Of a DNA stretch of 64,000 nt, positions 1 through 64,000 are shown piece by piece. The stretch is from Candidatus Poribacteria bacterium (GTDB lineage: Bacteria; Poribacteria; WGA-4E; WGA-3G), in assembly GCA_964291315.2 (NCBI GenBank), contig OZ219753.1, positions 2,112,001-2,176,000 on the forward strand, written 5' to 3'. The position numbers were made by a program, and so were the translations under genes. How positions within the stretch are numbered: position 1 is the first letter of the stretch; each line of letters opens with the position of its first letter. Below the pieces are notes generated by a model. The model did no database searches. It was given only the letters and a program-made list of their open reading frames with translations, and was not told where the DNA came from.

Positions 1-447
1 GCAGCTGTCCGGGCCTATAGTAAAGAGGCAGAGGATCTCAACGAGATAATAGGCTACTATCAAGGTCTGCTTGCAGATGGAAAATGGCAGCAGATCATAA
101 AAGTCACGAACAAATTTAATCTCAGCCTACTCTATGCGGAAGAAACAGGGGTGCTCCACGGTATCTTCGCTATGATTATCGACGACGAGAGCTGGAATTT
201 CGCAAATATCTACGGGGAGATTGATTTCCAAAAACTTGGGGTGCTATTTGGACGCGTTATAGCATCGAGTTCGGAAGTTGAAATGTCCAAGACGATTCGC
301 GATTGGGTAAGCATTCCAAATTCCCCGTGGGGTGCCGCGGAGATCGATCCAGAAAAGCATGACGAAACGCCAAAAGCAGAGTCTGAAACATGTGACGAAG
401 CCCTAGAATCAGAAACTGAGACAACTGACTCTTCGAATTCAAAATAA
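1..447 (+). CDS. DUF4252-like protein, 5'-truncated by window edge
   Basis: Frame is open from base 1 (AAVRAYSKE...KWQQIIKV...LHGIFAMI...FANIYGEID) and aligns by eye with the N-terminal domain of 460-1677 (YVRTYD...NWEVLVKI...VHGIFVIV...FVNMVGKI). Confidence 0.65.
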   Translation, partial: AAVRAYSKEAEDLNEIIGYYQGLLADGKWQQIIKVTNKFNLSLLYAEETGVLHGIFAMIIDDESWNFANIYGEIDFQKLGVLFGRVIASSSEVEMSKTIRDWVSIPNSPWGAAEIDPEKHDETPKAESETCDEALESETETTDSSNSK

Positions 448-459
448 GGAGTAAAACTG

Positions 460-1677
460 ATGAAACTTCAAAAGCACTGTGTCTTGTTATTCCTACTGTC
501 GTTTTTAGTTTCATCGCTAATACCGACGGAATCAGCAGTTGCACAACAAGAAGAACCTGACGAAACTGAGAGAAAGGGATTGATCCTCTTTGATCTTCCA
601 GGGGCACCTGAAGCAAAAGTTGAGGTTAACTTAACAGCAAAACTGATCAACCTAGTTACAGCAACGGTGGGCAATGCCCCGGAAGTTGCAGGGTTAATTC
701 AGATGCTAGATGGAATTTATGTCCGCACCTATGATAAGCTCATCAGCACTAAACACGGATTGGTTGACTACCTTCAGCAGAGGCTCAAGGAAGATAATTG
801 GGAGGTACTGGTGAAAATTAAGGAAGATAGTGAAGTTGTACAAATCAGCTTGCTATTTGATGAAGGTATGGTGCATGGAATTTTTGTGATCGTAAGTGAG
901 ACATCCGGAGAAGTGACCTTTGTCAATATGGTCGGAAAAATCGCGCCAGACCGGATCGAGGATTTACTGGGAAATATGAGCAATTTTGGCGTGAGGGGCA
1001 TCGATGTCGACACTGCGCTGAAGCCGCAGTCGATACACGGTTCAGATACAGTTCAGAGAGAGCTATTCGCTGTAAAGGTTGAAAAAGCTCCAATTATTGA
1101 TGGAGCCCTGGACGATGCATGTTGGAAAATTGCTCCTGAAACGAATAACTTCACGCAAGCGCGTGATGGAAATCCGGTTGAAGACGATACGACGGTGAAA
1201 CTAATTTATACAGACCAAGCTATCTACGTTGCATGGCAACTCTATGACAGCGAGGCCAATAAAATAGTTGCACGACAGAACCAAGACGGGGTAAGGTTTA
1301 GAATGACGGAAGATTGGGTTTCCTTCAGTATTGATCCTTTCCACACACACCAATTTGATAATCGCACCTTCTTCATGGCAAACCCGCTTGGCACAAGATT
1401 CGTCCGATCCCCCAAGAGTAAAGCAAACGAGACAGAATGGTTGGAGCAGTGGAATCTCGTCGCTAACATCAATGCATCTGGCTGGATTGTGGAAATGGAA
1501 ATTCCGTGGGAAATGCTAGACTACCCAGACACAGCCGAACCGATTCGGATGGGAATCAACTTTGATCGAGGGCAGGCACGAACAAGTATACGTTCTTGGT
1601 GGTCAAATTTAGGTGTTGAGGAAGCTTATGAAAATGACGGGCACTGGCTATATGTGTTACCGCCACGTCAGCAGTGA
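460..1677 (+). CDS. Secreted DUF4252-like domain fused to CBM9/DOMON-like sugar-binding domain
   Basis: RBS aaggag, signal peptide (AVA|Q); C-terminal half has PIIDGALDDACW, KLIYTDQAIYV, FMANPLG, GWIVEMEIPW, typical of CBM9-like domains. Confidence 0.7.
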   Translation: MKLQKHCVLLFLLSFLVSSLIPTESAVAQQEEPDETERKGLILFDLPGAPEAKVEVNLTAKLINLVTATVGNAPEVAGLIQMLDGIYVRTYDKLISTKHGLVDYLQQRLKEDNWEVLVKIKEDSEVVQISLLFDEGMVHGIFVIVSETSGEVTFVNMVGKIAPDRIEDLLGNMSNFGVRGIDVDTALKPQSIHGSDTVQRELFAVKVEKAPIIDGALDDACWKIAPETNNFTQARDGNPVEDDTTVKLIYTDQAIYVAWQLYDSEANKIVARQNQDGVRFRMTEDWVSFSIDPFHTHQFDNRTFFMANPLGTRFVRSPKSKANETEWLEQWNLVANINASGWIVEMEIPWEMLDYPDTAEPIRMGINFDRGQARTSIRSWWSNLGVEEAYENDGHWLYVLPPRQQ

Positions 1678-2048
1678 ACACTTATCAAATCCAGAATAAT
1701 GCAAGCGTGATAAATAATTCCGTATTTCTTTGTATAAATTGGTATAAGGCAGCAAAACTTCCTATATAAGTGATAGGGCGAAGAGTAAGGTAGACTTTCT
1801 TCATCCAAACGCACACACTTTTCGGATCTGATGAAAAAAAAGCTAAACTTTTCGGGCTGAAAGGTATATAATATATAAACAATAGGGACGAGCGCGAAGT
1901 TCGTCAGATATGAAAGCGCTGGGGGCTCTTCTACGAGACGCACCCCAGAGATGGAAAACGCACACGACAGAACAATCGGATAGCCAGCGAAGGCAAAAAT
2001 GAGTTACCTTCGGAAAGGCATCCACAGTGAAAATAAAGGAGAGAACAG

Positions 2049-3197
2049 ATGAAAAATAGATGGTTCCTTCTCGCTTGTTTAGCTGTCATCTTGGTCAGTA
2101 TTGCGCTAAGTTTCCCGTTGTGGACTCCCCGGCCGTCTGTCAATGTCTCTGATAGACCGCCGGAATCCGCCTCTGTGCCTATGGTCATTGAAGAGGCTGC
2201 TGTTACAGTTCCTGCGGACAGGGGGTCGGAAACAATGCTCGGAGACCTCTCTCCTCTTTTCAGTGGGACAGGGTCCTTTGAAGAGGCGCAGAAAAAGTAT
2301 CCCGATGTTCATCCGGTTGTTACTGTTTTTAAGTCCTTTCTCACCGATGAACAACTTCAAACGTTCTTTGCGATACCTGAAGTGAAACGTGTTCTTGAGA
2401 TCCTCGAATCTCCTGAATACACAGCGTTCATCACAACCGAACCAGCAACCACTAGAGAATGGGATGAATTCTGGGCAAAACATGGCATTATTCAAGACCC
2501 GGATCGTTTCCAGAAAGAATTCCGAGAGGTGTTTCCAACGGGTGAACCGGAAGACTTCGAGTTAGAGATGCGCCAAACCTTCGCTGACATTTTCAGAGAT
2601 GTGGATGCCAATGATATGATGGCAATTTTCAACAAGGCTCCGCAATTTCTTTCAGATCCGCGGAATCGCGCATGGATGAATGCCTATTTTGACAGAAAAG
2701 ATAGGGACTTCGAGGCGTGGGCAGCAAATATCTTGGAAAATCTCAGTGCGAATCTTCGAGAAGCGTCTTCCGCCGAAGACGCTTTCTTGGAAGACGCTAT
2801 CTTAAGGCAGCTCCCCTCGCCAGACCGAAACGTTGATGTTCCCTCAGCCGCTGACACACACGGGGCATCAGAGGTTCCGACGCAACAGGCGGACGAGAAG
2901 ATGCCCGTCGAGACAGCATCCGCAACGCCGAACAGCGAACCCGACGCTCCCGACGCGATAGATATCAACAACCTTCTGACCGACGACAGCCTCGACGCTC
3001 TGTTTGCTGAAGACCGTCTCGAAACACTGTTGAAACAACGCTTGAACGCAAAAACGTTTTCAACCGAAGACGTGCAGCGTGCCTTGGCGGTCTTAGATCG
3101 CTACGGGCCTAAAGAAGGCCTCCGTAGACTCCGAGAAACAGATCCGGAAGTCGCCTCACAGATTGAAGGCTTCCTCCGACAACGACAGGAGAATTAG
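2049..3197 (+). CDS. Hypothetical membrane-anchored/secreted acidic helical protein
   Basis: 382-aa ORF, RBS aaggag, hydrophobic N-terminus, C-terminal LDRYGPKEGLRRLRETDPEVA motif. Confidence 0.75.
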   Translation: MKNRWFLLACLAVILVSIALSFPLWTPRPSVNVSDRPPESASVPMVIEEAAVTVPADRGSETMLGDLSPLFSGTGSFEEAQKKYPDVHPVVTVFKSFLTDEQLQTFFAIPEVKRVLEILESPEYTAFITTEPATTREWDEFWAKHGIIQDPDRFQKEFREVFPTGEPEDFELEMRQTFADIFRDVDANDMMAIFNKAPQFLSDPRNRAWMNAYFDRKDRDFEAWAANILENLSANLREASSAEDAFLEDAILRQLPSPDRNVDVPSAADTHGASEVPTQQADEKMPVETASATPNSEPDAPDAIDINNLLTDDSLDALFAEDRLETLLKQRLNAKTFSTEDVQRALAVLDRYGPKEGLRRLRETDPEVASQIEGFLRQRQEN

Positions 3198-3200
3198 GTC

Positions 3201-4043
3201 ATGAAGACTACAACACACTTTACCTATAGTATTCTCGCTCTTGCTGTGTTTTTATTTTCCTTGCCGAATGTTGACGGACAGCAGGAAGAGTTCAAAAATG
3301 TTTTCCCGAATGTGAAAGCGTTCGCAACCCCAACCTTCGAGATTTCGGAGCCGACGCAGCTTCAGACAGAGACGTTTGCTCTGCTAAACGCCTCTTTTCC
3401 CGGAGAGATGCTCGATCCGAAGTTCACAACGCTCCGAGCAGTCTCTACAAGTGAGGCGTATCTCACCTACCTCGGAGAAGCATATCCAGAGGTCCCCCGT
3501 TTCAAGACGCTGGCGGCATTCATAGAGAGGGGCGGTGCTACAAGACAACGATACTTCCCCTTCTTTGCCGTCTTTCTTGACTTCAAGAAGGTAGAGGACA
3601 TCCCCGAGGCGGATCACCTGGCGGTTCATCTGTTAGCCAATTCGTTCTGGAAATCGGGGGCTCGTGAACTTCAGGGTGAGGAGTTTCACGACCCGTATGT
3701 TTTTTTACAGCCTGAAGTCCAATCCTGGCTGAAAAAAAATGGCATAGAAATGTTTGAGGCAGAGAGATCTTCCAGCTTTCAGCATTTCTTTCAGAGCTTC
3801 GTGGGAACACTGTTTTCCTTGCGCGGCCTGGTTGACGCGAATCAAGAAGCCGATGCCGCTCTCGTGAAAACGTTTTATCAAAGGCACGGCGTTAATAAGG
3901 GGCTCTTATGGCTTGCCATCCAAGAACCCCTCTTGTTTGGAAGAATCCTTGACGGATTTACAGAGATGGCGGTTTTTAGAAAATGGTCCGAAGGCGAGCC
4001 CTCTGACACCTCTACCGAAGCGGCACCCGCAGGCAAAAAATGA
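3201..4043 (+). CDS. Hypothetical secreted protein, co-transcribed with 2049-3197
   Basis: 280-aa ORF 3 nt after the upstream stop, RBS aggag, signal peptide. Confidence 0.75.
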   Translation: MKTTTHFTYSILALAVFLFSLPNVDGQQEEFKNVFPNVKAFATPTFEISEPTQLQTETFALLNASFPGEMLDPKFTTLRAVSTSEAYLTYLGEAYPEVPRFKTLAAFIERGGATRQRYFPFFAVFLDFKKVEDIPEADHLAVHLLANSFWKSGARELQGEEFHDPYVFLQPEVQSWLKKNGIEMFEAERSSSFQHFFQSFVGTLFSLRGLVDANQEADAALVKTFYQRHGVNKGLLWLAIQEPLLFGRILDGFTEMAVFRKWSEGEPSDTSTEAAPAGKK

Positions 4044-4156
4044 TGAAGCGGCGCGGTCGCGTGGCGGTATCAACATGCACCTACTAGCGAAACTCTCTCG
4101 GCATTATAATGAGAAGAGTACGGTGGAAACCAAAAAACGAACACCAACGTACAGAA

Positions 4157-4199
4157 ACACCCGAACGGCAAGCGTTTGCTAGGCGTTCGGGTGTCTTTT
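4157..4199 (+). terminator. Intrinsic terminator
   Basis: ACACCCGAACG...CGTTCGGGTGT 11-bp stem followed by CTTTT. Confidence 0.65.
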
Positions 4200-4202
4200 A
4201 TC

Positions 4203-4394
4203 TTAGTCGTTCTCCTCTCGTTTTTCGATGCCTTGTTGAAGGTGTGTTGCTATCTCGGGGTCTGTTGCTTTGTTGAGGCATCGGATGCCCTCCGTTGATC
4301 CGTAGCCTTTCAGGGTTTGCAGGGCAGCGTTCATTCGCTGTGGTGAAAAACCCGGGCATAGCAATAAGCCGGGAAGCTTGCCATAAAAACGCAT
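4203..4394 (-). pseudogene. C-terminal remnant of a paralog of 2049-3197
   Basis: FSPQRMNAALQTLKGYGSTEGIRCLNKATDPEIA...REEND aligns with FSTEDVQRALAVLDRYGPKEGLRRLRETDPEVA...RQEN. Confidence 0.7.
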
Positions 4395-4446
4395 GCTCTA
4401 TTCTCTCATGTTTTCCATAATCCATCTCACGTTGGTTGTTTCCGGA

Positions 4447-7400
4447 TTACGTGTAAGGTCCGGGTGACCCAGAGTCTAAAGATAATGCCGGCAAGCTCTT
4501 AACAATTTCTACTGTTTTTAGACTGACAGTGATAACGCGCGCCACTAAATCCACAATATACCGCGGCGCATCCGCACAATTCGGATCGTTGACCAACCCA
4601 CTCCGACTGTGCGTCTTCACACGATACTGATCTATCACCCACTCCAACGCCGAACGAGTGCCTAACCGATACGCAAACGCCTCGGCAGGAATGCCCTCCA
4701 ACGTCAAGAAGTGGTTATATTTCAAATGTGTTTTGTCTTTGGACAACTTCATCTTCTCGACGCACCAATCTACGGGGGTGTCAGGCGTTTCTCTGTATTT
4801 CAACGGGAACTTCTGTGCGGTTTCGTAGTTGATGTGCAGCTCCGCAAGCTGTGCCCCTGCGGTAGCGAACGCCCAGAAGTCTGTCGCGAACGGCATATGC
4901 GGCAGATCGCGCTTGAGGTTCGCCTCGTATCTCTCTCGATAGTCAGAGTGATGCAGGAGTCCATAGGTGTAGTGGAAGATGTCCCACTTGCTGATGGCAT
5001 CGTCCTTGTAGTGAGAGCGGGATTCAGATAGTGCCCAATCGGTGATATTTTCGCGGCGGTTTGTGCCGTCTTCGTCGTAGATGTAGAACGGAAAACATTG
5101 GGTTTTTTCGAGAACATCACAGGAAGGAATCATATCTGCAGCTAATAATTGAAAAGGTTTGTTACTTCCGATGCCACTAACACAAATGACCCGATTTTCT
5201 GATTCAGTCTCGGATGTCGGGAATATCCGATGCTGCTGATAACGTCTTTCGTTCCAAAAGTGATCAAAGTAGAAATATTGTTGACAAAATGGGCGATACA
5301 ATGCCTTCCGAAAGTGCCCCTCTTCATAGGTGTTTGACGCTAAGTTTTTCAACGATGCCTTGACCCGATGACTCCACTTGATGCGCGGATCGGTTGTATA
5401 AATGAAATGTTCAATCGGGGCGGTCGGATCATGCCTACGCTTCCGGTCAACTGCGGTGTTGTATATTTCAATAAAAGTGCGGACGCGCTCTTGTAGCAAT
5501 GTCAGATCAGAAGCATACACCAAACTATCCCTGCTGGTAACAACACCGTAGGAATACAGACTAAAAATTGCAGGTCCATCCCCGTTCTTCTTGCTTTTTA
5601 CTGCTTTGCTGCCTATGGGGATGAAGGTTTCAAATTCGGGATGGAGTCCCTCGGTGAGCCATGCGTGGCGTGCATCGGGTTCAATAGGCTGCCACGCAAC
5701 CCCACCCGCATGCCGGCATTTATTCAGAAACACAAACTTCTGCTCTCTATTCCACATCTCATCTGTGCGATAGTAATAGATGCACGGTTTCTCTGATGAA
5801 CGTTCTCTATTTTTCACGAATAGATTGATACTCACGCCTACCCGAATGCCGAACACGTTGGCACTTGAGACCTTTAATCCCTTCCGGGCATTTCCGCCTA
5901 AGTCGAGTATGTAAATCGCATGGAAGTCTTCCGCAAGGTGCTTTCGCACCCCATCAAACGCTATGCCGTCGAGAAAACTGTTATTCGTTATCAGAGCCAC
6001 AACGCCCTCTACACCAATCCTGTCCGATGCCCAGCGGATCGCCTTCACATATGGATCATAGAGCTTATTCCGCAACGTGGCTGTGGAGTCTTTCACATAC
6101 GTCTCCGCAACCCGTGCGGCCATGAGCGGATACTTCCGGTTCTTATTGTTGTCGTTCTCATTCGCCTGCCCCATGTTATAGGGCGGGTTGCCGATCACCA
6201 CGAACATGTCCGCTGACTTCTGCCGCTTCACGCGCTCTGTGTTTTCACGCGTGAAGAGCTGTCCCTGCTCCTGCTCAAGCAGCTCGAACGTATCCGCTAG
6301 CACGATACCCTCAAACGGCAGATACGCACCTGTCCGACGAAAATACTCCTGCTCGATGTTCAGGCTCGCAATGTAGTAGGGCAACAGCATCACCTCGTTG
6401 CAGTGCAGCTCCTCGCGGTATTTTGTCTCGAGTGCCGTGCCTTGAATGTCGTGCATCAACCGCACGATAAAGTTGCCCGTGCCGACAAACGGGTCGATGA
6501 TATGCACACCGCTATCCGACAGCGAACGGCCAAACTCTGTCTCTAATAGATGCTGTACGCTGTTGACCATGAAATCTACGATCGGCTGCGGCGTGTAGAC
6601 GATGCCGTGTGTGTCCGCTACATCCTCCGAGAACCCTTGAAAAAACTTCTCATAGAACGTATTGAGGAAGCTCTGCTTCTGTGAGAAGTCTTTGCAGAGT
6701 GCCGCCGCCTGCTCAATAGCGCTGTAGAAACGATCTAGAGGTTCCAGAAACACATCTCGACTCACCGCATGCCGCATCAGCGCACTACTCACGTTCTCTA
6801 TCTCAACAGCGATAATGTTTCGGCTCGTGAAGTCCGACCGGCTGAAAACTGTTCGAAAAATGCGTTCGGTGAGGATATGTTGGATCAGCATCTCCTCCAC
6901 GGCATCGCGTGAGAGCTCGGGGTTGATCGTCGTGCGGCAGGTCTCATAGAAGTTAGCGAACGCCGTTTGGAATGCCGTATCCACCGCGTGTCGCTGGTTA
7001 ATGAGCTCTTTCAACTTGCCTGCAAGAGCCGGCACATGTTCTTTGAAGTCGTTGACAGCCGATTGCCAATTTTCCAATGCCGGCGGCAGATAAGCGAACA
7101 GACCTTCAAGAGCAGCGATCAGAGAGACCGGCGCAGTAATGTCTACATCGAGCACCTCTGCTCCGTTCTGATACAAAATCGCGCGCTGTGGGTTCTGGAA
7201 CAGGATGTTGTCGAGCGGATACCCCGCCGCGCGTTTCTCCTCAACGGCCTTAGGGAGATCGTCATCAATATCTTTTGCCTCCCAATAGGCGAGTGGCAGG
7301 CTGTATTCGTCCAAGATTGCGCCGTCAATGACGATGCGGTTTCCGTTGGGTGCGTGCATCTGATACTGCGGGATGAGCGTCGCTTTCATCTGCTTCGCGC

Positions 7401-7533
7401 AGACGTGCAGGAGTGTCTCGAAGGGAGAGCTCACTGCGCCTTCATGTGTGATGTTGTGCTGGTTGTATGCCTGTAGCGTGGCATAATAGTCGCGGATCGA
7501 TTTGTGGGTGGTTTTGAGTTTGAGTTCTGACAT
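4447..7533 (-). CDS. Single-chain restriction-modification enzyme (nuclease + N6-adenine MTase + type ISP-like C-terminal specificity region, no helicase)
   Basis: PD-(D/E)xK-like IDG...YWEAK; GIVYTPQPIVDFM; motif I IIDPFVGTGNF; motif IV VIGNPPY; ISP-type YRPF and SALEWVIDQY. Start placed at ATG 7533 because a promoter lies directly upstream (ORF track extends to 7605). Confidence 0.8.
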   Translation of the reverse strand: MSELKLKTTHKSIRDYYATLQAYNQHNITHEGAVSSPFETLLHVCAKQMKATLIPQYQMHAPNGNRIVIDGAILDEYSLPLAYWEAKDIDDDLPKAVEEKRAAGYPLDNILFQNPQRAILYQNGAEVLDVDITAPVSLIAALEGLFAYLPPALENWQSAVNDFKEHVPALAGKLKELINQRHAVDTAFQTAFANFYETCRTTINPELSRDAVEEMLIQHILTERIFRTVFSRSDFTSRNIIAVEIENVSSALMRHAVSRDVFLEPLDRFYSAIEQAAALCKDFSQKQSFLNTFYEKFFQGFSEDVADTHGIVYTPQPIVDFMVNSVQHLLETEFGRSLSDSGVHIIDPFVGTGNFIVRLMHDIQGTALETKYREELHCNEVMLLPYYIASLNIEQEYFRRTGAYLPFEGIVLADTFELLEQEQGQLFTRENTERVKRQKSADMFVVIGNPPYNMGQANENDNNKNRKYPLMAARVAETYVKDSTATLRNKLYDPYVKAIRWASDRIGVEGVVALITNNSFLDGIAFDGVRKHLAEDFHAIYILDLGGNARKGLKVSSANVFGIRVGVSINLFVKNRERSSEKPCIYYYRTDEMWNREQKFVFLNKCRHAGGVAWQPIEPDARHAWLTEGLHPEFETFIPIGSKAVKSKKNGDGPAIFSLYSYGVVTSRDSLVYASDLTLLQERVRTFIEIYNTAVDRKRRHDPTAPIEHFIYTTDPRIKWSHRVKASLKNLASNTYEEGHFRKALYRPFCQQYFYFDHFWNERRYQQHRIFPTSETESENRVICVSGIGSNKPFQLLAADMIPSCDVLEKTQCFPFYIYDEDGTNRRENITDWALSESRSHYKDDAISKWDIFHYTYGLLHHSDYRERYEANLKRDLPHMPFATDFWAFATAGAQLAELHINYETAQKFPLKYRETPDTPVDWCVEKMKLSKDKTHLKYNHFLTLEGIPAEAFAYRLGTRSALEWVIDQYRVKTHSRSGLVNDPNCADAPRYIVDLVARVITVSLKTVEIVKSLPALSLDSGSPGPYT

Positions 7534-7539
7534 ACGCAT

Positions 7540-7568
7540 ATGATAGCAGATCTCGGAACGGAGAGCAA
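7540..7568 (-). promoter_or_regulatory. Sigma70 promoter, probably leaderless transcript of the RM gene
   Basis: Minus strand TTGCTC-N17-TATCAT with extended -10 TG; ATG 7533 is 7 nt downstream and has no RBS. Confidence 0.55.
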
Positions 7569-7869
7569 CAAGAAAAGCAGGGCTGTTAGAGGCATACGGA
7601 TGCACGACTAACGGCGTGTGCTATAAAACGAAGAAGATGCGCGGACTAACAGTCTATGCTACAAAAGATTCGCTCTCAATCTGTTTTCGAACTCCCGCTA
7701 AAGATAACCGCATGTCCAAATGCCTACTTATAATTAATTCAAATCGACAGGCATTGTTAGTCCTATTTATATGTATATCTGTTTGTTTCTCAGGACATGC
7801 CTAATTCTTTTCAACCGAGCTCGACATAATTAATGTGGTAAGCTCCTAACTCAAGGAGTATCGTTTTTT

Positions 7870-7898
7870 TTGCATTCTACACATGCGCGTGTTATAAT
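7870..7898 (+). promoter_or_regulatory. Sigma70 promoter of the atp operon
   Basis: TTGCAT-N17-TATAAT with extended -10 TG. Confidence 0.7.
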
Positions 7899-7947
7899 AT
7901 ATAGCGTTGATTAATGAGAGAAATCTGTTCCCAGACAATTTTCATTT

Positions 7948-8256
7948 ATGAGGGTGTCTATCATGTTTAAAAGTCGGAGAGACCAATTCAAACATGAAAA
8001 TGTGGGGATGTTTGACCTCGCTTCCATCGGAATAATGCTTGTGCTTGCTATTTGTATCGGCTATTTCGGAGGTAAATGGATCGGAGGAAAGTTCGGCAAT
8101 GCAGCAATAGGATCCTATATCGGGTTTGCCCTTGGGGTCGCTTCGGGATTCATGGAAATGTTTCGTTCGGTTGCGCGTTGGAATCGGCGGCATGAAAGTC
8201 AGAAAAAAGGACATCGCTCTACCTCAGAACAAACACAGGACCCTGAAAAGAGATAA
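7948..8256 (+). CDS. atpZ: AtpZ/AtpI (ATPase gene 1) family membrane protein
   Basis: Two Gly-rich TM helices (IGYFGGKWIG, IGFALGVASGF); first gene of atp operon; real start may be the ATG at 7963. Confidence 0.75.
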   Translation: MRVSIMFKSRRDQFKHENVGMFDLASIGIMLVLAICIGYFGGKWIGGKFGNAAIGSYIGFALGVASGFMEMFRSVARWNRRHESQKKGHRSTSEQTQDPEKR

Positions 8257-8320
8257 TACCGGAGATTGGGAAATTTCAGCGAATGTGATTTGCCGTTATC
8301 TTGACAAAGGAGTCTCATAG

Positions 8321-8728
8321 ATGGGGCCCGTTTTGGAAATTGGTGACCGATTTATCCGTCAGGTTTATGTTTTGACAATTTGCTTGACCGTAGGTATTGC
8401 TGCAGGGTTGCTGGTATTCAGACGCCCGGCGCTCCCGAGCTTCTTAATCGGTAGTGCTATCAGCCTTAGCCTATTCTGGTCGATCGAATTTGTTGTTCGG
8501 CGACTTGTCCAGCCCGGAAAAACAAAGAGTACAAAGTATCTATTAGGCTCTATTGCCCTTAGCAAATACATAGTCCTCGGAGGACTACTCTACCTCTTGT
8601 TTAAAATGGAGTGGATGAATATTTACGCATTTACTGCGGGGATTGCTTTAACCCAAGGTGCTATTATTATTAAAGCGATGGGCCTGTTAGTGTCTGTTTG
8701 GACCAGTAAAGATTCTGATCAGCCGTGA
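8321..8728 (+). CDS. atpI: ATP synthase protein I
   Basis: Four TM helices, RBS aaggag, directly upstream of atpB. Confidence 0.75.
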   Translation: MGPVLEIGDRFIRQVYVLTICLTVGIAAGLLVFRRPALPSFLIGSAISLSLFWSIEFVVRRLVQPGKTKSTKYLLGSIALSKYIVLGGLLYLLFKMEWMNIYAFTAGIALTQGAIIIKAMGLLVSVWTSKDSDQP

Positions 8729-8806
8729 GGTTGAGTTTCAAACCGACTTTAAACTGAAAAGTGTCCAAAATACCGCTGCTGCATTTGCGAAAATTGATAA
8801 CATAAT

Positions 8807-9637
8807 ATGAAAAAACTATCGTTTATCTGCTCGGTTGCCGGCCTCAATCTAGCAACAGTAACGGGGAGTTTCGCAGCCGAAAACGGTCACCGTACTTGGC
8901 TCTATCCGATTTCAAAGATCTTACCTGATGGGATCGTCCCGGAGCCCGGGCGATGGCATCAACCGGACCTGATTCCAAATACATACTTTGTAGTTCTCAT
9001 CTTAGCGTTGTTTTTCATTTTTGTAACTCGAAAGTTGAAACGCTTGCCCGAAGGAAACGGGCAAACACTTTTAGAAGTGTTTGTCGGGGGCATAATGGAC
9101 TTTTTCGGGAATATTTTAGGCGATCACGGCAAAAAGTATGTTCCTTTCGTTGGCTCCCTCTTTATCTTTATTCTTTCACTAAACTATCTCGGATTGACTC
9201 CAGGCTTTCAAGCCCCAACGGCAGATTTGAATACGACGCTCGCCCTCGGTATAACGGCTGTGTTAGGCGTTCAAATTATTGCTATTAAAGAGAATGGGAT
9301 AGGCGGTTATCTTAAACATCTAATGGGTACCCCCGCGTGGTTGGGGGTTTTGATGTTCCCGATCGAAGTCATCGCGCAGTTATCGCGAGCCGGTTCACTT
9401 GCACTTCGCCTTTTTGGCAACATTTTCGGTGAAGAATCGGTAATTGTTGAGTTAACAAAACTAGGTTTGATTGTTTTGATTGCCGGTGTCGTACCGATCA
9501 TTCCTGTTCAAGTGCCAATGCTGTTTTTTGGCTTGTTCAGCGGCTTTTTGCAGGCGTTTGTTTTCACCCTCTTAACATCTATCTACATCGTGCTGTTCAT
9601 AGAACACGGAGAAGAAGCGCATGAAGCGCTTCACTAA
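8807..9637 (+). CDS. atpB: F0 ATP synthase subunit a
   Basis: PTADLNTTLAL, SLALRLFGNIFG with essential Arg, LQAFVFTLLTSIYI. Confidence 0.97.
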   Translation: MKKLSFICSVAGLNLATVTGSFAAENGHRTWLYPISKILPDGIVPEPGRWHQPDLIPNTYFVVLILALFFIFVTRKLKRLPEGNGQTLLEVFVGGIMDFFGNILGDHGKKYVPFVGSLFIFILSLNYLGLTPGFQAPTADLNTTLALGITAVLGVQIIAIKENGIGGYLKHLMGTPAWLGVLMFPIEVIAQLSRAGSLALRLFGNIFGEESVIVELTKLGLIVLIAGVVPIIPVQVPMLFFGLFSGFLQAFVFTLLTSIYIVLFIEHGEEAHEALH

Positions 9638-9643
9638 TTTCGT

Positions 9644-9664
9644 GGGGCAGGTACAAACTGCCCC
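9644..9664 (+). promoter_or_regulatory. Intergenic hairpin upstream of atpE
   Basis: GGGGCAG-gtacaaa-CTGCCCC, no U tract. Confidence 0.5.
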
Positions 9665-9688
9665 TTATCTGTCCAAGGAGGACATTTT

Positions 9689-9994
9689 ATGATTTACCTA
9701 GCAGTGTTTGCGTTCGGCGTAACTTTAGGATTGCCGATCGCTGTTATCTTTGCCTCAAGAGCACAAAGCAATGCGACCAGTACAGCTCTTGAGGGTATCG
9801 CACGTCAACCCGAATCTGCGCCGCAGATCCAAACCGCGATGATTATTGGTTTAGCGCTCATTGAATCGCTTGTTATTTACGCTCTCCTAATGTTCCTTAT
9901 GTTACAGGCAAAGCTTCCGGAAGGTGAAATGCTCAGAGAGATGATTGATGCAGACGCGAAACGAGTCGTAACAGATGTGAGAAACGGAAATTAA
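9689..9994 (+). CDS. atpE: F0 ATP synthase subunit c
   Basis: ARQPE loop, LIESLVIY with ion-binding Glu, strong RBS aaggagg. Confidence 0.95.
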   Translation: MIYLAVFAFGVTLGLPIAVIFASRAQSNATSTALEGIARQPESAPQIQTAMIIGLALIESLVIYALLMFLMLQAKLPEGEMLREMIDADAKRVVTDVRNGN

Positions 9995-10010
9995 ATAACT
10001 TCTGAACTAA

Positions 10011-10136
10011 GTTATAGTTGTCAGCATGCCTGCTGCGCAGGCGTTCAGTTATCGGTCTTCGGTTATAGAGTAGTTTGTAGAATACATATAACACATAACC
10101 GCCTCCGGACTTTACTGGCAGCTGACAACTCATAAC
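10011..10136. repeat. Long imperfect inverted repeat between atpE and atpF
   Basis: GTTATAGTTGTCAGC(a)TGCC pairs with GGCAGCTGACAACT(c)ATAAC; inner CGGTTAT/ATAACCG stem. Confidence 0.6.
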
Positions 10137-10164
10137 CATTTCAAAAACAGAGTACAGCAAACTT

Positions 10165-10782
10165 ATGCAAAATGCCAAACGTCGTATTGTAAATTGTGCC
10201 CTATATGTGGGCTACGCGTTTTTAATGGTCATCTGCGTCGACAACGCATTTGCTGCTGAAGCACCTGCTGACGATTCAGGATTATTGGCTCTACTCGGGA
10301 TCGATCCGCAGACGATTATTATTCAAGTCATCGCTTTTTTGGTTGTACTTGCAATCCTTCGGAAGTATGTTTTCGGCAGGGTCGGTGGGCTTTTAGAGGA
10401 ACGCAGAACGGAAATCGTCACGCAATTAGATCAGTTGCGGACGGATCGCGAGGAGTTGGATCGTCTCACTGCAGAGACGCGCCGACGCCTAGCTGACATC
10501 GAGATGGAAGCACAAGCCAAAATCGAGTCTGCGGTTGAGCAAGGGAATACTGAACGGCAGCAAATCCTCACGCAAGCCCGGCAAGAAGCAGAGACTGAAG
10601 TTGCCAGAGCCAAATCAGAGATTCAACGTGAAAAAGAGGAAGCTATCTCGGAACTGCGAGGTGTTGTTGCCGAACTCGCGATTGATGCCGCTAGCACGAT
10701 TATAAGCACAGAGCTCAATGCCGAGAGGCATCAGCATATTATCGACACATCCATTAGTAAGCTGCCAGCCAGTCGTCTGTAG
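10165..10782 (+). CDS. atpF: F0 ATP synthase subunit b
   Basis: TM helix QVIAFLVVLAIL, LEERR, long coiled coil; operon position. Confidence 0.93.
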   Translation: MQNAKRRIVNCALYVGYAFLMVICVDNAFAAEAPADDSGLLALLGIDPQTIIIQVIAFLVVLAILRKYVFGRVGGLLEERRTEIVTQLDQLRTDREELDRLTAETRRRLADIEMEAQAKIESAVEQGNTERQQILTQARQEAETEVARAKSEIQREKEEAISELRGVVAELAIDAASTIISTELNAERHQHIIDTSISKLPASRL

Positions 10783-10904
10783 CCGGGTCCCGGCATTCAG
10801 TAGTTGCTGCGGTGGCGGTTCCCTGCTTTTTACGTCACTGATGTCTGTTCCTGCTTGCTATCGACCGGCAGCCAATAACTATTGTGCAAAGGGGAAGACC
10901 AGCT

Positions 10905-11444
10905 ATGAGAGACATTCGGGTTGCAAAACCTTATGCTCGTGCCCTATACGGTGCAGCGTTGGAACAAAATGCCTTAGTAGAGATTGTCCGAGATATAGAC
11001 AAGCTGCGAGAATTAATTGATCAGTCTCAGGAGTTCGCTCGATTAATCACGAGCCCTATTTTGTCTCCAGAGTTTAAAAGTGAAACGTTCCAGCAGATTT
11101 TTGTCCGTGCGTTGCATCCGCTAACCGTTAATTTCCTCAAACTCCTTGCATCGAAGCAACGTGAACGCTATCTCACAGCAATAATAGATGTCTTTTCATC
11201 AATAGTTGATGAAGCTGCTGGTAGACGCGTCGCAAAAGTGACAACAGCTGTCCCGCTTACATCAGCACAAGAAGCACAGCTCATACAGCATCTAGGTGCA
11301 TACTCAGGAAAACAGATCCGCTTGGAAGCTACAACTGACCCAAAGATTCAGGGCGGATTTGTTGTCCAATTAGATGACACTGTTTTTGACGCTAGTCTTG
11401 CAACACAATTGCAGCGCTTGAAGCACCAACTTGCGGAAGGCTAA
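10905..11444 (+). CDS. atpH: F1 ATP synthase subunit delta
   Basis: VAKPYARALY, NFLKLL, DPKIQGGFVV; ATG 10905 chosen over GTG 10884. Confidence 0.95.
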   Translation: MRDIRVAKPYARALYGAALEQNALVEIVRDIDKLRELIDQSQEFARLITSPILSPEFKSETFQQIFVRALHPLTVNFLKLLASKQRERYLTAIIDVFSSIVDEAAGRRVAKVTTAVPLTSAQEAQLIQHLGAYSGKQIRLEATTDPKIQGGFVVQLDDTVFDASLATQLQRLKHQLAEG

Positions 11445-11531
11445 CTCAATCGGGGCCGGAAGCGGTCTCACCGATTTTTGGAACGTAAAGCCGACCCAAA
11501 GACAAACGCAACTCCACAGAGGACTGAAAAC

Positions 11532-13055
11532 ATGGCAAGAGAAGTCCGACCGGACGAAATATCAAATATCCTTAAAGAACAACTGAAACAGTTCAAACAA
11601 GACGTAGATGTCTATGATTCAGGCACCGTGCTAGAAGTAGGTGATGGCATCGCGCGGGTACATGGACTAGCCAACGCTATGGCGAGCGAGATGATTGAAT
11701 TCCCGAATGACATCTACGGCATCGCATTTAACCTCGAAGAGGACAATGTCGGTTGCGTGCTGTTTGGCGAAGATCAGCTTATCCACGAAGGGGATACCGC
11801 CAAAAGAACAGGAAGACTCCCGGATGTCCCTGTCGGCGAAGCACTCCTCGGACGAACAGTCAACGCTCTAGGAGAACCGATTGATGGCTTAGGCCCCATT
11901 GAAACAAACGCTCGATTTGCGGTTGAGCGAAAGGGATTGGGCATTGTTCAGCGGCAACCAGTAAGCGAGCCCCTCTATACGGGCTTAAAAGCTATTGATA
12001 GTCTGACACCGATCGGGCGCGGTCAACGTGAACTCATCATCGGCGACCGGCGAACAGGTAAGACTGCTATTGCGATTGACACCATTCTGAACCAGAAGAA
12101 CACGGATGTCTATTGCATCTATGTCGCTATTGGGCAAAAAGGTTCAACCTTGGCCCAGGTTGCGAGTACGCTTCGCGAGCATAACGCGATGGAATATACG
12201 ACTATCGTTTCTGCTCCGGCAAGCGCACCGTCGCCGCTGCAATACATGGCACCGTACAGCGGGACCGCGATGGGTGAATATTTCAGAGACAACGGTAAAC
12301 ACGCCCTGATTATATACGATGATCTAACGAAACACGCTTGGGCATACCGCCAGATGTCGCTGCTTTCACGTAGACCTCCCGGCAGGGAAGCTTATCCGGG
12401 CGATGTATTTTACTTACATTCCCGTCTGTTAGAACGTGCTGCAAAACTCAGCGATGAATTGGACGGCGGTTCACTCACAGCGCTGCCAATCATCGAAATT
12501 TTTGAAGGGGATTTGACCACCTATATTCCTACAAATGTCATTTCTATTACTGATGGGCAGATATACCTAACAACCGACCTATTTAACCAAGGTGTGAGAC
12601 CTGCTATTGATGTCGGCACATCGGTTTCGCGTGTCGGTGGAGATGCCCAAGTTAAAGCTATGAAGTCAGATGAAGTGGCCGGGACGCTTAAGCTCGATTT
12701 GGCGAGTTTCCGAGAGGTTGCAGCCTTCGCCCAATTCGGATCGGATTTGGATGCCTCAACCCAATCTTTACTTTTACGTGGTACGCGCCTTGTTGAATTG
12801 CTGAAGCAACCGCAATACCAACCGATGCCTGTGGAACGCGAGATCGCTGCTATCTTCTGTGGAACTAATGGCTACCTGGATGATGTTCCAGAAACGGAAG
12901 TGGCGCGATTTGAATCGGAATTTCTGCAACATCTCGATAGGAACCATGCGGACCTACTCACAGAAATTGCGGAAACGGGGCAGTTAAATGATGAATTGCT
13001 TGAAACTTTACACACTGCAGTGAAAACGTTTAAAACGAATTGGACGACTTCATAA
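11532..13055 (+). CDS. atpA: F1 ATP synthase subunit alpha
   Basis: [43 protein letters not shown]; ATG 11532 chosen. Confidence 0.98.
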
Positions 13056-13093
13056 CGGACAGCGTAATTTTGTATTGGAGTTAGTACAGAGAA

Positions 13094-13972
13094 ATGGCAA
13101 CCTTACGAGAAATTCGACGACGCATCGCTAGTGTTCAAAACATTCAACAGGTTACTGATGCAATGCGTGTTGTTGCTGCTGCGCGACTCCGCCGTGCCCA
13201 AGAAAATATCAATGCAACACGTCCTTATGCGGAGAAGCTCAACGCTATTTTAGGTCATCTGATTTCGCAGGTAAATACCGAGAACGGCGCTTTGGCGCAC
13301 CCGCTGCTCGAAGAGAGAAAAATAGACTGTGTTTGTATCGTTTCCGTCTCTAGCGACCGCGGATTGTGCGGCAGTTTCAACAGCAACGTCATCCGGGCAA
13401 CGACACAACGTGTGCGACACTATCAAGAGGGCGGGGCAGAAGTGCAGCTTATTTGTATCGGTAGACGCACCCACGAACATTTTGCACGACGCAACTACGA
13501 CATCACCGATGCGTACACAAACATCTTCCGCCAGCTGGAATTCCAGACAGCTGTTGACGTTGTTCACGAGTTCGAACATCTCTATGTTGAAAAAACAATC
13601 GATAAAGTCGAGGTTATCTACAACAATTTCAAATCTGCCATTCTTCAGACAGTACTCGTTGAGCAGCTGCTCCCGTTAGTACCTGAGTTTCCTGAAGGAG
13701 ATACACGTTTCTTAGATTATATTTACGAACCAGGCCAATTGGAGCTCTTTGAAATGTTACTCAGCAGGCATCTGAACATGCAAATATGGAAGGTACTTCT
13801 GGATTCAAATGCGGCGGAACAAGCAGCGCGAATGGCAGCAATGGAGAACGCTACGCAAAAAGCGAAAGAACTGATCGACGAGTTAATTCTTCAACGCAAT
13901 AGGGCACGTCAGACACAGATTACAACAGAAATCTCCGAAATTGTAAGTGGCGCAGCCGCACTGGAGGGTTAG
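13094..13972 (+). CDS. atpG: F1 ATP synthase subunit gamma
   Basis: MATLREIRRRI, SDRGLCGSFN, EQAARMAAMENA, RQTQITTEISEI. Confidence 0.98.
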   Translation: MATLREIRRRIASVQNIQQVTDAMRVVAAARLRRAQENINATRPYAEKLNAILGHLISQVNTENGALAHPLLEERKIDCVCIVSVSSDRGLCGSFNSNVIRATTQRVRHYQEGGAEVQLICIGRRTHEHFARRNYDITDAYTNIFRQLEFQTAVDVVHEFEHLYVEKTIDKVEVIYNNFKSAILQTVLVEQLLPLVPEFPEGDTRFLDYIYEPGQLELFEMLLSRHLNMQIWKVLLDSNAAEQAARMAAMENATQKAKELIDELILQRNRARQTQITTEISEIVSGAAALEG

Positions 13973-14018
13973 TAAAGGGTACTTGCCTTGCGAAACAAAA
14001 ACCGGGAGGTCGTAGAAA

Positions 14019-14513
14019 ATGTCAATCAACGTTAATGAACAAATTGAAGAGGCAATGGAACGCGGGGAATTCAGTAATTTGTCTGGTAAAGGCAAGCCTC
14101 TCAAATTGGATACGAATCCTTTCTTGACTCCACAAGCACGGATGACGAATCGACTCTTGAAAGAGAATGGGTTCGCGCCTCGGTGGGTCGAATTGGAAAA
14201 AGAGATTCGGCGGGAGAAGGTGCTGCTTGAAAAACGCCTCACGAACTTGAAAGCCCGTGGAGAACGATTGGCTGTACTCATACAGCGACACCCGGATCGA
14301 CAGCGAAACATCGGTCGGAGTTTTGAAGATGAAAGGGCTCATGGTATTGAACAGTACAGCAAAAATCTTGATAAGTTGAATCGGAAAATCGAGCGTGTGA
14401 ATCTTCTGATGCCGACTCGCAATCGGCAATACGCGCTCATCAATAAAGAAACTGCACTACTCCGTTTTCAGGAAATGTGTCCAAGTCTTTTAACGAAGGT
14501 GTATACCGATTAA
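14019..14513 (+). CDS. DUF1992 (DNAJC28 conserved domain) protein
   Basis: QIEEAMERGEFSNLSGKGKPL ... RLLKENGFAPRWVELEKEI; RBS ggagg. Confidence 0.85.
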   Translation: MSINVNEQIEEAMERGEFSNLSGKGKPLKLDTNPFLTPQARMTNRLLKENGFAPRWVELEKEIRREKVLLEKRLTNLKARGERLAVLIQRHPDRQRNIGRSFEDERAHGIEQYSKNLDKLNRKIERVNLLMPTRNRQYALINKETALLRFQEMCPSLLTKVYTD

Positions 14514-14614
14514 CAGATACGTCAAATATTTGCTGCATGGCACGCTCAGACCAATGAGAGAGCACGTTATATTTGATTGATATGCAATAAACCGATTCGC
14601 GTTATTCAACCTAA

Positions 14615-16036
<1,422 letters not shown>

Positions 16037-16231
16037 TTTTCTAAACTACTATTCAATTGTGGCACTTCTCCACTAAGTTTCGCGGGGATTTTCAGTTAAG
16101 TCTAACTGCCTTTGGGTTATAAAAGGTAGTGGATCTGGAATAGAAGCATACGTCTCTGCAGCCAAGTTGGGGTTTATCAAACGGCATCGTGAGACGAAGT
16201 GCGACGATGCTCAGAGACACAGAATTAAAAT

Positions 16232-16639
16232 ATGCTAAATAAAAGTTTTCATGTTGAGATACGGACACCAGAGCAATTGGTTTATGAAGGCGATGTGACG
16301 AGCATTCGTGCACCAGGGATAGAAGGTAACTTTGAGATTCTGGCGGGACATCTCCCTTTTCTAACCGCGCTGGACATCGGCGAGATCCGGATCCGTGAAT
16401 CTGAGTCACCACAGTTAATGGCAATAAGTGGTGGGGTCTTTGAAGTACTCCGCGTAGGCGTTACTGCATTGGTAGAGACAGCAGAATGGGCATCGGAGAT
16501 CGATGTGAAACGTGCTGAAAAAGCCCGGGACCGTGCGCAAGCCGCACTTGCGGCAAATGCCCCAGATATGAATCGTCCGCAAGTAGATGCGGCATTTGCC
16601 CGGGCAAGAAACCGCATCAAGGTTGCTGGTAATGTATAA
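16232..16639 (+). CDS. atpC: F1 ATP synthase subunit epsilon
   Basis: IRTPE, PGIEGNFEILAGHLP, ISGG, EIDVKRA. Confidence 0.95.
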   Translation: MLNKSFHVEIRTPEQLVYEGDVTSIRAPGIEGNFEILAGHLPFLTALDIGEIRIRESESPQLMAISGGVFEVLRVGVTALVETAEWASEIDVKRAEKARDRAQAALAANAPDMNRPQVDAAFARARNRIKVAGNV

Positions 16640-16645
16640 AAACAC

Positions 16646-17524
16646 TTATTCGGAGCGATGTCCCGCGTAGCCGCGTGGGGTTTCAAAAGCGTCTGTCCAC
16701 AGATCACACCACTCTTGGTGATTGGAGAGAACAGATTCGGGATTCTTTCGACTTCGCACAATAAAGTCGGGATGCGCTGTTCTTCCGGTGTGTTGTCCGG
16801 TGGGTTGATAACGTAAGTCTAATGACCACCGGCATCGGTCGGATATGTTCGGTTGTGACCGGTGCGGTGTGAAACGACTTAACAAGATGATGTCGCCGTG
16901 GTAACACTCGAGTATGAGTGGTTCAATATCCGGCATCAATTCTGGAACAATCATCGTTCCCCCCTCTTTCTGATGGCGGAGATAGCCTTCCTCTGTAATT
17001 CCGGGCAGCGCCTGAAGGCAACCCATTTCTACTGTGCTATCGCCTAGCGGAAGCCAACATGTGACGATGTTTGAGCCTTCGGCTTCCTGCATCATGACCC
17101 CCGCATCCTGATGCCAAGGCACTCCGCCCGCCCAGCTTGCTTTTCCATCTACGACTGGCGGCTTCGCCCGAAGATGCTGAATCGGGTTACAAGTAATCTC
17201 AGGTCCAACGATCCCTTCGATAACATCTAAAAGGTTGTCATTTTTCAAGAACTCAAAGATCGCTTTACCGCGGTAGTGCATGATATCCAGACCCCGTGCC
17301 ATCTCCCCGGATTGCACCAATAATTTTCCAAACCGGCGGTCGAAAGATTCGTTTTCGTAGAGGTTTTCGATGGCATTTTCCTGTTTTAGGGCAAGGGCAC
17401 GTTCTGCAATCCAATCCGAAATTTCATCAATCACCGGTTGTAGGTCTTCATCAGTCAATGCATTTTTGACTACGAGAACGCCTTGTGTCCAAAAGGTTTC
17501 ACACTGCTCTGGCGTGAGTTTCAT
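16646..17524 (-). CDS. Phytanoyl-CoA dioxygenase (PhyH) family 2OG-Fe(II) oxygenase
   Basis: WHQD, WLPL..GCL, HRSQPN..RWSLDLRY. Confidence 0.9.
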   Translation of the reverse strand: MKLTPEQCETFWTQGVLVVKNALTDEDLQPVIDEISDWIAERALALKQENAIENLYENESFDRRFGKLLVQSGEMARGLDIMHYRGKAIFEFLKNDNLLDVIEGIVGPEITCNPIQHLRAKPPVVDGKASWAGGVPWHQDAGVMMQEAEGSNIVTCWLPLGDSTVEMGCLQALPGITEEGYLRHQKEGGTMIVPELMPDIEPLILECYHGDIILLSRFTPHRSQPNISDRCRWSLDLRYQPTGQHTGRTAHPDFIVRSRKNPESVLSNHQEWCDLWTDAFETPRGYAGHRSE

Positions 17525-17998
17525 AAAGCAATATCTCCATTCTCATGAGTTTGCAAGATAAATTTGTCTTTGTCTTACGCTGTCCTCTATAAAAAGTTAT
17601 GTCCATATCATAACATAACGAGGAAACATCAACAAGAAGTATTACAGAATTGGAAGCGAATGGATTGTCTCGGGCCCCAAACGTCAGAGTTATCTTACAA
17701 GAAGAAGGGGTAGAACCCCGCGCGAGACTTTCTGCCTACAGTCAACAGAGCTAGAGATCAAAAAATCCGACTACTCCTATTACGTCCAGACTTTCTGATA
17801 ACACAAACTGTGGATTTGTGGTTACTTTCTTTTCTTTCTTGCTCTCATTTTTTCATTTCTATTGAAGGAGTCCAAGGATGTACAACCAAATGTCAAACCT
17901 ATGAGAGGGCGTAAAGGGTTTCTCCTCGCGCCCTACAATGCAACGGCTACTGCCGCCCACCTAAGACTGAAATTTTCGATTTATTTCACAGACAGCGG

Positions 17999-19357
17999 TT
18001 AAACGGGCCATCTATTCTGAAATTCTTTTACCATTGCTTCAGGGGCACCGTGTTGTGCTATGAAGTCCAAAAATGCTTGATAGAGTCGACGCGCCTCTTC
18101 TGTATCCGCTTCAAACCGATTCTGCACTTGTTCTGGATCGGAGGGTAAATGGAACAACTGCTTCGGAGCTCCTTGGTTCTCTAAAAGCAAGGACCAAGTG
18201 CCGTCAGTGACGCTGCCGTGTGGGCTTCCGCCATCAGGGCTCCATCCACCTACCCAAGCCCCGTGTGTAATTGCATACTCCCGTCCGGTGTCAGTGTCTC
18301 CCATGATGATCTGGAGGATACTTTCTCCTTCTAGCTGCTCCCCACGTTCTGCCCCGAATACATCGACGACAGTAGCAGCAATATCGGCAATGCTAGTGAG
18401 GGCATCTGTATGACGGGGCGTTGCATCTGGATGATACACGAGCAGGGGGATATGGATGATCTCCTCATACATGGTAAGATTCTTAGCGAGGAGTCCGTGT
18501 TCACCCAATAGGAAACCGTGATCCGCCATGAAGATTATCATCGTATTTTCCATCAACCCCATGTAGTCAACTTTTCGCAAAAGCTGCCCGATCCAATTAT
18601 CAACGAGCGAGGCTTCGGCGCGATAGAGCGCGTTGAGGCGCTCCGTCTCACGCGCATTCATCGAATTGGGGCCGTAAGGTGGATAGATCGGTTCTGGTCC
18701 ATCGTAATCGCTTGAATCGAAACGCTCTAGATACCATTCGGGGGCATCCCATGGCTCGTGCGGATCGAAGGTATCCACCATGAGGTAAAAGTTTTGATGC
18801 TGATAGTTTCGTTCCAGCCAATCACAAGCGGTCTGCATAGTTTGGGCCACAAAGGTATCGGCTTCCGTCTGTCGAAAAGAGGTGTTTTTGATGTGATTCC
18901 CGAGTCCGGGAGGTAATCTGTTCGGATGTGTTCGGGTATACGTGCGATACTGCAGCGCCCTTTTCGATTCATAATCGTAGGGTTGTGTCTCCAAACAGTC
19001 GCCTTCTTGCCCGCGAATCCATTTCCACCCGGTAAACCCGCGATTGTAAAAGAAGCCGTTGTTGATATGATGCGGTGTATCTGCAATCATCATACTAACG
19101 ACTCCGGCATTGGTTAAGACATCAGCAATCACAGGGACATCTCTTTTGAGAGGTTCCCACCCGCGTCGACAAATACCGACTTGCCCTGTTACGAGTTCAC
19201 CCCGGATCGGTACAGTCGGAAAACTACAGACATACGCCTTATCAAACACGACACATTTTTCGGCAAAAGCATTCAGTGATGGTGTGTATCCTTTGCCTCC
19301 ATAAATTGCAAGGTTGTCGCGTCGAAATGTATCTGAAATAATGTGGATAATATTCAT
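17999..19357 (-). CDS. Sulfatase-like hydrolase (alkaline phosphatase superfamily)
   Basis: NIIHIISDTFR, TVPIR at the CxPxR site, FDPHEPW, ADHGFLLGEHG. Confidence 0.88.
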   Translation of the reverse strand: MNIIHIISDTFRRDNLAIYGGKGYTPSLNAFAEKCVVFDKAYVCSFPTVPIRGELVTGQVGICRRGWEPLKRDVPVIADVLTNAGVVSMMIADTPHHINNGFFYNRGFTGWKWIRGQEGDCLETQPYDYESKRALQYRTYTRTHPNRLPPGLGNHIKNTSFRQTEADTFVAQTMQTACDWLERNYQHQNFYLMVDTFDPHEPWDAPEWYLERFDSSDYDGPEPIYPPYGPNSMNARETERLNALYRAEASLVDNWIGQLLRKVDYMGLMENTMIIFMADHGFLLGEHGLLAKNLTMYEEIIHIPLLVYHPDATPRHTDALTSIADIAATVVDVFGAERGEQLEGESILQIIMGDTDTGREYAITHGAWVGGWSPDGGSPHGSVTDGTWSLLLENQGAPKQLFHLPSDPEQVQNRFEADTEEARRLYQAFLDFIAQHGAPEAMVKEFQNRWPV

Positions 19358-19490
19358 AGGAATTTCTTGCTCCGTTAGTCGAAAACAGCATACAGAATTG
19401 AAGTACGGACTCCTATTTCGCTACAATTCATTTCTACCGGTATTATACCTCGTTTTCAGTTTCTGATGTCGAAAATTTAGAATGCGCTTG

Positions 19491-20867
19491 CTAGTCAACA
19501 TTAAGAGGTTTCTCACGGTTGGCTATTTGCACAACAGCGGGTAAGAGTCCATAAATACCCCAGAAGGGGACACCAATAGCGTCACCGTTCAAGAGGTTAT
19601 TCACAATAAAATGTACCATCAATGACAATTCAGCTGCCATTAATCCAATAACGGTAGCTCGATAAAAGCTGTCACTTATTGTTCGAAGTGCTCGGAATCC
19701 GTAGCGTAAGAAAGCAACATTGAGCCATATCCATACCCCTAACCCGACAATCCCCAATTCTGCGATAACTTGCAGGTACTCGCTATGTGCCCCGAGTTGG
19801 TACTGTGCCGTATAGCTCCCGACAAGTGCTACATCTTCTTCGTAAAGCATCGCAAACGCCCCGTAGCCTTTACCCAAAACCGGGTTTTCGAGAAACATTG
19901 TTAGTGCTTGAGCCCATCGCAAGAGCCGCGCGCGATTTGACGCATAGGAAATATCAACAGCAGACGTAATTCTTTCAACAATAATGTTGTGGACCCCGGG
20001 TAGGTTCAGACACACGAATAAGATAAAACATGCAGCACCTATAAACAGAATTTTTCTATGCGTAACGCCTCTGCCGAGTTGAACCAGCATGAAGCCAACT
20101 GCAACGACGACAGAAAGCCATACCCCACGTGAAAAACACATAAGGAGTCCGATGAAAAAACAGACAAACCACGCTGTCCATAGTTCTCTATCGTAGGCTC
20201 CATCGTCAAACAAGAGACGACTGAGACAGATAAGAAAAAAGAGAGCTGTGAAGGAACCGTAAACCGAGTAATTTGTAAATGGTGTGCTGCGGTATGCACT
20301 TGTCCATTGCCAAGCATCAATACGGTAGATGAGAACAATCACTGTCCAGATAACTGCGACCACTGCAGACGGAAAGCTAGCAATAAAAACCCGTTTCAGA
20401 GCAGCCCTGTTACGGATAACAGCATGCACTATCACGCTAAATAACATGTAAACTGTAGCGCGGAGTGCTCCTTTGAGGGTGACAAAAATATCTGGTGTAT
20501 TGATTACGGAAAGGAATGTAAGGAAGATATAACAGTAGACGGGGGCAAAAAAGGGAAATTTGTCTTCGGACTTAGGTTTCCGAAGTGCCAGGTTAATTAT
20601 TTTTTGTACACCGTAAACCGCAGCAAGCATTCCTAATATAGGTTCTGTAGGTGTTTGGATCTCAAAGCTCCCGGGGACAATATAACGAAATGAAAACGGC
20701 AGGGCGATCAGTAGAAGGTAGACGGCTATCTCCATGCCGACGAAGACAAAGACAGCGGTTGCAACCAGCAGGCTCAGAAATGGAAGGCGTGTCTCTGCGT
20801 AAGCGCCGATAATACTGCCGAACACGAGAAAGATAACAATAGGGATAACGCGTTTGACATACTTCAA
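19491..20867 (-). CDS. O-antigen ligase (WaaL/Wzy_C) family protein
   Basis: Many TM helices, FSRGVWL, SNRARLLRW, GKGYG, AHSEYLQVIAELGIVG. Confidence 0.88.
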   Translation of the reverse strand: MKYVKRVIPIVIFLVFGSIIGAYAETRLPFLSLLVATAVFVFVGMEIAVYLLLIALPFSFRYIVPGSFEIQTPTEPILGMLAAVYGVQKIINLALRKPKSEDKFPFFAPVYCYIFLTFLSVINTPDIFVTLKGALRATVYMLFSVIVHAVIRNRAALKRVFIASFPSAVVAVIWTVIVLIYRIDAWQWTSAYRSTPFTNYSVYGSFTALFFLICLSRLLFDDGAYDRELWTAWFVCFFIGLLMCFSRGVWLSVVVAVGFMLVQLGRGVTHRKILFIGAACFILFVCLNLPGVHNIIVERITSAVDISYASNRARLLRWAQALTMFLENPVLGKGYGAFAMLYEEDVALVGSYTAQYQLGAHSEYLQVIAELGIVGLGVWIWLNVAFLRYGFRALRTISDSFYRATVIGLMAAELSLMVHFIVNNLLNGDAIGVPFWGIYGLLPAVVQIANREKPLNVD

Positions 20868-20947
20868 GGATATCCGTGGAATGATTATCGGTTCTCAGCT
20901 AAGAGGAGTCGTTAGCAGATGTCTCTTCACACCGATTTTACCGCTTA

Positions 20948-21628
20948 CTAAAATTGCATTTCAGCCGTTAATCCAATTGCAGTGCCATCTAAAATTAGAT
21001 CTAGCGGTATAGTGCCGGTGGACTCTATTGTTTTGAGGATCCGCTTCAGTTCAAGGTTGAGTGAAAAGCCCCCCGACTGAAATATCTCTGCGCCGACGAA
21101 AACGTACCCGGTTGGCCCGGGAGAGCTATTATCGAAACTGATACCTTGCTCTTCAATCAGATCTAGTGCGCTCCCGCTCAAACTCGTCCCCAGAAAACCG
21201 ATTCCGCCTCCCAAATAGATCGGAACAAACTCAGACAAAAGTATCGGACGATAGATAAGTTGATATGAGACTGGAATAAAGGTAGCTGAAAAGTCTAGCG
21301 AGGTAGGCGGCGGAATGTCAAGTTGCATTTTCCAATAACCCAATTCAAAACGTGAATCTAACTGTAGTGCATGTTTAAATACAACCGAAAACATAGGCAG
21401 CGGCTTGCTTGGAATTTGCTCAACCCCGACGCTCCGGAGGACATCAAGGAGGCTGCCCAATTTGGGTTTGTAGGAAAATAAGGAGAGTTGAAACGATGAC
21501 GTTTGAAGGTATTGGGTTAAGAACTGTCGGATAGGTGCCGGTCTTGACACGGGAACGTCTACGGTATCTGCAAACGTTGGACAGTTTATTAGGAGAAAAA
21601 TCAAAAGATAGACAGACAGCCGGCGCAT
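20948..21628 (-). CDS. Putative outer-membrane beta-barrel protein
   Basis: Signal peptide, amphipathic strands, YLGGGIG, C-terminal Phe. Confidence 0.6.
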   Translation of the reverse strand: MRRLSVYLLIFLLINCPTFADTVDVPVSRPAPIRQFLTQYLQTSSFQLSLFSYKPKLGSLLDVLRSVGVEQIPSKPLPMFSVVFKHALQLDSRFELGYWKMQLDIPPPTSLDFSATFIPVSYQLIYRPILLSEFVPIYLGGGIGFLGTSLSGSALDLIEEQGISFDNSSPGPTGYVFVGAEIFQSGGFSLNLELKRILKTIESTGTIPLDLILDGTAIGLTAEMQF

Positions 21629-21775
21629 AAACGATCGAAACCTTTAATAAAACAATATATGGTATAGAGCGATAAAAAGAAACAATAGGCGGGCACACAG
21701 CCCGCCCTGCGTTGATAGGGAAAAGTTAGTTAACATCATTAAATCTAAGGTAATGATAGTCCTCGGAACCCTAGT

Positions 21776-22660
21776 TTACATTGGTTGGTTATGTGCATGC
21801 GCCGGAATCATAATTACCTCAACTCTGCGATTCATAGCTCTCCCTGCGGAAGTGTTCTGAGGTGCGATAGGATCGGTGTGTGCTTTACCAATCGCCTCAA
21901 TTCTGCTGGAGTCAATCCCTTTAGATTCGAGGTATTTTGCAGCTGCGTTGGCGCGTCCTTGCGACAAGTCCCAATTACTTCTATAGCTGCCGCGTAAGAC
22001 AGGGGTGCCGTCGGCATGCCCGATGACCATGATCTTTGCATCCGAGTCCGCCTTGAGCTGCTCAACAATACCGTCAAGCATTTCTTGACCTTTGGTAGAT
22101 ACACGGGTTTGCCCGCTCCGAAAATGGATAGTAGCTACGATGGTAGGTTTCGCGGAAACCTCGGCCTCCACCATGGTGAGTCCTTCTTTCAAAGCCATCA
22201 CTTCGGATTCGAGTTTCTTAATAGCATCGTTCTGGGACGCGTTAGCTTTGCCTTGGTCATCAATTCGCTGTTGCAATTTTGCGTCTTCGTTTTTTGCGAA
22301 TTCCATTGATTTTTGACTTTGCATATCAATGGCATTCGTTAGGTCAGCCCGGAGCTGGGCATCTTGTTCCATCGCACTCTGCTTTGCGGCAGCAATAGTG
22401 TCAGCATCACCTTGCTGGGATGCAGCGATCGCCTCATCTTTTGCCGTAGAAATCGCCTCCGCTACATCTTTCGCCTGCTGATCAACTTTTCCCTCTAACA
22501 TCGTAATTTTGTTTGTGATGTCAGCATCAGCTTGCTCCATCTGTGAGACGTGCTCATTCTTCCACATTTCAAACTCTTCTTGGTTCAATTTCCCGCAACT
22601 ACTGACAATAAGTGCAACTCCGAGAAGAGCGGTCACCGCGAAAATGGTTTTACCTATCAT
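21776..22660 (-). CDS. Coiled-coil lipoprotein with OmpA/MotB-like peptidoglycan-binding domain
   Basis: Lipobox VSSC; GHAD, SNWDLSQGRA, NRRVEV; RBS aggagg. Confidence 0.88.
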   Translation of the reverse strand: MIGKTIFAVTALLGVALIVSSCGKLNQEEFEMWKNEHVSQMEQADADITNKITMLEGKVDQQAKDVAEAISTAKDEAIAASQQGDADTIAAAKQSAMEQDAQLRADLTNAIDMQSQKSMEFAKNEDAKLQQRIDDQGKANASQNDAIKKLESEVMALKEGLTMVEAEVSAKPTIVATIHFRSGQTRVSTKGQEMLDGIVEQLKADSDAKIMVIGHADGTPVLRGSYRSNWDLSQGRANAAAKYLESKGIDSSRIEAIGKAHTDPIAPQNTSAGRAMNRRVEVIMIPAHAHNQPM

Positions 22661-22932
22661 GGATTCCTCCTAATCTTTACAACAATTTAGAGCGTTGTTT
22701 GCCAGCCGATATTTAAGAAGCTGGCTTTCAAGTTAAGCCTAAAAAACTAATTTTAAAGTATACCCTATTTCCCTTGGAATTCTTCTCGAATTCCGCTTGA
22801 GTGTGTGTACACGGACAGGATAACTCTTTTTCCTATGCAGACAACAATTTTCAATGCCTGAAACTGCATCACGAACTTGCAATATGAGAAACCCGGAAGC
22901 AATTCTCTCTCATAGGCACTTTAGTAATACAA

Positions 22933-22962
22933 ATTATACCATCTTTTGTTAAAAAAAGTCAA
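22933..22962 (-). promoter_or_regulatory. Sigma70 promoter for the OmpA-family gene
   Basis: Minus strand TTGACT-N18-TATAAT with extended -10 TG. Confidence 0.6.
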
Positions 22963-23194
22963 AAGTTTTTTCAATCGCCGCCCCAAAGGCAGCAGCTAAG
23001 TCTAAAAACGTACTTGATTTTTAATGTCTAAGTAGAGTAAAATTCTTTCTGTTATGTAGATGCGAAGGCTATCTGCTCTCTTATGTTGCCAAATTATCCA
23101 CGAATCTCGACACGAAAGGCGTGTTCAGTAATTACCTCGCTAGCAATGGGCAGCATCTATCTCGTAAACAAAAACAAGACAGGAGGCTAACAGG

Positions 23195-24547
23195 ATGGGA
23201 CAGATAAGTATCATCTTAATCACTGGGATCCTTTTCCTATTTTCCTTTGAGTCGCCTGAAACAAGCGTAGCAATCAGCGACATGCAGGTGCTACTCTGGA
23301 CACTGGTGTTAACATGCTGTCCTATTCTGCTTGCGTATTTTGTAACGGGGTATATTGCCAACAATTTTCCGCCTCACAAAGAAGAAAATTTACCGAAACT
23401 CCACCGCCTGCGCCGTTCTATGATCGCTTTTGAATGCCTGAGCTTAGCGGGATATTTGTGTAATCTATACTACTTGAATTTACCTGCACTGATTGACAAA
23501 TATTTCTCATTTTTTCCGATGGAGAATGTGCGGCAGATGCTCGCGCTGCTGCCGCTGCTAATTGGGTTAATGTGTATTCGACTTGCGTTTTATCAGATGA
23601 ATCGGCTCCAACAAGGATACTACCGAGATATCTTCGCTCTGCAATTCAAATTTTTACTGTTCCCGCTCCTACCGATGCTCCTTTATCTCATAACATTAGA
23701 TATCTTTTATTGGTTGCCCTACTCAGCCAAGGTATTCATTAGTGAAAATCCATACATTTTAATCGGACTGATTCTCCCCGTGATTGCCTCCGCATATATT
23801 CTCACACCATTCCTGATGCGGTTTCTGTGGAAAACACAACCATTAGCAGCAGGTTCAGCACTCAAGCAGAAATTACAAGAACTAACAAAACAGATCGGTA
23901 CGAAACATCAAGATATTGTGGTATGGCAAACGGGCCCCCTGTTAATAGCCAATGCAGCTGTCGCCGGGACACTCCCGTGGAATCGCCGTATCTTCTTAAC
24001 AGACGCACTTTTAGAATACTTCACAGAGGAAGAAATTGAAACTGTTGTTGCACATGAGCTTGGACATATCCGCTACAAACACATCCAAACTTATATGCTT
24101 TTCTCGATCTTCTATCTCTTGAGCTATCCGCTCTTTTATTTTTTTGTTGAGGAGCCATTAGTCGCCCACTTTGGAGAGTCACAAATTTTGTCAACGTTAC
24201 TCTCGTTGGCTTTTCTCACCCTCTATTTCGTGTTCATATTCCGGTATCTGTCGAGACGTTGTGAGCACCAAGCCGACCTATATGCAGTCACACTGACAGA
24301 AAAACCAGAAGCCTTCAAAACGGCTTTGATGAAACTCGCCCTTTTGAATGCCATACCCAAATCAGTTCAGCGGTTTTTCGAGATTTTCAATACACATCCA
24401 TCCATCGACCGACGGATTAAATTCATCAATCGGTGGATCGCACGCAAACCCGATACCCAACGTTATAGAACCTATCTCATTGAAGTCAAAATCCTGATCG
24501 CTCTGCTACTGATGCTCTTGACTCTCATAGTACTATTGCTCCGCTAA
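23195..24547 (+). CDS. M48 family (Ste24/HtpX-like) membrane zinc metallopeptidase
   Basis: ANAAVAG, HELGH, SRRCEHQAD, THPSIDRR, multiple TM helices. Confidence 0.92.
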   Translation: MGQISIILITGILFLFSFESPETSVAISDMQVLLWTLVLTCCPILLAYFVTGYIANNFPPHKEENLPKLHRLRRSMIAFECLSLAGYLCNLYYLNLPALIDKYFSFFPMENVRQMLALLPLLIGLMCIRLAFYQMNRLQQGYYRDIFALQFKFLLFPLLPMLLYLITLDIFYWLPYSAKVFISENPYILIGLILPVIASAYILTPFLMRFLWKTQPLAAGSALKQKLQELTKQIGTKHQDIVVWQTGPLLIANAAVAGTLPWNRRIFLTDALLEYFTEEEIETVVAHELGHIRYKHIQTYMLFSIFYLLSYPLFYFFVEEPLVAHFGESQILSTLLSLAFLTLYFVFIFRYLSRRCEHQADLYAVTLTEKPEAFKTALMKLALLNAIPKSVQRFFEIFNTHPSIDRRIKFINRWIARKPDTQRYRTYLIEVKILIALLLMLLTLIVLLLR

Positions 24548-24558
24548 AAAAATAAGAA

Positions 24559-24607
24559 GGGCGTGATAGCTGTAAGCAAAAGCTTACTGGCTATCACGCC
24601 CGTTTTT
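24559..24607. terminator. Hairpin terminator between convergent genes
   Basis: GGGCGTGATAGC/GCTATCACGCCC 12-bp stem plus inner GTAAGC/GCTTAC, followed by GTTTTT. Confidence 0.75.
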
Positions 24608-24666
24608 GTAGCGTCAATGCCTTTCATCAATTTATCTGACGATAAAAGGCATTAGGGCATAAAACG

Positions 24667-27600
24667 TTACGGAGATACAGGTTTGACACAACGGAAACCG
24701 AGGTCTCCGCCCGTACTCACCGGTGCGCCACGGTCGCGATTTGCGACACGAGTCGTCTGGGCTGAATAGAGATAGGAGCCGCCGCGCAGGACACGGAGAT
24801 CATCCATCATTGTGTCTGGATCGCCTGACATCGGGTTCGTGGTAGGAGAACTCTGATAGAACACATCGTCATACGTATCCAGACACCACTCCCAGACATT
24901 CCCAGCCATGTCATAGAGACCATAACCATTCGCCGCATAACTGCCAACGTCCGTCGTGCTCCCTACGTTCTGACCATAGTTTGCCTTCGTAGCGTCTATG
25001 GTGTCGCCGCCGGGGTATAGTTTCCCAACTAACCCACCGCGCGCAGCATACTCCCATTGTGCTTCCGTGGGGAGCTCTTTGCCTGCCCACTTCGCATACG
25101 CTCTCGCACCATGCCAAGTGACTCTAATGACAGGCCGGTTCCCATGACCGGACTTGGCTTGATAGGTTGGGGTTTCCTGCCCTGCTACCAGCTCAATGCC
25201 TATGGCGGGATCCGTCATATCGAGCCAGGTCTTCCCTGCGTCGACGTGTTTGCCCTTTGCAGTAAGGAATGCCGCGAACTGTGTGTTCGTCACTTCATGC
25301 GTATCCATATAAAACGCACCTAAAGTGACAGTGTGAACAGGGCGTTCATCCGCATCGCCGATGGTGCTGCCCATCTTAAACGTGCCAGCGGGGATCAGCG
25401 CCATGCCCGGCGGTAGCGTGGGTGTCACGACAGGTGTTTCGACAGGTGTCGGGGATGTCTCGACAGGTACCTTGACAGGTGTCTGAACAGGCACCTGGGA
25501 CTGGAGGTTTCCATCATTATTCTCATTACTGTTAGCAGGGGCGATAGGTATAACACAACGGAAACCGCTGACGAAGTTAGAACCTCCTGCCCAATTGCCA
25601 CTGCGGGCATGAACCATAATGCTTAGATGATCGGAATCCCAGTGCCCGCCACGAAGCTCACGGGTACCTGTAGCCGCTTTATAGTTAGCCAATAGCGCTT
25701 GGATACTACTGTTTGCATCCCTCAGAGGATTCGTCTTCGCACCACTTGAATAGGCGGTGTAGGTGTCTAAACACCATTCGTAATGATTTCCTGCCATATC
25801 ATACAACCCGTAGCCGTTGGCTGCATAACTGCCGATTGGCATGGAGTCAAACTTAAACCCGTAGCGCATGTTGGCATGGTCCTCGGTACCATTGCCGTCG
25901 TTGCCGTCGTTGCCCCAGGGGAATGCTTGACCGACTAAGCCGCCGCGTGCAGCATACTCCCACTCCGCCCCCGTCGGCAGCCGCTTGCCTGCCCACTCCG
26001 CATACGCCATCGCACCATACCAGCTCACATGAGCAACAGGGTGATTTCCATAACCCGCTACCGGCGTATATCTACCGTCTGATAACCTAATCTTCACCTT
26101 ATTATTGTTGCCGCTGAGGTGGATCCAGGTCTTCCCTGCATCGGTATGTTTCCTCTTTGCATTGAGGAACGCAGCGTATTCTGTGTTCGTCACTTCATGC
26201 GTATCCATATAAAACGCATCTAAAGTGACAGAATGAATAGGGCTCACAAACCCCCCACCGAGCGCGCCCATCTGAAATGTGCCAGCGGGGATCAGCGCCA
26301 TGCCTGCAGGTGTCTCGACAGGTGTCTCGACAGGTGTCGGGGTTTTCTTGACAGGTACCTTGACAGGTGTCTGAACAGGCACCTGGGACTGGAGGTTTCC
26401 ATCATTATTCTCATTACTGTTAGCAGGGGCGATAGGTATAACACAACGGAAACCGCTGACGAAGTTAGAACCTCCTGCCCAATTGCCACTGCGGGCATGA
26501 ACCATAATGCTTAGATGATCGGAATCCCAGTGCCCGCCACGAAGCTCACGGGTACCTGTAGCCGCTTTATAGTCAGCCAATAGCGCTTGGATACTACTGT
26601 TTGCATCCCTCAGAGGATTCGTCTTCGCACCACTTGAATAGGCGGTGTAGGTGTCTAAACACCATTCGTAATGATTTCCTGCCATATCATACAACCCGTA
26701 GCCGTTGGCTGCATAACTGCCGATTGGCATGGAGTCAAACTTAAACCCGTAGCGCATGTTGGCATGGTCCTCGGTACCATTGCCGTCGTTGCCGTCGTTG
26801 CCCCAGGGGAATGCTTGACCGACTAAGCCGCCGCGTGCAGCATACTCCCACTCCGCCCCCGTCGGCAGCCGCTTGCCTGCCCACTCCGCATACGCCATCG
26901 CACCATACCAGCTCACATGAGCAACAGGGTGATTTCCATAACCCGCTACCGGCGTATATCTACCGTCTGATAACCTAATCTTCACCTTATTATTGTTGCC
27001 GCTGAGGTGGATCCAGGTCTTCCCTGCATCGGTATGTTTCCTCTTTGCATTGAGGAACGCAGCGTATTCTGTGTTCGTCACTTCATGCGTATCCATATAA
27101 AACGCATCTAAAGTGACAGAATGAATAGGGCTCACAAACCCCCCACCGAGCGCGCCCATCTGAAATGTGCCAGCGGGGATCAAGACCATACCTTCAGGAA
27201 CGGCGGGAGCGGGAGGAGGCGGAGGAGGTGGGAGAGTAGACACCGACACCCAGTCAGAAGTAACGACCACTTCAGCACCACTATCCCCGGTCTCGTATAC
27301 CATAAAACCATCCGAGTGCTCTAACTCCTCCTTGGCACGATCCGAATACAGCAACTCCTCCTGCGTTACACCATTCTCGAACTGACCCGACACAATACGA
27401 AACTTCCGCTTCGGATGAACCCAGAACTCGAACGTGCCACTGCTGCTCTCCGGTTTTAACGCACCATCCGCGTTTGATATGTGGAAAAAAGACTCGTTGT
27501 CCGCCCACGAATGAAACACCCTACCTTTACCCGGAGGGATACGATAGCTGCCACGCGTCCGAAACCCTTCAGGCCACCCCTTCCTCGGATTCTCAACCTT

Positions 27601-28233
27601 CCAAGTCGCAAAGACCACGTATATATCTTCTTCCCGCTCATTTCTTACGATGTTCTCTACCCACGCAGGCGGAGCAACATCTTCAACGGGCGGACCACCA
27701 TCGTCTCCGAGCTCGTCATTTGGCGGAGCAGTCGGCTGCCCATCTAGCAACACCCACGCCGGAGTGACAACCACTGCCGAGCCGCCCGTATAGCTGACAA
27801 ACCCCTCTAATTGAACCAACTGACCCGGCGAACGATCAGAGTAAAGCAGCTGATCCGTTGTCACAGAGGCATCGAGCGTCTGTGAGACAACGCGGAAGGA
27901 GCGCTTCGGATGAGCCCAGAACGCAAAAGCGGTGGTGCCGCTGTTCGCTTTTATCGCACCCGCAGCGTTTGAAATACGGAAATACATGCTGTTGGTGTCC
28001 CAGGAATGGAAAATCCTGGACATCCCGGGCGGGATGCGGTATGAGCCGCGGGTCCGGAACCCTACGGGTATACCTTTGTTATCATCCGCTGCCTGCCAGG
28101 TGCTCTTGATCACATAGATCTCTTCGAGCGTGTTATTGGTTACCAGGTTCTCTTGCCATTCTGCCGTCGCGAACGGGGCGCTCGCAAACATAAACGCGGC
28201 AAGCATAGAAAGAACCACTCCGGTTCTTTTCAT
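24667..28233 (-). CDS. Secreted protein: two N-terminal beta-rich repeats plus three FGE-sulfatase (CLec-fold) domains
   Basis: Signal peptide; two ~140-aa repeats with GFRTRGSYRIPPG; three MxLIPAGTFxMG...LPTxAxWEYAARGG...NGYGLYDMAGN..EW...RGG...GFRC domains with Pro/Thr linkers. Confidence 0.92.
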   Translation of the reverse strand: MKRTGVVLSMLAAFMFASAPFATAEWQENLVTNNTLEEIYVIKSTWQAADDNKGIPVGFRTRGSYRIPPGMSRIFHSWDTNSMYFRISNAAGAIKANSGTTAFAFWAHPKRSFRVVSQTLDASVTTDQLLYSDRSPGQLVQLEGFVSYTGGSAVVVTPAWVLLDGQPTAPPNDELGDDGGPPVEDVAPPAWVENIVRNEREEDIYVVFATWKVENPRKGWPEGFRTRGSYRIPPGKGRVFHSWADNESFFHISNADGALKPESSSGTFEFWVHPKRKFRIVSGQFENGVTQEELLYSDRAKEELEHSDGFMVYETGDSGAEVVVTSDWVSVSTLPPPPPPPAPAVPEGMVLIPAGTFQMGALGGGFVSPIHSVTLDAFYMDTHEVTNTEYAAFLNAKRKHTDAGKTWIHLSGNNNKVKIRLSDGRYTPVAGYGNHPVAHVSWYGAMAYAEWAGKRLPTGAEWEYAARGGLVGQAFPWGNDGNDGNGTEDHANMRYGFKFDSMPIGSYAANGYGLYDMAGNHYEWCLDTYTAYSSGAKTNPLRDANSSIQALLADYKAATGTRELRGGHWDSDHLSIMVHARSGNWAGGSNFVSGFRCVIPIAPANSNENNDGNLQSQVPVQTPVKVPVKKTPTPVETPVETPAGMALIPAGTFQMGALGGGFVSPIHSVTLDAFYMDTHEVTNTEYAAFLNAKRKHTDAGKTWIHLSGNNNKVKIRLSDGRYTPVAGYGNHPVAHVSWYGAMAYAEWAGKRLPTGAEWEYAARGGLVGQAFPWGNDGNDGNGTEDHANMRYGFKFDSMPIGSYAANGYGLYDMAGNHYEWCLDTYTAYSSGAKTNPLRDANSSIQALLANYKAATGTRELRGGHWDSDHLSIMVHARSGNWAGGSNFVSGFRCVIPIAPANSNENNDGNLQSQVPVQTPVKVPVETSPTPVETPVVTPTLPPGMALIPAGTFKMGSTIGDADERPVHTVTLGAFYMDTHEVTNTQFAAFLTAKGKHVDAGKTWLDMTDPAIGIELVAGQETPTYQAKSGHGNRPVIRVTWHGARAYAKWAGKELPTEAQWEYAARGGLVGKLYPGGDTIDATKANYGQNVGSTTDVGSYAANGYGLYDMAGNVWEWCLDTYDDVFYQSSPTTNPMSGDPDTMMDDLRVLRGGSYLYSAQTTRVANRDRGAPVSTGGDLGFRCVKPVSP
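25462..27182. repeat. Near-perfect intragenic tandem duplication, 888-bp period
   Basis: 25462-26294 matches 26350-27182; one difference seen (25686 T vs 26574 C, Asn/Asp). Confidence 0.92.
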
Positions 28234-28248
28234 TTTGAGCCTCCTTTT

Positions 28249-28268
28249 ATCTGTGAAGATACACAGAT
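28249..28268. promoter_or_regulatory. Conserved palindrome before the RBS (copy 1 of 3)
   Basis: ATCTGTG-TATCTT-CACAGAT on the coding strand; identical at 43882-43901 and 52557-52576. Confidence 0.7.
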
Positions 28269-28418
28269 ATCTGCTTGTCCTTAAGTTTTACTTACTGCAT
28301 TATTAATATTGGAACAGCAAGTGATTTTTCCCCTATCATCTTGACAGGTTAAGGGGTTATTATAACTTAACTTTAAGTTTTTGTCTAACATATTTCCGTT
28401 TAAACGCGACATACCGAC

Positions 28419-28769
28419 TCAACGTTGATTCTCTTTTTGTAGATCAGAGAGGGCCGGTGGTATTTCTTCTTCAATAGCGAATTGCAATTTTTCGATCATT
28501 CGGTGCAATGGCAATTCATATTTTTCCTGAAGGCGGCGTTTTTCATCAGCAATATGGAAGGCGACGAGTAGTGGTACTTTCTGCTCGTCAAAACCCTTCC
28601 TGAGATAGGATTCAACTACAGTTCTAACGTACTCAACAAGCTCGTTGATATTGTCTGCAGTCAGGTCATCCGTTGGTTTAATAGTATAAGGCATGCCGAG
28701 TATAACGAATCGAATAGGTTTAAAATCGTGTGCTTGCTCTTGCATTATGTTATTATAGACCCCTTTCAT
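28419..28769 (-). CDS. zapA: Cell division protein ZapA-like
   Basis: ILGMPYTI strand, LVEYV, LLVAFHIADE then coiled coil; start may be 28745. Confidence 0.65.
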   Translation of the reverse strand: MKGVYNNIMQEQAHDFKPIRFVILGMPYTIKPTDDLTADNINELVEYVRTVVESYLRKGFDEQKVPLLVAFHIADEKRRLQEKYELPLHRMIEKLQFAIEEEIPPALSDLQKENQR

Positions 28770-28814
28770 ATTTTTTCACGAACCGTCTAAGATTGTAAGG
28801 TTGCTCTACATCCC

Positions 28815-29675
28815 TTACAGAGAGAGTGCCTTGTGCATTGTCATAGTGCAGGGTGTCACTCCGGTCCATTTTTCAAAAGCGATGGCCCCCTGATGGACCA
28901 ACATACCGATGCCGCCAAGGGTTTGACATCCGCGTTCGGCGGCTACTGCCATTAGAGGTGTTACCGGCGGAGTATAGACAATGTCATAAACGGCGGTGTT
29001 CGGTTGAAGCCACTCGGGAGAAATTAACAGCCGTTGCTTTGGGTCCATACTAGCTGTTGCAGTATTAATAAGAAGTGTACTGCGGTAGAGGGCAGCAGGC
29101 AGCTGTGTATCCGTGAGCCCTATCCCGTGCATCGGGACCCCTGTTTTTTGATGCATTTCTTCTGCTAATGAGACAGCCCGCTTCTTTGTGCGATTGGCAA
29201 TCGTTATAGATGCGACACCTGCAAGTGCTAAGGCGACGGTCACTGCTCTCGCGGATCCACCTGCACCTAAGATGACGACATCTTCATCAACTGGCACAAA
29301 CATGCCGTCGTTTTCTTCCAAAGATCTCAAGACTCCTGGAGCGTCTGTATTATCACCTTGTATTTCATCGTCAACAAAAGTGAGGGTGTTCACAGCGCCA
29401 ATAAGCTCGGCTTCTCTTGAGATAGAGGTGAGATACGGTATGACAGCCTGCTTATGTGGGAGCGTTACGTTAATACCGACGATGTTTACCGCCTTAAATC
29501 CTGCAATTGCGTCCCCTAAATCATCAGAACGCACATGAAACGGGACATATACATAATCAAGACCTGCTTTTGAAAAAGCTGCATTGTGCATTTGTGGTGA
29601 CCGGGTGTGTTGAATTGGGTCACCGATAATACCAACAATGTGAGTATGTCCTGTCAGGTTGGGTTGTGTCTTCAT
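28815..29675 (-). CDS. aroE: Shikimate dehydrogenase
   Basis: GDPIQHTRSPQMHN, NVTLPHK, GAVNT, NTDAPG, GAGGSARA, MLVHQGA. Confidence 0.96.
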   Translation of the reverse strand: MKTQPNLTGHTHIVGIIGDPIQHTRSPQMHNAAFSKAGLDYVYVPFHVRSDDLGDAIAGFKAVNIVGINVTLPHKQAVIPYLTSISREAELIGAVNTLTFVDDEIQGDNTDAPGVLRSLEENDGMFVPVDEDVVILGAGGSARAVTVALALAGVASITIANRTKKRAVSLAEEMHQKTGVPMHGIGLTDTQLPAALYRSTLLINTATASMDPKQRLLISPEWLQPNTAVYDIVYTPPVTPLMAVAAERGCQTLGGIGMLVHQGAIAFEKWTGVTPCTMTMHKALSL

Positions 29676-29696
29676 TGTAGCCTGGTTCTCCGAAAA

Positions 29697-32600
29697 CTAT
29701 TCTTGTGCTAGTAAGCCTTCAACGATCTGTTGTGCGTTTTCCATTTTCGGGTAGCGAATTTCCCGATAACCGCGGACTTCCTCAACACATTCCAACGCTT
29801 GGAGATGCTTCTCGTATGTCTCGGCATTAATAGGAGTAAAAGTATCAATCACACGGGTAATATACCATTCCCGGAACGCTTTTTCTTTTGCGTGCCACTG
29901 CGGTAGCCATCGTCTGAGAAACTTCATGCATTTCATGAGGTTCAGTTGCCAATTTCGTGTATCAATATCGCGTTCAAGATCAAACCCCATCACAGTGAAA
30001 TGCGGCCGGTTCAAATGAAGATACCGGATCCTATCTCCGTTTGCTGTATCGACCTTATACAGTGCTTTGTCTCGTTCTAACTTTTCTTTCCTCGTTAATA
30101 GGTGCGCGACGTAGACTTCATCCTTAATCAACATCACTTTATGAAGATATCTAATGGCAGCTTTTGTTGCTCTATAGCCGTAATTGTCAGAATCGTGTGT
30201 GTAAACCTGGTGAATCTTTTCAACATATCTACGTGCGTAGTTTATATCTTCAAATTGAATGAGATCGTAAATATAGAGAGCTAGCATTCGGTTGACCTCG
30301 CCGGAGTCGACGTTTAGTTTTTTTACTATATTTTCGACGAGCCTCCCGTATTCCTGCGCCAAACGTCCTCCGCGCCATTTCCGTGCCAAAATCTGTTGTT
30401 TTGATTTAAGAAGTTCAGTATAAGTTAGTAGCGTCTTTACTGTTGATGTGTTTACAGAAGATTCAGAGGTTTCGAGTGCTAAGCGCCGTCCCACGGTGAA
30501 GGCGCTCATATTGGTATCCAAATCGGCATGTGGGATCATCTGTTTGAGCGCTAGTTGTAACGGTTCTAACTCAAGAGGTATCAGTTGGCGCTGGAAAGCG
30601 GTGCCGAGGAGCATCATGTTCGCATATAACTTGTTTCCGAACAACTGTTCGGAGATTGCGAACAGGTCTATGCCAAAATAAGCATCGAGGTTGGTATGCG
30701 CTTGGAGTGTCTCTTCAAGGGCCTCCGGTTCGAAATCATCTTTGCCGATGAGGGTGGATATGGTTTCGGTTTTTGCTGTATTTACGACGGCAGCAGTGCG
30801 CGTTGGAGATGCAATACGAAAAAGGGAATTTGCACCGATGCCGCGGACCGCTTCCAAGATGTCAAGGCCTAACAAAAGATCCGCCTTGCCATACGGGATC
30901 ATAGTTGAGGCGTGAAAACCAGGTTGTGTATAAGCGATATGGGTATAGACACCGCCGTTTCGAATTGCTAAGCCTTTCCTGTCACAGAATGTCACATCGT
31001 AGCCTTGGAGGTACCCCGCAACAACCAGAACTTTGGAGATCATACCGATACCCATGCCTCCGACACCGGCTGCGTAGATATTCCAGCTCCGTTCAAAGGT
31101 CCGTGGGGGCGGCGGCGGTAAAGGCGTATCACTGAGGAGGTCCGGATAACCTGATTCTACGTTCTGACTTTGAGGTGGGCGTTTACGTGTGACGATAACC
31201 TCTTCAAATGCCGGGCAGGCGTATTTAATCCGGGCACACGCGCCATCGGCAACACAATTCGAGCGGTCGATAGCAATTTTCTCACCGTAATCGGTATCAA
31301 TGATTTTTAGACCGGGGCATCCTGTAGCAGTGGTACATTCCCTGCAAAATTCGCAGACTTCGGGGGTAATATTGATATGTTTTTCGTATTTGAGGAATCC
31401 CTTGTGCGCTATTGTTTTTCGTTGCTCTCTGCGGATTCTGCGATAATAGGTAATAGCGCACTCTTTATCAGCAATGATAATCTTCACTCCGGGTTTAAGA
31501 ATGGTTTTTTCAAGGTATTTTTTGTAGTTCACCCGATCTTCGGGGTTAGTGCGCACGATGTCTATTTCGGAGTCACCAGCGAGCCCTTGCGCGACCTGTT
31601 CAATGTCTTGCGCGAAGGTAGGATTACCGAGGATGTCGCGTTCATCAGCCGGGGTGGGTTGATGCCCTGTCATCGCAGTCGTCTGGTTGTCTAAGATGAT
31701 ATAGGCAATGTCTTGGTTGTTTTTGATTGAGTCGGAGATCGCCGCCATGCCGCCGTGGAAGAAGGTCGAGTCGCCCATGAAGACAACTTGCTTGTTTTGA
31801 ATAAAGGGGTCGATGCCTGCGCCTGCGCCGCCCCCCAATGCCATAGCAGAGAGGTTGTGCATCAGCCTTGGGAACGGCTCATATTTGAGCATAGAATAAC
31901 ATCCGATATCTCCATGAAAGACGAGATCCACGAGCCCGGAATTGTGATGCTTCTTCATATAGTCGGGATCCATAAATTGCTCGGTAATCTCAAGGAAGAC
32001 ACTTGAAGAATCACGGTGTGGGCAGCCCGGACAGAAGGTAGGCGTGCGTTGCGGGATACCAATCTGCCGTTCGGAGGCCTGTTTTTGGATTTCCTCTTCA
32101 CGGGCGAAGTGTTCAGTATCAATAGATGTCGTTGTCTTGCTGAGACGGTTTTTGAGGAGTGGAATAAGTTTTTGAATGAGAATAGAGGCATCTAAGCCAG
32201 AAGCTACTGGCACCCCTGGTAGGCCGTTGGGAAACTGTTTTCCCCAGACGTTCACATACTGCTTGATGGCACCGCTCTGATACATTTGCATGAGAAGTGC
32301 CTTGATTTCGTTTTCCAAGAGAGGCCGTTTCTCCTCAATAACGTAAATTTCATCGACCTGCCCTGCAAATTCTCGGACAATGTCAAGGTCAATCGGATGT
32401 GTCATACCGAGTTTGAGGATTGGAATATTTCCGTGTAAGTTCAACTCTTCGAGGGCGTGGAGGAGACAACTGTATGCTAAGCCTGTACTGACAAATCCGA
32501 TCAGGTGTTTTTTTCGGGTTGAATTATTCTGAAGAAACTGGATTCTGTTGAGGTTAAGAGCGCGTGCTGTTTCAAGTGCAGCAGGTAACCGTTTGCGTAA

Positions 32601-33278
32601 CGTTTCGAGCTCAATGCCGGATGTATGTGGCGGTAAGACGACGCGCTTATCCGGATCAACGTTTTGGGTATTAAGGTTAATTTGCTTTAAATTGCTAACG
32701 TCAGGATAAATGTTAGGACGTAGCTCGACGTTACCGCCGCCGCTTGCCTGATTTTCAGTTGTTAGATAGCAAACGTAGAGGTTCGCAGCGGCGGAAATTT
32801 GGAAAGCACAGTCGATCCAGTCCTTGAGTTCCTGAAATGTACTGGGTTCAAGGAGCGGAACATAGACGTGGCGAGCCAAAAACCGGGAGTCCGCTGGCAC
32901 TTGTGTACTATGCGACCATGTATCATCGCCGACAACAACAACAGCTCCCCCGGTTGTTCCGGCGAGATTGCTGATTGCAAGTGCATCGGAGGCAACATGC
33001 AAACCAACACTTTTCATAAAGGCAATCGCGCGCAGGTCGGCCATCTGTGACCCGTTCAATCGAGCGATACTTAACGCCTCGTTGTTGGCTATTTGGGCAA
33101 CAATCCCATTGATTTTCAACAATTCAGCGTTACGCTCGATAACGTCAAATACTTCAGCAAGGGGAGAACCAGGGTAACCGGTGAGAAGACTGATCCCGCT
33201 TTCCAGAGCGCCTTTGACTAGCAGTTCGCAGCCTGTATAGACATGTGTTCCGCTGGATTGTGTGAACCTTTCATCCAT
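29697..33278 (-). CDS. Fused indolepyruvate ferredoxin oxidoreductase family protein
   Basis: GYPGSP, KSVGLHVASD, PTFCPGCPH, GDSTFFH TPP motif, ferredoxin cysteines, GVGGMG, IKDEVYVA. Confidence 0.9.
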   Translation of the reverse strand: MDERFTQSSGTHVYTGCELLVKGALESGISLLTGYPGSPLAEVFDVIERNAELLKINGIVAQIANNEALSIARLNGSQMADLRAIAFMKSVGLHVASDALAISNLAGTTGGAVVVVGDDTWSHSTQVPADSRFLARHVYVPLLEPSTFQELKDWIDCAFQISAAANLYVCYLTTENQASGGGNVELRPNIYPDVSNLKQINLNTQNVDPDKRVVLPPHTSGIELETLRKRLPAALETARALNLNRIQFLQNNSTRKKHLIGFVSTGLAYSCLLHALEELNLHGNIPILKLGMTHPIDLDIVREFAGQVDEIYVIEEKRPLLENEIKALLMQMYQSGAIKQYVNVWGKQFPNGLPGVPVASGLDASILIQKLIPLLKNRLSKTTTSIDTEHFAREEEIQKQASERQIGIPQRTPTFCPGCPHRDSSSVFLEITEQFMDPDYMKKHHNSGLVDLVFHGDIGCYSMLKYEPFPRLMHNLSAMALGGGAGAGIDPFIQNKQVVFMGDSTFFHGGMAAISDSIKNNQDIAYIILDNQTTAMTGHQPTPADERDILGNPTFAQDIEQVAQGLAGDSEIDIVRTNPEDRVNYKKYLEKTILKPGVKIIIADKECAITYYRRIRREQRKTIAHKGFLKYEKHINITPEVCEFCRECTTATGCPGLKIIDTDYGEKIAIDRSNCVADGACARIKYACPAFEEVIVTRKRPPQSQNVESGYPDLLSDTPLPPPPPRTFERSWNIYAAGVGGMGIGMISKVLVVAGYLQGYDVTFCDRKGLAIRNGGVYTHIAYTQPGFHASTMIPYGKADLLLGLDILEAVRGIGANSLFRIASPTRTAAVVNTAKTETISTLIGKDDFEPEALEETLQAHTNLDAYFGIDLFAISEQLFGNKLYANMMLLGTAFQRQLIPLELEPLQLALKQMIPHADLDTNMSAFTVGRRLALETSESSVNTSTVKTLLTYTELLKSKQQILARKWRGGRLAQEYGRLVENIVKKLNVDSGEVNRMLALYIYDLIQFEDINYARRYVEKIHQVYTHDSDNYGYRATKAAIRYLHKVMLIKDEVYVAHLLTRKEKLERDKALYKVDTANGDRIRYLHLNRPHFTVMGFDLERDIDTRNWQLNLMKCMKFLRRWLPQWHAKEKAFREWYITRVIDTFTPINAETYEKHLQALECVEEVRGYREIRYPKMENAQQIVEGLLAQE

Positions 33279-33391
33279 TTTTTTTATCCTTTAACTCAGC
33301 ATAGGGATCCGAAAAGAATATTGCAGCAAGATTTCTGTAACAACGATATGGTGTTACGTCTAGGTTCCAAAGCTCATGAGGGAAGGATGCC

Positions 33392-35113
33392 CTATTTTTC
33401 AGCCAATAATTCCCGTGCATGTGCAAGTCCAATTTCAGTTTCTTCGCTGCCGTGCATTCGGGCGATTTCGTTAATTTGTTCTTCCGGTGTCAGCGGTTTC
33501 GCTGTAATCAGGGTCTGCGCGCCGCCCACGACCTTCTTCTCTACCCGGAAATGTCTATCTGCAAAACGGGCAATCTGCGGAAGATGGGTGATACAGATCA
33601 CTTGTGCGAATTCAGAAAGTTCTTTCAACTTCTTACCGACGACATTGGCTACTTTGCCACCGATTCCACTATCGATTTCGTCGAAAAGAAGAGTCGGAAT
33701 TTCATCTGCTTGCACCAGTACCGTCTTCAAAGCGAGCATAATGCGCGAGATTTCGCCGCCCGATGCGATCTTGTTAATTGGGCGTGCTTCGGAGCCGACA
33801 TTCGGTGCGATCAAGAACTCGACAGCATCCATCCCGTGAGAACGGAAGCCGTAACGCTTGCCATCTATTTGAAACGGGCCGGTGTCCTCGGGCATATGCT
33901 CGACGGCGGCTTTAAATTCGGCCTTATCCATCCCGAGGGTACGCAACTCCTTCTCAATCTGTTTTGAAAGCTGCTTGGCAACATGCTGACGCTTTGCAGA
34001 AAGAGCACAACACAGATGTTGTGCGTCCTGAATTGTTTTGTGGATCTCTGTTTGGAGTAATTCTTGCTTTTCCGAACCGAGTTCTAATGCCTCCAATTTT
34101 CGCGCGGCTTCGGCGTGATAGGCTAATATTCCGGAGATAGAATTGCCGTAACGCCGCTTCAGTTTTGCGATAAGTGCTAACCGATCGGTAACTTCATCTA
34201 AGCGCAGGGGATTGAATTCGACCCTGTCCGTATATCGCCGGATATGTGAAGCAATATCTTCCAATTCATAGCGTGCAGTTTCCAATCGGTCATGCACTTC
34301 GGAGAGATTATCATCTAATTCGGATAATTTCGTAAGCGTTTTTGAGGCTTTTGTGAGGTTTTCCAGTACTGAGCTGCCAGCAGATGTGCCGCTTTCCAAT
34401 AGGGCATATACGTAACCGGCAGATTTTGCCAATTCTTCAGCGTTGCTCAGTATACGGGCCTCAGCGGTTAATTGTTCATCTTCACCCTCTTGGAGGTTCG
34501 CTGCGGTAAGTTCCTTAATTTCAAATTCAAGGAGGTCTTTTTCGCGATGCGAGGCGGTTAAGGTTTCTGCTAGGTCCTCCGCCTCTTTTCGTAAAGCTTG
34601 GAGGGAAGCATGCACCTTACCAATATGTTGTCTTGCCTCACTGCAGCCCCCAAAATCGTCTAAGAGTTTGAGGTGGGTTTGCGTTCTGAAGAGGGACTGG
34701 TGTTCATGTTGACCGTGAATATCAACAAGCAAAGTTCCAAGGGCTTGGAGTTGGCTCAGGTTCACCAAATGTCCATTGATTCGGCAGCGGCTCCTACCGT
34801 TCGCCCCAATTCGTCTAGAAAGAATTACTGCATCTGATGGATCTAAGACATCGCTAAAAGCGAAGTCCGTGTGCCACACTGGGTGCTGATGACAGGGTCC
34901 AACGGCTACCTCTACTTTCGCAAAATCGGTCCCTTCACGGACAACATCGGAGGAGACCCTTTCCCCTAACACCAACCCGATGGATCTGAGGATAACAGAT
35001 TTTCCGGCCCCTGTCTCGCCAGTGAAAATATTCAATCCAGATGCCAGTTCCAAGTTGAGTTCGTCTATGAGTGCAATGTTGCGGATAGAAAGTGTCTCTA
35101 TCATTTTAGTCAT
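33392..35113 (-). CDS. recN: DNA repair protein RecN
   Basis: TGETGAGKS, DIHGQHEHQ, ASGGEISR, FDEIDSGIGG, ITHLPQIA. Confidence 0.97.
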   Translation of the reverse strand: MTKMIETLSIRNIALIDELNLELASGLNIFTGETGAGKSVILRSIGLVLGERVSSDVVREGTDFAKVEVAVGPCHQHPVWHTDFAFSDVLDPSDAVILSRRIGANGRSRCRINGHLVNLSQLQALGTLLVDIHGQHEHQSLFRTQTHLKLLDDFGGCSEARQHIGKVHASLQALRKEAEDLAETLTASHREKDLLEFEIKELTAANLQEGEDEQLTAEARILSNAEELAKSAGYVYALLESGTSAGSSVLENLTKASKTLTKLSELDDNLSEVHDRLETARYELEDIASHIRRYTDRVEFNPLRLDEVTDRLALIAKLKRRYGNSISGILAYHAEAARKLEALELGSEKQELLQTEIHKTIQDAQHLCCALSAKRQHVAKQLSKQIEKELRTLGMDKAEFKAAVEHMPEDTGPFQIDGKRYGFRSHGMDAVEFLIAPNVGSEARPINKIASGGEISRIMLALKTVLVQADEIPTLLFDEIDSGIGGKVANVVGKKLKELSEFAQVICITHLPQIARFADRHFRVEKKVVGGAQTLITAKPLTPEEQINEIARMHGSEETEIGLAHARELLAEK

Positions 35114-35193
35114 TATTGGTCATGTGCTATCGATGATCAGAGCAGAGCGGATTTTTGCTGAAAAGCGACAGCACAACACTAATAATTATTTTT

Positions 35194-36075
35194 TTATCGG
35201 TGCCTAGTACTTTCACCTAACATCAGTTTTTCCCGTAGAGCTCTGTAGTAACTATGGTGTTGTGACCGGATCAGTTGAATTGTTCGCTCCGCTCTCTCCA
35301 CTTTTATGACTGATCCTGCAGTGAGACTGTGCGTTTCACGGTGTCCATCTACGAAAACATCTACGGCCTGATATGCAGCGCGCATTTTGACGGTTATCTC
35401 CGCGCCGCCATTTGCAATGAAGGGACGAACTGTCAAACTGTGCGGTGCGATAGGTGTTAACAGAATTGCCTCCAACTGCGGTGCGACAATAGTACCTGCA
35501 CAAGCGAGCGAATAACCGGTTGAACCGCTTGGGGTTGCGATGATCAGCCCGTCGACATTATACGGGATAAATAGCTCATTATCAACATACACATCTAATT
35601 CAATAAGTTGTGTGTAGTGCCGAATGACAACGTCGTTGAGTGCAAAAGCTCGAAATGGTTTCGGGAAGTCTTGGCTGTTCACGACAACCTCTAACATCAT
35701 CCGATGTTCTATGCGATAGGCCCCGGTCAAAAGTCCTTCCAAAGTCGGATAAAGTTCGTCGAGCGAGGCATCTGTCAAAAATCCGAGGGTTCCAATATTA
35801 ATCGCTAGAATAGGTACATTCTCAATCTGTGGCATGTGTGCTGCACTGAGCAGCGTACCATCGCCCCCTAGAACAAGCATCACATCCGCTTCTTGCACGA
35901 CCTCCGCTTTGGAAATAGATGTTGCGGGGATTTTCCCCAATGCGGATGCTTGTTCCTTGAACAAGAGCGGAACAATACCGTGCTCTTTGAGCCAGAGGGA
36001 CACGCTTTTAACGACTGCTGCTGCGTTTGTCTTAGTCGTATTAACGAAAAAACCGATGCTTTTTATTTTTCTCAT
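35194..36075 (-). CDS. nadK: NAD kinase
   Basis: LGGDGTLL, GTLGFL, ALND, DGLIIATPSGSTGYSL. Confidence 0.96.
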   Translation of the reverse strand: MRKIKSIGFFVNTTKTNAAAVVKSVSLWLKEHGIVPLLFKEQASALGKIPATSISKAEVVQEADVMLVLGGDGTLLSAAHMPQIENVPILAINIGTLGFLTDASLDELYPTLEGLLTGAYRIEHRMMLEVVVNSQDFPKPFRAFALNDVVIRHYTQLIELDVYVDNELFIPYNVDGLIIATPSGSTGYSLACAGTIVAPQLEAILLTPIAPHSLTVRPFIANGGAEITVKMRAAYQAVDVFVDGHRETHSLTAGSVIKVERAERTIQLIRSQHHSYYRALREKLMLGESTRHR

Positions 36076-36223
36076 TTAACGGCTATCCGCTGTTAGTTTT
36101 CAGTTGTCAGTAAAACATGGGCGCTGCTGACGTTTTATCCATCACAAGCTTTTACGGTTGAAGACTGATTGCCGGCAGCTATTTTGCTGACTGCCAACGG
36201 CTGAGCATCGACAACCATCACAT

Positions 36224-37249
36224 CTAATTCTCCAAACGAGTAAAGAGAAAAATTACACCACAGCCGATGCAAAAGGCCCCCGTAGTGAGCAGCAGGTTCA
36301 TATTAAATTGCGGTAAAATATAGGCAGCATCTATACGTTCCCCATCTATCATTGCAAACTTGCGAAAGGGCCATAACCCATAAAGCGAACCAAGCATTAA
36401 TCCAATAAGGAAGGCAATTGTCAAATTGCGATAGCGCTCTAATAGATAGTTGAGCAACCGCGTGAAAGCGAGAAGCCCGAACAAGCAGCCGAGCGCTGTA
36501 ACCGTGACTATTAGTAGACTCGCTAGCATCGAGGGTTCTAAAACACCGCTGATCAATTTTGGAACACCTTCTACCACAGTGTTTATTGCTGTTAGGAGCC
36601 GAAAATAGACACCTAGGGCAAGCATCAGAAACGAACCGCTGACACCGGGCAGTATCATCGCCGAAATAGCCAGTGCGCCGCTCCCAAAGAAAATTCCGAG
36701 ATCCCAATGTGTTGGAAAAGCGGGGCCTCCGCCACTGTCATCTACCGCGATGTCATTCCGTGATTGATGCGTAATTTGCTCTAATTGCCTCTCGTTCATA
36801 CTGATAGAGAGGCTTAGGACGAGCCCAACAGCAATCAGCAGTACAAATAATTCTCTTATACCGCATCGTTTTAGCATTCGCGCGGGCACAAGGATAGAAG
36901 TGAGAATCAGCCCACTGAAGAAGCCGTAAGTAGCATCATGGTGGTTGTTCAGCAAATAGACAATTAATTTCGATGTGAGCAAGACAGCCGCTACGGCACC
37001 TGTGCCTAAGAGCGTGAGAAAACTGAAGTCGATCCGGTGAAGTTCTATTTTTGCAGCTATGAAGGCTCTTTTTTTTAAGCTGACTACTCCGATCAAATTC
37101 TTTACTGTTGAAATCCCGATGCTCCGTAATGATCGGATGAGACGTTCATAGATGCCTAAGACTAGCGCAAGTGTTCCGCCACTCATACCGGGAATGATAT
37201 TGGCAATTCCTATCAAAAACCCGTAAATAGAAAGCCGGAGTGAATTCAT
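36224..37249 (-). CDS. DUF368 membrane protein
   Basis: IIPGMSGGTLALVLGIYERLI, AMILPGVSGS, LWPF; ATG 37249 chosen. Confidence 0.9.
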   Translation of the reverse strand: MNSLRLSIYGFLIGIANIIPGMSGGTLALVLGIYERLIRSLRSIGISTVKNLIGVVSLKKRAFIAAKIELHRIDFSFLTLLGTGAVAAVLLTSKLIVYLLNNHHDATYGFFSGLILTSILVPARMLKRCGIRELFVLLIAVGLVLSLSISMNERQLEQITHQSRNDIAVDDSGGGPAFPTHWDLGIFFGSGALAISAMILPGVSGSFLMLALGVYFRLLTAINTVVEGVPKLISGVLEPSMLASLLIVTVTALGCLFGLLAFTRLLNYLLERYRNLTIAFLIGLMLGSLYGLWPFRKFAMIDGERIDAAYILPQFNMNLLLTTGAFCIGCGVIFLFTRLEN

Positions 37250-37575
37250 GTTTTTATAGTTATCAGTTAGAATCAACGCCGAATGCGCGTATAGCACTCA
37301 GTGGGTTATCAGTCAAGAAGTTATTTCAGTAGGTCAGAACATCTTTAAGCAGTGATGGATAACCCCTAAAATCTTTCTCATATAACTGTGGAGCCCAAAA
37401 TTTACAAGAGTCCACATTCCTCGGAGCGGTTTAATATGGTTAACCTCATTGCCATATCGGGGCTGGATCGGTAGCCCCTTCTACAACACTCAATTTCAAG
37501 CCTGGACTTCTCTCACAGCTATTCTGGACTCGTTGTATACCGGTAGCAGCAAACACATTTCATAGCTTTTGGTAT

Positions 37576-37604
37576 ATTATACTACAAAAATATTTTTCTG
37601 TCAA
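37576..37604 (-). promoter_or_regulatory. Consensus sigma70 promoter
   Basis: Minus strand TTGACA-N17-TATAAT; spacer contains palindrome AAAAATATTTTT. Confidence 0.8.
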
Positions 37605-37890
37605 ACGGTTATCTGTCGAAAAACATGTAAATACTTTGGCAACGGACAGGTGTCAAAAAGCATGACTTTACTTCATGAGCAGAGCGGCAAAATTATGAAA
37701 ACCGCTAAAGTTTTTGCTGGTAGCCAATAGTTCCTAATTTTAGCGCGATCCTGATAATCATTGGATTCACCTTTAAATAAGGAGATCACTGACAGCCGCC
37801 GGGGCTTACCAGAGGAGAAATGAATTTCCACTTTTTCCATAGGTGTGATATACTGAAGTAAACTCTCACTACACTAGGGTAAAATTGCTT

Positions 37891-38811
37891 ATGAATTTTC
37901 CGATGCTGTCAGAGGCGAAACGTCTAGAGATGCTCCAACCTCCAACCGGGAAAGTGAGGATGGTTCTTGACACTGACACCTATAATGAAATCGACGATCA
38001 GTTTGCAGTTGTCCACGCGCTGCTCTCTCCGGAACGCCTCAACGTTGAGGCGCTGTATGCTGCCCCGTTCCACAACAATCGCTCCAATAACGCTGAAGAT
38101 GGTATGGAGAAAAGTTACGACGAAATTCTTCGGCTTCTGGCTCTGCTGGACGTTCCTGCTGCTGAATTGGTCTACCGCGGTTCCAGAACGTTCCTCTCCG
38201 ATAAAGCGGACCCCGTGCCGAGCGATGCCGCTACTGACTTAATTGAACGGGCTCTGTCAAGCAGTGAAGACCTGCTCTATGTGGTTGCTATAGGAGCAAT
38301 AACAAACGTCGCTTCTGCTATTTTAATAGAGCCCGAAATTATCGAACGAATCGTCGTTATCTGGCTTGGTGGGAATCCGTTGTACTGGCCCCACACTCGT
38401 GAATTCAACCTTACACAGGATCTTTACAGTGCACAAGTCGTTTTGGATTGCGGTGCGCCGTTCGTTTGGCTGCCTGCACGGGGCGTTGTGTCGCATCTGC
38501 ATACAACCGTCGCGGAGGTAGAGCGTTACGTGCAGGGCAGAAGCAAAATCGGAGATTATCTTACGGAGATTTTCAAAGACTATTCTAGCGATCATTACGG
38601 TTGGTCCAAGGTGATATGGGATCTATCTGCCACGGCATACCTCGTCAATCCGTTGTGGGTTCCAACAGAAATCGTCCACAGCCCGATTTTGACAGAAGCG
38701 GTGACATGGAGTTTCGATAACAACCGACATCTCATGCGCGTTGCTTCGAGTGTCAACCGGGATGCGATTTTCCGAGATCTGTTTGAGAAATTGCAACACT
38801 ATACCGGGTAA
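37891..38811 (+). CDS. Nucleoside hydrolase family protein
   Basis: LDTDTYNEIDDQFA, IGAITN, EFNL, IWD; TGaTATACT extended -10 at 37846-37854. Confidence 0.9.
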   Translation: MNFPMLSEAKRLEMLQPPTGKVRMVLDTDTYNEIDDQFAVVHALLSPERLNVEALYAAPFHNNRSNNAEDGMEKSYDEILRLLALLDVPAAELVYRGSRTFLSDKADPVPSDAATDLIERALSSSEDLLYVVAIGAITNVASAILIEPEIIERIVVIWLGGNPLYWPHTREFNLTQDLYSAQVVLDCGAPFVWLPARGVVSHLHTTVAEVERYVQGRSKIGDYLTEIFKDYSSDHYGWSKVIWDLSATAYLVNPLWVPTEIVHSPILTEAVTWSFDNNRHLMRVASSVNRDAIFRDLFEKLQHYTG

Positions 38812-39096
38812 CGAGGTAATAGCGGGTGCGGTTCGAAAATCTCGACTACCAAGGGCGGCGGTGAGGATAGATTCGGTTCGAAGGGATCGAAGGGACTGTC
38901 GATTCTGATCAAGATCCTCATGAGCGAAGTAGGCATGCTGAGGCGCTTTGCAGTCTGTTGTCAACAGTATTTTACCAATCACATTCAACGTTTTCGATGA
39001 ATGTGCGTCTAATATATCAACAAAATTTAGTAATATTCCGTATATTTAGCGACTTTATCAACGGAAAAGACAACGTCTGATATTCCGACAGAAAAC

Positions 39097-41862
39097 ATGC
39101 ATAATTTCATAACGATTCTTAACACTATCCGCCGCCCCTTCGACCAAGAACTTCGAAAAGGGTGTCAAGACAATGTTGTTGTCAACGGGTTAGGAAATTA
39201 TGTGCAGCTATGGGTAAAAAATGGAGGCACTGTTGCCTTAGAAACAACCGAAAAAGAGGTGTTAAACGCCTTAGCGTCTCTCTTTAAAAGTTATGCAGAC
39301 GCTTCCCCGGATGAACGACAACGCAAGCTGTCAGAAGCAGCCAAACGTATTGATACAGTACTGGCACACAAGCAGCAGGGATTGAGAAATAAGGAGGCTG
39401 TTGAAGTGCCCCGCGCGCCGTCCGTTCACCGGCCAACAACGCAGCGGACACATCAGGATCAGAAAAAGAACAGACAGGAGATACAGCCTCTTTTTCAGGA
39501 AAGAGTAAAGCTTCCCAAACAGGAAACAGCAGCGGAACCTACGTCGCAGAGGTCGGTTACAGAGCCGCTTCCGCTTCTCCAAAGTGCGGAGCTGCTTCCG
39601 GTGCAAACAGAGCAGGCTTCTAGCGGAAACCCGTCAGCAGCTGTACCTATCTCAGATATTCCTGTTTTAACGGATCTCGCCTCGCTTGATTTTTTATCCG
39701 AATCGATCCAGTATCTCAAAGGGATTGGCCCCCGTCGTGCAGCACTGCTCTTAGCAGAGCTCAATATCCGGACTGTTGGTGAATTGTTGGCGTACTATCC
39801 GCGGGATTATATCGATCGATCCAATACAGTAGAGATTTATAGGGTGGGTCGAACGGAAAATGATGAACCGGAGACGATTCAAGGTAAGGTTGTTAATCAC
39901 ACTTCGTCGCCGACAGCGAAGGGCAAGCGCGTTGGTAAGATCTCAATTTACGATGGGACCGGTGTAGCCGTGCTGGTTAATTTTGGCCGGCGGATTGGCG
40001 TTATGAAGGCGCTGCTTCCTATTGATGCCGAGGTAGTTGTCAGCGGTAAGTTCTCGCGCCGTTACAACGAAATCCAAGCGACCGACTACGAGTTTGAATT
40101 ATTTGAAGAAGATAACCTGATTCACACAAAGCGGATTGTCCCGAAATATCCACTTACTGCGAAACTCACTGCGAAAATGGTTCGGGGTTGGATACGGACA
40201 GCGCTCGATGAATATGGACAACAGATTCCTGAGATCCTCCCACTTGATCTTCGGAAACGTCAAGGTTTAATAGACAGACAGCTTGCCATTAATGAGATTC
40301 ATTTCCCGACCTCGAAAGTGCATCAAGAAGCTGCGCAAAAACGCCTCGCCTTTGAGGAATTTTTTCTCCTAAGCGTCGGGATGGAGATGAAAAAAGAGCA
40401 CAAAGCTTTAGAGGCGGGCATTCCGTTTCGAATTGGAACGGGGACAGGAGATGTTTCCTCTACGCTGCTGCACGACTTCACGGCTTCGCTACCTTACGAA
40501 TTGACGGGCGCCCAAAAACGGGTTTTAAGAGAAATTCAGAAAGATATGCAGCAAAAAAAGGTGATGAATCGCCTTCTCCAAGGAGATGTTGGTTCGGGGA
40601 AGACCGTTGTCGCAGCGATGGCTCTGCTCAGCGCCATTGAAAACGGTTATCAAGGGGCACTGATGGTGCCGACTGAAATTCTCGCCGAGCAGCACTATTA
40701 TAATCTTTGCGATATGTTCAAGCATCTGCGCAGAAAAGATGCCCCAGAAGGTGCTGCGAAAATAAACGTTGTGCTTCTGAAAAGCGATCTTCGCAAGTCA
40801 GAACGTGAAGCTGCGCTAGAGACGATCGCTAATGACACTGCAGACCTCATCGTCGGTACACAAGCTTTGATTCAAGACGGTGTCAATTTCCACAAACTTG
40901 GACTGGTTATTATCGACGAGCAGCATCGATTCGGTGTGATGCAACGCGCAACGCTTCGGAACAAAGCACAACCTGTGGACGAAGCACAAAAGCATCCGGG
41001 TAACGCTGCGCCGTCGCCGGATGTCCTTGTTATGACTGCGACACCGATTCCGCGGACCCTCGCTCTGACACTCTACGGAGACCTGAACGTATCGGTCATT
41101 GATGAGCTGCCTCCGGGTAGACAGCAGATTAAAACCTATTGGATAAAGGAAAACGCTCGTAGGAAGTTATACGCTACACTTCGGAAAGAGGTTCAACGGG
41201 GGCATCAGGCATACATCGTTTATCCACTCGTTGAAGAGTCTGAAAAATTAGAAGATCTCAAAGCTGCAACAGAAATGGCATCGCACCTTCAGAATGACGT
41301 GTTTCCGAACCTTCGTATCGGTTTACTGCATGGGCAAATGAAATCCGTTGAGAAATATCAGGTGATGGAAAGATTTAAGGAAAAACAGATAGATATTCTT
41401 GTTTCAACGACGGTGATAGAGGTCGGTATTGATGTTCCGAACGCAACGTTGATGGTGATTGAGAATGCAGAACGGTTTGGGCTCTCACAGCTGCATCAGT
41501 TGCGTGGACGCGTGGGACGTGGCAAATATCAATCGGCATGTTATCTTGTTGCTTCGCCGAGAGGGGACGACTCCTATCAACGGATTCAGGCGATGATTCG
41601 CACGAACAACGGTTTTCACATTTCAAAAGCGGACCTAAATATTCGGGGGCCTGGCGAGTTCTTTGGTACCCGCCAATCAGGTATACCGAATTTTAAGATT
41701 GCAAATATTATCCAAGACACCTCTCTTCTGGAAGCCGCGAAAAAAGAGGCAGAATTATTAATCAAAACCGATCCAGGATTAGATGCCGACAACCATCAAC
41801 TCCTGAAACGGATGTTACAGAAGCATTGGAAAGACAATCTGGACATCGCCTCGGTTGGCTGA
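39097..41862 (+). CDS. recG: ATP-dependent DNA helicase RecG with N-terminal extension
   Basis: RLLQGDVGSGKT, DEQHRFG, MTATPIPRTL, QLHQLRGRVGRG. Confidence 0.97.
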   Translation: MHNFITILNTIRRPFDQELRKGCQDNVVVNGLGNYVQLWVKNGGTVALETTEKEVLNALASLFKSYADASPDERQRKLSEAAKRIDTVLAHKQQGLRNKEAVEVPRAPSVHRPTTQRTHQDQKKNRQEIQPLFQERVKLPKQETAAEPTSQRSVTEPLPLLQSAELLPVQTEQASSGNPSAAVPISDIPVLTDLASLDFLSESIQYLKGIGPRRAALLLAELNIRTVGELLAYYPRDYIDRSNTVEIYRVGRTENDEPETIQGKVVNHTSSPTAKGKRVGKISIYDGTGVAVLVNFGRRIGVMKALLPIDAEVVVSGKFSRRYNEIQATDYEFELFEEDNLIHTKRIVPKYPLTAKLTAKMVRGWIRTALDEYGQQIPEILPLDLRKRQGLIDRQLAINEIHFPTSKVHQEAAQKRLAFEEFFLLSVGMEMKKEHKALEAGIPFRIGTGTGDVSSTLLHDFTASLPYELTGAQKRVLREIQKDMQQKKVMNRLLQGDVGSGKTVVAAMALLSAIENGYQGALMVPTEILAEQHYYNLCDMFKHLRRKDAPEGAAKINVVLLKSDLRKSEREAALETIANDTADLIVGTQALIQDGVNFHKLGLVIIDEQHRFGVMQRATLRNKAQPVDEAQKHPGNAAPSPDVLVMTATPIPRTLALTLYGDLNVSVIDELPPGRQQIKTYWIKENARRKLYATLRKEVQRGHQAYIVYPLVEESEKLEDLKAATEMASHLQNDVFPNLRIGLLHGQMKSVEKYQVMERFKEKQIDILVSTTVIEVGIDVPNATLMVIENAERFGLSQLHQLRGRVGRGKYQSACYLVASPRGDDSYQRIQAMIRTNNGFHISKADLNIRGPGEFFGTRQSGIPNFKIANIIQDTSLLEAAKKEAELLIKTDPGLDADNHQLLKRMLQKHWKDNLDIASVG

Positions 41863-41985
41863 TTTCATTAATTTAAAGGGATGTCCAGATTGAATCAGAT
41901 AGTAATATCAGACCCTAGGTTTCTGTGATCAGACCCGCTCAATGTCTCCGTTGACGTAGAATTGTGCTCCGCTTGATCTATAGAT

Positions 41986-43866
41986 TCACGGGTTTACTGG
42001 CTTCACACACCGAAAACCGAAGACATTGGAACCACCCCAAGTCGTATATCTATAGCGACTCGTGACCGACAAGTATGTTTCTGAATTGTACCAGTCGCCG
42101 CCGCGAATGACGCGCTCTTGGGGCTGTTCATACTTATTCAAGGACGAGTAAGTACCTAGATCCGCCTTATAGTTATCTAACAAGTCTTGGATGCTGGTTG
42201 CAATCGACAACGACACCGGATTGTGGGTCGGAGATTTTGCGTAGTAGTCAGCATCATACGTATCGAGACACCACTCCGCTGCATTCCCGATCATATCATA
42301 GAGACCGTACCCGTTCGGCGGATAACTACCGACTGGCGTCGAACGGCCGAGGCCGCGGTTATTATAGTTCGCCTTGGTTTTATCTATGGTGTCTCCCCAC
42401 GGATATCGCTTGCCTGCTAAGCCGCCGCGTGCAGCATACTCCCACTCTGCTTCGGTTGGCAGTCGCTTTCCTGCCCACCTAGCATATGCCATCGCACCCC
42501 GCCATCTTACATAAATGACAGGATGATTCTCATAGCCTGCCCGTGGGCGATACACACCGTCTACTAAGATAATATTTGTAGAAGCTGTACCGATACTCAC
42601 CCAGCGCCACCAGATATTTTCATGTTTGCCCATTGCGTTGAGAAATGCTGCGTATTCTGCGTTTGTCACTTCGTGTGTATCCATATAAAAGGCATCTAAG
42701 GACACAGCGTGAACAGGGCTTTCGTCCGCATCGCCGGTAGTGCTGCCCATTTGGAAGGTGCCAGCGGGGATCAACACCATGCCCGCAGGAGCTGACGGGT
42801 TTACCGGAGGCACTGGCGTTTCAGGCGGTACTGGAGTGACATCGTCATTCCCGTTATCATCATTCCTGTCATCTATAGGAGAGACCGGCACCCAATCAGC
42901 AGTCACCGTCACGTCAGAACCGCTCTCATACACCATAAAACCATCCGAACGCTCTAACTTCGACACCGAACGATCCGAGTAACTCAGACCCGACTGCTCT
43001 ACTGTCGCAGCGACCTGATCCGAGACCAGCCGAAACGAACGACGCGGATGCAACCAGAACCCAAACGTCTCCGAACTCGCCTCCGGTTTTAACGCTCCCG
43101 CAGCATTGGCAATCCGAAAATAGATCTCGTTATCCGCCCAGGCATGAAATACGCGCCCCTTCCCTGAACGAATGCGATACGTGCCGCGCGTCCGAAACCC
43201 CTCCGGATACCCCTTTTTCAGGTTCTCCAACTTCCACGTCGCGTAGACTACATATAGATCGGCTTCCGTGGCATTTGTTATCACGCTCGCTACCCACGCA
43301 GGCGGCGCAACATCTTCACCAGGCCGACCACCATCGTCTCCGAGTTCGTCATTCGGCGGAGCAGTCGGCTGCCCATCTAGCGACACCCACTCCCGAGTGA
43401 CAACCACTTCGGAGCCACCCGTATAGCTGACAAATCCCTCCAATTGAACCAACTGATCCGGCGAACGATCAGAGTAGAGCAGCTGATCCGTCGTCACAGA
43501 GGCATCGAACGTCTGTGAGACAACGCGGAAGGAGCGACCCGGATGAGACCAGAACGCAAAATCCGTCGTGCCGCTGTTCGCTTTTATCGCATGCTCTGCG
43601 TTTGAAATACGGAAATAGATGCTGTTGGTGTCCCAGGAATGGAAAATCCTGGACTTCCCGGGAGCAAGCCGGTAAGAGCCGCGCGTCCAGAACCCTGCAG
43701 GGATACCTTTGTTATCATCTGCTGCCTGCCAGGTGCTCTTGATCACATAGATCTCTTCAAGCGTGTTATTGGTTACCATGTTCTCTTGCCATTCTGCCGC
43801 TGCGAACGGAACGCTCACAAATATGAGTGCGACGAGCGTTGTCAGAGCCAATATTGTTTTTCGCAT
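41986..43866 (-). CDS. Secreted protein: two N-terminal beta-rich repeats plus one FGE-sulfatase (CLec-fold) domain
   Basis: Paralog of 24667-28233; RLPTEAEWEYAARGG, NGYGLYDMIGN, RGGDW...GFRC. Confidence 0.92.
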   Translation of the reverse strand: MRKTILALTTLVALIFVSVPFAAAEWQENMVTNNTLEEIYVIKSTWQAADDNKGIPAGFWTRGSYRLAPGKSRIFHSWDTNSIYFRISNAEHAIKANSGTTDFAFWSHPGRSFRVVSQTFDASVTTDQLLYSDRSPDQLVQLEGFVSYTGGSEVVVTREWVSLDGQPTAPPNDELGDDGGRPGEDVAPPAWVASVITNATEADLYVVYATWKLENLKKGYPEGFRTRGTYRIRSGKGRVFHAWADNEIYFRIANAAGALKPEASSETFGFWLHPRRSFRLVSDQVAATVEQSGLSYSDRSVSKLERSDGFMVYESGSDVTVTADWVPVSPIDDRNDDNGNDDVTPVPPETPVPPVNPSAPAGMVLIPAGTFQMGSTTGDADESPVHAVSLDAFYMDTHEVTNAEYAAFLNAMGKHENIWWRWVSIGTASTNIILVDGVYRPRAGYENHPVIYVRWRGAMAYARWAGKRLPTEAEWEYAARGGLAGKRYPWGDTIDKTKANYNNRGLGRSTPVGSYPPNGYGLYDMIGNAAEWCLDTYDADYYAKSPTHNPVSLSIATSIQDLLDNYKADLGTYSSLNKYEQPQERVIRGGDWYNSETYLSVTSRYRYTTWGGSNVFGFRCVKPVNP

Positions 43867-43905
43867 GTTGTCTCTCCTTTTATCTGTGAAGATACACAGA
43901 TGTAT
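43498..43905. repeat. Left arm of ~410-bp inverted repeat (partner 52553-52964)
   Basis: Reverse complement matches the leader and 5' coding region of 52592-52999; 43291-43823 also matches 27658-28190 as a direct repeat at constant offset 15633. Confidence 0.88.
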
Positions 43906-44062
43906 GTTTCTTTTTATACTCGGTTTTACTTACGCTATTGTCAACATTAGATCGGTTGCGTAGAAAGATCTCGCCTCAAGGGCTTCGGAAACGGACACCA
44001 CTTGCAGCGGCAATCTGTACGTTCATAAGGTTGGCGAATTGTAATATTTCAAAACTAGTGTA

Positions 44063-44144
44063 CATAATATCACAAATGCACTTAATTGTCAAATTTGTAC
44101 CGTCATAATATCACAAATGCACTTAATTGTCAAATTCGTACCGT
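44063..44144 (-). promoter_or_regulatory. 41-bp tandem duplication, each unit a complete sigma70 promoter
   Basis: Units 44063-44103 and 44104-44144 (one mismatch); minus strand TTGACA-N17-TATTAT with extended TG, facing 41986-43866. Confidence 0.8.
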
Positions 44145-44265
44145 CATTTAGTTTTTGAGTAATTTCCATCTAGGTGCCCGAATGTAAGCAGAACATAGAC
44201 GAAATCCGTTCCTTGTATTACATTCTCGCTGCTAAAGAAATGGTGCCCGTAATTACCGTTTTCCC

Positions 44266-44294
44266 TTTACATTTTTTGCAAAGTGGAGTATACT
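44266..44294 (+). promoter_or_regulatory. Sigma70 promoter of the Rieske protein gene
   Basis: TTTACA-N17-TATACT. Confidence 0.6.
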
Positions 44295-44444
44295 ATTTGT
44301 ATCATCTAAATTTTTGTTAAGGCAAGCAGTCGCGGACATTTAAGTGCTACTTTTTATTTCTGCTGAAGCATCATAGAAGTAGTCAGCCAAAGTATGTTAG
44401 ACCAAAGATAGGGTGCGAAAAAAACGTCAATTAGGAGACTCATT

Positions 44445-46289
44445 GTGCATACACCAACTTCTCCGCTTGAGGAAACGGGTGTCGGTTCTGTTTATGTTGA
44501 AGAACTACCCCCGATAGAAATAGATGATACCGAGCTTGTTTATCATCGACTTTGCCCCGCTAAGGATTTCGAGGAACTCGAAGGCAAACCGTTTCACGTT
44601 AACGGTACACACCTGGCTGTTTTCAAGTCCAATGACAAATTTTACGCTGTTGATAACCGTTGTCCACACATGGGGTATCCTATGTCCAAAGGGAGTATCC
44701 GCGATGGGGTGCTTATTTGCCATTGGCATCACTGGGAATTTGACCTCAAGTCGGGTGCATGTTTTCTAGCGTCTGGCGATGATCTGAAAGCGTTCCCTGT
44801 GGAATTGCGAGACGATGGCTATTTGTACGTTGGATTAGCAAAGGGTGAACGCGAAGCAGCAAAACGGAGGGTTATTGACCGCGGCAAGCGCGCGCTTGAA
44901 CGTGGGCTCAAAGACCGGAGCACCTTCTTTATCGCCAAGGCCGTTACTGCGCTTCGTGATGCGGGTGCAAAGCCGGACGAGATTATTCAACAAGGACTCC
45001 ACTACGGAGCCCATAAAAGCAGCGAGGGGTGGTCTTCTGGCGTTGCTATCCTCACGCTTGCAGCCAACCTTTGGGAAGATGTTGATCCAGAGGATCATAA
45101 CCTCTTTCTCGTACACGGGTTAAGCCAGATTAGTCGTAGGACCACGGGAAGCGCGCGTCCGTATCGTGCCCCCTTTCCGCGGCTCAGCGAGGCACACGAT
45201 CTAGAAACCCTGAAGCGATGGTTCCGTTATTTTATAGATAAACGTCATGCCGGCGCAGCAGAACGCATCTTGCTAACGCTTAACGACCGAGGCTACGATA
45301 AATCTGTCCTGGCAGACTTTGTCTTTACAGCTGCAACGGACTACTACTTCACTGGTGATGGACACGCCCTCGATTTTGGGAACAAAATGTTTGAGGCGTT
45401 GGATTACGTCAATTGGAAAGGCTCACACGAGATTTTGCGCCCGATAGTGGTCGATCTAGTCAGTAGAACACGACATGAAGAGACCTCTCGATGGGCTGAC
45501 GCTGTACCCGTCTTAGAACCACTCTTTGAGAGACTTGATAGTATGTGGCAAGACAATCAAGCCAACGAAGCAGAGCTCGATATTCCAGCGTTCACACAGA
45601 CCCTGCTTGGTGATGAGTTTGAACCGACTGTTGCTGTAGTTGAACGGAAGATTCGCGCCGGTGTCGACCCGATCGATATCTGTCGCGCGATGACTTACGC
45701 CTCAGCGATTCGAACTGCCCGGTTCCACCTCAAAAACGAGGGAGACTGGCACGATGTCGCCAACATTTATTCTTACGCCCATGCACTTTATCATGCTTTC
45801 CACTATGCCCCGAGCGCTAACCTGTTGCGTGGGATTTTCCACGGGGTTGTTTTCTTGGCATATTTGCGCTGGTTGAACATGCCAGCTGCTCGTATTCCGA
45901 GACCCGGACAACGGATACCTGATGAAAACTACGATTCTCCTGACAAAATGTTAGACCGCTTGCAAGAGTTCGCCGACTTCCAGAAGGTCTATGAGGCGGA
46001 AATTCTTGTGAATCAGTACCTCGAAGAGCGGCATGACATCCGCGCCTTGAAACGAACGCTTGCGCACATCCTGCTGCGTGAAGATGCCGAGCTCCACATG
46101 TTTCAGGTCCTCGAAGTCGCCTTCCGGCATTACGACCTGTCAGACGATGTTGAAGAACAACGGATGCATTTGTTGGCAGCGACACGTTATATCACGGCGC
46201 AGAAGCTGATGAAGAACATTTTGTGGTCTACCGAGAACGCGGAACGGCTCGCGCGAGGCGAGTTGCTTAGCGAACGCGACGACGATTAG
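44445..46289 (+). CDS. Rieske [2Fe-2S] domain fused to a large helical domain of unknown function
   Basis: DNRCPHMG...LICHWHHWEFD Rieske ligands; RBS aggag before GTG. Confidence 0.85.
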   Translation: MHTPTSPLEETGVGSVYVEELPPIEIDDTELVYHRLCPAKDFEELEGKPFHVNGTHLAVFKSNDKFYAVDNRCPHMGYPMSKGSIRDGVLICHWHHWEFDLKSGACFLASGDDLKAFPVELRDDGYLYVGLAKGEREAAKRRVIDRGKRALERGLKDRSTFFIAKAVTALRDAGAKPDEIIQQGLHYGAHKSSEGWSSGVAILTLAANLWEDVDPEDHNLFLVHGLSQISRRTTGSARPYRAPFPRLSEAHDLETLKRWFRYFIDKRHAGAAERILLTLNDRGYDKSVLADFVFTAATDYYFTGDGHALDFGNKMFEALDYVNWKGSHEILRPIVVDLVSRTRHEETSRWADAVPVLEPLFERLDSMWQDNQANEAELDIPAFTQTLLGDEFEPTVAVVERKIRAGVDPIDICRAMTYASAIRTARFHLKNEGDWHDVANIYSYAHALYHAFHYAPSANLLRGIFHGVVFLAYLRWLNMPAARIPRPGQRIPDENYDSPDKMLDRLQEFADFQKVYEAEILVNQYLEERHDIRALKRTLAHILLREDAELHMFQVLEVAFRHYDLSDDVEEQRMHLLAATRYITAQKLMKNILWSTENAERLARGELLSERDDD

Positions 46290-46374
46290 TACTTATCAAT
46301 ATCAAAAGGGATCACGGTTCCCCAACTTCTTGAGCTGGGGGCCAGGCGAGCAACGGTATCTCGCAGCAACGTCG

Positions 46375-46418
46375 GGCCGTGGCTTGTAGGAATGTGATGT
46401 CTTACAGGTCACAGGCCT
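46375..46418 (+). repeat. Intergenic hairpin (REP-like)
   Basis: GGCCGTGGCTTGTAGGA pairs with TCTTACAGGTCACAGGCC allowing G-U pairs. Confidence 0.5.
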
Positions 46419-46448
46419 GGCAATGTTATTCTAAGCAAGGAGTTTGAA

Positions 46449-46934
46449 ATGAAGCTGGGCGTTATGTCCGATAGTCACGACAATATTCTAAACGTTAGGC
46501 GCACCGTTACACTTTTCAACGAGCAGGGCGTGGATCTCGTCGTCCATGCCGGAGATTTTATAGCACCGTTTGCCATTGACCCATTAGCGGGTTTGAACTG
46601 CCGCGTTGTGGGTGTTTTTGGAAATAACGATGGCGAACGGGTAATTGTCGCAAAACGGTTTGAGACCATCGGCGGCGAGGTGCACCCTAACCTTGCGGAC
46701 ATCTCCCTCGGTGACAAAAAGATTGCCGTGATGCATTATCCTGAGCTCGCCATACCGATCGCCAAAAGTGGTGATTACGATATCGTCGTCTACGGTCATA
46801 CCCACCAGATAGATATCCAGAAAGATAGATCTCTCTTACTCAATCCAGGGGAGACGGGAGGCTGGACGACAGAAAAGGCAACAGTTGCTGTTGTGGATAT
46901 CGTGACCCTTGAGGTAACAATCCACGAATTGTAG
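46449..46934 (+). CDS. YfcE/MJ0936-type metallophosphoesterase
   Basis: SDSHDN, HAGD, GNND, GHTH, LNPGE. Confidence 0.93.
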   Translation: MKLGVMSDSHDNILNVRRTVTLFNEQGVDLVVHAGDFIAPFAIDPLAGLNCRVVGVFGNNDGERVIVAKRFETIGGEVHPNLADISLGDKKIAVMHYPELAIPIAKSGDYDIVVYGHTHQIDIQKDRSLLLNPGETGGWTTEKATVAVVDIVTLEVTIHEL

Positions 46935-47044
46935 AGATAGGCGTGAGACTGATTGCTGGCCTCCGATTTATTGGGTATACCCGAGATCGCGCAGCCTGCC
47001 TTCTAAAACTTCTGTCTCCTCAGCTTAATAATTGAGAGGTGTTA

Positions 47045-47923
47045 ATGCCAAACATACCCGTTGAAACTGTTGATACTATAACTGACTTTGAGACGCTCTT
47101 AGCGTTCTTTCGTGACACTCTCGACTGGCCGATCCCCGAAGACGTGACGCTCGGCGAGATAGCTTTCCCGTGGTCGTCAGCAGAGCTGGATCTTGATGAA
47201 ACGGCTGAGGCACGAGTCGCTGACTGTCTGCAGCTGCCGCCGTTCGCGCGCGAGGCGTTGGGATTTTCTCCCGAGGTCGGCTCGCAGCCGTGGGGCATCT
47301 TCTTTGTTGAATTCAGCAGTGAGCGGGTGTATCGCACGGGGTTGCGGCGGGTTCTGCGAGGTCTGGTTGAAAGGCGCGCCCGAGACGCACGGCTGCCTGC
47401 GTGGGAGCTGGATCATCTGCTGTTCATCTGCACGACTGCTGATTTTCATCGGTTTGCGTTTGCCCACTTTGCAGGTGCGGGTGCGTCTTGGCAGGATGCG
47501 GTGCTGTCTATATTCTCGTGGGATCGTGGGGATACGCACCTTCGGACGCTGTGTGAATACAACCTGCCGGCCCTTATTTTTCCGCGTGGCGGTTTTTCCT
47601 CTCCGCAAGCATGGATTGCTAAATGGCAGCGTGCGTTTGATGTGGCGGTTGTGACGGATCAGTTTTTCCGTGAGTATAAGAGCGTCTTCGCGTCAGTGGA
47701 GGCCTCGCTGTCAGGGATTCCAGCGAGCGAAGTGGAGGCTCGTCGTCTGTATACGCAGCGTCTGTTGAATCGTTTGATGTTTCTGCGTTTTCTTGAGAGA
47801 AAAGGTTGGTTGCGGTATGCGGGTCGTCGGGACTACTTTCGTGCGTTGTATGAGGCGGCGGTGGGGATAGGATCGCCCTCTGGGAGTGCGGAATCTATAA
47901 GAAGCGGGGGGGGTAATCTCTGA
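47045..47923 (+). CDS. Type IIG restriction-modification enzyme, N-terminal part (ends just after a G8 tract)
   Basis: RBS gagagg; AFDVAVVTDQFFREY and QRLLNRLMFLRFLERKGWL are typical of the type IIG helical region. Confidence 0.75.
   Translation: MPNIPVETVDTITDFETLLAFFRDTLDWPIPEDVTLGEIAFPWSSAELDLDETAEARVADCLQLPPFAREALGFSPEVGSQPWGIFFVEFSSERVYRTGLRRVLRGLVERRARDARLPAWELDHLLFICTTADFHRFAFAHFAGAGASWQDAVLSIFSWDRGDTHLRTLCEYNLPALIFPRGGFSSPQAWIAKWQRAFDVAVVTDQFFREYKSVFASVEASLSGIPASEVEARRLYTQRLLNRLMFLRFLERKGWLRYAGRRDYFRALYEAAVGIGSPSGSAESIRSGGGNL
47906..47913 (+). repeat. Poly-G8 tract at the frameshift of the type IIG gene
   Basis: agc-GGGGGGGG-taatc; removing one G joins both ORFs in frame. Confidence 0.85.
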
Positions 47924-47951
47924 TAAGCACAAGGAGCCTCGGACAGAGAGC

Positions 47952-50252
47952 TTGCTCAACGACCGGCTCTATTACGTCTTCTTCCGCGGTCTCGGAACCC
48001 CCGCTGACGTGTCCGATGCCGAAGCCGCCTTGGCTCGCAGTCGGCGCGGCGATGTGCCGTTCCTCAACGGCGGCCTCTTCGAGATGCAGCCGTATGATGA
48101 ACGACACGCCGTGGATATTCCAAACGACACCTTTGCTGACATCCTCAACCTCTTTGAACGTTATAACTTCACGATCACCGAATCCACGCCGCTAGACATA
48201 GAGGTTGCAGTGGATCCCGAGATGCTCGGTAAGGTGTTTGAGGAACTGGTCACGGGCCGGCACGCCAGTGGGAGCTACTACACGCCGCGTGCGGTTGTCT
48301 CTTTCATGTGTCGGGAGAGCCTGAAGCTCTGCCTCCAGACGCAGACAGCAGAGACCGCGGCATGCCTGACACAGTTCGTAGACGGTGGCGATGCCGCGGG
48401 GATCCGCGATTCAGAGGGCGTGTTAGCGGTGCTGCAGAACTTACGGGTGTGTGATCCTGCGTGTGGGAGCGGTGCGTATCTACTCGGGATGATGGGCGAA
48501 CTGCTTCGCCTACGCGATGCTCTGTTCCAAAGCGATCAGACCGATACTCGTACGGTGTATGAACGCAAGCTGGAGATTATCCGGAAGAACCTTTACGGTG
48601 TAGACAGAGACGGCTTCGCAGTCAACATCGCGATGCTGCGCCTCTGGCTCAGTCTCACAGTGGATTACGAAGGTGACGTGCCACAGCCGCTGCCGAACTT
48701 GGACTATAAGGTTGCAACGGGAGACAGCTTGACCGGGGCAGCCCCGGAACAGATGACGTTTGAAAGGCCGTTGATCCAAGCGATACAGGAGAAACAAGCG
48801 GACTATTTCATCACACACGGGGACGCAAAGAAAGAGGCACTCCGAGCGGAGATCGCCGCACTCCGAGCGGATCTTCAAGGCTGGCAAGCGAGTGCTGATG
48901 AGTTTGTCTGGCAGGTTGAGTTTCCGGAGGTCTTCCAAGCGGGCGGTTTTGATGTCGTGATCGGCAACCCACCTTATGTGCGACAAGAACTTATCAAAGC
49001 GATGAAGCCGACTTACAAACGGCTATTCCCAGAGGTGTATGTCGGCACCGCAGACCTCTACGTCTATTTTTACAAGCGCGGCACGGAGCTGCTGCGGAGG
49101 CACGGCATCTTGGCGTATATCTCCTCAAACAAGTTTTTGCGGGCAGCGTATGGCAGAAAACTGCGCGCATTTTTCTGCGATGCCCAACGCATTCAGCGGC
49201 TGCTTGACTTTGGGAGCGTCTCTGTCTTCAAGGCGAGTGTGGATACCTGTATCCTGATCCTTGAAAATGCTACATCAGACGGAGCGCCTGTTTCGGTGGC
49301 GACGTTTCGGGAGGCGTCCGATGTGCTGCGGCTGTCTGTGGCGTTTCGGGAGCGGGCGTTTCGGCTGCAGCCGCGTGATTTATCAGCGGAGGGCTGGACG
49401 TTGGCATCGCCCGAGACACTGCAGCTCCTGCGGAAACTCGAAACCACCGGCACACCCCTCGGCGAATATGTCAAGGAAGGTTTTTATATGGGAGTGAAGA
49501 CAGGATATAACAAGGCATTTATCATCGATGCGGCTGTGCGGCAGCGGCTGATCTCCGAGGATCCGAAGAGCAATGAGCTCATAAAGCCTTTGCTCAGAGG
49601 GCGAGACCTTAGAAAGTGGCGGACGGATAGCACAGGGCAATATCTGATTTTCACACGGCAAGGGGTTGAGATTGACCGATACACGGCTGTCAAGAAACAT
49701 CTGAGCCAATATAGAAGAAACTTGGAGCCGAAAAAAAGTAGAGCCGAAAAATATGGGAGGAAAATGGGCAGTTATAAGTGGTATGAGATCCAAGACGTTG
49801 TCGCATACTATGCAGAGTTTGAAAAACCGAAGATTTTGTACCCAGAGATTTCAAAGGAGCTTTACGCGGGTTATGATACGAGTGGTGCATTTGGTTTAAA
49901 GACAACTTACTCTATTCCAACCAACGATCTCTCTTTGCTCGCTATATTAAATAGCAGACTTTTTGATTGGTATGCAAGGCACAGTTTCGGGAGTTTGGGT
50001 GACACTTGGGAAGGTGGAGGACTTTTCTTTTTTCGCCAATATATGGAGCAGGTTCCTATAGTAGATCGGACTGATGCGCAGAAAGCGGAGCTGTCGCGGC
50101 TTGTCGAGCAGATATTGGCAGACCCAGAGGGCGACGGTGTGCGCGACATCGAGCGGGAGATAGATGAGCGGGTGTATCGGGTGTATGAGCTAACGGATGC
50201 GGAGATCGCGTTGATTGAGCAGACGTATCGTGAGGCGGGGATGGCGCGGTGA
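47952..50252 (+). CDS. Type IIG (Eco57I/TaqI_C-like) RM enzyme, MTase and specificity part
   Basis: PFLNGGLF, DPEMLGKVFE, GSYYTP, DPACGSGAY, VIGNPPY, KPLLRGRD, PKILYPEI; no RBS at the TTG, so probably a continuation of the upstream ORF. Confidence 0.85.
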   Translation: MLNDRLYYVFFRGLGTPADVSDAEAALARSRRGDVPFLNGGLFEMQPYDERHAVDIPNDTFADILNLFERYNFTITESTPLDIEVAVDPEMLGKVFEELVTGRHASGSYYTPRAVVSFMCRESLKLCLQTQTAETAACLTQFVDGGDAAGIRDSEGVLAVLQNLRVCDPACGSGAYLLGMMGELLRLRDALFQSDQTDTRTVYERKLEIIRKNLYGVDRDGFAVNIAMLRLWLSLTVDYEGDVPQPLPNLDYKVATGDSLTGAAPEQMTFERPLIQAIQEKQADYFITHGDAKKEALRAEIAALRADLQGWQASADEFVWQVEFPEVFQAGGFDVVIGNPPYVRQELIKAMKPTYKRLFPEVYVGTADLYVYFYKRGTELLRRHGILAYISSNKFLRAAYGRKLRAFFCDAQRIQRLLDFGSVSVFKASVDTCILILENATSDGAPVSVATFREASDVLRLSVAFRERAFRLQPRDLSAEGWTLASPETLQLLRKLETTGTPLGEYVKEGFYMGVKTGYNKAFIIDAAVRQRLISEDPKSNELIKPLLRGRDLRKWRTDSTGQYLIFTRQGVEIDRYTAVKKHLSQYRRNLEPKKSRAEKYGRKMGSYKWYEIQDVVAYYAEFEKPKILYPEISKELYAGYDTSGAFGLKTTYSIPTNDLSLLAILNSRLFDWYARHSFGSLGDTWEGGGLFFFRQYMEQVPIVDRTDAQKAELSRLVEQILADPEGDGVRDIEREIDERVYRVYELTDAEIALIEQTYREAGMAR

Positions 50253-50323
50253 AAAAGAGGGCGGCATTCGGAGGTACCTCCTACAGCGGAAAAACAGACA
50301 TTCCACAAGGTATGTAGTCTTAT

Positions 50324-52240
50324 CTAATCTGGTAGAATACGGTAGCCTGTGCTGACCCCAGTGATCATCCCGATGATTGCCCAGAGTCCTGCACATGTCA
50401 TCTCCCCGAGAACGAGACCGAGGAAAATTGGCCGCGCGGCCCGATACGCCTTCAACCCGCCATATTTCACGATGCTGAACTTCAGCCCCCAGCCTAGAAA
50501 TATTGAGAACCAGAGTTTGAACGTTGCCCAGGAGCTCAACATCGTGTAACCGAGCGGGTGCAGGGGCCACCACACAAAGGTTTGACGCATCCACATTAAC
50601 CAGACTGTGAAAGCGCTTCCAAAGAGCATAAACCCGGTATTTGTCCAATCCGTGCTGGTCTTTGGACTTGTAAGAAGACCTTCAAGCTGCCGCATGAACC
50701 AACTGCCGCCAGTATACGGAGCGCCGTGTGCATAACTGATTTTTATTGCAGAGTAGTAGGAAACAGCAAGTCCGATGACCATCGCAGCCGCCATTGCAAC
50801 CAGAAGTTGCCGTCGCTTAATGCGGGCATCGTCCGCCGCTTTCAAGCCGTTCATGATATTAGGCATCATAAATTCACGGAGATCCAACGTCAGACACACC
50901 GGATGCATCATCATGGAGGTCACCGTAGAGGGATGGATCTTTGAGGTACCGAGGGTTGTCAGGAAGAAGCTTTGCGGCGAGAAGGTCGGGTTGATGAACG
51001 GAATCCCACCGTTAATGACCTGCCACGTCAATAGGATATACATTGCAAGCAGGAATAGCACAAAACCGAACGCGAACAACAGCGACATTCCCATCAGATG
51101 ATTAAAAAACGCGAGTACACAGATACCGCCAAGTAACCCGAAAATCGTCACGCTATGCGGAAGGGGTTCATCAGAGGCTCGGAACTGAAGCATGTTTTTT
51201 ATGTGATGTCGCATCTTCCAGAGCGCAATAGCGCCAAATGCCAGACATGCCCCGGCCTCTTGCGATGCGCTAAATGACTTACCTGTCCACTGAACACCTG
51301 GCCCCGACGTGAGTTGGAAACCGAGCATTACCCCCAAAAGAGATTGTAATTTGTAGAAGAGAAAGAAAAACCAAATACTAAACGATACTTCTAGTGTCAG
51401 GAGGTAACTAAACCCTACCATGGACCAAAAAACGACGATCTGAAATGGGCGTAGAGCGCTCCATGGGCGTTCTGTGATATATTGGTTAAGCCAGAAATCG
51501 CGTGGAATATGTGGTGCGGCGGGGAAGAATGTGTGCAGACCGTTCATTGTATGCAGAAGCACCGGAAACGCAAACCCGAACCAGAGCGCACTGTTCTTAA
51601 AAAGCGGACCGAGACTACCACGCCCCTGCGCTGCCATCTCCACCGGCAACTTAACGAGGGGAAAAGCACAACGCTCGTATTCTACCCACTGTTTGCGGAG
51701 AAGCACAGAGAGACAGATCATCACAAAATAGACGACCAGCACGTAGGCACTCCACGTCAAGATCGGCGTTAGCCATGCCGCCCACGGCACAGATTCGCCT
51801 GCGAATAGGCCCTCAAAAAAGGAGCGGGCTGCTGTTTCGTCTTGAACCACTCGCCAGTGCGGAATATAGTGGTGGAATAACGATTCCCAATCGTTTTCCG
51901 GGGTGGCAAGATACTGATAAGCCACCATCGGGCTTAGCGCGTAACGCATCATCCCTGAAGATGGAATCCCTGCAGGGGCAAGCATGATACACCAGATTGT
52001 GACCAGTTCTCCGGTTGAGAACGCCGAGGCAGGATGGACCCGTTTCAGGATAACATTGATGCCTAACACAAAAAACGTCAAGACAAAGAAAGGCCCGACA
52101 GGGAAATGTCCGCCTGCAAGGAAAATGTTGCGGATGACGTAATCGTTATAAGGGGCGAGAAGACATTCAGTTGTGGCACATACCAAACCGATCAGCACTG
52201 CACGCCACGTGAGACTATTCCGGGCTTGTCGCTCAATCAA
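50324..52240 (-). CDS. DUF6785/DUF6784-like polytopic membrane protein (putative peptide transporter)
   Basis: TWRAVLIG, LRKQWVEYERCAFPL, WWPLHPLGY, KYGG, PIFLGLVLGE. Confidence 0.75.
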   Translation of the reverse strand: MIERQARNSLTWRAVLIGLVCATTECLLAPYNDYVIRNIFLAGGHFPVGPFFVLTFFVLGINVILKRVHPASAFSTGELVTIWCIMLAPAGIPSSGMMRYALSPMVAYQYLATPENDWESLFHHYIPHWRVVQDETAARSFFEGLFAGESVPWAAWLTPILTWSAYVLVVYFVMICLSVLLRKQWVEYERCAFPLVKLPVEMAAQGRGSLGPLFKNSALWFGFAFPVLLHTMNGLHTFFPAAPHIPRDFWLNQYITERPWSALRPFQIVVFWSMVGFSYLLTLEVSFSIWFFFLFYKLQSLLGVMLGFQLTSGPGVQWTGKSFSASQEAGACLAFGAIALWKMRHHIKNMLQFRASDEPLPHSVTIFGLLGGICVLAFFNHLMGMSLLFAFGFVLFLLAMYILLTWQVINGGIPFINPTFSPQSFFLTTLGTSKIHPSTVTSMMMHPVCLTLDLREFMMPNIMNGLKAADDARIKRRQLLVAMAAAMVIGLAVSYYSAIKISYAHGAPYTGGSWFMRQLEGLLTSPKTSTDWTNTGFMLFGSAFTVWLMWMRQTFVWWPLHPLGYTMLSSWATFKLWFSIFLGWGLKFSIVKYGGLKAYRAARPIFLGLVLGEMTCAGLWAIIGMITGVSTGYRILPD

Positions 52241-52323
52241 TTTTGACCTTTCCTATTTCTATGCTTCGAGGCTTTCCGTAAGTATACCACACTTCTGCTG
52301 TTTCCGTTTAAAAAATAACGTGC

Positions 52324-52352
52324 TTGACGCATTGGATATTTTATGCTATACT
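52324..52352 (+). promoter_or_regulatory. Sigma70 promoter upstream of the collapsed FGE paralog
   Basis: TTGACG-N17-TATACT with extended -10 TG. Confidence 0.7.
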
Positions 52353-52591
52353 GTTAACAACGTATAAAATAGAGAGAAGGAAGTAATCCATGAAAGTTTT
52401 AGATACTGATACTTCCGTTGAAATGTCGAGAGGATTTAGCGAATATTACCTGCCGCGGTTCCCTAAGTATCGGCTAAGTCCTGTTGTCGGCTTATTTTTT
52501 AATAAGCATCACCCTCTCCATTCATTAACTTCAAAAATAAAAAGCAATAAATATACATCTGTGTATCTTCACAGATAAAAGGAGAGACAAC

Positions 52592-52999
52592 ATGCGAAAA
52601 ACAATATTGGCTCTGACAACGCTCGTCGCACTCATATTTGTGAGTGTTCCGTTCGCGGCAGCAGAATGGCAAGAGAGCATGGTAACCAATAACACGCTCG
52701 AAGAAATCTATGTGATCAAGAGCACCTGGCATGCAGCAGATGATAACAAAAACATCCCCACAGGGTTCCGGACCCGCGGCTCTTACCGCATCCCTCCCGG
52801 GAAGTCCAGGATTTTCCATTCCTGGGACACCAACAGCATCTATTTCCGTATTTCAAACGCAGAGCATGCGATAAAAGCGAACAGCGGCACCGCCGCTTTT
52901 GCGTTCTGTCTGGGCTCATCCGAATCGCTCCTTTCGCGTCGTCTCACAGACGCTCGATACCTCTACGGGTTCCGTTGTGCAAGGTCAGTTTCTCCTTGA
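52592..52999 (+). pseudogene. Internally deleted paralog of the FGE-domain secreted proteins
   Basis: Leader and first ~105 codons match 41986-43866; a 4-bp TCTG duplication near 52906-52912 shifts frame; homology stops at ~52964 and jumps to YGFRCARSVSP-stop. Confidence 0.85.
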
Positions 53000-53138
53000 A
53001 ACTTTATTGCCGAACGCCTTTTATCTTGAGATAAATCGCTGAAAGGCACTGAAGCTACAAATTACTTGTTCACTGTAGGGAGGAAACGCTGATTTTCGCC
53101 GACATCATAGATGCGAAGTGTGCTATAATAGTGATCTA

Positions 53139-53226
53139 GGGGGAACGACAGCGGATAAATATCCAGCGAATGGTTATGGATCGCATCGACTTTGGGTTTC
53201 GTTGTGTGAGGCGTGTATATCGTTGA
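53139..53226 (+). pseudogene. Collapsed FGE-domain remnant
   Basis: Encodes GGTTADKYPANGYG then, in another frame, IDFGFRCVRRVYR-stop; 53194-53233 matches 54140-54179 at 39/40 nt. Confidence 0.75.
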
Positions 53227-53302
53227 ACCTTTACTATTTAACACTACCGCTGTTATGCAAGTGGGGTGGACTTAACAATTAATAGATGAAATGAGGTGAA
53301 AT

Positions 53303-54172
53303 ATGTTTAAATGGAAATCGCTAGTTGTTACTTTATCGGGCATCGTTTTTTGTATAGGCATACTTCAAGCGGAAGAGACGGAGACAGACAGAGATATCTC
53401 TGCAGAATTGGCCCCTGCGGGCATGGTATTGATCCCAGCGGGTACATTTCAGATGGGTAGCAACAGTGGTGGCGGCAATGAAAGTCTTGTTCATTCTGTA
53501 TCTATAGATGCGTTTTATATGGATACGCATGAGGTGACGAATGCAGACTATGCGGCGTTTCTGAATGCAGAAGGCAAACATACCGATGCTGGCCATACGT
53601 GGTTGGATATTGCGGATGGCGATGTGCACATTGCGTTAGTAGACGGCGCGTATCGTGCGAAATCGGGGCATGAGAATCATCCTGTTGTTGAGGTGAGCTG
53701 GTATGGTGCGATGGCGTATGCTGCGTGGGCGGGCAAGCGGCTGCCGACCGAGGCGGAGTGGGAGTATGCTGCACGCGGCGGCAAGCCTGGTCTGAAGTAT
53801 CCGTGGGGAAACACTATTGACAGTACACACGCGAACTACGGCAATAAAGTAGGGGGGACAACGGCAGTAGGTAAATATACAACGAATGGGTATGGTCTGT
53901 ATGATATGATAGGGAATGTTTGGGAATGGTGCTTAGATGAGTATAATGAGAATTTCTATGCAAGCTCTCCTGACCGGAACCCGCTATCGGGTGCATCTAG
54001 CATTAAGTGGTTATTAGACAACTGCACAAAAGTCAAGTCTTACCGCGTCTTGCGTGGCGGCTCCTGGCTCGATACAGCACTGGACGTGTGGGTCACCACC
54101 CGCTACAGCTATAGGCCAGCGGTCACACACGACATCGTCGGGTTTCGTTGTGTGAGGCATGTATATCGTTGA
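53303..54172 (+). CDS. Secreted single-domain FGE-sulfatase (CLec-fold) protein
   Basis: RBS gaggtg, signal peptide, RLPTEAEWEYAARGG, GNVWEW, RGGSW...GFRC; no catalytic Cys pair. Confidence 0.92.
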   Translation: MFKWKSLVVTLSGIVFCIGILQAEETETDRDISAELAPAGMVLIPAGTFQMGSNSGGGNESLVHSVSIDAFYMDTHEVTNADYAAFLNAEGKHTDAGHTWLDIADGDVHIALVDGAYRAKSGHENHPVVEVSWYGAMAYAAWAGKRLPTEAEWEYAARGGKPGLKYPWGNTIDSTHANYGNKVGGTTAVGKYTTNGYGLYDMIGNVWEWCLDEYNENFYASSPDRNPLSGASSIKWLLDNCTKVKSYRVLRGGSWLDTALDVWVTTRYSYRPAVTHDIVGFRCVRHVYR

Positions 54173-54257
54173 ACCTTTAGCCGGTGGAACGTTTGAAGTT
54201 AAGGTGTGTTATACCAATAACTTGCAAGTCTATAAGCGCCTCATCCCCCGGTTTTCC

Positions 54258-55445
54258 TTACCAATCTGCCCTTCGATCAGTCCAGGGATGTGCTTTGGCA
54301 ACCGCCTCGTTGAGTTCGGTGCCCCATCCGGGACGCGTTGCGATTTTCATGCAGCCGTCCACAATGTCTGGCGTGTGCGTGGTTAGCTCGTCTTTCCAGG
54401 GCACATCGTCTATATCAATTTCCATAATACGGACGTTAGGTAGGACTGCACAGAGGCTTGCACTCATGTGAGTAGCGAGATGGCTGTAGTAATTGTGCGG
54501 TGCGACGTTGAGTTGAAACACATTTGCTAGGTCTCCGATCTTCTTTGAAGGGGCGAACCCGTTCCACGGCACATCTATCATGAAAATATCAGCGGCCCGG
54601 CGTTCGAAATACGGGAGATACTCGCGCATGTAATAAAGGTTTTCACCGGTGCATACTTTCGTGCTTGTGGAATCTTTGATTTGACGGATAGCCTCGGGGT
54701 CGTACATATCAATTTCCAGCCATAACATGTCGAACTGTTCAAGCGCTTTAGCGATCCGCATGCACGCCTCTGGCTTAAAATTGAAATTTAGATCCAGATT
54801 GATACCGATGTCGGGGCCGACCGCCTCTCTAAAGGTGCCGATTAGAGTTTCGATGTGTCGTAGAGTTTGAGGTGTTACGTTACCATCCGTTGTCCCGGGG
54901 CCGCCGCCGAAACCGCTGAAATGGACAGATGCCGGGTCTCCGGGAAAAATGATGTTGGTTTTGAGAGCGGTGAAGCCTCTTTCTACTACCTCGCGACCTA
55001 GCTCCGCGATGTCTTCCATCGTTCTGAGAGGTGGAACCCCGATGAGTTCATAGTTACGGGCGCGCGAGCTCCCGCAGTGCGACCAGTAGACCCGTACATC
55101 ATCACGTGTTGGTCCCCCGAACAATTCGACAACGGAGATCCCTAAAGCTTTCGCTTTAATATCTATCAGTGCGCACTCGATTCCCGCGATGGCTTTTGCA
55201 ACGATTCCGCCAGGGCTCTGCCGAGAGCCGCGAATCATATCCCAAAACCGCATTTCATAAGGGCGCGGGTCGCGTCCGATGAGTAGGGGTGTGAAGTCCT
55301 TGATAGTTCCGACCACGCCGTTAGGATTTCGCCCGTCGCTGCATTCGCCGTAGCCGGTGATCCCTTCGGCTGTTTCCACTTTAACGAAGGTCCAGGGCCT
55401 CCATCCTGCGTCCACAATAAATGTTTCTATTTTTGTAATTTTCAT
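54258..55445 (-). CDS. Mandelate racemase/galactonate dehydratase-like enolase superfamily protein
   Basis: MKITKIET, FVKVET..GYGE, DIKAKALG, TGENLY, APHN, PGWG. Confidence 0.9.
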   Translation of the reverse strand: MKITKIETFIVDAGWRPWTFVKVETAEGITGYGECSDGRNPNGVVGTIKDFTPLLIGRDPRPYEMRFWDMIRGSRQSPGGIVAKAIAGIECALIDIKAKALGISVVELFGGPTRDDVRVYWSHCGSSRARNYELIGVPPLRTMEDIAELGREVVERGFTALKTNIIFPGDPASVHFSGFGGGPGTTDGNVTPQTLRHIETLIGTFREAVGPDIGINLDLNFNFKPEACMRIAKALEQFDMLWLEIDMYDPEAIRQIKDSTSTKVCTGENLYYMREYLPYFERRAADIFMIDVPWNGFAPSKKIGDLANVFQLNVAPHNYYSHLATHMSASLCAVLPNVRIMEIDIDDVPWKDELTTHTPDIVDGCMKIATRPGWGTELNEAVAKAHPWTDRRADW

Positions 55446-55456
55446 GGAGGGTCTCC

Positions 55457-56458
55457 TTATAGTCTGACAATTTCTCTTCGCCGATGCGATTCAAGAAGGG
55501 CATCACAGATACGGATTGTGTTCACTGCCACATCCGGCCACTGAGATTCAAGATTACCAGACTGCACGATCTGAGAAAACTTTTCAATCATCGCGACTTC
55601 CTGAATACACCTGTCAACAGTGTTTCGTTCATTGCCGTCGGGTCCATGAACCCAGAATCGGGCGGTGTCTTCAGAGAGGGGGACGGTGAAGTCGTCACAG
55701 ACAACCGAGGCGCGCGTGCCAGCCACCTCGAACCATTTCCGAAGTCCCGTATCAAATCCGCAATCCAAGGTAGCGATGCGTTCATCACTGAACCAAAGGA
55801 GACCTGCAACGTTAAAATCCACGTCCGCCTTGTAGCGTGCCGTTGCGAAAACCTGTGTCGGTATATCCTCAAATGCCCAGAGAATTGCGCGGACGCAGTA
55901 GTAACCTAAGTCGCCGAGGCTACCGCCTGCGAATTCCCTCATTACCCGGATATTGCCGGCAGGAATTGTGTCCCAATTGAAAGTGAACGCAGCGGTCACC
56001 CGACGGAGTCTGCCAAGAGTACCCGACGTTAGTTTCCGTTTCATCTGCGTTGTTCTTTCATGATGAACCCACATGACCCCGTCCATCAGTTGCACGTCGT
56101 TTCGGCGGCAGGCATCAGCCATCGCCACGGCCTCGTTAGCATTTGCAGCGATCGGTTTTTCGCAGAGGACATGCTTGCCGTATTCTGCTGCTCTGATTGT
56201 CCACTCGGCATGGAGCGAAGGGGGCAAAGGGATATAGACAGCATCTAGCGATTCGTCTGTGAGAAGCGCTTCGTAGGTGCCGTAAGACGTGGGAACATTG
56301 TGGTTTTTTGCCCAAGCTGCAGCGCGTTTTTTCGTTCGACTCGCGACCGCAACTAAATCGGCGTTTTCGGCGAGATGAATGGCGCGAGCAACCTTTGTGG
56401 CGATATTCGCTGTGCTGAGAATTCCCCAGCGGACAGGCGGTTTGGTTTCAATTGTCAT
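55457..56458 (-). CDS. Gfo/Idh/MocA family oxidoreductase
   Basis: RWGILSTANIA, KHVLCEKP, GGSLGDLGYY. Confidence 0.93.
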   Translation of the reverse strand: MTIETKPPVRWGILSTANIATKVARAIHLAENADLVAVASRTKKRAAAWAKNHNVPTSYGTYEALLTDESLDAVYIPLPPSLHAEWTIRAAEYGKHVLCEKPIAANANEAVAMADACRRNDVQLMDGVMWVHHERTTQMKRKLTSGTLGRLRRVTAAFTFNWDTIPAGNIRVMREFAGGSLGDLGYYCVRAILWAFEDIPTQVFATARYKADVDFNVAGLLWFSDERIATLDCGFDTGLRKWFEVAGTRASVVCDDFTVPLSEDTARFWVHGPDGNERNTVDRCIQEVAMIEKFSQIVQSGNLESQWPDVAVNTIRICDALLESHRRREIVRL

Positions 56459-56638
56459 ATTGCTCCGTCTAAAATTCTAACGATTAAATTCACTATTAAA
56501 TATATCGCACAACTGAAAATTGATCAAGTACATAGAACAGATGCCATGTTGGTTTTAACTTGAATTTTGGGGCGTAACTGTTATCATAAGAAGGTCGCAA
56601 AATGATAGAGGTTTCGCGTACTTCGGATAGCTGAAAAG

Positions 56639-57520
56639 ATGAGAAATTTGCAAAATTCACTGGACCAATTTTATACGAAACCAGAAGTCGCTGCAGCGTG
56701 TTGGGAGCATCTCACCGACACGCTTTCAACCCTGAACCGAAACTACAACGCCCTTTTTTTTATAGAGCCCGCTGCTGGCACGGGAGCGTTTTACAAACTT
56801 TTACCGCCACAGAGACGGTTAGGCATAGATCTCGTTCCGAAATGCGGGGGCGTAAAAATTCAAGACTTTTTTAACGTCACCACGCTGCCGTTTCTCCGCA
56901 AAGAGACTGTTGTTATTGGCAACCCGCCATTTGGCAAACGCGGAAAATTAGCGATAGCCTTCTTTAACCATGCCTCTGATTTAGCAGATCTTGTCGCGTT
57001 TATTCTCCCTGTCAATTTTCGCAAATTTACCGTTCACAAACAGCTTAACATGAGCATGCGTTTTATCAGCAAGCTATCACTTCCAAGAGAGGCGTTTCAC
57101 CTTGATACAGGCAAACCTTATTCGGTAAATACAGAATTTCAGATATGGACCCGTTTAGCGAGCACACACCGCAACATGCGAGCGTATGAACGTTTGCCGA
57201 TCTACCATCAAGACTTTCAGATGTGGCAGTACAATAACACACGAGGTGCCTTGAAGGTTTTCCAAAATACTTTCGACTTTGCCGTGCCATGTCAGGGGTG
57301 GCAAGATTATTCTCGTAGAGAGACAGATGAAAAGCAGTGTGAACGAAATAAGCAGTGGATGCTTTTCAAAGCAAAAAATTCCACTATTTTAAGCCGTTTA
57401 ATGGAGCTCGACTATGAACGTTTGGCACAGGAGTGTGCTACGGCTGTCCCGGGTTTTCGAAAGGGGGATCTTGTGAAAGCGTACGTAGAGTGCTATGAAC
57501 GTCTGAACTGTGATCCGTGA
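56639..57520 (+). CDS. Solitary N6-adenine DNA methyltransferase (gamma order)
   Basis: LDQFYT (motif X), FIEPAAGTGAF (motif I), VIGNPPF (motif IV). Confidence 0.8.
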   Translation: MRNLQNSLDQFYTKPEVAAACWEHLTDTLSTLNRNYNALFFIEPAAGTGAFYKLLPPQRRLGIDLVPKCGGVKIQDFFNVTTLPFLRKETVVIGNPPFGKRGKLAIAFFNHASDLADLVAFILPVNFRKFTVHKQLNMSMRFISKLSLPREAFHLDTGKPYSVNTEFQIWTRLASTHRNMRAYERLPIYHQDFQMWQYNNTRGALKVFQNTFDFAVPCQGWQDYSRRETDEKQCERNKQWMLFKAKNSTILSRLMELDYERLAQECATAVPGFRKGDLVKAYVECYERLNCDP

Positions 57521-57582
57521 GATTACCAAATGGGCCGTGATCATAGCGCATCTTAACATCACAAGAATCCCGGTTCAGAGGT

Positions 57583-58779
57583 CTACCCGAATCGTTCAGG
57601 GCGATAGGGTGCGAACCACTCGACTTGCACACGATCCATAATTTCCAAGGTTGCCATTTCACCCACTAAAGGTGCTAACGTTACGCCGCTGTGCATCAGG
57701 GCGATATATAGGTTCGGAACGGTTTTTGTAAATCCGATTACCGGAAACCCGTCGATCGGCATCGGACGATAACCGACGGGAGTTGGAATTGCTTTCGAAT
57801 CTTTTATCGCCGGTAGATAGGTTTTGGCGCGCGTGAGGAGCAGGTCGGCGTGCCGCTGCGAATCATCACGATTTATGCCTTCTTGGGTCCCCTGCCCGAT
57901 TCTAAGAGACCCGTCAGCTAATTGCCGCAAATGGAGATGTTGAAGCCCTTCACCTGTCGGCGGAGCGTGGATAATTGCTACGTTCTGTAGAACCTTAGTA
58001 CAAGCTGTTGTCTTAATAACAATACCCGGACTTCGTTGCTGTGGGATATACGTTTCTACTAAGGAGGCGAGCTCCGTCGTTTGAGCTCCACTTGCTAAAA
58101 TAACAGAATCACATGGCAATACGGTAGTGTGGGTCTTGACAGCAGTGATGTTCCCGTTGCGAATGACGAAGCCCGTGACTTCAGTATGAGGGCGTACAAC
58201 GGCTCCTAACTCACAGGCTCGCTGGAGACAAACCTCAATGAACTTGTTCACCTCAATATGGATATCCGCTTCGGAGATAGAGGCGGCTAGCACGTCCCCG
58301 GGGTGTAGATGCGGTTCAAGTGCCAACATCTCGTTACGAGTGATGAGTCGGCACGGATAGCCCCAGGTCTGTATCTGCTGAATACGTTGACGAAGCTGTG
58401 CGGCGCGCTGCGGATTGTTCTCCCACCGCATTTCACCTCCGCAATGTATACCGATGTCGGCATCAAATTGATGGGCTAGGCGATACCACATATCCAACGC
58501 TCGGCGGTTGAGCGTGTGATATTCACGCGGATCTTTTCCAAACGCATTTACCCAGGCAAAAGAATGTCCTGATGCTCCTGCCCCGGGGGTGTCGCGTTCC
58601 AGAAGCGTTACTGCAACATTGCTGCGTCGGGATAGGTGGTACCCTAACGTTGCACCTATGATACCGGAGCCAACTATCACTATTCTTTTTTTCTTGTTAT
58701 TGGGCGAAAGATTGGAATTTCTGTTTGTCAATTTTTGCCGAACCTGACGAAAACCACTAGGAGATAGAGTACTCGCCAC
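57583..58779 (-). CDS. FAD-dependent oxidoreductase (DAO/glycine oxidase family)
   Basis: IVGSGIIG, GASGHS, GYRPMPIDGFPVIG, HSGVTLAP; start uncertain. Confidence 0.9.
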   Translation of the reverse strand: MASTLSPSGFRQVRQKLTNRNSNLSPNNKKKRIVIVGSGIIGATLGYHLSRRSNVAVTLLERDTPGAGASGHSFAWVNAFGKDPREYHTLNRRALDMWYRLAHQFDADIGIHCGGEMRWENNPQRAAQLRQRIQQIQTWGYPCRLITRNEMLALEPHLHPGDVLAASISEADIHIEVNKFIEVCLQRACELGAVVRPHTEVTGFVIRNGNITAVKTHTTVLPCDSVILASGAQTTELASLVETYIPQQRSPGIVIKTTACTKVLQNVAIIHAPPTGEGLQHLHLRQLADGSLRIGQGTQEGINRDDSQRHADLLLTRAKTYLPAIKDSKAIPTPVGYRPMPIDGFPVIGFTKTVPNLYIALMHSGVTLAPLVGEMATLEIMDRVQVEWFAPYRPERFG

Positions 58780-58828
58780 AGAACCTAGTAAGATGGTGCC
58801 TATGTTTAAAATTTAATACATAAAAAAA

Positions 58829-59449
58829 TTAGCGATGTGCTGCAACGATAAAACCTGTCAAGCCTGCAAGTAGCAGGTGGAACCCGGTTTGATAGAGCAG
58901 CATTAGAAAGGGTTGGCAGAGTGAAATTAAACCGAACGCAATTAAGCCGATGGATATCCGTTCACATAGAGCCTTCTGCGAAAAAACGATCGAAAAAACA
59001 ATTATTCCCGGTAGAAGTAGATACAAGGCGGTTCCGGCGAGCGATGGGAAGAAGGGTTGATAAAGGAAAACGATACCGGTACACACAAGGAGTGCTGAAC
59101 CGATCGTTGCAATTCGCTTCGTTGCGGTTGTCATCCCAAACGCGATGGCTGAAGCAAACAAGAGGTGAAATGCCGAACCGCTCAGAATTGAGGGAACAGG
59201 TAGATAGAGAAAAACGAATCCGATTGCTAAGCCGATACCGGATATCCGTGCAATTCGCTGTTTGTCCTCGAAAAATGCCCCAACCAAAATTGCAGCAATG
59301 CTCAGCAGCACGAACGCGAGGCCTTTAAGCAAAACAGCGTTTTTAACAAGCAAAGACGGAGCGGGTGCACTACCCGTTGCATAGAGAAATATAGTGCCGA
59401 GGACAAAGAATCCGGGCGCAAGCAGCTGGTTCCGTTTCCGTTTTCGCAT
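58829..59449 (-). CDS. Hypothetical polytopic membrane protein
   Basis: About 8 hydrophobic segments with a repeated helix-pair pattern (FLYLPVP/FLYQPF/LCQPF). Confidence 0.7.
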   Translation of the reverse strand: MRKRKRNQLLAPGFFVLGTIFLYATGSAPAPSLLVKNAVLLKGLAFVLLSIAAILVGAFFEDKQRIARISGIGLAIGFVFLYLPVPSILSGSAFHLLFASAIAFGMTTATKRIATIGSALLVCTGIVFLYQPFFPSLAGTALYLLLPGIIVFSIVFSQKALCERISIGLIAFGLISLCQPFLMLLYQTGFHLLLAGLTGFIVAAHR

Positions 59450-59504
59450 AGCGGTTTTAATAACCTGTGAAAGTTCTAATTTTAGTCCTATTTGTTGAGG
59501 CTTC

Positions 59505-59969
59505 TCACCCTTTCCGTTTCAGCAGACGGCTTACCCATGTTTTAGGTTGTCTCTCACTCAATTGATTCGTTAGTTCGTTGATTTGTGCGGACAAATCCCC
59601 TTTTTCGCTTTGGAAAAATTCAACAGTTTCCCAAAGTTGCGTATTCTCTGCAATAAGTGCTCGATTCTCCGCTTCCAATTTGTCGCACGTTTCTTGCAGA
59701 TACGTGATATGAAAAATTTGGCAGCTGAGGTTTTCAATAATATCATCCGTAGGAATATTATAAGCGAGTTTTTTTATCAGCATTGCGAGTCCATCGACTC
59801 GCAATTGAATTTGTGGCTTCGGTGCGCCCCCCTTTTCCTTAGCAGGAGCAGAGACAACGCGGACATAAGTCTCAATCTCTACGTCTCTCCGTTCCAATGT
59901 CCGGGTGATGATGCCCTCTTCTACACCTATGATTTCGGAGATTTTCGAAGAGCTTATATAGAGATCCAT
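59505..59969 (-). CDS. Hypothetical protein: possible HTH, coiled coil, C-terminal amphipathic helix
   Basis: SSKISEIIGVEE..ITR, heptad region, terminal KTWVSRLLKRKG. Confidence 0.65.
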   Translation of the reverse strand: MDLYISSSKISEIIGVEEGIITRTLERRDVEIETYVRVVSAPAKEKGGAPKPQIQLRVDGLAMLIKKLAYNIPTDDIIENLSCQIFHITYLQETCDKLEAENRALIAENTQLWETVEFFQSEKGDLSAQINELTNQLSERQPKTWVSRLLKRKG

Positions 59970-60179
59970 TCCGCAGTTTCCTAATCCGCTTCTTTAGATA
60001 AAAGATTAATGGACTAACACTTATAATACCGTTCATCTGTTAAACAGACTCAAAAAATTATAACATATCTCAAATTATTTGACCAGTCGAAAATCGAGGT
60101 AGTTACGGATACGTTCGTGGGGGCCGTACAAAGCACGTCAGTGCACACAGCTTGATAGTAGTGATGTAAGAAGCGAAGC

Positions 60180-60917
60180 TTATGAGATTCCATCCCAATA
60201 TTTCCACATATTGTTAGGTGTTTCAAATTTAATCTGGTCCAAATCTGTTCGGCAGTATCTACCGATAAGCGCGATTCTAACGTTGCTCCCGCAGTTCGGA
60301 CCTGCGGTATGACTCATCTGGTGGTGCCAGAAACAGACATCGCCGGCTTCGCCTCTGAATTCATAGCTGGGTCCTAAATCAAAGGGGGCGACACCGCCGG
60401 GGAGACTGTCCAAGTCGTGGTGTCTGAAATACTCTGCCCAGATCAGATGGCTGCCAGGCCAGACGGTAAATCCGCCTCCTAGTTTTTCAACTGTGTCGAG
60501 ATAGACGGTCGCGCCGAGTGTGAAGGAACCGACAACGCCTTTCGGAACACCGTTGGTAGGGGTGTGGTAGCCATCAAGATGTCCTATGGGTTCGCGCCAT
60601 TCTCTGTCTGGATCCGGGAAATTGATATGCGGTCCCGCTCCGCCTCCTGTGTTCAATGTGTTTTTGCCAACCAGCTCCTCGCCCATGGCAAAGACACGGT
60701 TTCCGTATATTGTGCTGCGAATAGCGTCTTCGCCGCCGACAGGCACCGTGCGGTAACCTTTACGAATCCAAGACTCTGGGGTGTTCCTATCTTCCTCGAG
60801 AACTTCCCAAATCCTATCGAGTGCGGCATCAACCTTTTCCGGTTCTACTGCCCGGCGTACAATCAGATAACCGTTTTCTTTAAAGAACGCTTTATTTTCT
60901 GCCGTTAGGTACGTCAT
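60180..60917 (-). CDS. PhyH family dioxygenase
   Basis: FFKENGYL, HLD, VWPGSH, AGDVCFWH..SH. Confidence 0.88.
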   Translation of the reverse strand: MTYLTAENKAFFKENGYLIVRRAVEPEKVDAALDRIWEVLEEDRNTPESWIRKGYRTVPVGGEDAIRSTIYGNRVFAMGEELVGKNTLNTGGGAGPHINFPDPDREWREPIGHLDGYHTPTNGVPKGVVGSFTLGATVYLDTVEKLGGGFTVWPGSHLIWAEYFRHHDLDSLPGGVAPFDLGPSYEFRGEAGDVCFWHHQMSHTAGPNCGSNVRIALIGRYCRTDLDQIKFETPNNMWKYWDGIS

Positions 60918-60973
60918 AATTTAAGTACTCCTTTTGACTCGGAAATCCAACACATCTACGATCGAAAGGGCCG

Positions 60974-62098
60974 CTACATGCAGACCTCAAACCCATTTTC
61001 TTTTTGTGCTTTCTGGTAGGGTGTTTCCTCCAGATTCAGCCCGAAGCCGGGGCTCTGTGGCACGCTGACATAGCCATCAGAGATAGAATACCCGGAGTCG
61101 TCTAAGCCGGGTGTCGTCGCGTGATCCCATTCGACGAACTCGAACCGCTCGACCTTTGCTGCAAGGTGGCATGATACGTAATTTCCATAATGTCCACCAT
61201 AGTGGTGGGGGGCTGTGCCAACGTTAGATGCATCTAACTCAGGGCCCAACTCAAGCCAACGCGAGAAGCCGGGGTAGAAAATATCATATTGTACAATGTC
61301 AATAAGCCCCTCCTTTGCCCAATCCACAAGATGGGGTGACGCGCCGCCCTCGCCGTCAGCAATGCGGGTTTCCAAACCTTCAGCGTTCAGCCACTCCTTC
61401 AGGAGACTGTAAACCCGGGCATCTTCATGGAATGCCTCCTCCATCCAATAAACGTTCGAAGCCGCGGTGCCGCTGAGCACCTGCTTGGTGAGGTTGAGAT
61501 TATAGCCGTTATTTGCATCTATCAAAATCGTAGCATCGCCACCAACTGCCTCTCGCACGGCATGGATAACATCAATGTCGCGCTGTGTGCCTTTGTCAAG
61601 TGGCATGTGCATCGCGCCGCGTCCTACTTTGATTTTATAGGCGCTATGTCCGCGAGCTTTCCCTTCGAGTGCCTCAGAAGCGATAAGTGCAGCAGCTTCA
61701 ATGTTGTCTTCAAGATGCAGGTCATCAATATAAAGTGAAGTGTCGTAGCAGGGTGCGCGAAACGCCCCGTTCTGTCCAGAAAGCATCGTATAGACCGGTT
61801 TTTGCGCCAATGCGCCTACAAGGTCCCAGATCGGATACTCCAATATTCTGAATTCTTCCGTGACACCGTTCTCGATGTCAAATGCTTCACTAAGTTGAAA
61901 CCCGACGATCGCCTTCGCTTTTTCAGGCGAAATTGCGGAGAACCCGAAACCGATCGCGCCCCCCGTTGTTGTTATCCGGGCGATAGGCGGGCGTACCTGC
62001 AATCCATGCTCACCGAGTCTCGAATTGCAACCAGCTTTGCGGGGACGTTTGCCTGTCAACCGCGCCCATTCAATTCGTTCAATTCTTACGTTTTCCAA
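60974..62098 (-). CDS. Mandelate racemase/muconate lactonizing enzyme family protein
   Basis: WDLVG, KIKVGRG, IDANNG, WMEE, ADGE, PGFG. Confidence 0.9.
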   Translation of the reverse strand: MENVRIERIEWARLTGKRPRKAGCNSRLGEHGLQVRPPIARITTTGGAIGFGFSAISPEKAKAIVGFQLSEAFDIENGVTEEFRILEYPIWDLVGALAQKPVYTMLSGQNGAFRAPCYDTSLYIDDLHLEDNIEAAALIASEALEGKARGHSAYKIKVGRGAMHMPLDKGTQRDIDVIHAVREAVGGDATILIDANNGYNLNLTKQVLSGTAASNVYWMEEAFHEDARVYSLLKEWLNAEGLETRIADGEGGASPHLVDWAKEGLIDIVQYDIFYPGFSRWLELGPELDASNVGTAPHHYGGHYGNYVSCHLAAKVERFEFVEWDHATTPGLDDSGYSISDGYVSVPQSPGFGLNLEETPYQKAQKENGFEVCM

Positions 62099-62232
62099 TC
62101 TTACTGACCTCCGTAGATGTGTCTAACTAAATTGATCATTTCCATTTCTTACCTTTACCAATAGTATATTTTAACAAATAAGATAAGAAACCTGCAAATT
62201 AGGTTGAAAAAGATGGCGCTGGAAAATAGTGA

Positions 62233-62742
62233 CTACAATTGGGTTTCAAGCAGGGCGATGCTGTCCGGATCTAAACGGTGGTAGTTCTCAATCTCGTAGC
62301 GATTACCGTCAGCATCTTTAATAAATACTTGTCCATTTTCAAGGGAGACGACATCGTATCGGGTGCGCATACCAAAGGTAACGGGCCCGCGGTTTGTCTC
62401 TACTACCCACCGTGTGACGCCGAATTCTCCATCGAGTTCATGAATTTTGGTAATCTTCGGCATAAAATATCGTTTTCGCAGCTCGGACAAGAGGGTTTCC
62501 CCGGACTCTCTCGATAATTGTTTGATGTCTTGGATGATACCAATTTCCGCACCTTCGCTATCTAAAAGAGCGATATATTTGCTAGAATCGGTAAGCGGGA
62601 AGGATCGGACGGCTTCAACATTTGTGTGGCTAGCGCCATTCGGTAGTTCAACAGTGAGTTCTGCGAATGAATTCCTGGCAATCTTAACATTGGCAGCATC
62701 AAGGAATTGCACTTCATCGGTGATCTTTGTAGCTTTCTGCAT
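62233..62742 (-). CDS. DUF1854 domain protein
   Basis: RSFPLT..YI, EIGII, YFMPKI, WVVETNRG, DADGNRY, LD..S. Confidence 0.85.
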   Translation of the reverse strand: MQKATKITDEVQFLDAANVKIARNSFAELTVELPNGASHTNVEAVRSFPLTDSSKYIALLDSEGAEIGIIQDIKQLSRESGETLLSELRKRYFMPKITKIHELDGEFGVTRWVVETNRGPVTFGMRTRYDVVSLENGQVFIKDADGNRYEIENYHRLDPDSIALLETQL

Positions 62743-62824
62743 TACGTAGTTTCTCCTCCTTCTGTATCAAGAAAGACGGTTCTGGTGCAAGCTTTCAAGG
62801 CGCACACCAGAACGGTATATTTAC

Positions 62825-64000
62825 CTATAAGGCACGAATCTTTGACAATTCTGTCTGCTTATGACACAAGACTGCATAGGTTCCATCTTTGGCAAGCAGT
62901 TCTTCGTGTGTGCCGATTTCATCAACTTTCCCATCTTTTAGTACAACCAGGCGGTCGGCATACTTGAGCGTGGAAAGTCGATGTGCAATCGCAAAGACGG
63001 TACGCCCCCGGACAAGCCGTTCCAATGCTTCTTGGATATTCGACTCGGTCTCTGTATCGACAGATGATGTTGCTTCATCCAAGATGAGAATTCTCGGGTC
63101 TTTCAAGATAGCGCGCGCGATAGAAATCCGCTGGCGTTCACCGCCAGAGACGCGCGCGCCTCGTTCCCCGACCATCGTATCGTAGCCATCAGGGAACTTG
63201 ACGATAAATTCATGAGCATTCGCGGCTTTCGCTGCGGCAATAATTTCATGCCGAGTGGCCCCCGGTTTTGAGTACCCAATATTTTCAGCCACTGTGCCCT
63301 GGAACAAGAAAGGTTCTTGAAGGACCACACCTATCTGCTGTCTTAACATTTTCAGCTTAATATCACGGCTATCGCGTCCATCAATCTCTATTGAACCTTC
63401 ACTAGGGTCGTAGAAACGGGTAATTAGGTTAATCACAGTGCTTTTACCTGCTCCACTATGCCCAACAAGCCCGATCATCTCACCCGCTTTTGCACGAAAA
63501 CTGACACCGTTGACAGCGTTTTTCTCTGTATCATAAGAAAAGTAGACGTTCTTGAACTCAACATCACCTTTGATGTTTTCAAGACTAATAGCGTCTTTTC
63601 TATCCGCAACACTTGGTGGGGTGTCTATGACTTCAAAGACACGATCGGCAGAAGTTGCTGCTCGTATGAATCGTTCGTTCATCCGACAGAGCGTATTAAC
63701 TGGTATGAAGAACTGTCCCATGAGTCCTTGGAACACAGCGAGTTGCCCGAGAGTTAATGTGCCTCCGAAAATTTGCCCTCCTCCTACCAACCATATCAGA
63801 ATTGTACCAGAGTAAATAATAAATTCCATGATGGGGCGGTAGAGTGTCCACAACTTCGCTGCATTCATTTCTCCGGCAAACACCTGATGTGTCTTTTCAT
63901 TAAACCTACTCACCTCGTACCGTTCGCGTGCGAAGGCTTTAACGACCCGGACCCCTGGAATAGTGCTTGCCAATATAGTGCTGATATCAGCGTATCGTTT
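62825..64000 (-). CDS. ABC transporter permease/ATP-binding protein, 5'-truncated by window edge
   Basis: GHSGAGKS, SGGERQR, ILDEATS; frame open to the window end. Confidence 0.95.
   Translation of the reverse strand, partial: KRYADISTILASTIPGVRVVKAFARERYEVSRFNEKTHQVFAGEMNAAKLWTLYRPIMEFIIYSGTILIWLVGGGQIFGGTLTLGQLAVFQGLMGQFFIPVNTLCRMNERFIRAATSADRVFEVIDTPPSVADRKDAISLENIKGDVEFKNVYFSYDTEKNAVNGVSFRAKAGEMIGLVGHSGAGKSTVINLITRFYDPSEGSIEIDGRDSRDIKLKMLRQQIGVVLQEPFLFQGTVAENIGYSKPGATRHEIIAAAKAANAHEFIVKFPDGYDTMVGERGARVSGGERQRISIARAILKDPRILILDEATSSVDTETESNIQEALERLVRGRTVFAIAHRLSTLKYADRLVVLKDGKVDEIGTHEELLAKDGTYAVLCHKQTELSKIRAL

Follow-up and report, generated by a model that had tools for sequence, protein, structure and literature searches.

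The genome segment studied here raises the question of how related genes for secreted binding proteins, dispersed between housekeeping genes, came to differ in their module content and at their C-terminal ends. The window, i.e., the whole 64,000-nucleotide stretch that was analyzed, comes from a Candidatus Poribacteria MAG (assembly GCA_964291315.2, contig OZ219753.1) that comprises 4 contigs and is 95.2% complete. A preliminary description of this DNA had counted five related loci, three intact and two collapsed, with 3, 1, and 1 domains of the formylglycine-generating enzyme (FGE) type. ORF listing and Pfam agree on three intact PF03781 genes (A with three FGE domains, B and D with one each), and repeat finding combined with inspection of the sequence yields the two collapsed copies. 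The remnants named C1 and C2 below are not to be confused with contigs C1, C3, and C4, whose coordinates are written in the form "C1:..." or "C4:...":

24667-28233, minus strand: gene A, 1188 aa; signal peptide, modules N1 and N2, and three FGE/CLec domains; apparent paralog mosaic
41986-43866, minus strand: gene B, 626 aa; signal peptide, N1, N2, and one FGE/CLec domain; apparent mosaic from three paralogs
52592-53006, plus strand: remnant C1; signal peptide and ca. 100 N1 codons, with a 4-nt insertion near 52905 and the final 11 FGE codons plus stop at the end
53140-53233, plus strand: remnant C2; D-like; a piece of ca. 40 nt at ...TNGYG fused to the terminal ca. 50 nt, ..GFRCVRRVYR-stop
53303-54172, plus strand: gene D, 289 aa; signal peptide and a single FGE/CLec domain (PF03781 at residues 39-285)

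Start codon, RBS, and signal peptide are present in each of the genes A, B, and D, whose hydrophobic N-terminal leaders, read by eye, end in AAA or LQA, which points to secretion. The family to which they belong has 67 domain matches genome-wide, and ca. 25 of its genes possess an extra N-terminal module. Signal peptide and N1 are common to A, B, and remnant C1, with N2 additionally in A and B, while this 5' module is absent from gene D. The constant 5' module reported earlier is therefore genuinely shared by three loci, but it represents the domain architecture of the ca. 25 genes and not a cassette or expression site. Among the four distinct domains of the window, the 35-aa C-terminal segment LRGG...GFRCV shows 31-46% identity as opposed to 58-65% elsewhere in the domain, and it is thus the most divergent stretch, in line with the hypervariable windows described earlier. 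We consider it probable that the five loci are scattered parts of one lineage-specific family that has greatly expanded and whose products are secreted, non-catalytic proteins with an FGE-type C-type lectin fold, presumably serving ligand binding at the surface. The N-terminal partner of this lectin fold is a rare all-beta secreted module.

No driving enzyme had been seen in the window, and this stands, since the window is devoid of recombinases and the diversity-generating retroelement (DGR) of this genome lies outside of it. A genome search for RT and Avd, as the preliminary description had proposed, recovered both in two Avd-RT-TR cassettes, one 1.6 Mb away and one on another contig, both with targets from the FGE family, in keeping with the claim that this fold is a DGR scaffold. 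The two RVT_1 genes each adjoin FGE genes, and Avd was identified by NF033474 (112.7 bits, cut-off 80) and also by a bAvd match. There is one intact AAY-rich template repeat (TR) with 12 AAY codons; a second AAY-rich template was not found among 135 GFRC-type sites. RT-linked and several remote variable regions (VRs) differ from the template solely at adenines, and all 28 core non-A positions are identical at 7 of the 21 sites examined. Even VRs at a distance of over 100 kb from an RT have cores in register with the template (28/28 at C4:1232007 and C4:1233679, 27/28 at C1:562165). The two cassettes share 97% identity over 3.8 kb, with a TR/VR chimera in one copy, and their target genes differ at 64 positions, of which 30 fall into the final ca. 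100 nt and none into the preceding 185 columns; the orthologous cassette of a congener has a like concentration of differences. Because of this clustering in the duplicated targets, the DGR appears to have been active after cassette duplication. In the explanation that we propose, this DGR would rewrite the last ca. 70 nt of the lectin fold in an adenine-specific manner.

The corresponding stretches of the window genes are the following:

54044-54157, plus strand: gene D variable region; mutable core at 54068-54139; ends 15 nt before the stop
42001-42114, minus strand: VR-equivalent window of gene B, without DGR footprint
24682-24795, minus strand: VR-equivalent window of the third FGE domain of gene A, without DGR footprint

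Alone among the window genes, gene D carries an adenine-specific DGR footprint in its C-terminal window, which bears out the earlier suggestion of DGR-type variation. Its VR differs from the template at 18 of 34 A positions but only 7 of 80 non-A positions (Fisher p = 7.6e-7), a comparison that is partly confounded because the template adenines sit at naturally variable positions of the fold; footprint-less paralogs still reach p values of 1e-2 to 1e-4. A cleaner test is the third base of the AAY codons. All 12 keep it in gene D and change in the first two bases (NNY), compared to 5-9 of 12 at eight footprint-less sites (B, the third domain of A, and six X-class controls). The 5' end of gene D is closest to small FGE genes within the DGR cassette on contig C3, and the best matches of 53220-53399 are C3:31288-31378 and C3:30100-30193. 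Gene D thus has a 3'-end VR in a C-terminal CLec/FGE domain, and RT, accessory protein, and TR are all present in the genome, as is looked for in a DGR target.

Whether gene D is still being rewritten is a separate matter. It could be a live remote target that the DGR continues to rewrite in trans, or that is rewritten from an unassembled second template, and the NNY signature at all 12 AAY codons, the in-register cores of VRs elsewhere that lie over 100 kb from an RT, and the remote FGE targets documented in the available portions of PMC5758913 and PMC4891356 all speak for this. However, 4 of its 28 core non-A positions (54089, 54095, 54114, and 54127) differ from the only intact template, with 24 identical, while none of the 28 differ in any of six RT-linked or near-RT VRs. 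A current target would, by the definition in PMC5758913, show A-to-N differences only, apart from minor exceptions, and gene D departs from this at these four positions. At two of the four positions D has an A, and at the remaining two its base may have arisen from an A by mutation, so the mismatches would fit a template variant with A at these positions, and such a second template could lie in the missing part of the 95.2% complete assembly, yet the 135 GFRC-type sites contain none. Furthermore, RT-linked VRs have an 11-bp GC hairpin ca. 58 nt further 3', which gene D lacks, and the tail of gene D reads HVYR-stop instead of the SVSP-stop of in-register VRs, though the IMH-like, GFRC-coding end is conserved. 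Among the assembled contigs of two runs from one study, a contig from a second sample that spans 54076-56000, and hence most of the mutable core, has three differing letters at unspecified positions, and no D variant occurs in its 90% cluster. We therefore regard ongoing rewriting of gene D as unlikely. Because of the four non-adenine differences and the missing hairpin, the most likely reading is that gene D, a remote target, is decoupled or a relic: it would have been written by the DGR and would later have lost register with the only intact template.

The VR-equivalent windows of the other two genes look different. In gene A, the third domain has 22 A and 23 non-A mismatches to the template, keeps the third AAY base in 6 of 12 codons and 21 of 28 core non-A positions, and is near-identical to a paralog at C4:563437; for gene B, these values are 19 A and 25 non-A mismatches, 7 of 12, and 16 of 28. 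Neither gene differs from the TR at adenines only, and no other template for them was found among the 135 GFRC-type sites. What A and B display are tracts matching different paralogs at 95-100% identity, in which third codon positions follow overall identity. In gene A, N1 matches C4:775294-775653 (99-100%), N2 matches C1:511622-511921 (97-99%), and the third FGE domain matches C4:562783-563562 (96-100%), while its first two FGE domains form a repeat of their own:

25421-27196, minus strand: tandem duplication in gene A (FGE domains 1 and 2), 888 bp, 98-100% identical

Gene B shares a perfectly identical run of 383 nt with a gene at C4:775279, where 2000 shuffles reached at most 68 nt. Across six pairs, the longest identical runs measured 154-383 nt against shuffle maxima of 46-132 nt, and in each pair the observed value was reached in none of 2000 shuffles. 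A and B thus read as mosaics, each of at least three paralogs, in the one assembly on which this rests, public contigs being fragmented over both genes. These near-identical tracts from several paralogs and the 888-bp duplication indicate gene conversion between paralogs. As a part of the explanation that we consider probable, A and B were not written by the DGR; homologous recombination or gene conversion among paralogs, presumably of the general RecA type, would have swapped N1, N2, and FGE modules alongside tandem duplication. The shuffled DGR-type repertoire of the preliminary description is in this way partly retained: the mosaics of A and B and the footprint of D support it, whereas A and B are footprint-free and D is out of register.

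The two remnants would be deletion debris from the same inter-paralog recombination. Remnant C1 is 93% identical over 363 nt to the 5' module of gene B, which lies inverted at a distance of 8.6 kb, and is followed by a paralog-type 3' element to ca. 53064. The tail of remnant C2 has 98% identity to that of gene D, and both remnants terminate only a few codons away from the VR 3' end.

It is very unlikely that all of this reflects an ordinary multigene family shaped by plain duplication, drift, and deletion, with mosaics that are mere artefacts of assembly or polishing. Expansions of FGE domains are indeed a general trait of the order (30 relatives have 7-61 matches), the window copies are flanked by housekeeping genes, and the mosaic junctions have no independent bridging by public contigs, so that chimeric assembly or polishing of paralogs may lie behind the mosaics. 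However, drift cannot yield the adenine-specific footprint of gene D, the reading frames of all mosaic genes are intact, their tracts extend over hundreds of nucleotides with sharp borders, and an assembly of only 4 contigs suggests long reads.

The non-coding surroundings of these genes contain several shared elements:

28250-28267, minus strand: 18-nt palindrome TCTGTGTATCTTCACAGA, just 5' of the gene A RBS
43883-43900, minus strand: 18-nt palindrome, 5' of the gene B RBS
44063-44144, minus strand: two tandem 41-nt units, each with TTGACA-17 nt-TATTAT, ca. 200-280 nt upstream of gene B
52324-52591, plus strand: promoter-like site TTGACG-17-TATACT and ca. 240-nt leader, preceding the dead copy C1 and common to 5-6 paralogs
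52558-52575, plus strand: 18-nt palindrome before remnant C1, at the end of the shared leader

In A, B, and C1, the palindrome (TCTGTG-N6-CACAGA) precedes the RBS by 8-10 nt; genome-wide it occurs at 12 sites, 11 of them in front of family genes, where ca. 0.26 sites would be expected. The 41-nt units, whose promoter-like hexamers were read directly from the sequence without a scan, fall, in the alignment, where the leaders of the paralogs have their promoter. Conserved elements before the RBS and after the stop, as described earlier, are thus confirmed for the palindrome and for a ca. 100-nt 3' element common to A, C1, and other paralogs, but not for a 40-nt repeat (52967, 53194, and 54140), which consists largely of the final 11 codons with the stop and not of sequence beyond it.

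In A and B, the homology has its 5' border right at the palindrome, the 5' modules of B and C1 are inverted near-copies, and a leader with promoter stands before the dead copy C1, all of which invites the idea of cassette-type antigenic variation or a shufflon in which a site-specific recombinase acting on the palindrome or the inverted modules swaps promoters or modules. We judge this highly improbable. Tyrosine (PF00589) and serine (PF00239) recombinases, the two families searched, have no match in the 95.2% complete assembly, with positive controls in 14/14 and 12/14 genomes, and the window shows no recombinase either. Moreover, the mosaic borders fall within coding modules and away from the palindrome, and each of A, B, and D is equipped with a start and RBS, B also with a promoter-like repeat of its own. 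Neisseria pilE/pilS and Borrelia vlsE are gene-conversion families of antigenic variation in which, as here, segments of paralogs move to produce mosaic surface-protein genes. Unlike in these, a single expression site with promoterless silent copies was not seen; each window copy has its own start, the shared promoter and leader precede several paralogs as well as C1, and nothing pointed to programmed switching at high frequency.

The FGE active site contains a cysteine pair, C-x4-C, after an RGGS motif. According to the domain alignment, none of the five window domains has this catalytic pair, and the "LCHDSYC" motif of the FGE structures 6muj and 2q17 aligns with a gap and non-Cys residues in gene D. 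The Streptomyces coelicolor FGE (2q17/6muj) shares the Pfam domain and fold class with the window proteins, which differ from it by lacking the cysteine pair, by secretion, by repeated domains, and by a variable C-terminus. That they are true FGEs maturing the sulfatases of this genome is hardly credible despite strong PF03781 matches, a sulfatase gene at 17999-19357, and FGEs as the best solved relatives of gene D by sequence (E = 1.8e-35, 126 bits), given the absent cysteine pair, the multi-domain, secreted architectures, DGR-diversified members of the family, and TvpA as a structural precedent without FGE activity (in the available text of PMC5758913). The missing pair and the hydrophobic leaders sustain the earlier view of secreted CLec/FGE-fold proteins of a binding type and not sulfatase-maturing enzymes. 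A PorK/GldK T9SS lipoprotein was also considered and rejected (TIGR03525, 156 bits for D and 138 for B, cut-off 350).

Remote and decayed FGE-type targets of DGRs have been described before, and the Poribacteria system adds one more case. FGE-type CLec proteins are the largest class of DGR targets, including remote ones (available portions of PMC5758913). In the Treponema denticola system around TvpA (2y3c, which matches gene D with E = 1.5e-12), one RT/TR serves far-off FGE-type CLec targets with 3'-end VRs and adenine-site differences, some of them truncated, over-mutated, "suspicious", or leftover, as far as PMC4891356 and PMC5758913 are accessible. Compared to this account, the Poribacteria MAG, which is no spirochaete, has a far larger family of 67 matches, a duplicated cassette with one TR/VR chimera, many footprint-free members, and visibly recombined paralogs. 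Cyanobacterial CLec paralogs, including Nostoc all3226, are likewise dispersed DGR targets with remote copies of graded or remnant TR-VR homology and a C-terminal CLec domain grafted to other N-terminal domains, albeit signaling kinases or orthocaspases in place of the all-beta secreted module found here; the accessible part of that study (PMC7517822) presents them as recently duplicated and dispersed, with no mention of mosaic gene conversion.

The most far-reaching model is a three-layer generator within a single Poribacteria species, in which the DGR writes new binding tips into the lectin folds, frequent gene conversion spreads these rewritten modules and two N-terminal ones among the ca. 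25 secreted paralogs, and the family-specific palindrome and the leader co-regulate the set; we consider this quite unlikely. If true, modules would become fixed or retired, with gene D as a retired tip, and the remnants C1 and C2 could be scars of aberrant cDNA integration and not plain deletions, while palindrome and leader may limit which copies are expressed.

The preliminary description of this window proposed an actively shuffled repertoire of secreted binding proteins with an FGE-type C-type lectin (CLec) fold, resembling the targets of diversity-generating retroelements (DGRs). ORF listing, Pfam scans, repeat finding, and the sequence of the collapsed copies confirm the underlying observation of five family loci, three intact (A, B, and D) and two collapsed (C1 and C2), while the interpretation is supported in part.

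Family loci in the window
24667–28233, minus strand: gene A, 1188 aa, three PF03781 FGE domains, FGE1 to FGE3 (ORF listing, Pfam scans)
41986–43866, minus strand: gene B, 626 aa, one PF03781 FGE domain (ORF listing, Pfam scans)
52592–53006: C1, collapsed copy with leader, signal peptide, and ca. 100 codons of N1 (repeat finding, sequence)
53140–53233: C2, collapsed copy with ca. 40 nt around "...TNGYG" fused to a "...GFRCV.." tail and stop (repeat finding, sequence)
53303–54172, plus strand: gene D, 289 aa, one PF03781 FGE domain (ORF listing, Pfam scans)

Genes A and B start with a signal peptide followed by two copies (N1 and N2) of an N-terminal module, and D has only a signal peptide ahead of its FGE domain. 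C1 and B share 93% identity over 363 nt, with 4 nt inserted in C1 near 52905, and the N1 part of C1 runs directly into the final 11 codons of an FGE gene, its stop, and a paralog-type 3' element. The tail of C2 is 98% identical to that of D, and both collapsed copies are consistent with deletions in the same, unstable family. The conserved element described after the stop codons exists as a 40-nt repeat but mostly comprises the last 11 codons and the stop itself rather than downstream sequence. Housekeeping genes lie between the loci, including those for shikimate dehydrogenase, 2-oxoacid:ferredoxin oxidoreductase, RecN, NAD kinase, and RecG, and the 64-kb window contains neither a recombinase nor a reverse transcriptase gene, in line with the initial impression that no driving enzyme is present. 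The C1/C2/D locus (51500–55445) is flanked by a DUF6785 gene and an MR_MLE gene that do not lie next to each other in 18 congeners, which leaves no orthologous D for comparison. In same-genus genomes these two genes are hundreds of kb apart, and the locus therefore marks a species-specific point of rearrangement.

A search of the whole assembly (4.4 Mb, 4 contigs, 95.2% complete) for reverse transcriptase (RT) and the accessory protein Avd found both outside the window. Two RVT_1 genes are encoded at 495 kb of contig C4, which also carries the window (C4:2112001–2176000), and at 32 kb of contig C3, each in a cassette comprising, in this order, a target gene (N-module and FGE), Avd (NF033474, 112.7 bits; cut-off 80), RT, an FGE C-terminal fragment, and further FGE genes. 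On contig C3, this fragment is a classic template repeat (TR) with 12 AAC/AAT codons. The 5' half of the contig C4 copy (C4:496289–496402; ca. 7289–7402 of locus L013) is identical to this intact template; the 14 changes in the 3' half all fall on adenines. This copy also reads in frame into the FGE gene that follows and is therefore a chimera of TR and variable region (VR). The contig C3 template is the only intact one in the assembly, and no third template repeat was found among 135 GFRC-type sites.

The 114-nt template, scanned without gaps, matched 46 sites at no less than 55% identity that form a graded series: six VRs and the chimera (0–4 non-adenine and 13–24 adenine mismatches), an intermediate class (6–14), and the remainder, which diverge at all bases. 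The two cassettes (C4:492578–496400 and C3:31735–35563) are 97% identical over 3.8 kb, and 30 of the 64 differences between their target genes fall into the final ca. 100 nt with none in the preceding 185 columns. The RT-linked VRs lie at C4:494579–494692 and C3:33446–33559. An orthologous RT (83% identical) is present in one of 18 congeners, where the template is identical at 110 of 114 positions and the VR differs from it at adenines only. Taken together, the identity of the cassettes, the clustering of differences in the VR, and the adenine-only VR of the congener indicate that the DGR has been active. A second patch of differences between the cassette targets (columns 742–1073, 31/64) looks like a conversion tract.

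DGR diversification of the window genes holds for D, which carries an adenine footprint, but not for A and B, which carry none. In the VR of D (54044–54157), 18 of 34 template adenines are changed, compared to 7 of the 80 remaining positions (p = 7.6e-7). A cleaner test than such counts is the comparison of codon third bases: in D, all 12 AAY template codons keep the third base and differ in the first two, just as in the in-register VRs (i.e., those matching the template at core non-adenine positions), whereas eight sites lacking a footprint (B, the VR-equivalent of FGE3 in A, and six X-class controls) keep only 5–9 of 12. D was therefore written by adenine mutagenesis.

At the same time, four of the 28 core non-adenine positions (54089, 54095, 54114, and 54127) do not match the template in D, compared to none in all six RT-linked or near-RT VRs. 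Its tail encodes HVYR and a stop, versus SVSP and a stop, and an 11-bp GC hairpin located ca. 58 nt 3' of the VRs of the cassette targets is absent. A template variant that escaped assembly and has adenines at the four mismatch positions of D might still serve this gene; we consider this unlikely, and no second template serving D was found in the assembly. The 5' end of D is most like the small FGE genes inside the contig C3 cassette, and D has no mosaic tracts (best paralog identity 75–94%). Our reading is that D would be a cassette-gene copy that was dispersed and is now out of contact with the template.

The VR-equivalents of the other two genes, with 22 adenine and 23 non-adenine mismatches for FGE3 of A and 19 and 25 for B, keep the AAY third base at 6/12 and 7/12 codons, respectively, and are near-identical to the same windows in other paralogs, i.e., they bear no DGR footprint. 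Instead, A and B appear to be mosaics of paralogs. N1 of B is 95–99% identical to the gene at C4:2770112, N2 is 99–100% identical to the gene at C4:775279 including a perfect 383-nt run, and the FGE domain is 94–100% identical to the gene at C4:1414127, while the same gene pairs are just 46–78% identical elsewhere, a pattern tracked by third codon positions. Similarly, FGE3, N2, and N1 of A are 96–100% identical to three further paralogs, and an 888-bp tandem duplication accounts for FGE1 and FGE2. Borders between tracts fall near 42740–42800 and 43280–43460 in B and near 25400–25450 and 27200–27310 in A. The longest identical runs in six gene pairs (154–383 nt) all exceed the maxima of 2000 shuffles (46–132 nt), which is clear evidence at the sequence level for recombination between paralogs that reshuffles the same modules. 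The notion of a shuffled repertoire is thus upheld by the apparent mosaicism of A and B, but the assembly, 95.2% complete, has no match to tyrosine recombinases (PF00589; not even XerC/D-like; 14/14 control genomes positive) or serine recombinases (PF00239; 12/14 control genomes positive). Shuffling has therefore likely occurred via general homologous recombination or gene conversion.

The constant 5' module noted initially is indeed present in A, B, and C1, but it is a rare domain located at the N terminus of secreted multi-domain proteins and not the constant region of a cassette, as judged from its spread, its position after signal peptides, and its varied partners. This N-module of ca. 165 aa belongs to no Pfam family, and N1 and N2 of A and B are ca. 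45–50% identical. It has 47 matches in this genome, 1–3 each in just 7 of 18 congeners (29–41% identity), and only 83 relatives among 1.84 billion representative proteins (P0008–P0090), in most of which it directly follows the signal peptide. In ten scanned relatives, it precedes FGE, LRR, Big_1, dockerin/cohesin or metalloprotease domains, or T9SS-type tails. AlphaFold confidently models it as an all-beta domain (mean pLDDT 87) without a PDB match at E ≤ 0.001 in Foldseek; a wide VIA search reached a Z of at most 6.4, inside the background range, and no related locus was found with the module as query. An Atlas lead to DUF1036 was rejected (0.88, under the 0.9 line; absent from the 25 families shown for 40 members). 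The N-module (e.g., 43297–43797, minus strand) may be an anchoring or sorting domain.

As described from the outset, a conserved non-coding element precedes the ribosome-binding site (RBS) of A, B, and C1. It is the palindrome TCTGTG-N6-CACAGA, which has 12 sites in the genome compared to ca. 0.26 expected by chance, 11 of them 8–10 nt ahead of the RBS of N1-type genes. Two further elements accompany the family:

Non-coding elements
52324–52591: conserved leader with sigma-70-like promoter (paralogs, e.g., L017:2637–2912 and L017:4944–5219)
44063–44144, minus strand: two tandem 41-nt units, 98% identical, each with TTGACA-17-TATTAT (good hexamers)

The leader of ca. 260 nt is common to 5–6 paralogs and C1, starts from a TTGACA-17-TATACT-type site, and contains a potential 10-bp helix with a T-run behind it as well as a short upstream reading frame ending inside the palindrome. 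Rfam had no match in the window including the leader, a tRNA search of the window was negative, and variation among three leaders is too low to judge structure with RNAalifold. The 41-nt repeat is intergenic, between gene B and a Rieske-domain gene. The simplest guess is that palindrome, leader, and repeat serve co-regulation.

The closest named relatives of this genome are Candidatus Poribacteria MAGs (RecN identity 73–75%). It has 67 PF03781 matches compared to 13–38 in 18 same-genus genomes and 7–61 in 12 others of the order. In an alignment of D with the FGE structures 6muj and 2q17, the enzymes' LCHDSYC stretch, whose cysteine pair is catalytic, lies opposite a gap and non-cysteine residues, and the five window domains all lack cysteines at this position. 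A crude six-frame regular expression (RGG-x(2-4)-C-x4-C) gave 39 matches, none in FGE context. D also matches TvpA (2y3c; E = 1.5e-12), a DGR-diversified FGE-fold protein described as lacking FGE activity (PMC5758913). The proposal that these proteins are not sulfatase-maturing enzymes is borne out by the absent cysteine pair and the kinship to TvpA, and we predict that they are not enzymes.

Sample data for this stretch come from only two runs (X1 and X2) of one study, as assembled contigs, one of them possibly from the source sample. X1 covers 53753–56000 in a single contig with 0 other letters and is thus identical through D from 53753. The listed pieces of X2 end at 54035 and resume at 54076 with 40 nt between them uncovered, and its contig 54076–56000 has 3 other letters along its length, the per-position listing of such letters covering the stretch up to 48602. 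A joint seen only in X2 (54067 to 54138, skipping 70 nt at the mutable core of D; side 25, likeness 90) was rejected as VR variation because the reference-like contig from 54076 explains single-copy depth and such short-sided joints are often paralog-derived. Other joints (e.g., 41985 to 53030 and 42625 to 53699) are explained by paralog contigs. A protein-cluster look-up revealed no variant of genes A, B, and D or of the DGR targets, the sole clustered pair being the two cassette targets.

The window also encodes restriction-modification enzymes. A two-ORF unit (47039–50252, plus strand) comprises a 294-aa ORF, whose N terminus weakly matches type IIG, and a 766-aa Eco57I/TaqI_C type IIG REase-MTase. 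It has at least 8 genome copies that are 89–94% identical from start codon to stop and differ in their flanks, with the specificity-domain part at ca. 78% identity in several of them, and appears to be a type IIG restriction-modification family that is present in multiple copies, possibly split, and variable in specificity. The second defense-type gene (4447–7605, minus strand) encodes a 1052-aa type ISP/type IIG restriction-modification enzyme (Type_ISP_C, ISP_coupler, N6_Mtase).

FGE-type CLec proteins are described as the largest class of DGR targets (71/372), and targets more than 100 kb away as well as one with three diversified FGE domains have been reported (PMC5758913). Treponema denticola is described to have 2–7 FGE targets, including truncated, excess-mutation, and leftover ones (PMC4891356), and dispersed CLec paralogs that retain remnants of TR-VR homology are described from cyanobacteria (PMC7517822). 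The mechanism seen here is therefore not new; compared to the T. denticola and cyanobacterial DGRs, the host phylum, family size, graded targets, rare N-module, and clear mosaicism are. Our search of the full-text literature found no paper describing a DGR in Candidatus Poribacteria, though the terms co-occur, not in title or abstract among the matches listed. This genome adds a DGR in Candidatus Poribacteria and, with its graded series from in-register targets via a probably decoupled one (D) to footprint-free paralogs, displays the successive stages in the life of a DGR target. Provided that reads bear this out, the system would offer a manageable natural setting in which to study how DGR-written binding sites get fixed, spread, or retired, and would also help to ask what the abundant surface lectin-fold proteins of Poribacteria bind.
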